Below are positions 1 through 39,788 of a stretch of 39,788 nt of DNA, one piece after another. Under the pieces are notes generated by a model that was not told where the DNA came from, ran no database searches, and was given only the letters and a program-made list of their open reading frames with translations. The position numbers and the translations under genes are program-made. The stretch's first letter is position 1; every line of letters begins with the position of its first letter. The stretch lies in the IMG/VR virus record IMGVR_UViG_3300036825_000021, positions 1 to 39,788 of that record; one strand, written 5' to 3'. The stretch comes from a virus. Taxonomy: Duplodnaviria > Caudoviricetes.

Positions 1-127
1 TACAGCGAACGCGCCTTGATAAGGAATGTCCTCCGAATCTACGGTATGAAAAGTTCCAGTGATACCGTCATACCCTTTCTCTCCACTCCACAGATAAAAT
101 TCCCATTCGTTATAACGCATTTCTGTC
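1..127 (-). pseudogene. 3' part of an interrupted host pilus/secretion ATPase gene (CpaF/TadA-like); runs off the window
   Basis: The minus frame reads ...EMRYNEWEFYLWSGEKGYDGITGTFHTVDSEDIPYQGAFAV without a stop. GxDGxxGTxH resembles the His box of VirB11/CpaF ATPases. It is in frame with 39679-39788 after excision. Confidence 0.75.
116..127 (+). repeat. att core (left junction) CGCATTTCTGTC
   Basis: Identical to 39679-39690; recombination here restores a host reading frame. Confidence 0.9.
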
Positions 128-240
128 TTACGATTTTTTAGTCGCAATTATTTCTCTTGTTGTTTTAATCGTATTTTTGGCAGATTTCGATCGCAGATTT
201 GATCAATATTTCAGAACAAAACAAAAATAAAAATTATCGT

Positions 241-260
241 TGTGGGGGAATTGTGGGGAA
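241..260 (+). promoter_or_regulatory. Integrase arm-type binding sites (TGTGGGG tandem)
   Basis: TGTGGGGGAATTGTGGGGAA matches TGTGGGGATCTTGTGGGGAA at 39623-39642. The two copies flank the core in reconstituted attP. Confidence 0.75.
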
Positions 261-262
261 TG

Positions 263-319
263 AAATAGGGTAAGCTCTGATTCTCTTGTTTGCACAAGTA
301 ATCAAAAGCCCACCCTATT
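263..319 (-). terminator. Long hairpin just 3' of the 62-aa ORF (GCAA tetraloop)
   Basis: AAATAGGGTGGGCTTTTGATTACTTGT-GCAA-ACAAGAGAATCAGAGCTTACCCTATTT. G-U pairs favour the minus strand; the U tail is weak. Confidence 0.55.
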
Positions 320-320
320 T

Positions 321-509
321 TCACTTCGATATAATCTTTGTTTGTAGATTACTTTCCAATTCAATAATATCAGAGATAACGGATATTATATCCTGTGCCG
401 CCTCATTTTTTGTACAAAGATTTTCTTGGCTTAGCTGCCAATAGATGTTCATTATATTGGATTTAATTTTTGCAACGTAGGACAAGTCGTTCATATCAAT
501 TACGGACAT
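321..509 (-). CDS. Hypothetical protein, 62 aa
   Basis: Strong RBS AAGGAGGT upstream of the ATG; no recognisable family. Confidence 0.7.
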   Translation of the reverse strand: MSVIDMNDLSYVAKIKSNIMNIYWQLSQENLCTKNEAAQDIISVISDIIELESNLQTKIISK

Positions 510-590
510 TGCCTTCTTACCTCCTTAGTGTGTAATAAAATATACTGTCGTTAAAACAGCCAGTCACCTCCATATCAGAATAAAAGAACG

Positions 591-814
591 CAAAAAAGCC
601 GTTACAGTTTCAAGGAAATTAAGATCACAAAAAATCATGGATATCGTTATCTTCCTAACGATATCAAAAAAAGATTTTTTTTTGCGATCCTGATTCAACC
701 TTGAACTGTAACGGCTATGACTCTCACGAGAAATGCTACCGCTCACAGTACTTTGTTGTTTAAGCCCTCTTTCGGCTCATGCCCAGAGGTGATAGTAATA
801 AATAAGTATCTTAT
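591..814 (-). ncRNA. Candidate ~220-nt structured RNA / attenuator leader
   Basis: Promoter TTGACA-18-TATCAT (850-821). A 120-nt rod hairpin (597-716) ends in a U tract. Alternative pairing of 739-749 with 705-714 is possible. Confidence 0.55.
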
Positions 815-820
815 TCAGTA

Positions 821-850
821 ATGATATGCGAAAAATAGATTGAATGTCAA
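821..850 (-). promoter_or_regulatory. SigA-type promoter TTGACA-18-TATCAT
   Basis: Consensus -35 and near-consensus -10. Confidence 0.6.
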
Positions 851-895
851 TAGAAAAAGGAAAATTTTCCCGAGCATCAAAAGAGCCGTCCAGGA

Positions 896-1111
896 TCACT
901 CCTGCGACGGCTCTGCTACATGCTCTAGTATTTCTCCTACGCTTACACCAAGGAACGTACACAGCTTATCCAGCGTGTCCAAATCAATGCGCTTAGAAGT
1001 GTCGTGATACAACCCGGAAACGGTATTGATCGCCAATCCCGTTCCACGGACCACATCCCTTACTTTCAGTCGCTTCCGTCCTAATATCTCACTCAAGTTA
1101 TTTTTGATCAT
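896..1111 (-). CDS. XRE/Cro-C1 HTH regulator (YozG-like)
   Basis: LSEILGRKRLKVRDVVRGTGLAINTVSGLY...IDLDTLDKLCTFLGVSVGEILE; RBS GGAGGAGG places the start at ATG 1111. Confidence 0.9.
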   Translation of the reverse strand: MIKNNLSEILGRKRLKVRDVVRGTGLAINTVSGLYHDTSKRIDLDTLDKLCTFLGVSVGEILEHVAEPSQE

Positions 1112-1131
1112 GTACAAGCCTCCTCCAAAAT

Positions 1132-1225
1132 AATATATACTAAATGATCCAAAGTATCAACTTCTTAATATTTCGTGTTGACTTTTGTATTATGAAGTGG
1201 TATATTTATATCAGGAAGTTGATAC
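1132..1225. promoter_or_regulatory. Divergent SigA promoters with two operator palindromes
   Basis: Leftward TTGATA-17-TATATT (1160-1132); rightward TTGACT-17-TATATT with extended TG (1178-1206). Operators TATCA-N6-T(A/G)ATA at 1155-1170 and 1209-1224. Confidence 0.75.
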
Positions 1226-1253
1226 AAAATACTTCCGGAAAGGAGAGAAAAAC

Positions 1254-1370
1254 ATGAAAGATTGGGTACAACTCCTGACAGCAGCCATCCAGTGTTACAC
1301 CGCTTACCTGCTGCTCAAGGACAAAAAGAAAGGAACCAAAAAACGCCGCGTCCCACGCAAACGTAAATAG
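1254..1370 (+). CDS. Small membrane peptide A, 38 aa (type I toxin-like)
   Basis: RBS AAAGGAG; MKDWVQLLTAAIQCYTAYLLLKDKKKGTKKRRVPRKRK has a hydrophobic helix and a basic tail. Confidence 0.8.
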   Translation: MKDWVQLLTAAIQCYTAYLLLKDKKKGTKKRRVPRKRK

Positions 1371-1408
1371 GTTCCCGGAGGAAGGGATTGAGCCCCTTCC
1401 TCCACCCA

Positions 1409-1437
1409 ATCATAACACACTCGCTCCAGAAAATAAA
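1409..1437 (-). promoter_or_regulatory. Antisense promoter (TTTATT-17-TATGAT, extended TG) facing peptide A
   Basis: Reverse complement of ATCATAACAC; lies just 3' of the hairpin GGAGGAAGGG-ATTGAGC-CCCTTCCTCC. Confidence 0.55.
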
Positions 1438-1469
1438 TTAGCCGGCGGGCTCACGCGGGAGGGATATTA

Positions 1470-1556
1470 ATGTTGAATATAATCACTTGGATTGTTATCG
1501 GAGTATCATTTGTTTTGTCCATCATTGCAATGATTAGATCCCGGAGACGCCACTGA
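1470..1556 (+). CDS. Small membrane peptide B, 28 aa
   Basis: RBS GGGAGG; MLNIITWIVIGVSFVLSIIAMIRSRRRH. Confidence 0.75.
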   Translation: MLNIITWIVIGVSFVLSIIAMIRSRRRH

Positions 1557-1660
1557 TGCTACCGATACAACGACAGCACCATTACTCAAATGACAGTGCT
1601 GCTTACTTTGGAATGTCCCAGAGAACTTTTGAAGAACTAGGAGCACCCCCTAAATTATGA
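1556..1660 (+). CDS. Possible 34-aa ORF (vestigial HTH-like)
   Basis: TGATG overlap upstream and ATGA overlap downstream; MLPIQRQHHYSNDSAAYFGMSQRTFEELGAPPKL. Confidence 0.35.
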   Translation: MLPIQRQHHYSNDSAAYFGMSQRTFEELGAPPKL

Positions 1661-1893
1661 GGTGGGAAGAATTAAAGTCGGAACAGTCCGTGCGTATCTG
1701 TGACAATCACGATAGCGGATTTGGTGGAAGGTGTGGAAGAGTTGTAGCGATTGGTACTTTTATTGGAATCAGCGAACGTATAGGTGCTTTGATTGATATA
1801 CATGAACCGCTACTTATAATTATTGAACCAGAAGCCCTCGAAGAAACCGACTTGGAATTACTACCACCAGGATGGGAAGAGTTTGAAATATGA
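1657..1893 (+). CDS. Hypothetical protein, 78 aa (small beta-barrel-like, acidic tail)
   Basis: ORF track; followed by a terminator. Confidence 0.65.
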   Translation: MRWEELKSEQSVRICDNHDSGFGGRCGRVVAIGTFIGISERIGALIDIHEPLLIIIEPEALEETDLELLPPGWEEFEI

Positions 1894-1903
1894 TTTTTAA
1901 TTC

Positions 1904-1941
1904 AGCCTCCGCTGGCATAATGCTTAGTGGGGGGCTTTATT
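1904..1941 (+). terminator. Intrinsic terminator
   Basis: AGCCTCCGCT...AGTGGGGGCT followed by TTATT. Confidence 0.6.
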
Positions 1942-2026
1942 CATTCTACTAATATCTGCAAAATTTCATAGTAAATATTACCTATATTTGATAAACTTAC
2001 TCCATCAACCAAATATGGAGGTAAGT

Positions 2027-2761
2027 ATGAACAAAAAGAGATTGATTACCGCTGCAATTGCCAGCTTGGTCCTTGTATCTACGTTTTCCGCTGGCGCATA
2101 CGCTGCGACAAAAATTAATTTGATTGTAAATGGAAAAACTACGTCCGCTGATATTCAAGAAATTAAGGGTGCTCCTTATGTATCATTAAAAGATGTGGGA
2201 AATCTATTAGGAGCAAATGTGAAGTATGACAGCAAAACAAAAACAGCCACTATCACTAGCAAAGGAAACACAACTTCTCCCTCTACGAATGACACTGTGC
2301 AATCAAGCCGAACAAAGCCTGCTTCTATAGGATCTACTCAATCATTTACAGTCGATACTGTTTTGAAAAAGCATACCGGACAAGTTTCCATCACTCAAGT
2401 CATTCGCGGGGATGAAGCTTGGATGTTAATAAGCCAAGCAAATACGTTTAATACACCCCCGAAAGAAGGATATGAATACATTTTGGCTAAAGCCAACATC
2501 AAAATCATCTCAAACAAAAAAAATGTAGATGCAGCAGTCGATATTTGGAAAGGAGACTTTGTTCTTGTCTCTAGCGCTGGGACTGATTATGATACATTAT
2601 CAGCAGTTCTACCTGACCCTAGTATAGACGCAAAAGTATATGCAGGCTCATCTGCTGAGGGGTGGGTGGCGTTCCAGGTCAAGAAAGATGATCTTTCGCC
2701 AGTTATTAGCTTTGCTAGAAAATATGACGGTTCTGGTGGTGTCTGGTTCAAAACAAACTAA
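2027..2761 (+). CDS. Secreted protein: signal peptide + copper-amine-oxidase N-terminal (stalk) domain + DUF4352-like domain
   Basis: RBS GGAGGT before ATG 2027. MNKKR-hydrophobic-AYA signal; LIVNG...PYVSLKDVGNLLGANVKYDSKTKTATIT; C-terminal EGWVAFQVKKDD. Confidence 0.85.
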   Translation: MNKKRLITAAIASLVLVSTFSAGAYAATKINLIVNGKTTSADIQEIKGAPYVSLKDVGNLLGANVKYDSKTKTATITSKGNTTSPSTNDTVQSSRTKPASIGSTQSFTVDTVLKKHTGQVSITQVIRGDEAWMLISQANTFNTPPKEGYEYILAKANIKIISNKKNVDAAVDIWKGDFVLVSSAGTDYDTLSAVLPDPSIDAKVYAGSSAEGWVAFQVKKDDLSPVISFARKYDGSGGVWFKTN

Positions 2762-2801
2762 AAAACAGCCCTACCACCCATCTATAGGTTAGTAGGGCTT
2801 T
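2760..2801. terminator. Bidirectional terminator between convergent genes
   Basis: AGCCCTAC...GTAGGGCT with A and T tracts on either side. Confidence 0.7.
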
Positions 2802-2826
2802 GTCATATTCTCAGACGTTTAGAAAT

Positions 2827-3522
2827 TTACTTGGTATTAAACGTAGCTGTTTTTGTCTTATTATCAAAGCCAATCTGTGCTCCTATAGCCTTGCCGATGG
2901 CTGCTAACGGTACGTAGGTCCTCCCCTCAATCAGTACGCTATCCTCTTGCAACTTCGTGCCATTAACTATAGTAATTGCTTTATCTACCTTCACGTCTTC
3001 ACACTCCCTCAAATATCGATCTATATTAGATAACGCTTTTGCCATTGCTGTTTCAGAAGGCCTCTGCCCAGCCCTTAACTGAGAGATGATGAGTCCAAAA
3101 GTCATTTGAAAATGTGGCGCATCCTTAATAGAGACAAAATCGCCGCCCCACTCGAATCCGAGAGCCTTAGCCTCCTGAACCACCTCTATCCAGTCAGCTA
3201 CTTTATCACCATCACCGTCTCGCTTCATATCCCAGGATACCTGTTTGCCATCTGGTAGCAACAGAGCAAAGTCTATAGCTAGTCCATAGTTATGATAACT
3301 GGTACCTCCCTTGGCATTAGTAACGATGTTACCTGGTTTAGAACGTCCCTGCGCGTAGAGAGCGTCTTGTTCGGCAATTGTCCGTAGCCCCTGAGTAATG
3401 ACTATATTTACCCCACGAGCGTAACAGCGCTCAATCAGTGCTATCGTAGCAGCCTTAACGACAGAATGTAGCCCAGAGATCCGAGCGGAGGACTTAGTTT
3501 TTACTTGTTCTATAGTTATCAT
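2827..3522 (-). CDS. Endolysin, M15 family L-Ala-D-Glu peptidase (Ply500/CwlK-like) with C-terminal stalk domain
   Basis: GLRTIAEQDALYAQGR, SYHNYGLAID, WGGDF and DAPHFQ motifs; adjacent to the holin. Confidence 0.93.
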   Translation of the reverse strand: MITIEQVKTKSSARISGLHSVVKAATIALIERCYARGVNIVITQGLRTIAEQDALYAQGRSKPGNIVTNAKGGTSYHNYGLAIDFALLLPDGKQVSWDMKRDGDGDKVADWIEVVQEAKALGFEWGGDFVSIKDAPHFQMTFGLIISQLRAGQRPSETAMAKALSNIDRYLRECEDVKVDKAITIVNGTKLQEDSVLIEGRTYVPLAAIGKAIGAQIGFDNKTKTATFNTK

Positions 3523-3980
3523 TACTCATCATCCTCTTTCCGCGAAGCCGCACGTTTAATCTTTTTATCCAATTCACTACCTACCCACTTAAGCACTACA
3601 TCCATTACGGATAAGGGCAACCAATCACCCCAACCGGCTCGGATCGAATTTGCAGTCATGCTCTGTAAGACATGATATAAGGTTCCCACAGCCAACGCCC
3701 CGAAGATTGCTCCTGAGAATCCGAATACACCGTCCAGTAAATGACCGCCAGCTGGCAAAAGCAACATAAAGAAGCTTCGGAAAATACCATCAATACCATA
3801 CTTACTGGCATAAGTATTGTCTTTTTTAGCTGCTCGGACACCAGAAAGCCAGTCCATTACAATAAAAAATACAAGAGCTGCCATTACTGCAGAAACTGCG
3901 TCCGTCTCTCCGTATAAAAATTCGAATACCGGAACGGCTACTGCCCCAACTGCAGATGCAACAATTTGTGATTTTGTCAA
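3522..3980 (-). CDS. Phage holin (family 4 type)
   Basis: TM segments; MDWLSGVRAA and SMTANSIRAG motifs; TAATG coupling to the lysin. Confidence 0.85.
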   Translation of the reverse strand: MTKSQIVASAVGAVAVPVFEFLYGETDAVSAVMAALVFFIVMDWLSGVRAAKKDNTYASKYGIDGIFRSFFMLLLPAGGHLLDGVFGFSGAIFGALAVGTLYHVLQSMTANSIRAGWGDWLPLSVMDVVLKWVGSELDKKIKRAASRKEDDE

Positions 3981-4053
3981 AGTCCTTCCCCCTCAACACA
4001 AATAGCCCCGGTGAGTTCCGGAGGCGTAAAAAAATCAATGATATGTCAATGGT

Positions 4054-5502
4054 TTAGTTGTATAATGCCTTGCCTTTAAACGTCATAGAATTGTAACCAG
4101 AACCAACGGTACTTTCTACTCTGTACACTATTCTTACATAGTTATCCATGTTAAAAGGTTTAGTAAAAGTACCATTTTCTCCGATATCAGTTTCTCCATC
4201 CCAACCCCCAGATCTTTCAGGCCCAGAACCATTAAATGTAGTAGTTATCTGACGTTTCGCTTTATCAATGTATAGACCAGAGGTGGTATAGGCTCGGCTA
4301 TTATTTGATAAGTACCCTCCTCCAGTCAGCTTCAACTCATTACCATAAGCGTCAATAGCCAATAAAAGACCACGTACTAATTTCCAGTCTTGTAGAGAAA
4401 GAGTTAAATTCACTAATCCAGCACAAGATAGATAACTGAATCCGGCAGGTACTCTAAGAAGCTCAACCTCTTGTCCTGACTCTAGCCCAATGTGGTCTGC
4501 ATTCATCGGAAGAGATCCGCCGAAATACTCTCTCATGTTACCGACCAAACCACCAACGTTAACTCCTGCCCGTAAATTGTTAGCTGTTAGTCCAGGAACT
4601 GGATAGGTTACCCATGAGGAACCGTTGAAGTATCCAGCAGGGGGCATAATGAAGATCCTGTCTCCATCCCAAACGGTTACCGCTGATCCGGGCATGTGTT
4701 GATTTCTTGCTGAGAGGTTCGGTATGCCTCCATTTACCCCATAGATGTTGTTGCCCTCAAGAATAACGTCAGCCCGAAACTCTGAATCGGCTGACTGAAG
4801 TTGGGCAGTTGTAACTCGAATTTCACCGGCGCCTGCACCACCTTTACGATACCCCTCGCGTGGGTACACGGCCAAGTCTCCGTTACTCCACTGCCCCACA
4901 CCTATCGCGGGATCACTGGTTGATGTGATATGAGGCATCATTCCTACAAAATCGCCTTCCTCATTGGTAAAAGTGTACGGCGTGAGTACATGCTGGCGCT
5001 GGGCGTTGCCGTACCCCCCAGCGCTATCTGCCAAAAAATCAGTCCCTACCTTTCGAAAGGTGTAAGGCTTACCAGCCAGCAACCTACCCGCAGCATAGGC
5101 ATTCCCGCGCTGATCTTTCAAGGGTATGGGACCCAACCCATTTATATTCAGTGTTGCATTTTCTCCGTTAATCACATGAGGGATAATCGTGATACCAAAC
5201 CCTTCGTAATACCCGGTGGGGCCGGGGTTGAGTGCCGCATTGTAAACGGCTGCTGTTCCACTGGTTTGTGCAAAACCCGGTTGTCGAATATAGTTGGCGT
5301 TAGCTTGTGACAAGGCGGCTTCAATCGCCAAAATACCCTTCTCAATATTGTTTAGAGGGTCTGCGTTTAGCGGGGTACCCGCTGCTATGATCGTTCCCTC
5401 AGCAGGAACCAATGTGACGGTTCCGTTTGGGTTTGTTTCAAGTACATATGTTCTTGGATTTTCTACTTCTCTATTTTCCCAGGTTGTCCTGTTGTACGCC
5501 AT
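4054..5502 (-). CDS. Tail fibre / receptor-binding protein
   Basis: Last gene of the tail module. N-terminal GTPLNADPLNNIEKGI; NATLNINGLGPIPL; Gly-rich repeats. Confidence 0.75.
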   Translation of the reverse strand: MAYNRTTWENREVENPRTYVLETNPNGTVTLVPAEGTIIAAGTPLNADPLNNIEKGILAIEAALSQANANYIRQPGFAQTSGTAAVYNAALNPGPTGYYEGFGITIIPHVINGENATLNINGLGPIPLKDQRGNAYAAGRLLAGKPYTFRKVGTDFLADSAGGYGNAQRQHVLTPYTFTNEEGDFVGMMPHITSTSDPAIGVGQWSNGDLAVYPREGYRKGGAGAGEIRVTTAQLQSADSEFRADVILEGNNIYGVNGGIPNLSARNQHMPGSAVTVWDGDRIFIMPPAGYFNGSSWVTYPVPGLTANNLRAGVNVGGLVGNMREYFGGSLPMNADHIGLESGQEVELLRVPAGFSYLSCAGLVNLTLSLQDWKLVRGLLLAIDAYGNELKLTGGGYLSNNSRAYTTSGLYIDKAKRQITTTFNGSGPERSGGWDGETDIGENGTFTKPFNMDNYVRIVYRVESTVGSGYNSMTFKGKALYN

Positions 5503-5513
5503 CCGCTTTCCTC

Positions 5514-5864
5514 CTATAAAGTACTGTAATATTCCCAGAGGAGATTAAGGTTTCTTTCCCATCTGTTCAGATCAAGGTAACCAAAGGGCTGATCTTCTGT
5601 CCAAGGTAGATCTCTTGAACGCCATCCTATCGGAGTGTTTGGACTTCTAAGAGTTTCCAGATTTTTCTCTACTCTAGCAAATTCCTCCTTGTAGGGTATC
5701 CACCACATATTCCTCTGAAATACCCCGGCAGTTATAACTACCTGTACATTCTTTGACTTCATCAATTCCCATACGGCCTGTACATTCTTTTCAATTTTAT
5801 CCATATCAGCATAGTTAAAATAATCTTTAGCCGTCCAATTTAACTTAAGCGCTGTCCAAGCCAA
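5514..5864 (-). CDS. Tail/baseplate protein
   Basis: Position; internal repeat W..xDYFNYADMDKIEKN / W.EDQPFGYLDLNRWERN. Confidence 0.65.
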   Translation of the reverse strand: MAWTALKLNWTAKDYFNYADMDKIEKNVQAVWELMKSKNVQVVITAGVFQRNMWWIPYKEEFARVEKNLETLRSPNTPIGWRSRDLPWTEDQPFGYLDLNRWERNLNLLWEYYSTL

Positions 5865-5879
5865 ACGATCACCCCATTA

Positions 5880-7280
5880 TCAGTACTTCTGTAGAATAAC
5901 CTGTGCTGACACATAGTCAGACGTACCCAGACTGCCGTACATCCCGTAAGGGGTGATAGTACAGTTAACCCCTAGCTGTCTTCTGTTGCCGTCTGATAGA
6001 GCGCCTATTACCGCAAGAACCATGGTGTTGTCTTTATTCCAGGAGGAATCAGGGAAGTTCATATTGAAGTCCGTTGTTCCTGCTATAAGGGCAACATCTA
6101 CAACCTTCTTCTCATTTAGAGGAGCGCCGTTTATTGTAATGCCTGACCCTGGGTTGATCTTCATTTGATTCTTTTTTACTTTCTTGAAAGATGTATGAAT
6201 ATTCACATAGTAGCTAAACTGTAGATCAAGTAGCAGCCCTGAAGTAGTCCATGTTTGCGGCTTATTTTTCATGTGTTCATCGTAATAAAGAGTCTTACCT
6301 ATGAAGCTGGTGATTACCATATTGTCTTTATTCCAAGAAGCATCGGGAAAAGGAATAAGTAAGGTTGTAGCCCCATTAGGATTGTCATCCCTAGAAAAAG
6401 TGGCTAAGATTTCTTCCCCATTTATCTCTACCTGACCATCCTGATCAATCTCAAAAAGATTCTGCCAATTCTCAACGGTGGGTCTTACATACCCCGCCAG
6501 CTTTTTCACTACAAACTTCATTTTCTGCATCAGGGCTCTAGCTGAACCTAAGTTAACCTGTGTATCGCTCTGGTCATAAAAATTGACAGGTGACTCAAGG
6601 CCGTAATAATACCCGTCCAACTGGTCTTCATCTTTGTTCCACAGCCCATGCTGAGTGTTCCACATAGTTCCGTTATAGGCAAATTTGTATTCCGGGACGG
6701 GCCTGTTTGGTACACTGCTGCCACCGCTGAATAGGCCAAGGGACACCCGTTTAAATGGTGAAGTGCCAGAACCATCAATCTCGAAACCTGCACCGCCAAT
6801 TGTCATGCCTCCATAAGCATCTAGCATAAAGTGGTTATTCCAGCCGAGCATGATGCCAAACTCCCTCCAAGACCCATCTGGCTGTAAGGCACCAATATCC
6901 TCCCCGGTCTGGTCTCTGGCTGGATCCCCCTCTGAATATGCCTTTTTTCCATTTGCTTTCCAAAGGTTAATCCCCTGATTGATAAAGTCTCCTATGTTTT
7001 CTTCACCCGGATAAGTGCCACCACCCTGCCACTGCCATCCAAAGCTAAAGTTATTCACGTCTGTACGCTTAAACCGTTTAGTGTCGTAGTCATACCAAGC
7101 ATTGACCAGTAGCCAGACTTCTGTGTAAGGTACCCCGCCGCGTACCCCCTCAATAACGGTAAAGTTATAAGGCGTAGTCGGGCTGGTGGAATTTCTAGGG
7201 AACAAGGACATGGTTCCTTCAGCATTAACAGTTTTCTTTTGATTGCCTTGGCTCGTCGATTCCTTAATCCCCCAATCCAT
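5880..7280 (-). CDS. Tail-associated protein, 466 aa
   Basis: Position; Gly/Trp-rich; C-terminal duplicated motif FPD.SWNKDN. Confidence 0.65.
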   Translation of the reverse strand: MDWGIKESTSQGNQKKTVNAEGTMSLFPRNSTSPTTPYNFTVIEGVRGGVPYTEVWLLVNAWYDYDTKRFKRTDVNNFSFGWQWQGGGTYPGEENIGDFINQGINLWKANGKKAYSEGDPARDQTGEDIGALQPDGSWREFGIMLGWNNHFMLDAYGGMTIGGAGFEIDGSGTSPFKRVSLGLFSGGSSVPNRPVPEYKFAYNGTMWNTQHGLWNKDEDQLDGYYYGLESPVNFYDQSDTQVNLGSARALMQKMKFVVKKLAGYVRPTVENWQNLFEIDQDGQVEINGEEILATFSRDDNPNGATTLLIPFPDASWNKDNMVITSFIGKTLYYDEHMKNKPQTWTTSGLLLDLQFSYYVNIHTSFKKVKKNQMKINPGSGITINGAPLNEKKVVDVALIAGTTDFNMNFPDSSWNKDNTMVLAVIGALSDGNRRQLGVNCTITPYGMYGSLGTSDYVSAQVILQKY

Positions 7281-9146
7281 TTACACGCCCCCTTTTGATT
7301 CTGATCTTCCGCCCAGATAACCTTGAAAGTTGTATTCTTGCTTTGTGATACGTGACTGCTTTTTATTTCCAAAACTATCCTCAATCAGCACAATGTCACC
7401 GCACTCTATGGCTGGGTTTTGTCTCCAATTGACAGAGTAAGCAGCCCGTGCCGCAAACTCAGATGCCAACCAATTTCCTACGTCAAGCGCCTGCTCTGGG
7501 GAGTTAATTAAAGGGTTTTCCACTGCAAGAGTCGTGCCCTCTTTTACAGCGGGGTTTGCTAAACGATAGATCGTAGTAGCTGCTGCAAGAGTTTTTCCCG
7601 AAATCGCTATGGATACATCCCCTTTAGCAATGATCTCCAGTTCTATGCCTACATCGTATGTTTTCTTTACCATGTGGGACGTAGCGCCGGTGATGCTTAT
7701 TTGTACTGAGGAAGCTATGATAGGTGTTTGATATTCAAAAAAAATAGTCTTAGTCCCCGATATTGCGACAACTGTATTTAGTACTTGGTCAAACGTATCT
7801 TGCAGATAATTTATTACGGACATATCAATATTTTTCACGGCATCCTCAAGCTTTATTTGAGGCTCCTTGTAGGCATTGTCAAAGTCTATCATCTTCATTT
7901 GATACCCACCGTCTGCGTACATATGAGTATCGAAACTAGCAATCATGTCAGACTCACCCGAAAAATTCAAGAACGTTGTTCTAGCGTCGATTTCAACGAA
8001 TCTGCGGATAATCGGCACCCCTGTAACACGGTCTTGATAAATTGCAGCCTTACCCGCTATACCAATACATTGCAAGGCTTTTCGAGAAGCAATTTTTGAC
8101 TTGAATCCCTGAGTGGGTATCGCCTGTAACGCTGGGTCAATTAAATATGCTGTGATACCTGCCTTTAAGAAAATGTCCTCAGCCAAGGCGTACAAGTTGG
8201 TATTTGCTATACTAATATAGTCGATAGTTTCCATAGCATTGAGAAAATCTCTCGCCGTGAAAGTGGTAGTTAGGGTACCTTCATCGCTTTTCCAATCGGT
8301 CAGATAATACCTTTTTATAGATACATATTCAAAGCTGCCCGGCGTTACCTCAAGCCCTATAGATAGACTGACCTCTTGATTTCTCTCAAGAAACTTATAG
8401 TATCCTTGCGGATTCAGGATATTAAATGCTTTATCTGAGTTATCAACTACAAACCTAATCTCGTTTGATGGCAGGGTGTCGCCTACCACATTCATTTCTT
8501 CCAGCAAGTTTACGCTTATCAGCTTATTGCCGTCATAAGTCTGTACAACCCCGAAATCTATTTCTGTTATCCGGGCTCTTCTGGACCCATTATTCCATTT
8601 AAGTATGTTGATTCTGACTTCTTTATAATTAGAAACTGGAACTGCGTGTGTGTAATAAACAGCGGTGTTACCTTCCACGGTCACAGTTTCTAATGTTTCA
8701 TTCGTTTCAGAATAAAACAGTATCTCAAAACTTTCCGGGCACTCGTTTGCAAGTACATCAAAAGTTACAGCTACCCCTAATGTGGTTACAAGCGTATTAA
8801 ATGTAACCGCTACATACTCTTGATTGGCAAACACTCCTTCTTCGCTGCATATGGAATCGCTCCACCAACCGACCTCGCTTGAAAGGTTATCTGAAGGTTT
8901 TGGAACAATGCAGTAAGTGCCATCCAGTAACCAATAGTTGGTTTCAAATGTTCCGTACTTTTTTGACATGTTACGTACTTTATCCACTACCTGACTCTTC
9001 CGGCTGAAGGGAGCTTCAAAGGAAGTAACCACCCGGTTCACTTCCTCGTAAGCTTCGTTGTTGATTATCTGAAATTCTACTTGCGCAGACGTTTTTCTTG
9101 TAGGGGCATACACTGCCTTTTTGAACTGATTAGATACATTGATCAT
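7281..9146 (-). CDS. Baseplate hub / Tal-like tail protein
   Basis: Follows Dit; C-terminal WRQNPAIECGDIV motif. Confidence 0.7.
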   Translation of the reverse strand: MINVSNQFKKAVYAPTRKTSAQVEFQIINNEAYEEVNRVVTSFEAPFSRKSQVVDKVRNMSKKYGTFETNYWLLDGTYCIVPKPSDNLSSEVGWWSDSICSEEGVFANQEYVAVTFNTLVTTLGVAVTFDVLANECPESFEILFYSETNETLETVTVEGNTAVYYTHAVPVSNYKEVRINILKWNNGSRRARITEIDFGVVQTYDGNKLISVNLLEEMNVVGDTLPSNEIRFVVDNSDKAFNILNPQGYYKFLERNQEVSLSIGLEVTPGSFEYVSIKRYYLTDWKSDEGTLTTTFTARDFLNAMETIDYISIANTNLYALAEDIFLKAGITAYLIDPALQAIPTQGFKSKIASRKALQCIGIAGKAAIYQDRVTGVPIIRRFVEIDARTTFLNFSGESDMIASFDTHMYADGGYQMKMIDFDNAYKEPQIKLEDAVKNIDMSVINYLQDTFDQVLNTVVAISGTKTIFFEYQTPIIASSVQISITGATSHMVKKTYDVGIELEIIAKGDVSIAISGKTLAAATTIYRLANPAVKEGTTLAVENPLINSPEQALDVGNWLASEFAARAAYSVNWRQNPAIECGDIVLIEDSFGNKKQSRITKQEYNFQGYLGGRSESKGGV

Positions 9147-9157
9147 GTACTTTACCC

Positions 9158-9499
9158 CTACCTTTCTATGATGCTAAAGGATACTTCGCTGTATTGCACA
9201 ACCCCATTCTTTACAAACAAGGCCGGGGCTTTTCTATCGCCAGAATAAAAGGTGCCTGTCCTATCTCCGGTCTGCGGATCTTTGTATGCCACCTGGAAAA
9301 ACACCCCTGAAACCAGATTAAGTATATTTGCAAACTGTGCTTCCGTTAGCATTTTCCATCCAAGGTCTATTTTTCTTTTAGTTGCTATGCGCTCCAATAA
9401 CAGCAGCCCATTAACGTTACGTTCCCCTTTGGACAAATCCTGTATGGATACAACGTATTGTGTAGGGCTGGGAAGCAATACTCCGTTGACAGAAATCAT
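9158..9499 (-). CDS. Distal tail (Dit-like) protein
   Basis: Immediately after the tape measure gene; KRKIDLGW and FYSGDR motifs. Confidence 0.7.
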   Translation of the reverse strand: MISVNGVLLPSPTQYVVSIQDLSKGERNVNGLLLLERIATKRKIDLGWKMLTEAQFANILNLVSGVFFQVAYKDPQTGDRTGTFYSGDRKAPALFVKNGVVQYSEVSFSIIER

Positions 9500-9510
9500 T
9501 CGGATTCCTC

Positions 9511-12500
9511 CTAAGTGGTTGACGTAACGTTACGGATGACACTTGTGCCTGTTCGCTGCTGCTCTTTGGCAAGCAAAGGTGCCAGCAGCCGAGCTAATAC
9601 CGTGCCGTCCAACTGCATCACTATTTCTTGATTTTGCTGTATTCCATTCGCTGCATTACTGTTACCCCCATTGCCCATCATCATAGCAGCCATAACCGCA
9701 TTGCCCAAGGCACTGGCTAATGTATCAACGAATGCTGTGTTTTCCAACGGTACGACTGCTTCTTTGCCGCGCTCACCTATCTGCGCTAAGGTAGGTGATG
9801 AAACAATACCACCACGTGCCAAACGCGGAATACGTGGAACATTAAGCCCAAAATGACCTCCACCGAACATCTCAGGAATATCAATATCAATGGAGTTCAG
9901 CCCGTCAATAACTTTATTAATCATATCAATGATCGCATTTAGCGGTGTTCTAGCAATACCCCATAAGCTTTCAAATACACCTTTGAAAATACCTTTTACG
10001 CCTTCCCAAGCCTGTTTCCAGTTACCTGTAAACACCCCAGCGATAAAGTCGATCAATCCATCAAGAATAGTCATAAGGCCGCTTAATATGTCACCTATCC
10101 AACCAACGGCTAACTTAATACCTTCCCACATTGAATTAAAGGTATCTACCACTAAAGGACCTAAATATTTAACTACTGCATCGAGTATAGGCTGTATGAA
10201 CTTATTATAAATATCTATTGCTGCTTGGGTCAGTTTCAACACCAAGTCAACCGCCTTTTCTACTAATCCCTTTAAAGTGTCATTCCATATATCTTTTAGC
10301 ATTTTCAAGAAAGGTTCGATGATAGGTTTCAATACTTCATCCCAGAGCTTCTGGAATGTTTTCTTGGTGTTGTCTAAGAACTTACTCAGCCCATCAAGAA
10401 TCTTTTGCCCATGCTCATCCCACGCCTTTTTCAAAGCGTCAAGTACGTCAAGAACTATCTGCTTTATTAGATCAAACGTAGGTTCAAAAATAGTTTCGTA
10501 AATGTCAACTATCAGATCAACGAACCATGTAAACGCGTCAGATGCTTCCTTGAAAGCCCAGACCAGTATATCAGTGAAGATAGGAACTAGCGTTTCCATG
10601 ATTGCTTTGTAGATAGGCATTATGAAACTGTTTGTCATGTAGTTCATAAACGGCAGAAGTATGGAGTTAATGATTTTGTCAAACGCGCCAGCTATAGGTG
10701 GAATGATCTCAAGGATCACATCTCTTAAGCGCGTGAAGTTCGGCAATAAAGTATTCTGCCATAGATCGTTAGCCATAGTAACGAAGTTGCTCAAAGTATC
10801 AGAGAAGATACCGATAGCATGAACCGCTGTATCCGTGAACACTGGAGCAAACTCTTCACTGATACTCTTAATGATCGGAATCGAAAAATCATTTAAGAAA
10901 AAGTCTGCTGCTGGAAGAATGCTGTCTTGAATCAAGCTATCCAACGATTTTGCAATACTTGGCATGGCATCAAGCATAGCACCCTTTACTATTTCCATGT
11001 TAGGAAGCCATACGTTAGTAAATAGATAGTTCATGGTGGTGGTAAGGTTTGCTAGGGTTTTGTCAAGAAGAGCGAAAGAACCTACTAAAGCATTTGCTAT
11101 AACAGGTGCAAAGTTTTGAGTGAACCCAACAACTAGGCTTGGAATGAAATCTCCCAGCAGGTAAGCACTCATAGGAGCAAGAGTACCCTGCCACAAATCA
11201 ATTAAGCTATCTTTCATGCCACCAATGGAAGCCTTGATAGATACCATCATATCAACGAACGGCTGTAATGCTGGAGCCATACCTGCCCAGCCTGAGCTTA
11301 TATCAGACCATAACCCACTAAACCACGACTTCGTATTACTAATGAGCGATTGCAGCTTTGCAGTATAGGGGTCTGTATTGACGTCTAAGGAGCCTAAGTT
11401 AATGTCTCCCCCTAAACCTCCCCCAGCAGCCATGCCGCTTAAATCAGCTCCACCAACGCCGCTTGCAGCGTCACCCGCATCCCCAAGTGAGCTTGCGGTT
11501 TTATCAGCTAGGGTGTTCAGTTGGTCAAATCCTGCTAGGCTACCCTTAACATCCTTGCCCGCTTTCTTAGCCTTTTTACCAGCTTTGTCGGACGCTGTTC
11601 CCATATCTCCAAGGGCTCCACCAGTATCAGTAGCAGCACCACCGACACCTTCTATAGCGCTTGTTGCCGCCGCTGTACCACCGCCCATAGCATCACCAAA
11701 GATCAGTTCCGTAAATGCCTTGAAATAGGCTGCGGCAATTTGTAGCTTGGCGATGAGAAAGTTCAGGCCACGTACAACAGGAGTAAGGATATTAATAAAA
11801 CCGGCACCCATGGTTCCCTGGAATATCTTCCACTGTTCGCCCATAATTTTAACCTGGTTAGCCCATGAGTAAGATGTCCGGGCAAAGTCGCCTTGCGCGT
11901 CCGCTGTAACCTGCATCAGGTAGTTATACCGAAGCATGGTCTGCTCAGCCTGCGTCATAGACATCCAGGCTTTGGTGATGCCCTGCGAAAGAGCAAAAGC
12001 CTCCATATTAGCAACGGACATGTTAATGCCCAGCGCTTTCAGAGGCTCCGTCTCACCCGTCATACCACTAAACACCTTCTGATAGGCTTCATCGTTTGAA
12101 AGATTGTAGAAGGATGCTACATCCGCTGATAATTCTGTCAGTGATTTGGACATATCCTTCATGACCACACCTGTAAGACCGGATGACTTAAGCATCGCCC
12201 CCATTGTGGACGCATACTTTTTACCCGCTAACTCCGACAATCCAAAGTCATTAATCAGATTCTGAGACCAATTGTTAATCTCACTGGACATACTCCGGAA
12301 TGTAACATCCACAACGTTCTGAACTTCTTGCAGATCAGAAGCTAGGTTAATGGCTTCGCGGCCAAAGGTTACTAACCCCTTAATAGCAAAGGCCCCGGCG
12401 ATTATCCCGCCGAGACCTTTAAAAGCACTACCTACTAAACCGTTAGCTGTACCTGCTATGCCTCCGAGCTGGCGCTGAAATGCACCGTAATTTAGCTCTA

Positions 12501-12537
12501 GATCTAAATCTATCCGACCTGCACTTCCACCTGACAT
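9511..12537 (-). CDS. Tape measure protein
   Basis: 1008 aa, helical, periodic W/F residues; LARGGIVSSPTLAQIGERGKEAVVPL. Confidence 0.93.
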   Translation of the reverse strand: MSGGSAGRIDLDLELNYGAFQRQLGGIAGTANGLVGSAFKGLGGIIAGAFAIKGLVTFGREAINLASDLQEVQNVVDVTFRSMSSEINNWSQNLINDFGLSELAGKKYASTMGAMLKSSGLTGVVMKDMSKSLTELSADVASFYNLSNDEAYQKVFSGMTGETEPLKALGINMSVANMEAFALSQGITKAWMSMTQAEQTMLRYNYLMQVTADAQGDFARTSYSWANQVKIMGEQWKIFQGTMGAGFINILTPVVRGLNFLIAKLQIAAAYFKAFTELIFGDAMGGGTAAATSAIEGVGGAATDTGGALGDMGTASDKAGKKAKKAGKDVKGSLAGFDQLNTLADKTASSLGDAGDAASGVGGADLSGMAAGGGLGGDINLGSLDVNTDPYTAKLQSLISNTKSWFSGLWSDISSGWAGMAPALQPFVDMMVSIKASIGGMKDSLIDLWQGTLAPMSAYLLGDFIPSLVVGFTQNFAPVIANALVGSFALLDKTLANLTTTMNYLFTNVWLPNMEIVKGAMLDAMPSIAKSLDSLIQDSILPAADFFLNDFSIPIIKSISEEFAPVFTDTAVHAIGIFSDTLSNFVTMANDLWQNTLLPNFTRLRDVILEIIPPIAGAFDKIINSILLPFMNYMTNSFIMPIYKAIMETLVPIFTDILVWAFKEASDAFTWFVDLIVDIYETIFEPTFDLIKQIVLDVLDALKKAWDEHGQKILDGLSKFLDNTKKTFQKLWDEVLKPIIEPFLKMLKDIWNDTLKGLVEKAVDLVLKLTQAAIDIYNKFIQPILDAVVKYLGPLVVDTFNSMWEGIKLAVGWIGDILSGLMTILDGLIDFIAGVFTGNWKQAWEGVKGIFKGVFESLWGIARTPLNAIIDMINKVIDGLNSIDIDIPEMFGGGHFGLNVPRIPRLARGGIVSSPTLAQIGERGKEAVVPLENTAFVDTLASALGNAVMAAMMMGNGGNSNAANGIQQNQEIVMQLDGTVLARLLAPLLAKEQQRTGTSVIRNVTSTT

Positions 12538-12918
12538 TTATGCGCCACCTCCGAACATACGGGCCATCGTAGCTTCCAATGTTTTCATCTGATTATCCAA
12601 GGTGACCTCATCCAACAACTTTTGCTGAGCCTGCCGTTTACGCCAGGCGCTGTAAATACGCCGCTGATCGGCAGAGAAGCCCTTGATTACTTTCTGATCC
12701 TTCTCACTCCTGATCGTAACGATACTGCCCAGCGGTGTATCCGGCATAAGTCCCGCAACAAGGACACAAAACTCTGACCAGGGCATGTCCCCTTGCTGCC
12801 GGATCCGGATACCGTACTGCTTCGCTAGTGAAGACTCAATTAGCGGCCAGTCTTCCCGCAGGTCGTACCAACTCTCATGAATTGAATCAGAGTTGAAATC
12901 GCTGGGTAGCCTCTTCAT
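12538..12918 (-). CDS. Gp15-family tail assembly chaperone (T part; may be reached by frameshift)
   Basis: YDLREDWPLIESSLAKQYGIR...W.EF..LV.GL..DTPLG.IV.IRSE. Confidence 0.85.
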   Translation of the reverse strand: MKRLPSDFNSDSIHESWYDLREDWPLIESSLAKQYGIRIRQQGDMPWSEFCVLVAGLMPDTPLGSIVTIRSEKDQKVIKGFSADQRRIYSAWRKRQAQQKLLDEVTLDNQMKTLEATMARMFGGGA

Positions 12919-13192
12919 AGGTCAAATCCTGCATGACGGCCATAAGACCGGATACAAGCACCTTGATATTGGCAATCCCCATCTTCTTTACACCGATTTC
13001 CTCAAATGCTTCAGCCCCTAAAGCTCCCTCGATAGCAGCAAGGAGTGCTTTCACACTACCGTTTTCCGCGATTTCTTCAAAGCGCAGGACAGCTTCTACC
13101 GATTTATCAACCTCGTAAACCTTGCCACCGATTTTAATAGAACCTTTTTCTTCGACAGCAAATTTATCTGAAATATTGATCACTTTTGTCAT
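12887..13192 (-). CDS. Tail assembly chaperone (G part)
   Basis: RBS GGAGGAG before ATG 13192; lies between the tail tube gene and Gp15. Confidence 0.8.
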   Translation of the reverse strand: MTKVINISDKFAVEEKGSIKIGGKVYEVDKSVEAVLRFEEIAENGSVKALLAAIEGALGAEAFEEIGVKKMGIANIKVLVSGLMAVMQDLTYEEATQRFQL

Positions 13193-13196
13193 GATC

Positions 13197-13658
13197 TTAT
13201 GCTCCTCCTCCGGCTGGTGCCGCTGTGAATGTTGGCTTTCCGTCTGACAGTAGTTCAAACTCCAGGCCGTCGATGTTGGTGGAGTCGCCGCCTGCTGGAG
13301 TCGTCAAGTTAATGACGCAATCCATCGTGAGCTTAGCACCGCTCGGCATCGTCCACTCGAATTTCGTTTCTACATCTTGCCCTGTTCCCAACAGCAGCCC
13401 AGCAACGTAATCATTGCCTGGGTCACCATAATTACGTTTGCCGCTGAAAGAGAAGGTCAACCCCTTACCCGTTACCGCACGACGTGTCCACCCCGCCTGA
13501 TCCATTGGTGTCCACTCCTCCGTATTCCCGTCAATTGATGGGGAAAAGGTCTCCAAATCTTTTACTGTGGCCATGTCTGCTGGAGCCGTAGATGCGCGAC
13601 CTTTGATACCAATTTTGAAATTGTTATTGTGTACAGGAAAAACGCCTGTTGTTCCCAA
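13197..13658 (-). CDS. Major tail tube protein
   Basis: SFSGKRNYGDPGNDYV and FELLSDGKP motifs; position. Confidence 0.85.
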   Translation of the reverse strand: MGTTGVFPVHNNNFKIGIKGRASTAPADMATVKDLETFSPSIDGNTEEWTPMDQAGWTRRAVTGKGLTFSFSGKRNYGDPGNDYVAGLLLGTGQDVETKFEWTMPSGAKLTMDCVINLTTPAGGDSTNIDGLEFELLSDGKPTFTAAPAGGGA

Positions 13659-13666
13659 ATAAATCC

Positions 13667-14056
13667 CTACCTCTCATAATAAATTGTAACCTCGATCACG
13701 TATTCAAATATCCCTGCATCATCCGTACCCACACTTACAGGATCTGCTGTCCGCATCTGGAAGCTGATTACCCGCTTGCCCGCAATCACCGCAGACTGCC
13801 CAAATAGCACAGCATATACCTCATGGGCTTTCTGCTCCGCTGTGTCAGCGTTCTTCGTCCAGTGGACTAAGATTGATATGGCCTTAACGGCATAGCTCGT
13901 ATTATCCAATCCGCCTATCGCAATAACTGGAGTACCAGTATTAAGATTATACAGACCAATACACTGCGGCTTGCTGCCGTCTATCTTACCGATATACCAA
14001 TTCGGACATTCTAATTGAGTCTTCAGCCAATCGCGCACTTCTGCAAGAGTCATCAT
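13667..14056 (-). CDS. Tail terminator-like ('minor capsid') protein
   Basis: Position in the head-tail joining cluster. Confidence 0.7.
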   Translation of the reverse strand: MMTLAEVRDWLKTQLECPNWYIGKIDGSKPQCIGLYNLNTGTPVIAIGGLDNTSYAVKAISILVHWTKNADTAEQKAHEVYAVLFGQSAVIAGKRVISFQMRTADPVSVGTDDAGIFEYVIEVTIYYER

Positions 14057-14445
14057 TTAATAAATCCCCCTGCCAGCTTCTTTAGCAGAATCTTAAAGGC
14101 CTGAGTCACACCTCTAGTCTTCTTACCTTCAGCCCACGCTCTAAGCCATTCTCCCTGTGCGTGCCTATTCTTATCCTTACGGAAGCTATACTCAGGATGC
14201 CAGTAGAGCCGTCGCGCATAGGGTGTGTCATAAGTAATTGTTACCTTCCCACGTTTAGACTTGCTTGCATCAATCTTTGCACTGCGCTCCAATTCACCTG
14301 TCTGCTTTGGCACGACTTCGGAGGCCATGATATCAGACAAGATACTCTCCTTGGCACCTTCAACCACCTGGATCAACGCCTTCTCGGGTACAGTGCGTAG
14401 CCGGTTCATGGCTTGATTGTTCATCTTAGTGTTCACCTTGACCAC
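14053..14445 (-). CDS. Tail completion ('minor capsid 2') protein
   Basis: VPKQTGELERS...YDTPYARRLY motif. Confidence 0.8.
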   Translation of the reverse strand: MVKVNTKMNNQAMNRLRTVPEKALIQVVEGAKESILSDIMASEVVPKQTGELERSAKIDASKSKRGKVTITYDTPYARRLYWHPEYSFRKDKNRHAQGEWLRAWAEGKKTRGVTQAFKILLKKLAGGFIK

Positions 14446-14447
14446 AA

Positions 14448-14774
14448 CTACATCAACTCCAGTTCCGTGGAAAACACACTACCATCTGGATTCTGTGGTC
14501 GAATAGCGCTGAAGATAGGACGCTCAATCTCTCCGAACTTCACAAGCCCCTCGATAAGCTTCCCAGGGTTAATGTCACCTTTAATAATTACTTTGCCTGA
14601 TAGCGTCACCAGACGTCGCTCCTTGTCCAGCTTTTGACGCATCTTTTCATCATGACAACAAAGCCCATCGAAGATTAATTCCTCGATAGGCTCTCCATTC
14701 TCGCTAGTGTAGGTCAGATAGACCTTAACAGGCGTTTTCAATATCCAATGTGGAAACGGGAACTTACCTCGCAT
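14448..14774 (-). CDS. Head closure / head-tail adaptor
   Basis: RBS AGGAGG and TGATG overlap; C-terminal NPDGSVFSTELEL. Confidence 0.7.
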   Translation of the reverse strand: MRGKFPFPHWILKTPVKVYLTYTSENGEPIEELIFDGLCCHDEKMRQKLDKERRLVTLSGKVIIKGDINPGKLIEGLVKFGEIERPIFSAIRPQNPDGSVFSTELELM

Positions 14775-15139
14775 CAACATAACCTCCTACTCGTCAGCCC
14801 TGTGGAGGCTAACAGGCTTGTCACGCCTTCTGTGGTCTGTATGCCCCCCGCTCCCTCCACCGCCTTAAAAGACAGCGACACACTGCCAGCGGAGTAGCCA
14901 GAGAGAGGGAAGTTAAGATAATCCCCATACTGAAAGGTGAAGTCTGCCTGCTGGCACGTTGCCTTTATAACATTAACCTGTTGAAATGGCGTGAGGCTTG
15001 TTAGACCTCGCCCCACAATGCGGTTGTAGGTAAGGGCATCCACTTGATCAGATGCCCTCTCCAGCGCCCTCTCCAGTTCTTCAGGTGTTATCTGCCCATC
15101 ACCATAGCGTTCATAATCCTCTACCGTTGCATAGGCCAT
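14774..15139 (-). CDS. Head-tail connector protein
   Basis: MAYATVEDY...LERASDQVDALTYNRI...IKATCQQA. Confidence 0.8.
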   Translation of the reverse strand: MAYATVEDYERYGDGQITPEELERALERASDQVDALTYNRIVGRGLTSLTPFQQVNVIKATCQQADFTFQYGDYLNFPLSGYSAGSVSLSFKAVEGAGGIQTTEGVTSLLASTGLTSRRLC

Positions 15140-15147
15140 GAGATCAC

Positions 15148-15477
15148 CTACTTCTCAGCTTTAACAGGCTTCTTTACGTCTGCCAGTTGCCCCTTCAGCG
15201 TCTCGATTTCCTTTAGCGCATCGTCAAGTTGCTGTTGAAGACCTGCCAGTGCTCCTGGAGAGCCAGATCCCGAAGCAGCTACTTGCTTTTTAAGTTCAGC
15301 ATTCTCCCGTATTACAGCCTCATGATCCTTGTAGGATACTGTTTTACCTGGAGCGTTTTCCACCACCTCAAGCTTGTCACCTTCCTGAGTGGCGATATCA
15401 TAGCCCAACTTCAAGTAGGTTCCCCGCTCCGCGTCGTCGATCTGGAGCTGTTTATTCCCTTTCACTGCAAATAGCAT
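15148..15477 (-). CDS. Hypothetical head-associated protein with coiled coil
   Basis: RBS GAAAGGAG before ATG 15477. Confidence 0.7.
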   Translation of the reverse strand: MLFAVKGNKQLQIDDAERGTYLKLGYDIATQEGDKLEVVENAPGKTVSYKDHEAVIRENAELKKQVAASGSGSPGALAGLQQQLDDALKEIETLKGQLADVKKPVKAEK

Positions 15478-15511
15478 AGTTTTATTCTCCTTTCGGCTAC
15501 AGGCCGGTATA

Positions 15512-16387
15512 TTATTCCTCTGCGTTGATCTGAATGCCATCTGCCTTGCGGTTAATCAAGAACAGATCCGTATAACGGCGATTTTGATACAGATATCCAT
15601 CGCCACCTGTGTGACTACCAGGTTCCCACAGGTAAATAGCACTGTGTTTAATTGGAGCAATTACTGCCTGTGGGTGGATAAGGATCATATTGATCTGTTT
15701 TGCCCCCACACCAGGCACAGCCCCGTTCGTAAAGTTGAAGGCACTCTTCATCCGACTAGATGGCACTTTAACCAGGGTCACGTCATCAAGGCTTCTTACC
15801 GCACGGTCAATGGCTCCGTTGTTCGCTTGGACATTAATAACTCGCTTCATGTCCTCCGCTTGCTTCAGCAGCGTATGCACAGTAGGAGTCACGTACATAA
15901 TTCGGCCTTCTTCGGGTACCTCTGCCTCATCCATATTTTGCATGAGCTTATCGAAGACTTGCAGCGCATTAGCAACCGACAACACCGTAACGTCAGGTGT
16001 TTTGCCCAAGGCTACATAATCCGCATAGAGCTTGCTATAACGGTATTTATCCAACTCTGGAATTGCCTGCTCCGTTTCAAACACGTTTGTCGTATTGGCT
16101 GCAGACAGGATCTGATTAGTTTCATCAACGTCCATAGCATCCACATAGAACTCAACGTCACGGTCAAACGCCAGCACCTTCGTTTCAAAATCATTGCTGA
16201 TCGCCTGACGGTTCCATCCACCTGAACGGCTGTGGTCCTTGTAACCCCCAACGTCCAAACGCGGGATCTTAATTGTTTTAGATCCAATAAAAATGGCGTT
16301 CTGTGTGGTCAATCCAGAAGAAGTTAACTCCTTCGTATATTTTTGATGCAGCACTGTCAGAAAACTATCTACGTAGTTATAAGGCAT
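15512..16387 (-). CDS. Major capsid protein
   Basis: Follows the scaffold gene; TIKIP, DAMDVDET and PELDKYRYSKL motifs. Confidence 0.9.
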   Translation of the reverse strand: MPYNYVDSFLTVLHQKYTKELTSSGLTTQNAIFIGSKTIKIPRLDVGGYKDHSRSGGWNRQAISNDFETKVLAFDRDVEFYVDAMDVDETNQILSAANTTNVFETEQAIPELDKYRYSKLYADYVALGKTPDVTVLSVANALQVFDKLMQNMDEAEVPEEGRIMYVTPTVHTLLKQAEDMKRVINVQANNGAIDRAVRSLDDVTLVKVPSSRMKSAFNFTNGAVPGVGAKQINMILIHPQAVIAPIKHSAIYLWEPGSHTGGDGYLYQNRRYTDLFLINRKADGIQINAEE

Positions 16388-16422
16388 TTTTACATCTCTC
16401 CTCTTTAATTATTAGCTATTTG

Positions 16423-17016
16423 TTATTTGGTGTCTGCAACACCGAAGATATTGGCCAATTGTTCATTGGAAGCCGCTCCAGCTCCACCTTGACCGCCTCC
16501 ACCACCTATACGGAAGCCTCCTTGCCCACCGTTTCCACCACCAGTGTCCTCTGGCTTGAATAGGTAGGCGTCTGAGGTCTGCAAGCCCTTGAGCTGCTCA
16601 TCTAGGCCAACCACTCTCCCATCATCCCCGATCACCAGCTTGTCTTTCTTGATCAAGCCAGTAACAACAGCCTCATTGTGGACTTTGCCATTCAGTGCGG
16701 CTGTAATGGCGTTCGTTAACGTCATGTCTTTTAAATCAGCAGCGTACTTTTCTGCGGCAGTCTTGTTCTCACCCTGCAGCTTAGCGATCTCGGCTTTCAG
16801 CGTCTCAGAAGCACCCGCGTCTTTACTGAGCGTTTCAAGCTGCGCATCACGGTCTGTAATGTCCTTCTCCAGCTTCTTCTTGGTGTCGGACAGATCGTTA
16901 TACTGTGACTTAGGAACAAAATGCTTTGGCAGCTCCTTGTTCACGTCACCAATCAGACCGTCAATCTTTGATTCATCAAAGCCAGCATCTTTTAACAACT
17001 TTTTTAACCATTCCAT
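16423..17016 (-). CDS. Capsid scaffolding protein (GP20 family)
   Basis: FVPKSQYN, a coiled coil and GLDEQLKGLQTSDAYLF. Confidence 0.9.
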   Translation of the reverse strand: MEWLKKLLKDAGFDESKIDGLIGDVNKELPKHFVPKSQYNDLSDTKKKLEKDITDRDAQLETLSKDAGASETLKAEIAKLQGENKTAAEKYAADLKDMTLTNAITAALNGKVHNEAVVTGLIKKDKLVIGDDGRVVGLDEQLKGLQTSDAYLFKPEDTGGGNGGQGGFRIGGGGGQGGAGAASNEQLANIFGVADTK

Positions 17017-17126
17017 TTATGATCAGCCTCCATAGATTTGTATAGCTGCTCTCCAGCTAAGGGATTGGGCCGTGATGCTCCGGCCAACGAGCAAATAGGC
17101 CACAACAGTCTCAATCGTGGCCATGA

Positions 17127-17210
17127 TTATCGCTTCTTGCTACTTCCAATTCCAAAAATAATGATTAGTGTCAGGCAAATAATAAAAGTAATCATAACGC
17201 TATCAGACAA
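17127..17210 (-). CDS. Small hydrophobic peptide, 27 aa
   Basis: RBS GAAAGGCGGTG, TTG start; MSDSVMITFIICLTLIIIFGIGSSKKR. Confidence 0.55.
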   Translation of the reverse strand: MSDSVMITFIICLTLIIIFGIGSSKKR

Positions 17211-17235
17211 GGGTAGTCACCGCCTTTCAGGCATG

Positions 17236-17266
17236 AAAAAAGCACCCTCGCAAATGCGTGAGTGCC
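17236..17266 (-). terminator. Terminator after the immunity gene
   Basis: GCACTCACGCA-TTT-GCGAGGGTGC followed by TTTTTT. Confidence 0.65.
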
Positions 17267-17268
17267 TG

Positions 17269-17580
17269 TCAATCGAGAGCGTCAATCGCCCATTGTATGT
17301 CCATTTCCATGTCTATGTCAGGATACTTATGTTGTAGTTCGCGCAACAGATCAATAAATTCCTGGCTCTGTAGCCGTTCAGAAACATCCTCGAAGTAGCC
17401 ACCCATCCTATTAACTTCAGTGGGCGTACACTTCAACAACAATTCTTTTGTTGTATCAAAGTCCTGACTTAGCACCTCAACAATCTCACCCCAATATTCA
17501 TCCAGAGGCGGAGATGCTCCGTTTTGAGTCATCATATCAATGATCTGCAAATTTGTTGTAATTATTTCGTTGCCAGTCAC
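17269..17580 (-). CDS. Putative immunity protein for the MuF toxin
   Basis: Small, acidic and helical; GTGA overlap with the toxin stop codon. Confidence 0.7.
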   Translation of the reverse strand: MTGNEIITTNLQIIDMMTQNGASPPLDEYWGEIVEVLSQDFDTTKELLLKCTPTEVNRMGGYFEDVSERLQSQEFIDLLRELQHKYPDIDMEMDIQWAIDALD

Positions 17581-19205
17581 TTTTCTTCATCTCCTACCAG
17601 CCTCTGCGTTTCATCAGGGAATATTGTTGTAATGCCCTTCCTTTGGGTATCATACACAACCCCGACAGTCACGCTACGATAGTTTGCATATTTGAATATT
17701 GAAATGAGCTCACCATTAACCTTTTTCGGCTCCAATTGAAACTGATCTGGATCTTGAAGGTTTGCCACATACATACCAGCTTTCTCAATGTCCTCTGCGG
17801 TCCAACTCTTCGGAAACCAGGATTGTTTTGTGCCCGATTTCTTCAACTTGTCCTTATGCGAAGGCACATTACCAATGCGCACGCCGTTTTTATACTCTTT
17901 AACGACATTATACTCGATTCCATGCCCTATCAAAAGCTGAATGTTCTCTTCCCCATGTCCGCCCTTGCTAAAATTACCTATTGCCTGCTTTTTCGGATTC
18001 TTAGGGTTTGTAAATTCACCTTTAGATGCATGCTTGATCGCTTCAGGCTGCATTTCTAACGGCTTGTTCTTATTATGCAAACCGTTATCAGGTATTTTCT
18101 GAACGGGAATCTTAAATTTCTCACGGCTATAATCTCGGCGCAGGTGCTCATTTGCCTTAACATGCTCCCTAAGCTTACCTTGCCACTCCTTCACCTTAGC
18201 CGCAGCTGCAGCCTGGTTAATTGGATCAACACTGCCTGACTCTCGGCGCTTGTACTTGCGGATCTGGCGCTCCATATAGCGTTGCTTCTGCTCTGCCTTA
18301 TAGTTGGCTAGTGCCTCCGCATCATTCACAGGCTCAGGAAGTCGGCTTTTACCAGGAATGAAGGTTGTCATGTTATGGCGGCAGTTTGGATGAAACAGCC
18401 CTGCTGCCATTGCCTTACTCAGTAGTGGGTAGGGACCGTCAGAAGCTTTACCGCCACTATACACATCATCGATGTATACTTTACCTTGCCATGGCAAACA
18501 CAGCTCAGAACAGTTACTGTGAGCGGACACCACAACAAATGGATTACGCTGTTGTTTGCGTTTAGCTCCCTCTCCCTCGAACACTGCTCTCTGGGAGGAT
18601 GCACGCAGAGCCATTTCAGCATAAGAGGCTATATTCATTCTTCGACCATTAGCAAACTGTATACAGTCAAAACCTTTATCAAGAAAATCACCTGTGGCCA
18701 TGTCAATAGCTTGGTTAAGTGAAGCAGCACCGGAGTTAAGATAAACCTGAGATTTGAATATTGTTTGCCGAAATATATCATCTGCTTGTCTAAGCACAGC
18801 AAAACGTGCAGCTTTCATCTCTCCTTGTGCAGCTGATGTCAAGGCGTTAACTCGCTTTTCATTAAGCTTGAAAAAGTTTTCATCAGAAACGCCTTCAACA
18901 TCCAGCTTATCTGGGATAATCTTACCCAACAGCTTTTTAGCTGCTCGTTTAATCCCATCTAGGAAACCACCCTTGACCTCTCGCTCGATTGCTATATTAA
19001 CCACAGGCTCAGTCTTCTTAACAATCTGAGTAGCCTCTTGCTTGTACTGCTTAAGATCCAGCAGCTTCTTCTCCTGCCATTGATCCCACTCGAAACCCTC
19101 TTTCTTCTCCTCATTCTCATGACGGGTCAGATTCCGCTTCATGGAGGCTATCAGGTCAATCTCCATCTGAGCAAAGATGCCTCGAATGTCATATTTCTTC
19201 TTCAT
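17577..19205 (-). CDS. MuF/minor capsid protein with C-terminal EndoU-type RNase toxin domain
   Basis: CSELCLPWQG and FHPNCRH MuF motifs. The C-terminal part has the bacterial EndoU pattern H..xG, GGHG, NGVR.G, SWFPKSW, ITTIFP. Confidence 0.85.
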   Translation of the reverse strand: MKKKYDIRGIFAQMEIDLIASMKRNLTRHENEEKKEGFEWDQWQEKKLLDLKQYKQEATQIVKKTEPVVNIAIEREVKGGFLDGIKRAAKKLLGKIIPDKLDVEGVSDENFFKLNEKRVNALTSAAQGEMKAARFAVLRQADDIFRQTIFKSQVYLNSGAASLNQAIDMATGDFLDKGFDCIQFANGRRMNIASYAEMALRASSQRAVFEGEGAKRKQQRNPFVVVSAHSNCSELCLPWQGKVYIDDVYSGGKASDGPYPLLSKAMAAGLFHPNCRHNMTTFIPGKSRLPEPVNDAEALANYKAEQKQRYMERQIRKYKRRESGSVDPINQAAAAAKVKEWQGKLREHVKANEHLRRDYSREKFKIPVQKIPDNGLHNKNKPLEMQPEAIKHASKGEFTNPKNPKKQAIGNFSKGGHGEENIQLLIGHGIEYNVVKEYKNGVRIGNVPSHKDKLKKSGTKQSWFPKSWTAEDIEKAGMYVANLQDPDQFQLEPKKVNGELISIFKYANYRSVTVGVVYDTQRKGITTIFPDETQRLVGDEEK

Positions 19206-20713
19206 TCGTCATCATCTTCAGTCGGAGCCGCATCTTCCAGATCATCAGGTGGAGCGTCTCGGTTAATACCTGTATCTTCAACCTCCAAAAAACCTTGCTC
19301 TTTCTTCAACAGTTCTACCTCAGCAGCCTTTTCTTCATCGGTCCAGGTGTCACCATACATCTCCTCGACGGCTCGCTCGATACTCATCACACCGAATGTG
19401 CGGGCTTTGCCAACCGTCTCCACAACAGCATCAAAGGAAGGAGAAGCATACTCCCCGAAGGTTACGCTGGCCTCATACTCACCTGCAGTACGATTTTGCA
19501 TCGTGTCATATACCTTCATGACGGTCTGCACCAACTCAGGGATGACTTCATTCAGCCGATCCACGATCTTGCCACGAGTGTACAACGTGGCCTTCTCCTT
19601 CTCCCGCTGAGCCTCTGCGTTATCGGTCTTTTTAAGATCGATCCCTAGAGTAGATGGACTAATAATGCCCTGTAAACACATATCCAAAGCGCTGCTATAG
19701 CTGGCCACAAATGCCTCATAGAGTATCTGAGGTTGCACCATGTCCATCTGCCCCTTGGAGTCCTCTGCAAGACCTGTGTTCAGCTTGATAAATTGATTAT
19801 CAAATGGATTAGATCGCATAAGTTCGCCCGTTTCGGGGTTTATGGGAACCAGATCCTGCGGAATGTATTTCTGCACGCGACCAGCACGAATGGCATCTAC
19901 CCACTGACTGATCACCTCATCAAGCGCGTCGAAAGAATCAGCCTTACTGTCAAAAATGCTCTTTCCACGCCCTGGCCACTTGGTGGACTTAAACACCATA
20001 AGCGGCACAGCCATGATAAAGTCACCGTCATATTCAATGTCCTTCAAGTCTGCTATTTCAGGGACCAGGGACAACGGTACTTGCTTACCATTAGCATCCA
20101 GCAACTGGTAACGAATGTACTTACGGCCAAATGTCTCTATGAGCCGATAATCCTTACTGTCAACCGTGTAATCGGAATAGAAAAGAACTTCCTGTAATCG
20201 TCCTCGGGTACGCTTAAACTCCACCTGATCACCATTGTAGAATTCAATTAGTGGATATCCACTGACATTCTGGTCTACTGTGATCTTAAAGGCACCGTCT
20301 CCAGCTGTTAGCGCCTCTGTTACGGCACCACTCAGTAATTCAGGGAAATCGTTGTCCTCACTTATAGCTTCCCATGTATCCGTCTCGGCTTGCTGTTTAA
20401 GCGTAATGGCATCCATGTCGGAAACCACAATATCAGACAACCGATCTGCTACCATGGCCGGCAGCCCGCTGTGGATCTTCCGGATACCCAGGCCATTACT
20501 TGGAACAGCTGCCCAGAAGCGTGATTTCCCCACGCTATCCGTCATCGACTGCTTATAGAATTGATCCAGCTCGGATGGATCTCCACGATACCAAAGTCGA
20601 TTCCTCAGCACATTGGTACGGTAGCTAAATGGCTCCGTGATCGTGATGACCTGGCTTTCCGGTGCCGGGTTGATCCTCAGTATTTTCATAACCATGCTCT
20701 TAAACCACCCCAC
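19202..20713 (-). CDS. Portal protein (A118/SPP1 type)
   Basis: Position after TerL; GIISPSTLG and VTFGEY motifs; acidic tail. Confidence 0.88.
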   Translation of the reverse strand: MGWFKSMVMKILRINPAPESQVITITEPFSYRTNVLRNRLWYRGDPSELDQFYKQSMTDSVGKSRFWAAVPSNGLGIRKIHSGLPAMVADRLSDIVVSDMDAITLKQQAETDTWEAISEDNDFPELLSGAVTEALTAGDGAFKITVDQNVSGYPLIEFYNGDQVEFKRTRGRLQEVLFYSDYTVDSKDYRLIETFGRKYIRYQLLDANGKQVPLSLVPEIADLKDIEYDGDFIMAVPLMVFKSTKWPGRGKSIFDSKADSFDALDEVISQWVDAIRAGRVQKYIPQDLVPINPETGELMRSNPFDNQFIKLNTGLAEDSKGQMDMVQPQILYEAFVASYSSALDMCLQGIISPSTLGIDLKKTDNAEAQREKEKATLYTRGKIVDRLNEVIPELVQTVMKVYDTMQNRTAGEYEASVTFGEYASPSFDAVVETVGKARTFGVMSIERAVEEMYGDTWTDEEKAAEVELLKKEQGFLEVEDTGINRDAPPDDLEDAAPTEDDDE

Positions 20714-20716
20714 TTT

Positions 20717-22057
20717 CTACACCCCCAGTCTCTTCTTGAATGGCTGCACGCTGTACTCGCTACTATCCAAACAGTCAACCGGATAGCTGCCGTCATCGGT
20801 TCTCACCCATTCACCCTCTATGCGCTTCTTCTCGTCCCAGGTGGCGTTTTCCAACGCCTCTTGCCACTCTTTCAGATGGCTCATGACCTTGTAGCGGCCC
20901 TGATTGATAAGGATACTGGTAAGTCGGATCCGGTCCACGATGCCCTCTTTCTTGTATGACGGTGTCACTGTGATGAAGATCTTCCGGCGCTGTAGCTCAT
21001 TGAGAAGTGCCTGACGGAACAGCTTATCCGCAGATTCCGCGAAGATATGAGCACACGCAAAAAAAGCAGGGTACGTATTACCCCACTCCTCAATCTTATC
21101 GACTATTTCCTTGGCGTAACGGTCATGCGTGTAGCCTGTTGACTTACCTTGCTTGTGATAGTAACCATCCAGGAGCACAACCTCTTTATGCTGTGGCGTG
21201 AATCCTGTCAGAGTGGCTACCGTAGCATCTGTACCACCTATATCTATCCCGATGCTGAATTCAATGAACCGCTCATCCTGGATAGCAGCTCGGGCAATGA
21301 TTACGTCCTTGACAGTATAGCCGGTATATATCCGACCTGTGGCTGCTGTACGCATTCCCTTGATATCAGCCTTATACCATAGGCTGTCCTTGTCATACGT
21401 AGCAAGAACCATACGTAGCTGTTCATCTGAGATTGACAGGTTATCAAAAACGGTGAAGTGTCCGTAATTGTACCCTGGGTTACGGCCTGCTTTCTTCTCC
21501 TTATCCTGAAAGTCCAGGAAATCCCGATAGAACCAATGTGCCGGCGGCTTCGGGTTAAGATCAAAGAAGAGTTGCCGTTTGCTACTAGCGACTGTACGGT
21601 CAATTGCCTCCTGCACAAAGCTCTGATGGCACTCATTGACCTCAGTGATGTACACCGTGCCGTAGGAGTTACCCTTGATCCGCGCTGCGTCATTGGCCTT
21701 ACCACCACCTGCGATAATAACAACCTTCTCACCGGTCTTTGTCTGAATATACAGTGCATCCCGGTTCTTATACTCCCCTTCGCGGCAACGACCTGCAAAC
21801 AGCCACTGAAGCCCGAATCCGTTGGAGTCTATTGCGTTCATCTTGGCGGCGGCTAAGCTCACCCCTGCCACCAGATGCAGCTTATCGGGGTGCACCTCCA
21901 GGCACATTGCATATGCGATTAGGTTAATGATGTTCTTTCCTGCCCGTTTACCACCTTCTGCCACGTTTAGCCAGCTGTCACGGCTTGCAGCAATATAATT
22001 GCTCTGCTTGGCAGTAAGCGGTGCATACGGGATCATTACAGCCTCACTCATCGTCAA
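20717..22057 (-). CDS. terL: Terminase large subunit
   Basis: EGGKRAGK Walker A, YITE Walker B, DLNP, and the GIDIGG nuclease motif. Confidence 0.93.
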   Translation of the reverse strand: MTMSEAVMIPYAPLTAKQSNYIAASRDSWLNVAEGGKRAGKNIINLIAYAMCLEVHPDKLHLVAGVSLAAAKMNAIDSNGFGLQWLFAGRCREGEYKNRDALYIQTKTGEKVVIIAGGGKANDAARIKGNSYGTVYITEVNECHQSFVQEAIDRTVASSKRQLFFDLNPKPPAHWFYRDFLDFQDKEKKAGRNPGYNYGHFTVFDNLSISDEQLRMVLATYDKDSLWYKADIKGMRTAATGRIYTGYTVKDVIIARAAIQDERFIEFSIGIDIGGTDATVATLTGFTPQHKEVVLLDGYYHKQGKSTGYTHDRYAKEIVDKIEEWGNTYPAFFACAHIFAESADKLFRQALLNELQRRKIFITVTPSYKKEGIVDRIRLTSILINQGRYKVMSHLKEWQEALENATWDEKKRIEGEWVRTDDGSYPVDCLDSSEYSVQPFKKRLGV

Positions 22058-22766
22058 TCACCCGCTCAGCTACGGGATTGTTAATCAAATCCGCCAGAGC
22101 TGTGATCTGCGCGTTCGGATCATCGCCGTCTTTATTTGGCACCTTAGACTTCAGCACGTCGATACGAGCTTTCTGTTCCTCCGTTGCCAGATCCGTCTTC
22201 AGCAGCTCATCATACTGCTTGATCATACCCTGGAGCGTTGTCATTGCCCGGCTCTGAGCCGTAAGGAAGGACGCCTGCTTATCCCAAGCCTGCTGCACTT
22301 CCCATTTTTGGCCTGACACATTGCCGTCCTTTTCCTCGATCAGCGTGGTCGTGCTGTCATCCCGATCTTTGACGTACATGATCTGCTGAGCCCTGATGAT
22401 GGCGGTGTACTGGATCATGATGTTGTCCCACAGAATATCCAGAGGAGCTCGGTTCTGCAGTTGCTCCATGATGGCCAGCGACTCTGCCGGCAGATACTTA
22501 GCGAACAGTCCATGCTTCTCGGCGTTCTTGTTTCGCTTCGGTGCGGATCCGCCCTTATTGCCAACAGCGTTTTGATTACCCGGTGGTGCACCTCCACGGT
22601 TAGGGTGCGCCCTTTCAGCTTTGGGTGCACCCATATCCCGATTCCAGCCGTGACGCTTCTTCCATGACTTCACCGTGTTAATGGAGACGGCATATTTTTC
22701 AGCAATTGCTTTATATTTCATGCCGGACACATAATCCTGCTCGGCTAATTTAGAAGTTTCAGCCAT
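22044..22766 (-). CDS. terS: Terminase small subunit (PBSX XtmA-like)
   Basis: N-terminal HTH NTVKSWKKRHGW; GAPPGNQNA and NKNAEKHG motifs. Confidence 0.9.
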   Translation of the reverse strand: MAETSKLAEQDYVSGMKYKAIAEKYAVSINTVKSWKKRHGWNRDMGAPKAERAHPNRGGAPPGNQNAVGNKGGSAPKRNKNAEKHGLFAKYLPAESLAIMEQLQNRAPLDILWDNIMIQYTAIIRAQQIMYVKDRDDSTTTLIEEKDGNVSGQKWEVQQAWDKQASFLTAQSRAMTTLQGMIKQYDELLKTDLATEEQKARIDVLKSKVPNKDGDDPNAQITALADLINNPVAERVIDDE

Positions 22767-22805
22767 ATTACATTTTCACCACCCCCGCCGTTATGTTTGT
22801 TTCGT
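22737..22805. repeat. 69-bp imperfect direct repeat, copy 1 (terS start and leader)
   Basis: 56/69 identical to 23560-23628. Confidence 0.9.
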
Positions 22806-22874
22806 ATGGCCACTCAGAAAGCCCAACCTTCTTATGTTTGGTCTTAATTATTTTATGGACGAGACTAAAAACAC

Positions 22875-22905
22875 AAAAAAGCCCAACCTAAAAAAAGATT
22901 GGACT
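22875..22905 (-). terminator. Minus-strand terminator (probable end of the antisense RNA)
   Basis: AGTCCAATCT-loop-AGGTTGGGCT followed by TTTTT. Confidence 0.65.
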
Positions 22906-22915
22906 AATCGCAATA

Positions 22916-22949
22916 GATACTTTACAGATGTAAAGTATCGTGTTATAAT
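22916..22949 (+). promoter_or_regulatory. SigA promoter TTTACA-17-TATAAT (extended TG) overlapped by a perfect operator palindrome
   Basis: GATACTTTACA-GA-TGTAAAGTATC at 22916-22939. Confidence 0.85.
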
Positions 22950-22975
22950 TAATATATCAAGAGGAGGTGATAATA

Positions 22976-23092
22976 ATGAAGAAACGAAGAGAAAGACGGA
23001 AAGAGGATAGAGAGTCAACCTTCAAGATGGTGACTGCAATCATCACCTTGATAAACTCCATCCTCACCCTCATCATCCTGCTGCTCAAGTAG
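22976..23092 (+). CDS. Small membrane peptide C, 38 aa (type I toxin-like)
   Basis: RBS GAGGAGGTG; MKKRRERRKEDRESTFKMVTAIITLINSILTLIILLLK. Confidence 0.8.
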   Translation: MKKRRERRKEDRESTFKMVTAIITLINSILTLIILLLK

Positions 23093-23163
23093 GAAAACCC
23101 GAAACCTTGGCCCCGAAAGGGGCTAAGGCATAGGGGATGAAAATCAAGGGCCGTCTTTCCTTC

Positions 23164-23192
23164 AGTATATCACACTCATAAGGAGCGATGAA
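23164..23192 (-). promoter_or_regulatory. Antisense promoter (TTCATC-17-TATACT, extended TG) facing peptide C
   Basis: Reverse complement of AGTATATCAC; same relative position as 1409-1437. Confidence 0.6.
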
Positions 23193-23194
23193 GC

Positions 23195-23287
23195 ATGACA
23201 CGCAAAGCAAGAGCTACAGAGTTAATGACTTATGCCGCGCTTGTAATCAGTATCGCCAATACCGTTATATTGCTGGTGAAGTGGTAA
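23195..23287 (+). CDS. Small membrane peptide D, 30 aa
   Basis: RBS AAGGAG; MTRKARATELMTYAALVISIANTVILLVKW; TAATG coupling to the HTH gene. Confidence 0.75.
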   Translation: MTRKARATELMTYAALVISIANTVILLVKW

Positions 23288-23529
23288 TGTACACATTCAA
23301 CAGCAAAGAAGAACTAGCTGAGTGGATCGCACGCGAAATCTGCGGCGTCTCGGAAGCTATGGAGATATTGGAGTCTACACGGCAGAACATTCACGGATTC
23401 GTAAAAAACGGTAAGCTCAAACCGGTTAAAGAAACCAAAAATGAACGTCTCTTCTTCCGTTCTGATCTTATAGAGCGTAAGGAAGCAGCTAAGGCGTATC
23501 ACACTAAGAAGGACAAGTCCGGTGAATAA
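23287..23529 (+). CDS. MerR/HTH_17-like DNA-binding protein, 80 aa
   Basis: GVSEAMEILESTRQNIHGFVKNGKLKP...RLFFRSDL; start taken at the TAATG overlap. Confidence 0.85.
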   Translation: MYTFNSKEELAEWIAREICGVSEAMEILESTRQNIHGFVKNGKLKPVKETKNERLFFRSDLIERKEAAKAYHTKKDKSGE

Positions 23530-23545
23530 GCCGGACTTTCTTTTT
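23515..23545 (+). terminator. Intrinsic terminator closing the cassette
   Basis: AAGTCCGG-TGAATAAG-CCGGACTT followed by TCTTTTT. Confidence 0.8.
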
Positions 23546-23559
23546 GTGATTCCTTTTGA

Positions 23560-23628
23560 CTGTTCAGCTAGTTTTGATGTTTCAGCCATCCTGCATTTTC
23601 ACCATCGCCGGTGTTGTGTTTGTTTCGT
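23560..23628 (-). pseudogene. Second copy of the terS leader and first 10 codons (MAETSKLAEQ)
   Basis: Direct repeat of 22737-22805; all 5 coding mismatches are synonymous. Confidence 0.85.
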
Positions 23629-23754
23629 TAAATCTCCTAAAATAATTAATTTTTCTTTCAATTACTAGCATCTGGATTTAATATTGTATTAATTTGTATA
23701 GACTTTAACACACTAAATAATTTAAAATATGTCAGAAATCAGGAGGAGATAAAT

Positions 23755-24888
23755 TTGGAAGATAACAGTTCACAGAATAATAATTTAAACATTAACGAAT
23801 CTACAGGCTCGGAATCACCGCTGCCTGAGCCTCCACCGGATATATATGAACCTTTAGTAAGAGAAAATGATTCCCTTCCGTCACAAAAGTTGATACATAA
23901 ATCTGCTAACTGCAAGATATTTCAATATAGAAAGACAGGGTTATTAAGTTTCAAGTGGTCTCCCAATGCACCACCTGAACAGATTAACCTCATTAGCCAG
24001 GCCAACTTCCTTCAAAGCAGAGTGAAAGTAGAAATAATGAAGTCATACCAGAGAGAGTGTTATAATGTCATTAAAAATGCACTCCTAGCCTCCCTAATGA
24101 TCTATCAAGCTGGAGAATATGAAGAGCATTTTGACTATGCCGCTGATTATATAGATCATAAAAAGGAAGAACAAAAAAAATTACACATTTTACATTCAAA
24201 CCAGTATTATGAAATATTTTTAGGTAATAATCAAAAAACAATTAATGTATGGATGCATAACCAGTTGCGAGAAAGGAAACGTGCTGAGATAGATGAATTT
24301 AGAAGGCTTAAAACAATAATTAATATCTTTCTAACAGGAAAGCAAAAAGAATTGGCCCTTAGACAGTTAGGTACAGCTCTATCTTCTGCTTTTCACAATA
24401 CAGATAACAACTCAGCAATGGAAAAATTCAAAAGCATAGAGACATTTACTTATTCTAGAGCCACCTTATCTGCCAAAATTCATCATTTTGCAGCCACACT
24501 AATTTTGATTCTTATCGTTGTGGGTATTTCAATGTATTATTATCATTCTGTTAATGACGCTGAAATAAAGCATTTTATTATTGGATCTATTGCTGGAGTC
24601 ATTGGTTCATTTATTTCAATTACACAACGAAGTGATAAAATAGTGGTTGATTTTTCGGCTCCCGTTTCAATTTTCCTAATTCAAAGCTTTTCAAAATTAA
24701 TTTTAGGTTTATTTTTTGGTATCATCACTATACTACTGATAAAATCGAATATTATCGCTCTTTTATCTGAAGTCAATTCATACTCTATGGCAATTTTGTG
24801 CGTGGTAGCAGGTTTTAGTGAAAGATTTGTACCCGATCTTTTAGAGAAAATATCTAATAAATCGGGCCTCGATGAGACAAAACCATAA
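23755..24888 (+). CDS. AT-rich moron membrane protein, 377 aa (4 C-terminal TM helices)
   Basis: RBS AGGAGGAG, TTG start; opposite strand to the late operon; ends AGFSERFVPDLL. Confidence 0.85.
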   Translation: MEDNSSQNNNLNINESTGSESPLPEPPPDIYEPLVRENDSLPSQKLIHKSANCKIFQYRKTGLLSFKWSPNAPPEQINLISQANFLQSRVKVEIMKSYQRECYNVIKNALLASLMIYQAGEYEEHFDYAADYIDHKKEEQKKLHILHSNQYYEIFLGNNQKTINVWMHNQLRERKRAEIDEFRRLKTIINIFLTGKQKELALRQLGTALSSAFHNTDNNSAMEKFKSIETFTYSRATLSAKIHHFAATLILILIVVGISMYYYHSVNDAEIKHFIIGSIAGVIGSFISITQRSDKIVVDFSAPVSIFLIQSFSKLILGLFFGIITILLIKSNIIALLSEVNSYSMAILCVVAGFSERFVPDLLEKISNKSGLDETKP

Positions 24889-24897
24889 AAAATCTAC

Positions 24898-24927
24898 AAA
24901 AAGAGCCCTTCAATATGGAGGGCTCTT
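24898..24927. terminator. Bidirectional hairpin terminator
   Basis: AAGAGCCCT-TCAATATGG-AGGGCTCTT; U tract on the minus strand. Confidence 0.7.
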
Positions 24928-24937
24928 GATAGACAGA

Positions 24938-24986
24938 AATATAGTGGGTAGGTTGTGCGACACTGTGTGCGACAGTACGTGCGACA
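24938..24986 (-). promoter_or_regulatory. Putative late promoter: 3 x TGTCGCAC at 12-bp period plus -10 TATATT
   Basis: Repeats at 24955-24962, 24967-24974 and 24979-24986, right after the late activator stop codon. Confidence 0.65.
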
Positions 24987-24990
24987 AGAC

Positions 24991-25470
24991 CTATAGAAAG
25001 TCTTGTTTAATCTTGCATTTCGCTCGATCTACGTACATACGTACGGTGTTTTTTGATAGATTCAGCTTACTCGAAATCTCTAACAGCGTCAAGCCCTGCG
25101 CCATGTGAAGTAAGAAACATGTACGTTCTCGATCACTCAGCGACAACAGCGCATCCACCAGCTTTAACCGTTCAGCCTCTCCCATTTGTTGTCCTGATAG
25201 TTTGATATAAATCTCACGTTGCCTGTACACATCCGTAATCTCAGCACCTCTGCGGCTCCCTGGGCGGCGTCCTCTCCGCATCCAGGTTAAGGCATACCTC
25301 ATGTCTGCCAGCATCCCTGATACAGTATCAGCCTCTTCTGCCGCTGTCGGATCCTTGAGATCCAAGGTGTCTCGGTAACGCTCCAGGTTGTGGACATCTG
25401 TGGCATACTGACAGATTAGGGTTTCGATCCAAGTTGCCTTTGTGGTTGTCTTCATGATGTCTGACCCCAT
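24991..25470 (-). CDS. Late transcription activator, sigma-70 region 4 type (Xpf/ArpU-like)
   Basis: LSDRERTCFLLHMAQGLTLLEISSKLNLSKNTVRMYVDRAKCKI; last early gene. Confidence 0.85.
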   Translation of the reverse strand: MGSDIMKTTTKATWIETLICQYATDVHNLERYRDTLDLKDPTAAEEADTVSGMLADMRYALTWMRRGRRPGSRRGAEITDVYRQREIYIKLSGQQMGEAERLKLVDALLSLSDRERTCFLLHMAQGLTLLEISSKLNLSKNTVRMYVDRAKCKIKQDFL

Positions 25471-25477
25471 TTCTGTG

Positions 25478-26485
25478 TTATTCTCCGGATGCAGATAATA
25501 GTTTGATGATCTTTCGTGCTCGAGTCAGCTCGGCAATACTTCGGTCAAGCAGTTGCGTCTCGCTGGCAGGTTCAGCTGGCTCTACACGAACGTGAACACG
25601 AAGCAATTCACTCAGCCGATCATTCTCCGACATCAGTTCATCACGTTCTGAGATCATCCGGTTAATCTCATCCCGAAGCCGATCATTTTCCTCAGTGGTT
25701 TGAACAAGTTCATCCTCAGCTGTATGCCGTGCAGATGTCCCTTTTTGTAAATTTGCCTTCATCCGTTCAATTTTAGCTGTGGACTCCTCGGCAGCCTTAT
25801 CAGCTAGTTCCGCCGCTTCAGCAGCCCGAGCTTTCCAGTGCTTCACCTCACCGCGAAGTTTTATCAACTCGACCTCAGTAGAATCTAATCGGCGTTGCAG
25901 TACCCCCTTGACTTCATCCTTCGCTGTTACTTCAAGCGTTAGGCGCTCAATCTCCACCACGGCCTTGTTCAACTGTTCTAAATCCGTAGATGGTCGTTGC
26001 TCTGACGCAAGGACCTCCTTTTCGCGAAGCAGTTGGGTTTTGTCAGGTTCAGTAGAATAGCCTGAAGTTTCGCCAAGCTGCGCAAGCATCTCTTTGGCTT
26101 TATCAGGTGTAACTCCTCGACAGTCCCAGTTCTTAACCCAGTTGTACAGCGTGTTGTACTTCATCCCCCAAGCCTTCTCGATGCTTGAAACCGTCTCACC
26201 AGCTGCAATCTGCTCTAAGAATAATCTTTTAGTTAGCCCACAGCTAGGCCCCTCTTTGCTAGTCCGTTGTCCTCCCATATCCTTGTACTCCTCCTTATTT
26301 TGGTGTCTTTGATCTGTTCGTGGATTATGTGCTATTGGCTTTTTAAAGTTCTTGTCCGCTTTGGTCGCCGGATACTTCTGCCTGATCTCCTCAAGCTCTT
26401 CAGGAGACAAGGTATATTCACGCGGTTTACTGGTGCCTCTCGAGCTGTATTCAGCCACTCGACTTGGTATAGGTGTATTGGCCAT
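25478..26485 (-). CDS. Hypothetical HTH + coiled-coil protein
   Basis: RBS AAGGAGG; SSIEKAWGMKYNTLYNWVK; long heptad-repeat region. Confidence 0.75.
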   Translation of the reverse strand: MANTPIPSRVAEYSSRGTSKPREYTLSPEELEEIRQKYPATKADKNFKKPIAHNPRTDQRHQNKEEYKDMGGQRTSKEGPSCGLTKRLFLEQIAAGETVSSIEKAWGMKYNTLYNWVKNWDCRGVTPDKAKEMLAQLGETSGYSTEPDKTQLLREKEVLASEQRPSTDLEQLNKAVVEIERLTLEVTAKDEVKGVLQRRLDSTEVELIKLRGEVKHWKARAAEAAELADKAAEESTAKIERMKANLQKGTSARHTAEDELVQTTEENDRLRDEINRMISERDELMSENDRLSELLRVHVRVEPAEPASETQLLDRSIAELTRARKIIKLLSASGE

Positions 26486-26651
26486 CCCTAACCCTCCTTT
26501 TCATTGCGGAAGTCGTACCCCACTTACGCTGCCGTTTCCTTAGTGGTGCTTCTGGGAGGATCGTGTAAACCTCACCAACCACCGTACCGTTATCATCTGT
26601 GATAATGTCCCAGGGGATCTCCTGAAAGTAGGGATCAAATCCCATTAACAT
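26451..26651 (-). CDS. Hypothetical protein, 66 aa
   Basis: ORF track; RBS-like GAGAGGG; co-oriented with the early operon. Confidence 0.55.
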   Translation of the reverse strand: MLMGFDPYFQEIPWDIITDDNGTVVGEVYTILPEAPLRKRQRKWGTTSAMKRRVRDGQYTYTKSSG

Positions 26652-26675
26652 CAGCCCTCTCTATTAATCTTGCAA

Positions 26676-26705
26676 TTGACAAAAGACGAGGCGACATTGT
26701 ATGTT
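26676..26705 (+). promoter_or_regulatory. SigA promoter TTGACA-18-TATGTT
   Basis: Upstream of a structured leader and a peptide ORF. Confidence 0.55.
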
Positions 26706-26811
26706 TATACCAATCTTTTAAGCTAGAACAGGGTAAGTAAATTAGTTTTTACTGGATCTAGTCTGGGCAGCCGAAAGGCTTAATCCGCCCGGCTTAAGGG
26801 AGGGTTGACTC

Positions 26812-26907
26812 ATGACGATTAAAACCTCTTGGTTTGAAATCAGAGTGAGTGACCAAGTGGCGTTGGGCTTACTCACACTAATCACCACCGTCGCGAGCCT
26901 CCATTAG
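26812..26907 (+). CDS. 31-aa peptide, type I toxin-like
   Basis: RBS GGGAGG; MTIKTSWFEIRVSDQVALGLLTLITTVASLH. Confidence 0.6.
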   Translation: MTIKTSWFEIRVSDQVALGLLTLITTVASLH

Positions 26908-26919
26908 GAGGCTTTTTTT
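26896..26919 (+). terminator. Intrinsic terminator overlapping the peptide stop codon
   Basis: AGCCTCC-ATTA-GGAGGCT followed by TTTTTT. Confidence 0.8.
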
Positions 26920-27214
26920 ATAGCTCCAATTGTTGTCTGTAGCAATTCCGGTAGTGGTCCACCAGTCCTTGCGCTTTAAGCTTTGCAAACTTCACACGGC
27001 ATACATGCTCCGTCTTACCCAATGCAAAGGATAAGGCACGAGCATCATCAACACCGTAAAATGTACATAGGTATTCCAAATCCTCCTGACTGAACGGCTT
27101 GCCATGATTCGGATGAAAATCCGGATGAAACTCCATTCTACCGCTGCCATCATAAGTAATGCCGTCTAGGGCGTCATCCCTATGCGGTTGAAGATCTCCG
27201 TATACACGAGCCAT
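26918..27214 (-). CDS. Hypothetical phage protein (Myb/HTH-like)
   Basis: HPDFHPNHGKPFSQEDLEYL...LSFALGKTE. Confidence 0.75.
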   Translation of the reverse strand: MARVYGDLQPHRDDALDGITYDGSGRMEFHPDFHPNHGKPFSQEDLEYLCTFYGVDDARALSFALGKTEHVCRVKFAKLKAQGLVDHYRNCYRQQLEL

Positions 27215-27217
27215 AAA

Positions 27218-27442
27218 TTACATCCCCTTCTGCTGCTTCTCGTAGACTTCTTCCAGCCACTCCGTCAGCATAATCATTTGCTTTATCACCAGTGGGTTGT
27301 CCTGATATTTCTGACACATCGCCCCGGATGAATCAGCGACCCATTGCCAAAAATCAGGGCTCTGCATACCATACTGAGTAGCTGCGGCGTTGACTTGCTG
27401 CGTCCACTGATAGACATCCCAGAATAACGCCTTGTAGTCCAT
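27218..27442 (-). CDS. Hypothetical phage protein, 74 aa
   Basis: Tightly packed in the operon; RBS GAGGAG. Confidence 0.75.
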   Translation of the reverse strand: MDYKALFWDVYQWTQQVNAAATQYGMQSPDFWQWVADSSGAMCQKYQDNPLVIKQMIMLTEWLEEVYEKQQKGM

Positions 27443-27445
27443 CAG

Positions 27446-27841
27446 CTACAACTCCTCGATTTTGATATAGATACCTGGAAGCGCAGCCCAGAACTTCTCG
27501 ACGATCTCAGAAGCAACGAGAGCATCGTCTTTCCAGAATCCACAATCGGTCATACAATCCTTGAGTAGCTTCTGCAGGTTGTCTGTATCTGGCCTCGTGT
27601 ACTTGTACTCTCCGTCTTGATGTTTGCCAGTAATCGGGAAGCACCACTTCACCGTCAACCGAATAGCTACTGTATATTTTCTTGCCGGCACATGTTGCCC
27701 AAGGTGAGCCATTAATTTCGCCCGCGCTGCCTTCAGCTCATCGGGCTCATAGAATACTGGCTTACCATTCACAACTGCCACCTGTTTCTGCTGGTGCGTG
27801 ACAGTAGGCGGAGATTTCATTGGCATGAAGAATTCAGTCAT
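27446..27841 (-). CDS. rusA: RusA-family Holliday junction resolvase
   Basis: RPDTDNLQKLLKD...FWKDDALV; RBS AGGAGG before ATG 27841. Confidence 0.9.
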   Translation of the reverse strand: MTEFFMPMKSPPTVTHQQKQVAVVNGKPVFYEPDELKAARAKLMAHLGQHVPARKYTVAIRLTVKWCFPITGKHQDGEYKYTRPDTDNLQKLLKDCMTDCGFWKDDALVASEIVEKFWAALPGIYIKIEEL

Positions 27842-27909
27842 CGTTTTCGCCTCCTGTTGTGATACCATTTTTCAATTTTTTATTTCGCGGCGGGTTTCAA
27901 ATAAATTTA

Positions 27910-28124
27910 GGGGAAGGGGGAGGGGGATTTTTATACCCCCTCCCTTATTCCTTATATATTTATATAGTGGTCGCCGCCACAACTTGCGGCAATCATACAC
28001 GTATCAAATTCCCCGCAACTTTGTGCGGAATTGCGGCAATCATGTTTCGCAACTTGCGGCAATCATAAAATCATGATCATTGCAAGTTTTTGCGGTAACC
28101 ATAAAACCGTGATTTCCGCCGCAA
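27910..28124. repeat. Putative replication origin (iterons + GC-rich inverted repeat + AT tract)
   Basis: CAACTTGCGGCAATCAT at 27980-27996 and 28050-28066, with variants at 28029-28043 and 28090-28102. GGGAGGGGG...CCCCCTCCC hairpin. Confidence 0.7.
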
Positions 28125-30371
28125 TTACTCATCTTCTTTTTTGATTATCCGGAACCCATTGGAGCGATCAATTTCATACCCAAACTTCTTAATCCAATCT
28201 CTCACAGTGCGCTCGGCTACCTCTTTACCAGTAGAGGAATACCACGCTATGACATCCAATACTGTAGGTGGTTCACCGAAATTACAGTTGTTCACAACTT
28301 CCTCAAATTCCTCTGCTTTACTCCGTCGCTGCTCTTTCGCCTTATCCTGACGCTTGCCTGTTGCTTTCTGCCAAGGTGGCTTTGAAGATTCCCCATCTGG
28401 ATCGATGTCCTTCAGGCTTCCTACATCGTCCACTTTATGGATCGGATACTGGAACCACATGTTAACTGGTTCAAACTTCGGATACTCCCGTAGCGTGCCT
28501 TCTACCCTCCAAGCTGAGCGGATACGAACACTCTTGACAGCCTGCTTGACGCCCTCCTGAGCGATTGCCAATTGACTAGGAATCGCACGTTTGGCGTGAT
28601 CTTCCATCTGTTTGGCACTAAGCAAGTCATCCTGGGAAACATGTTCCTGTAAGTAGCTTGGATTGTACTTCTCAAAGAGCTGCTGATACATAGCACAGAC
28701 AGCCTTATTCTCCTCTTGCATCAATAACGCTTCTGTCAGATCTAACTCTACTAAATCGATAAGCGCGTCTGGATCACGGGCAAATACGCCACTGCCTGAA
28801 GCTCTGTCCATCGACTTCTTACCGCCCTGCGAACCTTTGCTGTGATGATGACAGTAAATTACGCCTGCACCCAGTTCTGTTGCTATCTTGTCAAACTGAT
28901 TTGTAAAGTGAGCCATCTGATCCGCGCTATTTTCATCACCGGTTAACACCTTGTAAATAGGGTCAATGATAACAGCGATATAGTTCTTCTTAGCTGCACG
29001 CCGGATCAGTTTCGGGGCCAATTTATCCATAGGTACTGTCTTTCCACGCAAGTTCCAAATATCGATATTGCCGATATTTTTAGGCGACAACCCTAGCGCG
29101 TTATATACATTTTTGAAACGATCCAAGGCGCTAGCTCGATCAAGCTCCAGATTGACATACAGAACCTTGCCCTTCGTACATTGCCATGCCAGCCACTTAA
29201 TACCTTCAGCTATGGCTATGCTGAGTTCAATCAAGGCAAATGACTTACCTGCCTTTGACGGTCCTGCCATGAGCATCTTATGTCCCTGTCGTAGCATTCC
29301 TTCTATTAAAGGCGGTGCCAGCGGCGGCATATTGTCCCAATAGTCCGCTAGGCTTTCCGGATCCGGAAGATCGTCATTAATACCTTCAATCCATTCATGC
29401 CATTCAGCCCAGCTCGCTTTACCAATGCTTGTATCCACAATGAACTGCTTCTTCTCATTACGCTCGATCCCAGGCATACGTGATAGCCGGGAAGGATTGC
29501 GGTTCTGATTGTCAACGGACAAGCCGTTCTTCTTGCAGACGGTGTAGAGGTAATCCACGCGTTTCCGGTACTCATCGTAGTTGGCTGCCTCTACCTTGAC
29601 GATGGCATGTAGGCTTTTACCTCCGCTGTATACTAGCACCGCGATCGGCAGCTCTAGCTCACGCATAACCGCATTTTGCTTTTCAATGTCCATTGTGTCG
29701 GATTCCACCAGGGCATACCGAAATTCAGTCACATTCTCATTCTTGACGCCCTTACCATCCAGTGGGTTGAACCGAATCCAAGCACCAGCTGCTGGATCGT
29801 AGTCACCAATAACAGAGCCGATATCACCACCACATTGATTAAGCAGTTGGATTAATTCGCCGGCTGTGCGATCCGATGCCCCTTTCGTTGGCAAATACTT
29901 GCCTTCATCGTTTTGCCAGGTATCTGTGACGTATCCAACATTCTCGGAAGCTTCAAACAAAGCGCTTAAATACGTTGTTAGTTGCTGTACTGGATTCCAA
30001 TCAGCCGGCTCGTGGATCTCTTTACCTTCTATCCAATTCTTATCGATAACAACGTAATCGCCGCCGGCAATTTCATCGTCCCAATCCAGTTCCCGATCAT
30101 TTGCAGACCGTGGCAGCCATCCGTTATCCTTGGCCAACTGCGTAATGGTCGCGCCGGTGACTGGGTTACCGGTTCCTTCGAATGTCGTCCACTTCTTGAA
30201 GCACTCACCTGGATGGTAGCGCCCACCGTCCCGCCGGCTCCACTCGTCCCAGTCGCTGGCCGTGTAACCTTCATATTTTAGTGCCATGCCGACATTGACC
30301 CATTCCTGGTAATTCAAAAAGGATGGATCGATGTAGGCCAACAATGCTATGAGGTCAAGTTTGTGTTCCAT
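28125..30371 (-). CDS. Primase-helicase (PriCT-2 + primase + RepA-type AAA helicase)
   Basis: YQEWVNVGMALK, YSGGKSLHA, GPSKAGKS and IIDP motifs; RBS GAGGGAG before ATG 30371. Confidence 0.9.
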   Translation of the reverse strand: MEHKLDLIALLAYIDPSFLNYQEWVNVGMALKYEGYTASDWDEWSRRDGGRYHPGECFKKWTTFEGTGNPVTGATITQLAKDNGWLPRSANDRELDWDDEIAGGDYVVIDKNWIEGKEIHEPADWNPVQQLTTYLSALFEASENVGYVTDTWQNDEGKYLPTKGASDRTAGELIQLLNQCGGDIGSVIGDYDPAAGAWIRFNPLDGKGVKNENVTEFRYALVESDTMDIEKQNAVMRELELPIAVLVYSGGKSLHAIVKVEAANYDEYRKRVDYLYTVCKKNGLSVDNQNRNPSRLSRMPGIERNEKKQFIVDTSIGKASWAEWHEWIEGINDDLPDPESLADYWDNMPPLAPPLIEGMLRQGHKMLMAGPSKAGKSFALIELSIAIAEGIKWLAWQCTKGKVLYVNLELDRASALDRFKNVYNALGLSPKNIGNIDIWNLRGKTVPMDKLAPKLIRRAAKKNYIAVIIDPIYKVLTGDENSADQMAHFTNQFDKIATELGAGVIYCHHHSKGSQGGKKSMDRASGSGVFARDPDALIDLVELDLTEALLMQEENKAVCAMYQQLFEKYNPSYLQEHVSQDDLLSAKQMEDHAKRAIPSQLAIAQEGVKQAVKSVRIRSAWRVEGTLREYPKFEPVNMWFQYPIHKVDDVGSLKDIDPDGESSKPPWQKATGKRQDKAKEQRRSKAEEFEEVVNNCNFGEPPTVLDVIAWYSSTGKEVAERTVRDWIKKFGYEIDRSNGFRIIKKEDE

Positions 30372-30469
30372 GTTCCTCATCTCCCTCAAATCCAAAAGAT
30401 TATATTTTGTAATAATTTTCACCTTTAGAGTATATATATCGATTAAATGATTGAATTGGAGGTTATTTG

Positions 30470-30832
30470 ATGGCAAGTCTTTCGCAAGTTGTGGACTGGG
30501 CTCGTTGGTATAATACAGACCCCAGACGAATTGATGAACTTCTTCAGAATCCGCACAGAGTTCCAATAGAGTTCCCACCAGGAACTAGGCCAATATCATT
30601 TATCGTTGCAACGCCGTCTGAAGTTCTTGCTTGTAAAAACCAATGGTCACTTGCAATCATTACTGTCCCACCAGCTGGAGGAAATAAAGCAGTTGCTATG
30701 ATGACAGGAAGTCTTAATAATCCTGGAAAAACCCTTACGTATGCATCAATTGTTTTGCCCGAATCTCCTACAGATGAGGCTGTAGGTTGGTTTCCACTCT
30801 CTAACATTATTTTCTTAAATCCTTGTCCTTGA
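30470..30832 (+). CDS. Orphan moron protein, 120 aa
   Basis: RBS GGAGGT; antisense insertion between the helicase and primase genes, with AT-rich flanks. Confidence 0.7.
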   Translation: MASLSQVVDWARWYNTDPRRIDELLQNPHRVPIEFPPGTRPISFIVATPSEVLACKNQWSLAIITVPPAGGNKAVAMMTGSLNNPGKTLTYASIVLPESPTDEAVGWFPLSNIIFLNPCP

Positions 30833-30946
30833 ATTATTATTTGATAAAACGAGTAATGCAGCTTACCAAATTGATTGGATTATTTCTAAAAGTCTTCCTT
30901 AGACGTTCGAGCCTTGAGTATCTAAGCTTGCACAAGAGACAACGAA

Positions 30947-32533
30947 TTACGCTTCACGATATGTTTTAGGGTCAACTCCTTCCGGAACACGCCAACCGTT
31001 TCCTGCGATGCGGTCAATGAGACGCTTAGCATTGTCAAAGGACCATGTACCCACGTGCTCGAAGCCGCGTTGCTCCAGGAATCGGATTTGCTTCGGAGTC
31101 GTCAGCCCTTCTGTACGTCGTTTATCCAGACGTTCTAGCAGCTTTGTTGCCTTGCCGGCATTCTCAATTTGATCGGGAAGTATGCCCAGCTTTTCCAGCG
31201 TCTGGATTTGTGCTTCACTTGGTGGCGACATTTCCCATCCAAAGGACGGTACATAGCTTGATAAGTCTTCAGCCTGGATACTCATTTCAAATTGTAGCGG
31301 ATCGACCAGTTTAGCCTTCCGGCGTTTCATTTCATTCAGCATTTTGGCCAAAGCTTCCTCACGCTGAGCAATTACATCTTCAGTCGCCTGCTTCTCGACC
31401 GTCTCCAGATCAAGCGCAATGCCTGCCTCCTCAATCTGTTTGGTCATGGCCTGAGCCACTTCTTCATTTTCAGCGATCAAATGTGCAGGATGACAAAGCT
31501 CATGCCGTTCTGTATGCCACAGGAAGTCAAGCAAAAGCAGATCCTCTTTCCCTGGAAACAATCGGGTACCTCGCCCGACCATCTGGCTATATAAACTTCG
31601 AACCTTAGTTGGTCGCAAAACTACAATGCAATCTACACTGGGACAGTCCCAGCCTTCCGTGAGAAGCATCGAATTGCATAGGACGTTGTATTTTCCAACA
31701 TCATAATCAGCCAGTATCTCTGCCCGATCCTTCGATTCTCCATTAACCTCTGCAGCCTTAAAGCCGATTGCATTTAGTATAGAAGTGAATTTTTGACTGG
31801 TCTTAACCAATGGAAGAAATACGACAATCTTTCGGTCCTGAGCAACTCGCCACATTTCAGCGGCAATTGATTCCAAGTAAGGATCCAGCGCCGTTCCAAG
31901 GTCGCTACTCTTGAAATCCCCAGCCTGTTGACCTACTGTAGACAAGTCTAGCTTGAGTGGAATGGTCATAGCCTTGATCGGACTTAAGAATCCTTCTTTG
32001 ATCGCCTTCGGCAACGTATACTCATAAGCCAGAGACTCAAAGTAGCTACCTAGGTTCCGCATATCTCCACGGTCTGGTGTTGCAGTGACACCCAGAACAT
32101 TCGCTTCTTTGAAATAGGCCAGCACACGCTGGTAACTATCCGACAAACAATGGTGTGCTTCATCAATGATAATTGTGTCAAAATGGTTTGCAGCAAATTG
32201 CCGTAACCTTTTATCCCGCATAAGTGTCTGGACGCTGCCGACAACAACCCGAAACCAACTTCCGATTGAAGTTTGCTCGGCTTTCTCCGTGGCACAGCCC
32301 AATCCAGTAGACTTTGACAGCTTATCAGCTGCCTGATCCAGCAGCTCTCCACGGTGTGCCAGAACGAGCACACGCTCGCCCAGCCTTACCCGGTCTTCTA
32401 TTACCTTACTAAATACAATGGTCTTACCGCAGCCAGTCGGGAGAACCAGGAGCGTCCGTTGGACGCCCTTCTTCCACTCCGCCTGAATCGATTGGCGGGA
32501 TTCTTGTTGATATTGTCTGAGCTCCATAGCCAT
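30947..32533 (-). CDS. SF2 DEAH helicase
   Basis: PTGCGKT, DEAHH, TATP and QMVGRGTR motifs. Confidence 0.95.
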   Translation of the reverse strand: MAMELRQYQQESRQSIQAEWKKGVQRTLLVLPTGCGKTIVFSKVIEDRVRLGERVLVLAHRGELLDQAADKLSKSTGLGCATEKAEQTSIGSWFRVVVGSVQTLMRDKRLRQFAANHFDTIIIDEAHHCLSDSYQRVLAYFKEANVLGVTATPDRGDMRNLGSYFESLAYEYTLPKAIKEGFLSPIKAMTIPLKLDLSTVGQQAGDFKSSDLGTALDPYLESIAAEMWRVAQDRKIVVFLPLVKTSQKFTSILNAIGFKAAEVNGESKDRAEILADYDVGKYNVLCNSMLLTEGWDCPSVDCIVVLRPTKVRSLYSQMVGRGTRLFPGKEDLLLLDFLWHTERHELCHPAHLIAENEEVAQAMTKQIEEAGIALDLETVEKQATEDVIAQREEALAKMLNEMKRRKAKLVDPLQFEMSIQAEDLSSYVPSFGWEMSPPSEAQIQTLEKLGILPDQIENAGKATKLLERLDKRRTEGLTTPKQIRFLEQRGFEHVGTWSFDNAKRLIDRIAGNGWRVPEGVDPKTYREA

Positions 32534-32545
32534 AGCAGCCAGCCC

Positions 32546-33097
32546 CTAAAACTGCCCAGTTTGCCAGCCTCCACCTTGTGGAGGAGGAGAGCTTGGAAAC
32601 GGTGCCTGTTGATGTTGTGGTTGTTGATACTGTTGCGGTTGTTGATATTGCTGAGGCGGCTGTCCTGCAGGAAGCTCATCAGCGGCATAGAAGGTTTTAA
32701 CCTGATTGTTAGTCCGGTCTTCTCCGTCTCTACCTCGGAACTTGTTGATCTCCAGCTTTAGTCGCCCCTTGGATCCGATAACCGTCTGCCAGTTCATTTT
32801 CAGCTTTTCACCTTTCCGTTTCTGCCCAATGCCGGCGAAGAAGTTGGACAGCAACCCCTCCGTTTTGGTGTGCAGGAATAGATTATGAAATATCACGACG
32901 TCTCCTTGATCTGAATGCACAGTCAGTTCAATCTTTGCCTGATTGCAAGCTGGCATTTTCTCACTGCCGTTAAAGCGACCACGCTCAAACTTCGTTACCG
33001 TGAAATTGTAATCACCTGCAGGTAGAACGATAAAGTCCACCCCGTCTTTTTCAATTGTGTCGTCCCAACCCAGTTCACGCTCATTATTTTGATTCAT
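32546..33097 (-). CDS. Phage single-stranded DNA-binding protein
   Basis: LPAGDYNFTV OB-fold-like region; Q/P-rich tail ending in F; next to Sak4. Confidence 0.75.
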   Translation of the reverse strand: MNQNNERELGWDDTIEKDGVDFIVLPAGDYNFTVTKFERGRFNGSEKMPACNQAKIELTVHSDQGDVVIFHNLFLHTKTEGLLSNFFAGIGQKRKGEKLKMNWQTVIGSKGRLKLEINKFRGRDGEDRTNNQVKTFYAADELPAGQPPQQYQQPQQYQQPQHQQAPFPSSPPPQGGGWQTGQF

Positions 33098-33120
33098 TTA
33101 TGATTCCTCCTGTTGTTTAG

Positions 33121-34197
33121 TTAAAATGGAATTTTATCTCTAGTATCTTGAATCACGCTGAACACCGACTGCCAAGCCCCCACCAGTACACCAGCCACGA
33201 ATCCAGGATCATAATTAGCGATAGGTGTGTCATATGGGTAATAGCCCTTGTTACTCACCACAATCTGAATTTCAGCCTCTGTTACCTGGTGTTGCATCAT
33301 CAGATCACGAAGCGATTGCGGAATATTAGGATTCAGTGCCTGTTGCTGAGTGTTTGGGTGTGAAGTTGTAGCAGATGATGCTGGTGGAGCTGGCGGCGTC
33401 TGTACTGCCGGAGTAATCGTTGGTGGTGGTGTCGTCGGTTGTTGGACAGCCGCTGAAACAGCAGGCTGAGCAGATCCACTAAAGATATGAGCAATATAGC
33501 CATAGTCCAATGGGAACTCGTCAGGCAGGCCATGGCGATTCTTCGCATCCCAGGCAGGATGATGTGTAGCGTAGACTGTACGAACTCCGCCTTGACCCTT
33601 ATGCTTGGTACCCTTCGCGTCTGCCGCCACTGAGAATGTTTTATAATTAATAAACAGGACCATATCCGCCCATTCCTTGACGAGAGGAGCTGTCTGGGAA
33701 CTGGTCTTCTTGCCCAGCTTGAGCTGATATCGGTCATAGGCCCCCATTTCATCCGGTTGCTCAAACTTAATGATCTGCGCATGAGCATTCAGGACAACAT
33801 GAATGCCAGCATCGATAACATCGCTCAAAAGGTTCAGAAAACGGCCAAGTTCCTCTTTGACGTACACATAGCCGTTACCGTACCCAAAGTCCTCAACTCC
33901 ATTTTTGCTATGTTGAGCACAGACGCTATCGATACAAAGCATTTCCGCCCAGTCAATCGTGTCAATTACAAGCGTCCCAAATTGTCTCTCAGACTTCACC
34001 CATGCCACTTGTTGCTTCAGCATGGTCCAACTCGTAGGTTTAGCTAGACGGTTTACGTTCATTTCCGTGGTAGAACCTTCCGTATCGATAAAAACGGGAT
34101 TCGGAAAATTCGCCGCCAAAGAGGATTTGCCCACCCCTTCCGGTCCATAGATAACCACTTTTTGCGCCTTTTCAAGCTTTCCACTAATGATCTGCAT
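33121..34197 (-). CDS. Sak4-like AAA recombinase
   Basis: YGPEGVGKS, IDTEGS, IDTIDW and AKNR motifs; C-terminal DKIPF. Confidence 0.88.
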   Translation of the reverse strand: MQIISGKLEKAQKVVIYGPEGVGKSSLAANFPNPVFIDTEGSTTEMNVNRLAKPTSWTMLKQQVAWVKSERQFGTLVIDTIDWAEMLCIDSVCAQHSKNGVEDFGYGNGYVYVKEELGRFLNLLSDVIDAGIHVVLNAHAQIIKFEQPDEMGAYDRYQLKLGKKTSSQTAPLVKEWADMVLFINYKTFSVAADAKGTKHKGQGGVRTVYATHHPAWDAKNRHGLPDEFPLDYGYIAHIFSGSAQPAVSAAVQQPTTPPPTITPAVQTPPAPPASSATTSHPNTQQQALNPNIPQSLRDLMMQHQVTEAEIQIVVSNKGYYPYDTPIANYDPGFVAGVLVGAWQSVFSVIQDTRDKIPF

Positions 34198-35507
34198 CAG
34201 AATTCACCTGCTTTCCATGTCGGTCCTGGATCAATTTCTCCCGGAGGTTGTTGTAATTGAATTCCTTCCTGTCCAGCGACATACCCATCCTCGATGATGA
34301 TTGAGCACTCTTCACCGGTGCTGACTCGAGTCGCTATGGCCTGTAATCCCTCAGCTTCCAGCCACTGCCCAAACTCCTGAAGGCTCTCCATATCCATCTG
34401 CTCCAACTTGTCGAGCAGAATAAACCCACAATCTGGTTTTAACTTACGAACAATGGCCGTAGACACCTTTAACTGATCGGATCCGCTCATGTTATCCCAC
34501 CGTTGCCCCTTATAGATCAACTCCCCATCATCGACGGACAGTCCTGGTAGCGGTAAATTCGCGTTCGTCAGGAGCTCCGCCTTCTGCGAGCGGATGTCAT
34601 TAATCTCAGTGGTCAACTGGTCATATTGCACGCGATAATCGCTGGCATCTGTCTCAGCCTTGTCTTTGTCAAGATTAGCCCGGACCTTGCGATTTATCTC
34701 ATCGATCTGCCGAATGTTGGCCTGTAGCTCTTCGGTAGACTCGTCGAGTAGGTCTAAGGCATCCTTCTTAGCAATATCCAGATCTTCCGCAAATTGAGCG
34801 CGTTTGATATGTGCCTCGTTGAGCAATGCTTCTAAACGTTCTAGTTCACGCTGCTGTTGGTCATAGGCAGCTTGAATCTGCGTCAGTCGTTGCCGTTTCC
34901 GTTGATTCTCCCCGTTGCGTGCCAGAATTCCCTGTTGCTGTTGAATAAGCTCAGAAGCTGAAACAGGCTCTTTCGGTGCGTCTGGATGATAGATTTGTTC
35001 CTTGGCAAACTTGGCCTTCTGATCCGCGATCTGTCCGATGGTATGACGTCGGTTGTAGACCTCTTGCTCCTTGACTTCAAATTCATGAAGTTGTTGGCCA
35101 ACTCCGATAATGCGAAGCAGGATATTGGCTTTCTCCTTATTGGAAGCGTTCATGAACTTGGGAAGGTCAATGGCCAACTCTTCTACGAAACTATCAAGGA
35201 GCTGCTGACCACCTTTCTGACCATTGGGATCAAGGACTTTCAAATCTGAGTTTTTACCTTTTCGCTCCACGATCAGTCCATTGGACATTGTGATATGCAG
35301 ATATGGTGGAATTACTGATCCGTCACGTGAAGCCTGCGAAGGACGATACTTATTACCTCCTAGCGCCCAGGCGATGCCGTCCAGCACACTTGTTTTACCT
35401 TGATTATTCTTGCCGCCCACCAGGGTAAGCCCATTCGGTGTCGGCTCGATCTTAACCGCCTTAACCCGTTTTACATTTTCGATTTCAAGCTTATTTATTT
35501 TGATCAT
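34197..35507 (-). CDS. SMC/Rad50-like ABC ATPase with coiled coil
   Basis: IENVK, GKNNQGKTS, signature MSGSDQ and Walker B ILLD. Confidence 0.88.
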   Translation of the reverse strand: MIKINKLEIENVKRVKAVKIEPTPNGLTLVGGKNNQGKTSVLDGIAWALGGNKYRPSQASRDGSVIPPYLHITMSNGLIVERKGKNSDLKVLDPNGQKGGQQLLDSFVEELAIDLPKFMNASNKEKANILLRIIGVGQQLHEFEVKEQEVYNRRHTIGQIADQKAKFAKEQIYHPDAPKEPVSASELIQQQQGILARNGENQRKRQRLTQIQAAYDQQQRELERLEALLNEAHIKRAQFAEDLDIAKKDALDLLDESTEELQANIRQIDEINRKVRANLDKDKAETDASDYRVQYDQLTTEINDIRSQKAELLTNANLPLPGLSVDDGELIYKGQRWDNMSGSDQLKVSTAIVRKLKPDCGFILLDKLEQMDMESLQEFGQWLEAEGLQAIATRVSTGEECSIIIEDGYVAGQEGIQLQQPPGEIDPGPTWKAGEF

Positions 35508-35655
35508 GCAACAGTTCTCCTTCGTCGCTAACTTTTAATATAGATGCTATGCAATGAGTGCAGACTTTCCGATCGTTCCAGTTCCGGATAAGTCGGATAT
35601 TTACAATGTGGCCACAGACTTCACAGCGGACAATACTGGACAGTTTAATGACCAT
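35491..35655 (-). CDS. 54-aa zinc-finger protein (CEVC...CTHC)
   Basis: Fills the operon gap; RBS AAGGATGG; below the ORF-track length cutoff. Confidence 0.6.
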   Translation of the reverse strand: MVIKLSSIVRCEVCGHIVNIRLIRNWNDRKVCTHCIASILKVSDEGELLHDQNK

Positions 35656-35657
35656 AC

Positions 35658-35909
35658 TTAAACCATCCTTGCTTCTAGTTCTTCAATTTGAGCGCACAGA
35701 TCCATTTGCCATTGCATGTCGCCCATTTCGTGGGCCATAAAGGCAAGTTCTTTCAATCCGTCCAATTTATACACCAGATCGTGGTTTTCACGGAGGAGCT
35801 TCAAGATCAGCCGCAGCTCGAGGTTGCCAACGATCAAGTTTCCGTTCTGGTCAAGATTCATATGAACGATTTGCGCCAGTTTACGATGTACCTGATGGAT
35901 GGCCAACAT
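35658..35909 (-). CDS. Hypothetical phage protein, 83 aa
   Basis: TAATG coupling to the AbrB gene. Confidence 0.75.
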   Translation of the reverse strand: MLAIHQVHRKLAQIVHMNLDQNGNLIVGNLELRLILKLLRENHDLVYKLDGLKELAFMAHEMGDMQWQMDLCAQIEELEARMV

Positions 35910-36163
35910 TATGAGAGACCCTGAAGTTTAGCAATTTTGGATATACAATCCTGACAAATCGGCTTATCAGAAAGATATACAATGCCATCCAAGCTGCCGC
36001 ACAGGGTGCAGCCAGGCGAATACTTCTTCAAGACAATCTTGTCTCCGTCCATAAAGATTTCCATTGCATCTCCTTCTGCGATCCCCAACGTACGGCGCAG
36101 CTCCTTTGGTATTACCACACGACCCAAATCATCAATACGACGAACAATTCCAGTAGCTTTCAT
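35909..36163 (-). CDS. abrB: AbrB-family regulator with C-terminal Zn ribbon
   Basis: MKATGIVRRIDDLGRVVIPKELRRTLGI...CTLCG...ICQDC; RBS AAGGAG. Confidence 0.92.
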   Translation of the reverse strand: MKATGIVRRIDDLGRVVIPKELRRTLGIAEGDAMEIFMDGDKIVLKKYSPGCTLCGSLDGIVYLSDKPICQDCISKIAKLQGLS

Positions 36164-36240
36164 ACTTGCATCTCCTTCTGGCCAGTGGTACACTGACCTC
36201 AACTATTATTTTTTGATGACCTTACCTGACCTGACGGCTC

Positions 36241-36426
36241 CTACCCCGTTGGGTCATTTTCATGTTTCGGCACTTCTGGAACAGTTATTTCCACAGCCCC
36301 GACCCAATCGCTCAGACAATTTACATCACATAGCAATTCGCGGCCAAATCGGATAACAGTGCGACCTATTATGATCTCAGCTCCACATTGACTGCAGTAA
36401 TCTATAACTTCAGGCTGATCACTCAT
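36241..36426 (-). CDS. Small zinc-finger protein (CSQC...CDVNC)
   Basis: RBS GGGGGTGA. Confidence 0.7.
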   Translation of the reverse strand: MSDQPEVIDYCSQCGAEIIIGRTVIRFGRELLCDVNCLSDWVGAVEITVPEVPKHENDPTG

Positions 36427-36465
36427 TCGCTTATCTCACCCCCTCTCAAGGCAGCAACGGCAACA

Positions 36466-36624
36466 CTATTGCCCTGCCTCCATTTCCGCTATCTCTTTAT
36501 CCAGCCACCAAACCGCAGCCTCTGGTTCGTCTACTAGCAAACGTCCATTCTGGATCTGCCACCGTCTTCGGCGAAGCTCCATACGTCTCCACATCTGGTC
36601 AGCTGACACAGCTTGTTGCCGCAT
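36466..36624 (-). CDS. Hypothetical protein, 52 aa
   Basis: RBS AAGGAGG; MRQQAVSADQMWRRMELRRRRWQIQNG... Confidence 0.65.
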   Translation of the reverse strand: MRQQAVSADQMWRRMELRRRRWQIQNGRLLVDEPEAAVWWLDKEIAEMEAGQ

Positions 36625-36790
36625 TGATTTCAGCCTCCTTGTTCATCCGTATCAGCGTTTCGACGATTTCATATCGAGCTGCACCAATCTTGCCAAGATG
36701 ACGAGCATCACTTGCCTGGATAGAGGCTTCAATAGCACGGTCCAGGTGAAGCTTAGCAGCAGCCAATTCGGCTTGAATGTTAATGATCAT
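36599..36790 (-). CDS. Hypothetical protein, 63 aa
   Basis: RBS AAAGGAG. Confidence 0.7.
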   Translation of the reverse strand: MIINIQAELAAAKLHLDRAIEASIQASDARHLGKIGAARYEIVETLIRMNKEAEINAATSCVS

Positions 36791-36850
36791 GCGCGTTCTC
36801 CTTTCAGGTATAAATTTTACGAAGGCGGTTATCCTGACTTTAAGAGAAGC

Positions 36851-37054
36851 TCACACCTCAGAAAGGCAACTTGCTCTCTCCTGTTCAGCTATCCACTCGA
36901 TTAATGTTGATTTCCGGATACGCCAGGTTCCACAAAGTTTTATTCCGTGTAGTTTCTTAGCTCTACACCAACTGTAGACTGCACTCCGTGAAACTCCCAA
37001 ATACTCCCCGACTTGCTCAGCAGTTAAGAGGTTCGGCATATTGTCTAGATCCAT
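36851..37054 (-). CDS. HTH_17 excisionase-like protein
   Basis: LLTAEQVGEYLGVSRSAVYSWCRAKKL...WRIRKSTLIEWI. Confidence 0.88.
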   Translation of the reverse strand: MDLDNMPNLLTAEQVGEYLGVSRSAVYSWCRAKKLHGIKLCGTWRIRKSTLIEWIAEQERASCLSEV

Positions 37055-37286
37055 CTTGGCTCACCCCCTGACCTTTATCCACCGACTGATCCGAAGCATC
37101 GAATAGGTAATCAATACTACTTTCTGGAAAAAAGGCATCTTTAATGGCGAAAGCTTCATCGACATGCATTCTGTACTTTCCGTTGATCTTGTCCCCTACG
37201 GTAGACCGCCTTTTGTTTAGAGTCTTAGCAATATCAGTCACAGTGATGTTTTTCTTGATCATTTCAATCCGAAGATTGCTATACAC
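37017..37286 (-). CDS. Cro-like HTH protein
   Basis: First gene of the early operon; NLRIEMIKKNITVTDIAKTL...KINGK; RBS GAGGGGGTG. Confidence 0.85.
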   Translation of the reverse strand: MYSNLRIEMIKKNITVTDIAKTLNKRRSTVGDKINGKYRMHVDEAFAIKDAFFPESSIDYLFDASDQSVDKGQGVSQDGSRQYAEPLNC

Positions 37287-37306
37287 CTTGCCACCCCCTC
37301 TCTAGA

Positions 37307-37460
37307 TGAACGCAATTTCGTTTGCGATGACTTGACTATAAACGATATAGCGGTCATCGTCAACCTAAATTTCGTTCTTTTGAACAATATTCCGTTCACA
37401 AACTCCTTTACAACCTAATGTATATCATGTATCATAAGCTTGTGAACGATAAATCGTTCA
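37307..37460. promoter_or_regulatory. Lysis/lysogeny switch: divergent promoters and TGAACG-N6-CGTTCA operators
   Basis: Operators at 37307-37324, 37339-37356, 37381-37398 and 37443-37460. Lytic promoter TTGACG-17-TATAGT (37363-37335); repressor promoter TTTACA-17-TATCAT (37407-37435). Confidence 0.85.
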
Positions 37461-37487
37461 AATCTAAAATGAAAGGTGAGTCTTAAA

Positions 37488-37835
37488 TTGGAGAGAGCTA
37501 AAATATTAGTCCGACTAATTAAAGAAAAAGGCTATCCCAGCAATAGAGCATTTGCTGAAGAAATTGGCATCCCGCCTACTACCTTGCAATCAATGCTAAC
37601 TAGAGGGATAGGAAAAGCATCTGTTGATAATGTAATAAAGATATGTCGAGCTCTAGGAATTACTGTGGACGAGCTTCAGGAGATGTCTAAAAAGAACGAG
37701 ACAGAAGCTGAACTTGAAATTCAAACCATCGCAGCTCACCACGACGGCTACGACTGGACTGAAGAAGAATTACTGGAAATAGAGAAGTTTAAAGAATTTG
37801 TGCGATCCAAAAAAAGTCAAGAAAACAACAAGTAA
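37488..37835 (+). CDS. CI/ImmR-like XRE repressor
   Basis: HTH RAFAEEIGIPPTTLQSML; C-terminal TIAAHHDG..WTEEEL; TTG start after RBS AAAGGTGAG. Confidence 0.92.
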   Translation: MERAKILVRLIKEKGYPSNRAFAEEIGIPPTTLQSMLTRGIGKASVDNVIKICRALGITVDELQEMSKKNETEAELEIQTIAAHHDGYDWTEEELLEIEKFKEFVRSKKSQENNK

Positions 37836-37855
37836 CTGCTGCCAGGAGTGGTGTT

Positions 37856-38329
37856 ATGGTATATGATCTATTGCTTCAAAAAGCCTACCTACTGTTAATA
37901 GAGGTCATAGAGCGCCCTTTGGTTGGCAACTTAAAGGGGATATATGCGGACGGAGTTATCTGTATTGACAGCAGACTTGAAACGAAAATAGAGAAAGCTT
38001 GTAAGCTCGCAGAGGAAATTGGTCATCACGAAACCAGCGCAGGAGATATTCTAAAGCAAGATTGCGTTAATCATAGGAAACAAGAAAAGAAAGCGAAAAA
38101 CTGGGGCTACGAGGAATTGGTGCCACTATCGTCATTCCTTCTGGGACACGAAGCTGGAGTCAGAAATATTTATGAATTCGCTGAGTTACTTGGTGTGACA
38201 GATGATTTCTTAATCAATGCAATCGATCACTATTGGGAAGTTTACGGACCTTACACGATGTACAAGCCTGCAAATGATGAATACATAATTTACTTCGATC
38301 CTGTCGCGGTAATTAAAATTTTTAAATAA
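37856..38329 (+). CDS. ImmA/IrrE-family metallopeptidase (anti-repressor)
   Basis: LAEEIGHH...QEKKA motif; lies between the repressor and the integrase. Confidence 0.88.
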   Translation: MVYDLLLQKAYLLLIEVIERPLVGNLKGIYADGVICIDSRLETKIEKACKLAEEIGHHETSAGDILKQDCVNHRKQEKKAKNWGYEELVPLSSFLLGHEAGVRNIYEFAELLGVTDDFLINAIDHYWEVYGPYTMYKPANDEYIIYFDPVAVIKIFK

Positions 38330-38375
38330 CCTACGGACATAAGCCGCTTGGGGCGGCTTCACATACAGATTTAAC

Positions 38376-38389
38376 AGAACATACATTCG
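38376..38389 (+). promoter_or_regulatory. LexA (Cheo) box-like site upstream of the integrase
   Basis: AGAACATACATTCG has one core mismatch to GAAC-N4-GTTC. Confidence 0.5.
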
Positions 38390-38410
38390 TGAAAGGAGGT
38401 GAAATAACCA

Positions 38411-39622
38411 ATGGGGAGAAAACCGAAAGAACCTAAAGAGGAAATTAAGTATCCAGGTGTACGTTCGGAAAATGGTAGACATACTTATCGTTACAGCGTT
38501 CCGGTGCCTGGAAAAAAAGGAAGAAAACAAAAAGAAACCCCTAGCTATCCAACGGCAAAAGAGGCCTTTGAAGCAGGAATTAAGATCAAAGCCCAACTCT
38601 TAAATGGAACTTACTTCGAAGAAAGAGATATCATATTTGACGATTTTGTAATGGAATGGCTCAAAATGTATGAAGCAACTGGCAAAGTAAAAAACACGAC
38701 TGTCGATATTCGTATGCGTGAATTAAAAAAATGCAAAAAATACTTTGGGCATAAAAAAATTGGGGATATATCCAAGAAAGATTATCAAATGATGCTTGAC
38801 GATCAAAAAAAACAAGAGTATTCGCTAAACTCAATTAAACTCCTACATTCAGCATGCTCACTTGTTTTCAAAAAAGCTGTTGATTTAGAAATGATTAAGT
38901 CTGACCCCACTTCTAGCGCTGAAATACCTACCTATCAAGCTACTGTTGAAGAGTTAGAAAATAAAACTGAGATTCCTAAATACATGGAAAAGGAGGAATT
39001 GATACGTTTCCTCAAAGTAGTTAAGAAACATGGAGATAGGCAGGATTTCAACCTTTTTTATCTTATAGCCTATACGGGAATGAGAATTGGGGAAATGAGC
39101 GCACTAAATAAAAACAAAGATATTAACAGGGCTGAGAAATTCATTTCTATAACAAAGACGCTCTATTGCAAAAAGAAAATCAAAGAGTATGTCATTAACA
39201 CACCTAAAACAAAAGCATCACGACGAGAAATTGATATTACTGACAGCGTCGTCGATGTTTTAGATGATCAAATTGCATGGCTAAATGAATTTAAAATGGC
39301 AAATCGAAAAACCTACTATGATGCTGGATTCCTATTCGTGAATACACGAAGAAATCCGGGGTATCCCGAAGCCCATCCGAACATCACTTTGAGAATGAAG
39401 ACTTATCTGGAAATCGCGGGTCTGCCATTATCCCTGACCCCTCATAGTCTAAGACATACTCACGTGTCCTTATTAGCCGAGGTAGGAGTGGCACTTGAAA
39501 CAATACAAAAACGTATGGGTCATAGTAGTGATGAAGTAACCCGTCTGATTTACTTACACGTAACCAAGAAGAGAAGAAAAGAAGCTCCTGAAAAATTTGA
39601 AAAGCTCATGAATAGTTTATAG
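38411..39622 (+). CDS. int: Tyrosine integrase
   Basis: Catalytic motifs TGMRIGE, KT, HSLRHT, MGH and IYLH. Confidence 0.97.
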   Translation: MGRKPKEPKEEIKYPGVRSENGRHTYRYSVPVPGKKGRKQKETPSYPTAKEAFEAGIKIKAQLLNGTYFEERDIIFDDFVMEWLKMYEATGKVKNTTVDIRMRELKKCKKYFGHKKIGDISKKDYQMMLDDQKKQEYSLNSIKLLHSACSLVFKKAVDLEMIKSDPTSSAEIPTYQATVEELENKTEIPKYMEKEELIRFLKVVKKHGDRQDFNLFYLIAYTGMRIGEMSALNKNKDINRAEKFISITKTLYCKKKIKEYVINTPKTKASRREIDITDSVVDVLDDQIAWLNEFKMANRKTYYDAGFLFVNTRRNPGYPEAHPNITLRMKTYLEIAGLPLSLTPHSLRHTHVSLLAEVGVALETIQKRMGHSSDEVTRLIYLHVTKKRRKEAPEKFEKLMNSL

Positions 39623-39642
39623 TGTGGGGATCTTGTGGGGAA
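39623..39642 (+). promoter_or_regulatory. Integrase arm-type binding sites
   Basis: Matches 241-260. Confidence 0.75.
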
Positions 39643-39678
39643 AACCTCATGAAATCGTTGATTTAATGCGAATTGTAC

Positions 39679-39690
39679 CGCATTTCTGTC
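39679..39690 (+). repeat. att core (right junction) CGCATTTCTGTC
   Basis: Identical to 116-127. Confidence 0.9.
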
Positions 39691-39788
39691 ATATACAAAA
39701 TGTTTGGGTCATGCCGCAGAGACTCTACCCCTACCTCCATTAATTCCTCGTTCGCAGCCTGTATTGGAATAATTCGGTGCCCCTTAAT
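39679..39788 (-). pseudogene. 5' part of the interrupted host ATPase gene; runs off the window
   Basis: IKGHRIIPIQAANEELMEVGVESLRHDPNILYMTEMR resembles the LRxxPDxIxxxExR Walker B region. In the lysogen it ends ...MRYNSH-stop. Confidence 0.75.

Follow-up and report, generated by a model that had tools for sequence, protein, structure and literature searches.

Two phage cassettes with the layout of SPbeta yonT-SR6-yoyJ and exchangeable regulators, probable type I toxin-antitoxin modules

Introduction

The described system closest to the cassettes examined here is yonT-yoyJ/SR6 of the SPbeta prophage of Bacillus subtilis (RF02892, PMC5848175), so far regarded as an oddity of a few Bacillus species, in which YonT is toxic (PMC5848175, PMC3531473) and YoyJ has been published as a weak second toxin (PMC5848175). 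The txpA/RatA, bsrG/SR4 and bsrE/SR5 modules of B. subtilis (PMC6562991) have a prophage location in common with our cassettes, as well as features predicted for these: a small hydrophobic toxin, a convergent antisense RNA with 3' overlap and a message folded so as to conceal its start region. They differ in having one peptide and no regulator.

Here we analyse two cassettes in a viral sequence of 39,788 nt (Caudoviricetes, IMGVR_UViG_3300036825_000021; hereafter the window). A first-pass annotation had assigned both a common layout (promoter and operator, 38-aa peptide, hairpin, antisense -10, short peptide), which we confirm in the sequence, and had considered this architecture possibly undescribed, a claim that falls since its parts follow one another as they do in SPbeta yonT-SR6-yoyJ (PMC5848175). 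The match to that locus is partial: the layout is known, the peptide families are unnamed, though present in many related bacteria, and a probable repressor has been added. Both cassettes are, in our view, probably type I toxin-antitoxin modules built like yonT-SR6-yoyJ, with a predicted toxin, a conserved second peptide and a swappable regulator that likely acts as repressor.

Results

Both sense promoters are TG-extended (1178-1206 and 22921-22949; for other features see Table 1) and carry inverted repeats; in cassette 1 the repeat arms flank this promoter together with that of the Xre gene (1160-1132). A GC hairpin follows the first peptide in either cassette, the second peptide is coupled to the next reading frame as annotated (TGATG at 1554; TAATG, joining D to the HTH_17 gene, at 23285), and the regulators do differ, being a divergent HTH_26 protein in one case and a co-directional HTH_17 protein in the other. 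Terminator-like hairpins lie at 1906-1933, with the 78-aa cargo gene, and, in two-way form, at 23515-23538, at the end of the HTH_17 gene.

Table 1. Features of the two cassettes (positions in the window).
Feature	Positions	Strand	Basis or remarks
Cassette 1			
Xre/HTH_26 regulator, 71 aa, divergent	896..1111	-	PF13443, E 2.3e-19; likely represses cassette 1
Predicted operator, arms 1154-1171 and 1208-1225	1154..1225		Inverted-repeat analysis
Peptide A, 38 aa, predicted toxin	1254..1370	+	N-part hydrophobic, C-tail basic
Predicted antisense RNA 1, ~75-80 nt	1322..1402	-	5' hairpin, terminator stem, U-tract
Antisense extended -10 (1417-1409)	1404..1417	-	Conserved motif
Peptide B, 28 aa	1470..1556	+	Single hydrophobic segment, basic C-tail
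34-aa ORF, variable cargo	1556..1660	+	Slot holds 80-aa DUF7667 gene in relatives
78-aa conserved gene, operon cargo	1657..1893	+	Homologues after DUF7667 in L028, L029, L033, L047
Cassette 2			
Predicted HTH_17 operator, perfect palindrome 22916-22939 over -35 box; extended -10 to 22949	22916..22949	+	
Peptide C, 38 aa, predicted toxin	22976..23092	+	N-part basic, C-part hydrophobic
Predicted antisense RNA 2	22995..23157	-	Terminator and promoter motifs
Fold-back element 23151-23159, complementary to 22991-22999; antisense extended -10 23172-23164	23151..23172		
Peptide D, 30 aa	23195..23287	+	Directly 3' of C in 18/18 loci
HTH_17/phrog_4691 protein, 80 aa, likely autorepressor	23287..23529	+	HTH_17 E 1.5e-6; co-directional

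For comparison we used 41 A-type and 18 C-type loci (numbered L; broken copies are left out of the 41), counts over which overstate independence because the loci are related. The layout is conserved across both types, with interchangeable regulators. Breadth was estimated from genome samples: peptide A is present in 18/116 and 24/301 genomes and at 23 viral loci, and peptide C in 10/301 genomes. For all four peptides dN/dS is below 1 (A 0.33, B 0.55, C 0.64, D 0.48, the last from 14 pairs), values that RNA structure may bias through dS; A and C are small hydrophobic peptides under coding constraint, as type I toxins are expected to be.

A-type peptides are always paired with B-type and C-type with D-type. 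B lies at most 700 nt from A in 36/41 loci and farther away in three more; since cargo genes stand between the two in 21/41 loci and L008 has a B-like gene but no A, joint action of the two is not required. C and D, by comparison, have no cargo between them (18/18). The opposite charge ends noted for A and C hold family-wide, the basic side being C-terminal in A (37/37) and B (36/36) and N-terminal in C (16/17) and D (12/18, with six ties). A profile of A selects 13/17 C but 1/36 B peptides, and a B profile selects 14/18 D; part of the profile similarity between short hydrophobic helices is generic (C against D 72%, C against reversed Bacillus-type peptides 69%). Decay has left D and the HTH gene intact where C is lost or frameshifted (L020, L021), and in the broken A copies L041, L042 and L043 the antisense -10 is altered or deleted. 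Genes adjoining the cassettes include endolysin, terminase and integrase genes, and a superinfection-exclusion family gene adjoins L025.

Other parts of the first-pass reading fared less well. The pattern TA.I...LLLK, supposedly common to A and C, is out of register, LLLK and TA.I standing 6 residues apart in one peptide and 11 in the other. The identical 13-mer is indeed present at 1307 and 23077, but is kept in only 1/41 A and 2/18 C genes and was rejected, as not conserved, as a link between the two; of 738 A x C gene pairs, 6 have 13 nt or more in common, and the 13-mer arises in 0.8% of trials in which these two peptides are recoded. The 34-aa frame, taken for an HTH_17 remnant, scores like shuffles against an HTH_17 family profile built on 120 proteins (p 0.41) and has no Pfam match; its ends match DUF7667, without a match at profile level (p 0.50).

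As to a match with a described toxin-antitoxin family, the remaining question raised there, one was found for the order of parts only: for peptides, RNAs and regulator modules alike, Pfam, NCBIfam, PADLOC and Rfam have no matching entry at curated cut-offs, and no PHROG match is significant by E-value. The peptides themselves gave no match at cut-off in Pfam, PHROGs or NCBIfam, known type I toxin families included. A protein search with the C alignment returned four matches, one of them named hypothetical, ESM Atlas matches were unnamed clusters only, blastn of cassette 2 against phage records gave no match, and the words MKDW, KDWV and LTAII are absent from the eight searched supplement files of PMC2887945. 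The ESM Atlas score of 0.76 between C and TisB is a chance-level lead. In Fozo's TxpA alignment the Paenibacillus entries are holin-like METFQ peptides, not A or C; one of these peptides adjoins the cassette in phage Bloom.

A divergent small gene stands beside A in 41/41 loci. The operator word of cassette 1 recurs beside the same Xre cluster in L039 and L077, and the palindrome motif of cassette 2 is found in 13/13 C loci with HTH_17 and 0/5 without. Sharing of promoter 8-mers is 0.110 within regulator clusters versus 0.008 between them, and A identity is alike within and between clusters (0.67, 0.65). Four of the eight regulator clusters serve both A and C cassette types, and C/D pairs occupy the cassette 1 slot, with divergent regulators, in L047, L050, L051, L053 and L054. 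Parts swap, and a regulator and the operator that belongs to it move together.

The antisense extended -10 (TGnTAnnnT) occurs in 41/41 A and 18/18 C loci, well beyond the chance level of shuffles (5.2 and 1.6) and the sense strand (2 and 1), which bears out the annotation; the words at 1409 and 23164 stand in the same register. A terminator-like point on the antisense strand is found in 41/41 A and 11/18 C loci (shuffles 5.7 and 4.0), and on the sense strand of this region in 0/41 A loci. From these promoter and terminator motifs we predict an antisense RNA for each cassette, with starts at 1402 and 23157, i.e. upstream of the ribosome sites of B and D. Applied to SPbeta (L019) as a positive control, the same rules gave an antisense start at 26706 and a length of ~101 nt, the predicted 5' end lying within 2 nt of Rfam SR6 (26704-26601). 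The putative RNA 1 folds with z -4.9. The 3' end of the putative RNA 2 is ambiguous, falling near 23090 (~65 nt) or in the basic-patch codons (~155-165 nt), and its short form folds weakly (z -1.5), no better than shuffles. The predicted U-tract of RNA 1 faces the Lys codons of A. The longest cross-complement between the cassettes is 6-8 nt, or 13 nt with the long RNA 2.

The mRNA folds of the two cassettes have z -7.2 and -7.7, and each message carries, in its 3' untranslated region, an element complementary to its first codons. In cassette 2 this element forms a duplex of 8-16 bp in 18/18 C loci and covaries (cognate 11.8 vs non-cognate 7.0 bp, permutation p 5e-5), and its modelled removal raises the unpaired fraction of codons 1-9 from 0.48 to 0.89. 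RNAalifold missed it on automatic alignments, because the element covaries and misaligns, and it was scored instead by cognate versus non-cognate pairing. In cassette 1, positions 1404-1411 are complementary to codons 3-5 of A (1260-1267); the seven pairs are invariant, without covariation across A loci, they overlap promoter and coding constraints, and modelled removal changes the unpaired start region from 0.48 to 0.50. A putative role as translation lock has good support for C and weak support for A.

Discussion

The likeness to yonT-yoyJ/SR6 (RF02892, PMC5848175) takes in the prophage setting, an extended -10 promoter, the succession, within one operon, of first peptide, GC hairpin, an extended -10 in antisense direction ~40 nt past the stop codon, and second membrane peptide, a first peptide with a hydrophobic N-part and very basic tail as in YonT, and a predicted antisense RNA, as SR6 is, of two hairpins with a U-tract end opposite Lys codons. 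With the profiles of A and C, YonT scores at the level of local shuffles (p 0.68, 0.70), and B and D profiles give p 0.32 and 0.49 against the 64-aa YoyJ core; RF02892 scores 128 bits in SPbeta, but neither cassette matches it at E up to 10, nor do 20 related loci at the gathering score, and for YonT and its nearest look-alike, L106, E is 0.24 and homology unproven. Whilst YoyJ has two hydrophobic segments, B and D (28-30 aa) have one; neither predicted RNA here extends over the ribosome site of the second gene, unlike the arrangement in yonT-yoyJ/SR6, relative to which the C/D polarity is inverted. The cassettes further carry a dedicated regulator and operator, whereas SPbeta has no HTH_17 (no match in L019); YonU, itself without a match in the search, was ruled out as an HTH_17 homologue.

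In the type I mechanism that we favour, the first peptide would be a membrane toxin silenced by the predicted cis-antisense RNA, with the closed fold-back adding a translation lock, and the swappable DNA-binding protein would probably repress the cassette promoter. By analogy with SR6, the RNA would pair with the 3' part of the first peptide's message, which RNase III would remove; expression of the second peptide, and of the HTH protein in cassette 2, would continue because the RNA begins 5' of their ribosome sites without covering them. Were the prophage lost or transcription blocked, the toxin would be released, with prophage maintenance or abortive infection as the outcome. For the second peptide we consider two roles, that of a further, weak toxin, as published for YoyJ, and that of a protective partner, with a slight preference for the latter. 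A wider reading, less probable than not and offered only tentatively, is that of a large, overlooked superfamily in Bacilli phages with SPbeta yonT-yoyJ as a stripped-down member. One toxin would there be controlled in three layers, by an exchangeable repressor, by an antisense RNA with its terminator encoded in the basic codons of the toxin, and by a cognate immunity peptide in the membrane; toxin and partner would have flipped membrane orientation as a unit, and YoyJ would be a shorter, 64-aa two-helix partner and not only a weak toxin.

The first peptide might instead be a harmless leader, with antisense promoter and RNA tuning, through processing or else through transcriptional interference, how far transcription reads into a variable accessory operon (cargo, B, DUF7667), as suggested by the variable cargo 3' of the antisense promoter in 21/41 A loci, by a conserved leader element before a downstream gene in 26/40 and by conserved A residues (D-W, G-T, Lys run) that coincide with RNA elements. 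We regard this as unlikely: A keeps its hydrophobic helix and length under the constraint given above, A loci have no sense-strand terminator, C cassettes lack cargo between C and D, and the analogous YonT is toxic. A two-peptide membrane device that lysogens would make in small amounts, for superinfection exclusion or to block receptors, its peptide ratio set by the antisense RNA, is likewise improbable. The fixed A-B and C-D pairing, the polarity flip in both together and the gene beside L025 speak for it, but the concerted flip is one evolutionary event, not many, and a PADLOC scan gave no match. Tight layered repression suits a toxin more than a constitutive exclusion protein. That the cassettes are unrelated, alike by chance or through generic constraints on short membrane peptides, is very improbable, the partly generic helix similarity and unconserved 13-mer notwithstanding, as slot exchange by C/D pairs largely refutes it and both the shared regulator clusters and the profile selections oppose it.

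Should the cassettes work like yonT/SR6, as the type I reading holds, the design would be common: both peptides lay upstream of 25 of the 41 stand-alone phrog_4691 genes that we examined. Type I systems would also gain transcriptional autoregulation and module swapping, a protein family now labelled excisionase would gain a function, and the role of the second peptide would be open to natural matched and mismatched pairs, two of them within this phage. Bacillus phages B13, Deep-Purple and yong1, for whose cassette we found no descriptive paper, encode phrog_4691/HTH_17 proteins homologous to the cassette 2 regulator and labelled excisionase or hypothetical; the same layout recurs there, two small membrane peptides, longer and of other families, preceding the phrog_4691 gene.

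Organisation of the two cassettes

Checking of the window sequence, an entire virus record of 39,788 bases, located every part of both cassettes where the first-pass annotation had placed it (table), in a stretch that also carries endolysin, terminase and sigma-like genes. Peptides A, B, C and D match nothing at the curated cut-off in Pfam or NCBIfam and nothing significantly in PHROGs or PADLOC, Rfam gave no match at gathering score anywhere in the window, and the named proteins most closely related to the HTH protein of cassette 2 (68-90% identity) are in Paenibacillus.

Coordinates of features in the window and in compared loci
Feature	Position	Strand	Remark
Cassette 1			past endolysin gene
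Xre/HTH_26 regulator	896-1111	-	divergent
Peptide A	1254-1370		predicted toxin
GC-rich leader element	1441-1463		ribosome site at its end
Peptide B	1470-1556		second peptide
34-aa ORF	1556-1660		
Near-consensus promoter (11/12)	1793-1820		within 78-aa gene; directed at 244-aa secreted-type gene at 2027
Cassette 2			inverted, directly upstream of small terminase gene
Peptide C	22976-23092		predicted toxin
Peptide D	23195-23287		second peptide
HTH_17/phrog_4691 protein	23287-23529	+	
Direct repeat, 69 nt	22737-22805 and 23560-23628		flanks cassette 2
377-aa membrane protein	23755-24888	+	
64-aa YoyJ form (SPbeta)	L019:26744-26936		
TxpA-family holin-like toxin gene (phage Bloom)	L018:1891-2052		directly downstream of Xre
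Deletion in a broken A copy	L042:1480-1900	-	

The two repeat copies, 81% identical, contain the beginning of the small terminase gene; the upstream one opens a spurious frame whose first ten residues are those of the terminase, and cassette 2 looks like a moron inserted with its junction duplicated. The 377-aa membrane protein immediately beyond it, which also opposes the direction of the phage genes and has no family at cut-off, is a candidate accessory or defence gene. In cassette 1, the leader element, seen ahead of a downstream gene in 26 of 40 A loci regardless of which gene comes next, is possibly a junction for cargo exchange. Two finer proposals of the first-pass annotation fell away: the 13-mer taken to link A with C occurs in only one of 41 A and two of 18 C genes, a coincidence at roughly 1%, and the 34-aa ORF, suggested as a possible HTH_17 remnant, has no match to HTH_17. 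Its position is occupied in relatives by an 80-aa DUF7667 gene with identical overlaps at both ends, profile similarity between the two being undetectable.

Distribution and relatedness of the peptides

Peptide A was present in 18 of 116 genomes of a one-genus sample, 24 of 301 of a family sample and 23 viral loci, and peptide C in 10 of 301 genomes and three viral loci. Of the 80 records that passed a filter for an intact first peptide and a strong ribosome site, two non-cassette records were removed, which left 41 A loci, 18 C loci and 19 further Bacilli-type loci, the last including SPbeta. The filter excluded the broken A copies (L041-L044) and also locus L052, and, the loci being related to one another, counts do not represent independent events. 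A second hydrophobic peptide follows the first in all 18 C and all 19 other loci, and lies within 700 nt of A in 36 of 41 (15 adjacent, 21 beyond cargo genes) and further away in three more. Values of dN/dS were 0.33 for A, 0.55 for B, 0.64 for C and 0.48 for D.

Helix-core profile comparison gave probabilities of 63% for A against C and 94% for B against D (reversed controls 2% and 0.8%), but because C scored 72% against D and 69% against reversed unrelated peptides, shared ancestry within each pair is plausible rather than proven. Basic charge lies on the C-side of the helix in 37/37 A and 36/36 B peptides, and on the N-side in 16/17 C and 12/18 D (six ties), so that the opposite charge first remarked in A and C holds across their families. 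Under the well-established positive-inside rule, both partners would be inverted together; the opposite topology claimed earlier would follow from this rule.

Exchange of regulators and operators

A small divergent gene is found in all 41 A loci and five C loci. These 46 genes form eight clusters, six of them HTH_26 and two, without an HTH match, possibly ribbon-helix-helix-like; four are common to A and C loci. Promoters share 8-mers at 0.110 within regulator clusters against 0.008 between them, A itself being equally similar in both. The remaining 13 C loci have HTH_17 downstream, and all 13 carry the palindrome TT(G/T)AC-N4-GT(A/C)AA across the -35 box, as do 13 of 18 other HTH_17 loci, against none of the five C loci lacking HTH_17 and one of 41 A loci. 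In one compared locus (L047), C and D lie between a divergent Xre gene and downstream genes matching those of cassette 1 relatives. This exchange, together with the slot occupied in L047, indicates that both cassettes represent variants of a single design.

Units also occur side by side: C-D-HTH in tandem, two in a row (L002, L048), C-D adjoining Xre-A-B (L014), and adjacent Bacillus-type units (L101 with L123, L134 with L147).

Antisense promoter, message structure and putative mechanism

The antisense extended -10 motif TGnTAnnnT is present in 41/41 A, 18/18 C and 12/19 other loci (dinucleotide shuffles 5.2, 1.6 and 3.8; sense strand 2, 1 and 0), which, with C and D in the cassette 1 slot of L047, bears out the common architecture first proposed. 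On the antisense strand, every one of the 41 A loci has a hairpin with U-tract 45-95 nt further on (0 on the sense strand, 5.7 in shuffles); among the 18 C loci, 11 have it at 125-185 nt (4.0 in shuffles) and four at 45-95 nt (2.3 in shuffles). Since the U-tract is complementary to the codons for Lys and Arg in the basic patch, patch position would fix the length of the predicted antisense RNA. In the broken copy L042, hairpin, antisense promoter and B are deleted between two short identical words, and A has a changed start region and tail.

Both messages fold closed (z -7.2 and -7.7). For C, the end of the 3' region pairs with the first codons in 18/18 loci (8-16 perfect pairs), and the paired words covary, cognate combinations giving 11.8 pairs and non-cognate ones 7.0 (permutation p 5e-5). 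C further shows conserved base-pairing between ribosome site and coding region, and its in-frame hairpin carries compensatory changes. For A, the fold-back comprises seven invariant pairs, not distinguishable from promoter or coding constraint, and its modelled deletion leaves the start unfreed.

We consider it fairly probable that repressor, antisense RNA and fold-back together control a predicted membrane toxin. The repressor would limit transcription, the predicted antisense RNA would lead to removal of the peptide-1 part of the message, and the fold-back would restrain translation; on loss of RNA synthesis the toxin would be freed, serving prophage maintenance or abortive infection.

Comparison with yonT-SR6-yoyJ

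The cassettes had been proposed as a possible undescribed family. Their layout is not new, the order of promoter, yonT, hairpin, antisense extended -10 and yoyJ being that of SPbeta; in sequence, neither cassette matches RF02892 or YonT. By layout, both may work as yonT-SR6-yoyJ does, and by sequence are not members. As a positive control, the same rules located the SR6 5' end within 2 nt and recovered its length. Passages of Reif et al. 2018 (PMC5848175) describe SR6 as 100 nt, RNase III-dependent decay of the yonT message, a stable yoyJ-yonU product and weak, indirect YoyJ toxicity; yonT and txpA render RNase III essential (Durand et al. 2012, PMC3531473, in part). Sections of a 2019 review (PMC6562991) call YonT and YoyJ widespread in Bacillus, with yonT RNA structure undetermined, and the T1TAdb account (PMC8594479, in part) lists the YonT family. 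The passages and supplements of Fozo et al. 2010 (PMC2887945; file 3 excepted) contain no A- or C-like words, and searches of the literature outside subscription papers and preprint supplements gave no account of the Paenibacillus cassettes, nor of the regulators attached to them.

The second peptide of the other Bacilli loci has its start 62-115 nt past the stop of the first, on the downstream side of the antisense promoter. The equivalent SPbeta start, downstream of the SR6 promoter, gives a 64-aa YoyJ (annotated, 83 aa) that scores weakly on the second-peptide profile of those loci (p 0.04). This may be the conserved form, which suggests that the annotated start is too early, and agrees with the note in PMC5848175 that five Bacillus species have homologues without the annotated start. 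In phage Bloom the TxpA-family gene lies beside an A-B cassette whose A is unannotated.

Breadth of phrog_4691 cassettes

A class sample contained phrog_4691 in 22 of its 301 genomes, and a phylum sample in 19 of 401. The 56 loci examined, a few of which overlap, comprise 15 long fused ORFs and 41 stand-alone genes, 31 of the latter with a membrane peptide directly upstream and 25 with both peptides (antisense motif in 21 of these 25); named phages with such cassettes are B13, Deep-Purple and yong1. The same HTH forms an N-terminal fusion in proteins of ~360-420 aa (12 loci) or ~135 aa (two), at L115, L117, L118, L120, L137-L145 and L087, and the fusion of phage phi OH2 carries the annotation DprA/SMF.

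Follow-up and report, generated by a model that had tools for sequence, protein, structure and literature searches.

Type I toxin-antitoxin systems such as hok/Sok and aapA/IsoA keep their mRNA closed by folding it back on itself, and activate it by processing at the 3' end. Autoregulated type II and tripartite toxin-antitoxin operons combine a small DNA-binding protein with a palindrome in the operon promoter. To our knowledge, control of type I systems lies with RNA and global regulators, and no repressor of their own is known for them.

The closest described counterpart of the locus presented here is yonT/SR6/yoyJ of the Bacillus subtilis prophage SPbeta, an established type I system. It has a sigma-A promoter, a very strong ribosome binding site (RBS), a first membrane peptide with a hairpin right behind its stop codon, an antisense promoter with an extended -10 box between the two genes, and a second membrane peptide on the same mRNA. 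The present locus has all of these, and it too lies in a prophage. According to the available part of PMC5848175, SR6 occurs in forms of 100 and 215 nt, the longer of which reaches towards the sense promoter, yonT decay depends on RNase III, and there is a yonT processing product of 217 nt. The same part reports YoyJ as a weak toxin, and not as an antidote; its overexpression impaired transformation. For yonT/SR6/yoyJ, the available part of the review PMC6562991 gives neither a fold-back nor an own repressor. Its section 2.4 makes a general statement on fold-back type I systems, and for Gram-positives gives local RBS sequestration and other strategies only.

The window analysed here is one virus record of 39,788 bases (IMGVR_UViG_3300036825_000021), and all positions are counted from its first base. 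By gene content it reads as a complete temperate siphophage, with an integrase, an ImmA/ImmR-like pair, replication, terminase and tail genes. Its closest relatives among named genomes are Paenibacillus, which makes it a Paenibacillus-type prophage. On the plus strand, directly upstream of the terminase small subunit gene terS and opposed to the late genes, it carries a cassette of two small membrane peptides, C and D, and a helix-turn-helix (HTH) protein. We lean towards reading this cassette, from its sequence and that of its relatives, as a conserved three-gene prophage accessory unit that would act as a toxin-antitoxin module of type I, extended by a second membrane peptide and a repressor of its own. 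The anatomy, the conservation, a covarying helix and the match between operator type and regulator type are established by computation.

The operon starts at a sigma-A-type promoter, TTTACA-17-TATAAT (22921-22949, plus strand), with 11 of 12 consensus matches. A promoter scan of 21000-25500 ranks it best of 16 consensus sites. Over its -35 box lies a palindrome with perfect 11-bp arms (22916-22939), the sole perfect one in the 39.8-kb window with arms of at least 11 and a loop of 0-8; its conserved core at 22921-22934 is the predicted operator of the HTH protein. A strong RBS (AGGAGGTGA, 22962-22970) precedes the 38-aa peptide C (22976-23092), the predicted toxin, which has a basic N-terminus and a C-terminal hydrophobic helix. 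After the stop codon of C comes a GC-rich GAAA hairpin of 10 bp with one G-U pair (23105-23128), with no U run behind it on the sense strand. The 30-aa peptide D (23195-23287), the predicted partner of C, is a single hydrophobic helix. TAATG joins it to the 80-aa HTH_17 protein (23287-23529), which is MerR/excisionase-like and a predicted autorepressor. The sense operon ends in a terminator (23515-23548) whose hairpin scores on both strands.

On the minus strand, the antisense promoter TTCATC-17-TATACT (23164-23192), with the extended -10 box TGnTATACT, overlaps the RBS of D. A hairpin with a U run, resembling an intrinsic terminator (22875-22905), is the predicted 3' end of the transcript. 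Promoter and terminator together predict an antisense RNA of ~280 nt (22875-23157), which would span the sense promoter and C with its RBS. Folding of the leader is much stronger than that of shuffled sequences, with z scores of -6.4 (sense) and -7.0 (antisense).

Much of this had been picked out by an initial annotation made from the letters of the DNA. The sense promoter, peptide C with its basic start and membrane segment, the GAAA hairpin, the TAATG coupling of D to an HTH_17 protein, both terminators and the antisense promoter were all found where it had put them, and the two short complementarities it listed exist as well. Its palindrome is also present, but only the window and its closest relative, L005, have perfect arms of 11 bp; conservation is limited to a 5+4+5 core.

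Two copies of a 69-nt direct repeat, 81% identical and with a spacing of 823, bracket the cassette. The left copy (22737-22805) holds the true start of terS, on the minus strand, and the right one (23560-23628) a relic second terS start, from which a relic ORF of 91 aa runs antisense to the HTH gene. The terS start is thus duplicated on both flanks, and recombination between the copies would excise an 823-bp cassette. Just beyond, a low-GC gene on the plus strand (23755-24888) encodes a 377-aa membrane protein that Pfam, PHROG, NCBIfam and PADLOC all leave unassigned; it is a second moron beside the cassette. At five other loci (L003, L029, L031, L044, L051) the cassette again sits just upstream of genes which, from their sequence pattern, we take to be terminase-small-subunit-like or HNH-like. 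This repeated position suggests a preferred moron slot.

The window has further features of this kind. Cassette 1, at 902-1560, has the same core with a divergent HTH_26 gene and YonT-like topology: peptide A (1254-1370), a hairpin (1377-1403), an antisense -10 box, peptide B (1470-1556) and a predicted fold-back. Its promoter is flanked by an 11-bp inverted repeat. Near the left end, a perfect inverted repeat with 10-bp arms (640-665) lies in an untranslated leader beside a second long hairpin region, and is possibly another regulated small RNA or leader.

Searches anchored on the HTH protein, together with 6 annotated regions, gave 36 distinct places after removal of duplicates. Of these, 20 are intact C-D-HTH_17 cassettes, window included. 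The counts exclude loci whose C is broken (L001, L002, L035), loci where the HTH stands without a peptide pair (L010, L032, L047), and 10 distant loci whose peptides are of other types (L008, L009, L011, L016, L037-L042). A profile of C matched in 24 of 401 Paenibacillaceae genomes, at 27 places: 12 known cassettes, 12 new C-D cassettes with no HTH_17 within ~480 nt, 1 decayed (L080) and 2 unrelated (L082, L083). The comparisons below use 32 C-D cassettes, 20 with HTH_17 and 12 without, and since these share ancestry, the counts are not independent. All 32 keep the two ORFs, the hairpin and the antisense extended -10 box, which in 3 cases has one mismatch.

The HTH profile matches 9 of 116 genomes of the genus and 15 of 401 of the family, a patchy spread that is typical of a mobile element. 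The C profile matches only 1 of 401 genomes in a phylum-wide sample, so C is nearly confined to Paenibacillaceae, though the layout is found more widely. In phages and plasmids of Bacillus, in Desulfosporosinus and in Acetivibrio, the same HTH family stands behind peptide pairs whose topology is YonT-like, and one further Bacillota genome has an HTH-like gene after such a pair. Two loci (L006:700-1900 and L030:300-1750) hold tandem pairs of C-D-HTH cassettes, each cassette with its own promoter, terminators and diverged HTH. At L032:1700-2250, on the minus strand, an HTH_17 relative without peptides immediately adjoins one end of a CRISPR-like repeat array.

Peptide C has a hydrophobic stretch of 19 residues (best 19-residue hydropathy 2.60) as its predicted membrane helix, with a net charge of +5 before the helix and +1 after it. 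Its length, basic patch and full hydrophobic helix are kept in 16 aligned members. C has no Pfam, NCBIfam, PHROG or PADLOC assignment; C, D and the RNA gave no match above cut-off to curated toxin or defence families (Pfam, NCBIfam, PHROGs, PADLOC, and Rfam at gathering score), and the cassette gave none by blastn against annotated phages. The ESM Atlas returned only unnamed clusters at 0.90-0.91, with TisB at 0.76, below lead level. C would also escape the screen of Fozo et al., because that screen, in the part of the paper available, sought polar C-termini and isolated genes (PMC2887945).

The two peptides evolve differently. Over overlapping sets of 9 and 10 close cassettes, the hydrophobic part of C has pS 0.25 and pN 0.26 (45 pairs; pN/pS ~1), and that of D pS 0.66 and pN 0.18 (36 pairs; pN/pS 0.28). 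The latter values mark D as a selected peptide. The silent sites of C are constrained, as expected of RNA structure or antisense overlap, and mosaic histories of C and D could also lie behind their difference in pS.

An intact D stands beside all 24 intact copies of C found by the C profile. Conversely, three Paenibacillaceae loci (L001, L002, L035) keep D and the HTH with C broken or deleted, and the distant L038 has the same pattern of C loss. In L001, D lies directly behind the promoter, as both C and the antisense promoter are deleted. This pattern suggests that C is the dangerous member and D harmless alone, although HTH-anchored sampling is biased towards retained D, since D adjoins the HTH. 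The decayed cassettes thus fit the initial annotation, which had C as the probable toxin.

The -35 box of the antisense promoter, TTCATC, matches the consensus at 3 of 6 positions, which is why this promoter is absent from the consensus scan list. It carries the extended TG, and weak as its -35 is, its -10 is kept in relatives. Located by pattern in these related sequences, TGnTATA(A/C)T lies on the minus strand between the hairpin and the RBS of D in 20 of 20 HTH_17 cassettes. The extended -10 is likewise present in all 12 cassettes without HTH_17 (9 strict, 3 with one mismatch). A minus-strand terminator within 110 nt upstream of the -35 was found in 16 of the 20 HTH_17 cassettes, versus 0 of the 12 with a divergent regulator, where the divergent gene occupies the terminator's place. 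These patterns argue for the predicted antisense unit over C but not D, as had been proposed.

Since the antisense promoter contains the RBS of D, this RBS is upstream of the RNA start predicted at ~23157 and does not overlap the predicted RNA. A weak terminator-like site at 23117-23098 could end a short form of the RNA. Three RNA runs contained small shares of the stretch, in contigs that are ~93-95% alike. These cover 22978-23522 (X2) and 22978-23192 (X3), and nothing else of 9000-28900; they are not counted as support, being unstranded contigs of relatives that this stretch itself was used to find.

A long-range helix, CCGTCTTTC/GAAAGACGG, pairs early codons of C (22991-22999, nt 16-24 of C) with a downstream pyrimidine tract (23151-23159) beside the antisense -10. 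A Watson-Crick run of 9-17 bp is present in 20 of 20 HTH_17 cassettes, with sequences that differ between lineages, and in any of these 20 at most 4 of 200 shuffles equal the duplex energy. Over the 32 cassettes, the cognate duplex averages -23.1 kcal/mol versus -13.2 for non-cognate ones, which means that the tract changes in step with the codons of C. When all 32 partners are ranked, the cognate one is among the best 3 for 24 cassettes, and never below 5th. Opening the initiation window (-15 to +20) costs on average 13.5 kcal/mol with the tract versus 5.0 without it, and more with it in 31 of 32. The covariation supports this fold-back, one of the two pairings proposed earlier.

The other pairing, of ATCACCTTGATA with the RBS region, did not hold up. 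It lies outside the predicted fold, and this ATCACC-RBS helix was rejected as a conserved element, with 75% of cells paired and 0 compensatory changes. RNAalifold, on the 20-row alignment, gave only the RBS helix, without any two-sided change. It missed the long helix because the arms are out of register in the alignment; the helix was therefore tested per sequence.

Which strand pairs is a separate matter. Mismatches beside the -10 are mostly A-C on the sense strand, where A-C is richer than G-U. Because the core is pure Watson-Crick, it could be the antisense RNA, and not the mRNA, that forms the helix. The mRNA is favoured, because in distant loci the complementarity, as read by eye, overlaps the antisense promoter itself, a place at which pairing is open to the mRNA only. 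The C mRNA is predicted to occlude its own translation start, with either sense or antisense as the strand of the helix.

The 80-aa protein matches Pfam HTH_17 with E 1.5e-6 (28.8 bits, cut-off 27), and phrog_4691, 'excisionase', with E 1.4e-21. The excisionase label is unlikely to describe its role, because the gene is ~15 kb from the integrase, and its family stands behind two-peptide cassettes in phages and plasmids. The core TTKAC-N4-GTMAA lies over the -35 (score of at least 4/5) in 19 of 20 HTH_17 cassettes versus 0 of 12 without HTH_17. L001 and L047, where the HTH remains and C is missing, still have the core as well. That the predicted operator core travels with the HTH_17 gene is consistent with the autorepressor role suggested earlier.

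All 12 cassettes without HTH_17 have a divergent small gene instead. Nine are Pfam HTH_26 above cut-off; the 3 without a passing family are presumably ribbon-helix-helix-like. These cassettes carry other palindromes, for example CAACG-N5-CGTTG. In a tree of the DNA from C to the tract, the regulator type changes 6 times, with at least 4 changes forced by well-supported branches, and a single origin of the divergent type is rejected (p-AU 2e-55). In one genome, G294, two cassettes (L044 and L084) have near-identical cores, with different regulators and palindromes. The regulator is, by these comparisons, a swappable module that appears to be exchanged together with its predicted operator, which is new here.

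Put together, the proposed mechanism runs as follows. The strong promoter would produce a single C-D-HTH mRNA. Once transcribed, the tract at 23151-23159 would fold onto codons 6-8 of C and close its initiation, with the start of D outside the helix. The ~280-nt antisense RNA would pair with all of C and lead to RNase III decay there, sparing D and the HTH. The HTH protein, coupled to D, would bind TTKAC-N4-GTMAA over the -35 and so damp the operon. C would be freed, leading to membrane damage, by cleavage immediately behind the GAAA hairpin or when the antisense RNA disappears together with the prophage. D would most likely buffer leaked C in the membrane; this is the weakest step of the proposal. 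The role of the whole is probably maintenance of the prophage or cassette, and possibly also abortive defence.

Other explanations have to be weighed against this one. C and D might be non-toxic membrane morons, for example for superinfection exclusion or receptor modulation, with their dose set by the antisense RNA and the repressor. The position upstream of terS, against the direction of the late genes, would suit a moron, and so would a promoter and terminators of its own, the lack of a toxin family match for the peptides and the freely varying residues of C. This remains rather improbable, as the three silencing layers all aim at C only, decayed copies lose C before D, and a shown toxin, YonT, sits in the same layout. 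D might also be a second, weaker toxin or a co-toxin acting with C, and not an antidote, as proposed for YoyJ, whose overexpression impaired transformation (PMC5848175, in the part available). The helices of C and D show a weak resemblance (hhalign probability 64%), and every intact C is accompanied by D. A complex prediction for C with D scored 0.05, with the mark at 0.32, and speaks neither for nor against their binding. D has a good RBS and escapes both the antisense RNA and the fold-back, however, and in L001, where C and the antisense promoter are gone, it comes right after the promoter, which makes a toxic D unlikely.

Two further accounts deny that C or D is what it seems. If C were a leader peptide, its translation would open the fold and switch on D and the HTH, the antisense RNA would do the tuning, and nothing would be toxic. 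C is indeed constrained more at the RNA than at the protein level, and the predicted fold joins the start of C to the region just before the RBS of D. A leader would hardly be expected to keep its length, basic patch and hydrophobic helix, however; the hairpin has no U run on the sense strand, and 12 cassettes have no downstream regulator to switch, so that this account is very unlikely. Finally, the initial annotation had named as a refuting case that a 113-aa frame from 23188 is translated in place of D and the HTH, and D would then be a shadow ORF. In the window this frame is uninterrupted, and a GGAG stands a few bases before its ATG. Yet it has a start near that of D in just 3 of 23 loci, it is closed in L005, the closest relative, with an HTH that is 98% identical, and D is under purifying selection. 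The frame was rejected as a gene and has next to no chance of being one; the comparison supports D and the HTH as the translated pair.

The preferred reading, a type I module with its own repressor, matters in several ways. The near-identical natural cores with different regulators and operators make control by an own repressor directly testable. The cassette offers a testable explanation for the second peptide in yonT/SR6/yoyJ, and it bears on whether the 217-nt yonT RNA is the active form, shorn of its fold-back tract. Such cassettes have probably been overlooked in Bacillota phages and plasmids, because the peptides are too small for most annotation. The open literature gave no description of the regulator-bearing form; subscription papers were largely outside this search, and the candidate lists of Fozo et al. 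may include relatives. A far wider claim is tentative and rather doubtful: that this is a widespread new Bacillota toxin-antitoxin class, with a toxin held by antisense RNA, fold-back, peptide antidote and a plug-in repressor, the repressors being of three or more unrelated DNA-binding families with a separate operator for each. In such a class yonT/SR6/yoyJ would be a reduced member, with YoyJ a partner of YonT and not a second toxin.

Compared with fold-back type I systems that rely on 3' processing, the predicted scheme is the same in that a long mRNA is inactive while a downstream part is predicted to close the initiation region. It differs from hok/Sok and aapA/IsoA in a helix directed at early codons, a polycistronic mRNA and a Gram-positive host. 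With autoregulated type II and tripartite operons the cassette shares a small DNA-binding protein and a promoter palindrome, but it has a membrane peptide as predicted toxin and an RNA as predicted antitoxin, and its regulator is exchangeable.

The comparison with yonT/SR6/yoyJ goes furthest, although the initial annotation had missed that the layout is that of this known locus. A fold-back onto early yonT codons is predicted in this analysis too. The peptides differ: YonT is first hydrophobic and then basic, with charges of 0 and +17, whereas C is reversed, with +5 and +1; YoyJ has two helices and poor translation, whereas D, of 30 aa, has one helix and is preceded by a good RBS. By sequence, C does not resemble YonT, nor D YoyJ (hhalign probability 1.8% and 0.4%), and the first peptides of the distant set reach only 12.9% with YonT. 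SPbeta has yonU with its own promoter where this cassette has an HTH_17 gene and a predicted operator. SR6 overlaps the RBS of the second gene, while the RNA predicted here covers all of C and not the RBS of D. Of 7 distant cassettes, 5 have the start of peptide 2 at 23-24 nt from the antisense -10, with no Shine-Dalgarno sequence. In yoyJ (L059:11685-11936) the nearest equivalent start is a later ATG near 11742, outside SR6. The annotated 83-aa start of YoyJ, and the overlap of SR6 with the RBS, may need rechecking. Because the layout is shared and the peptides are dissimilar, the cassette is described as working like yonT/SR6/yoyJ, and is not filed as a member of that family by sequence.
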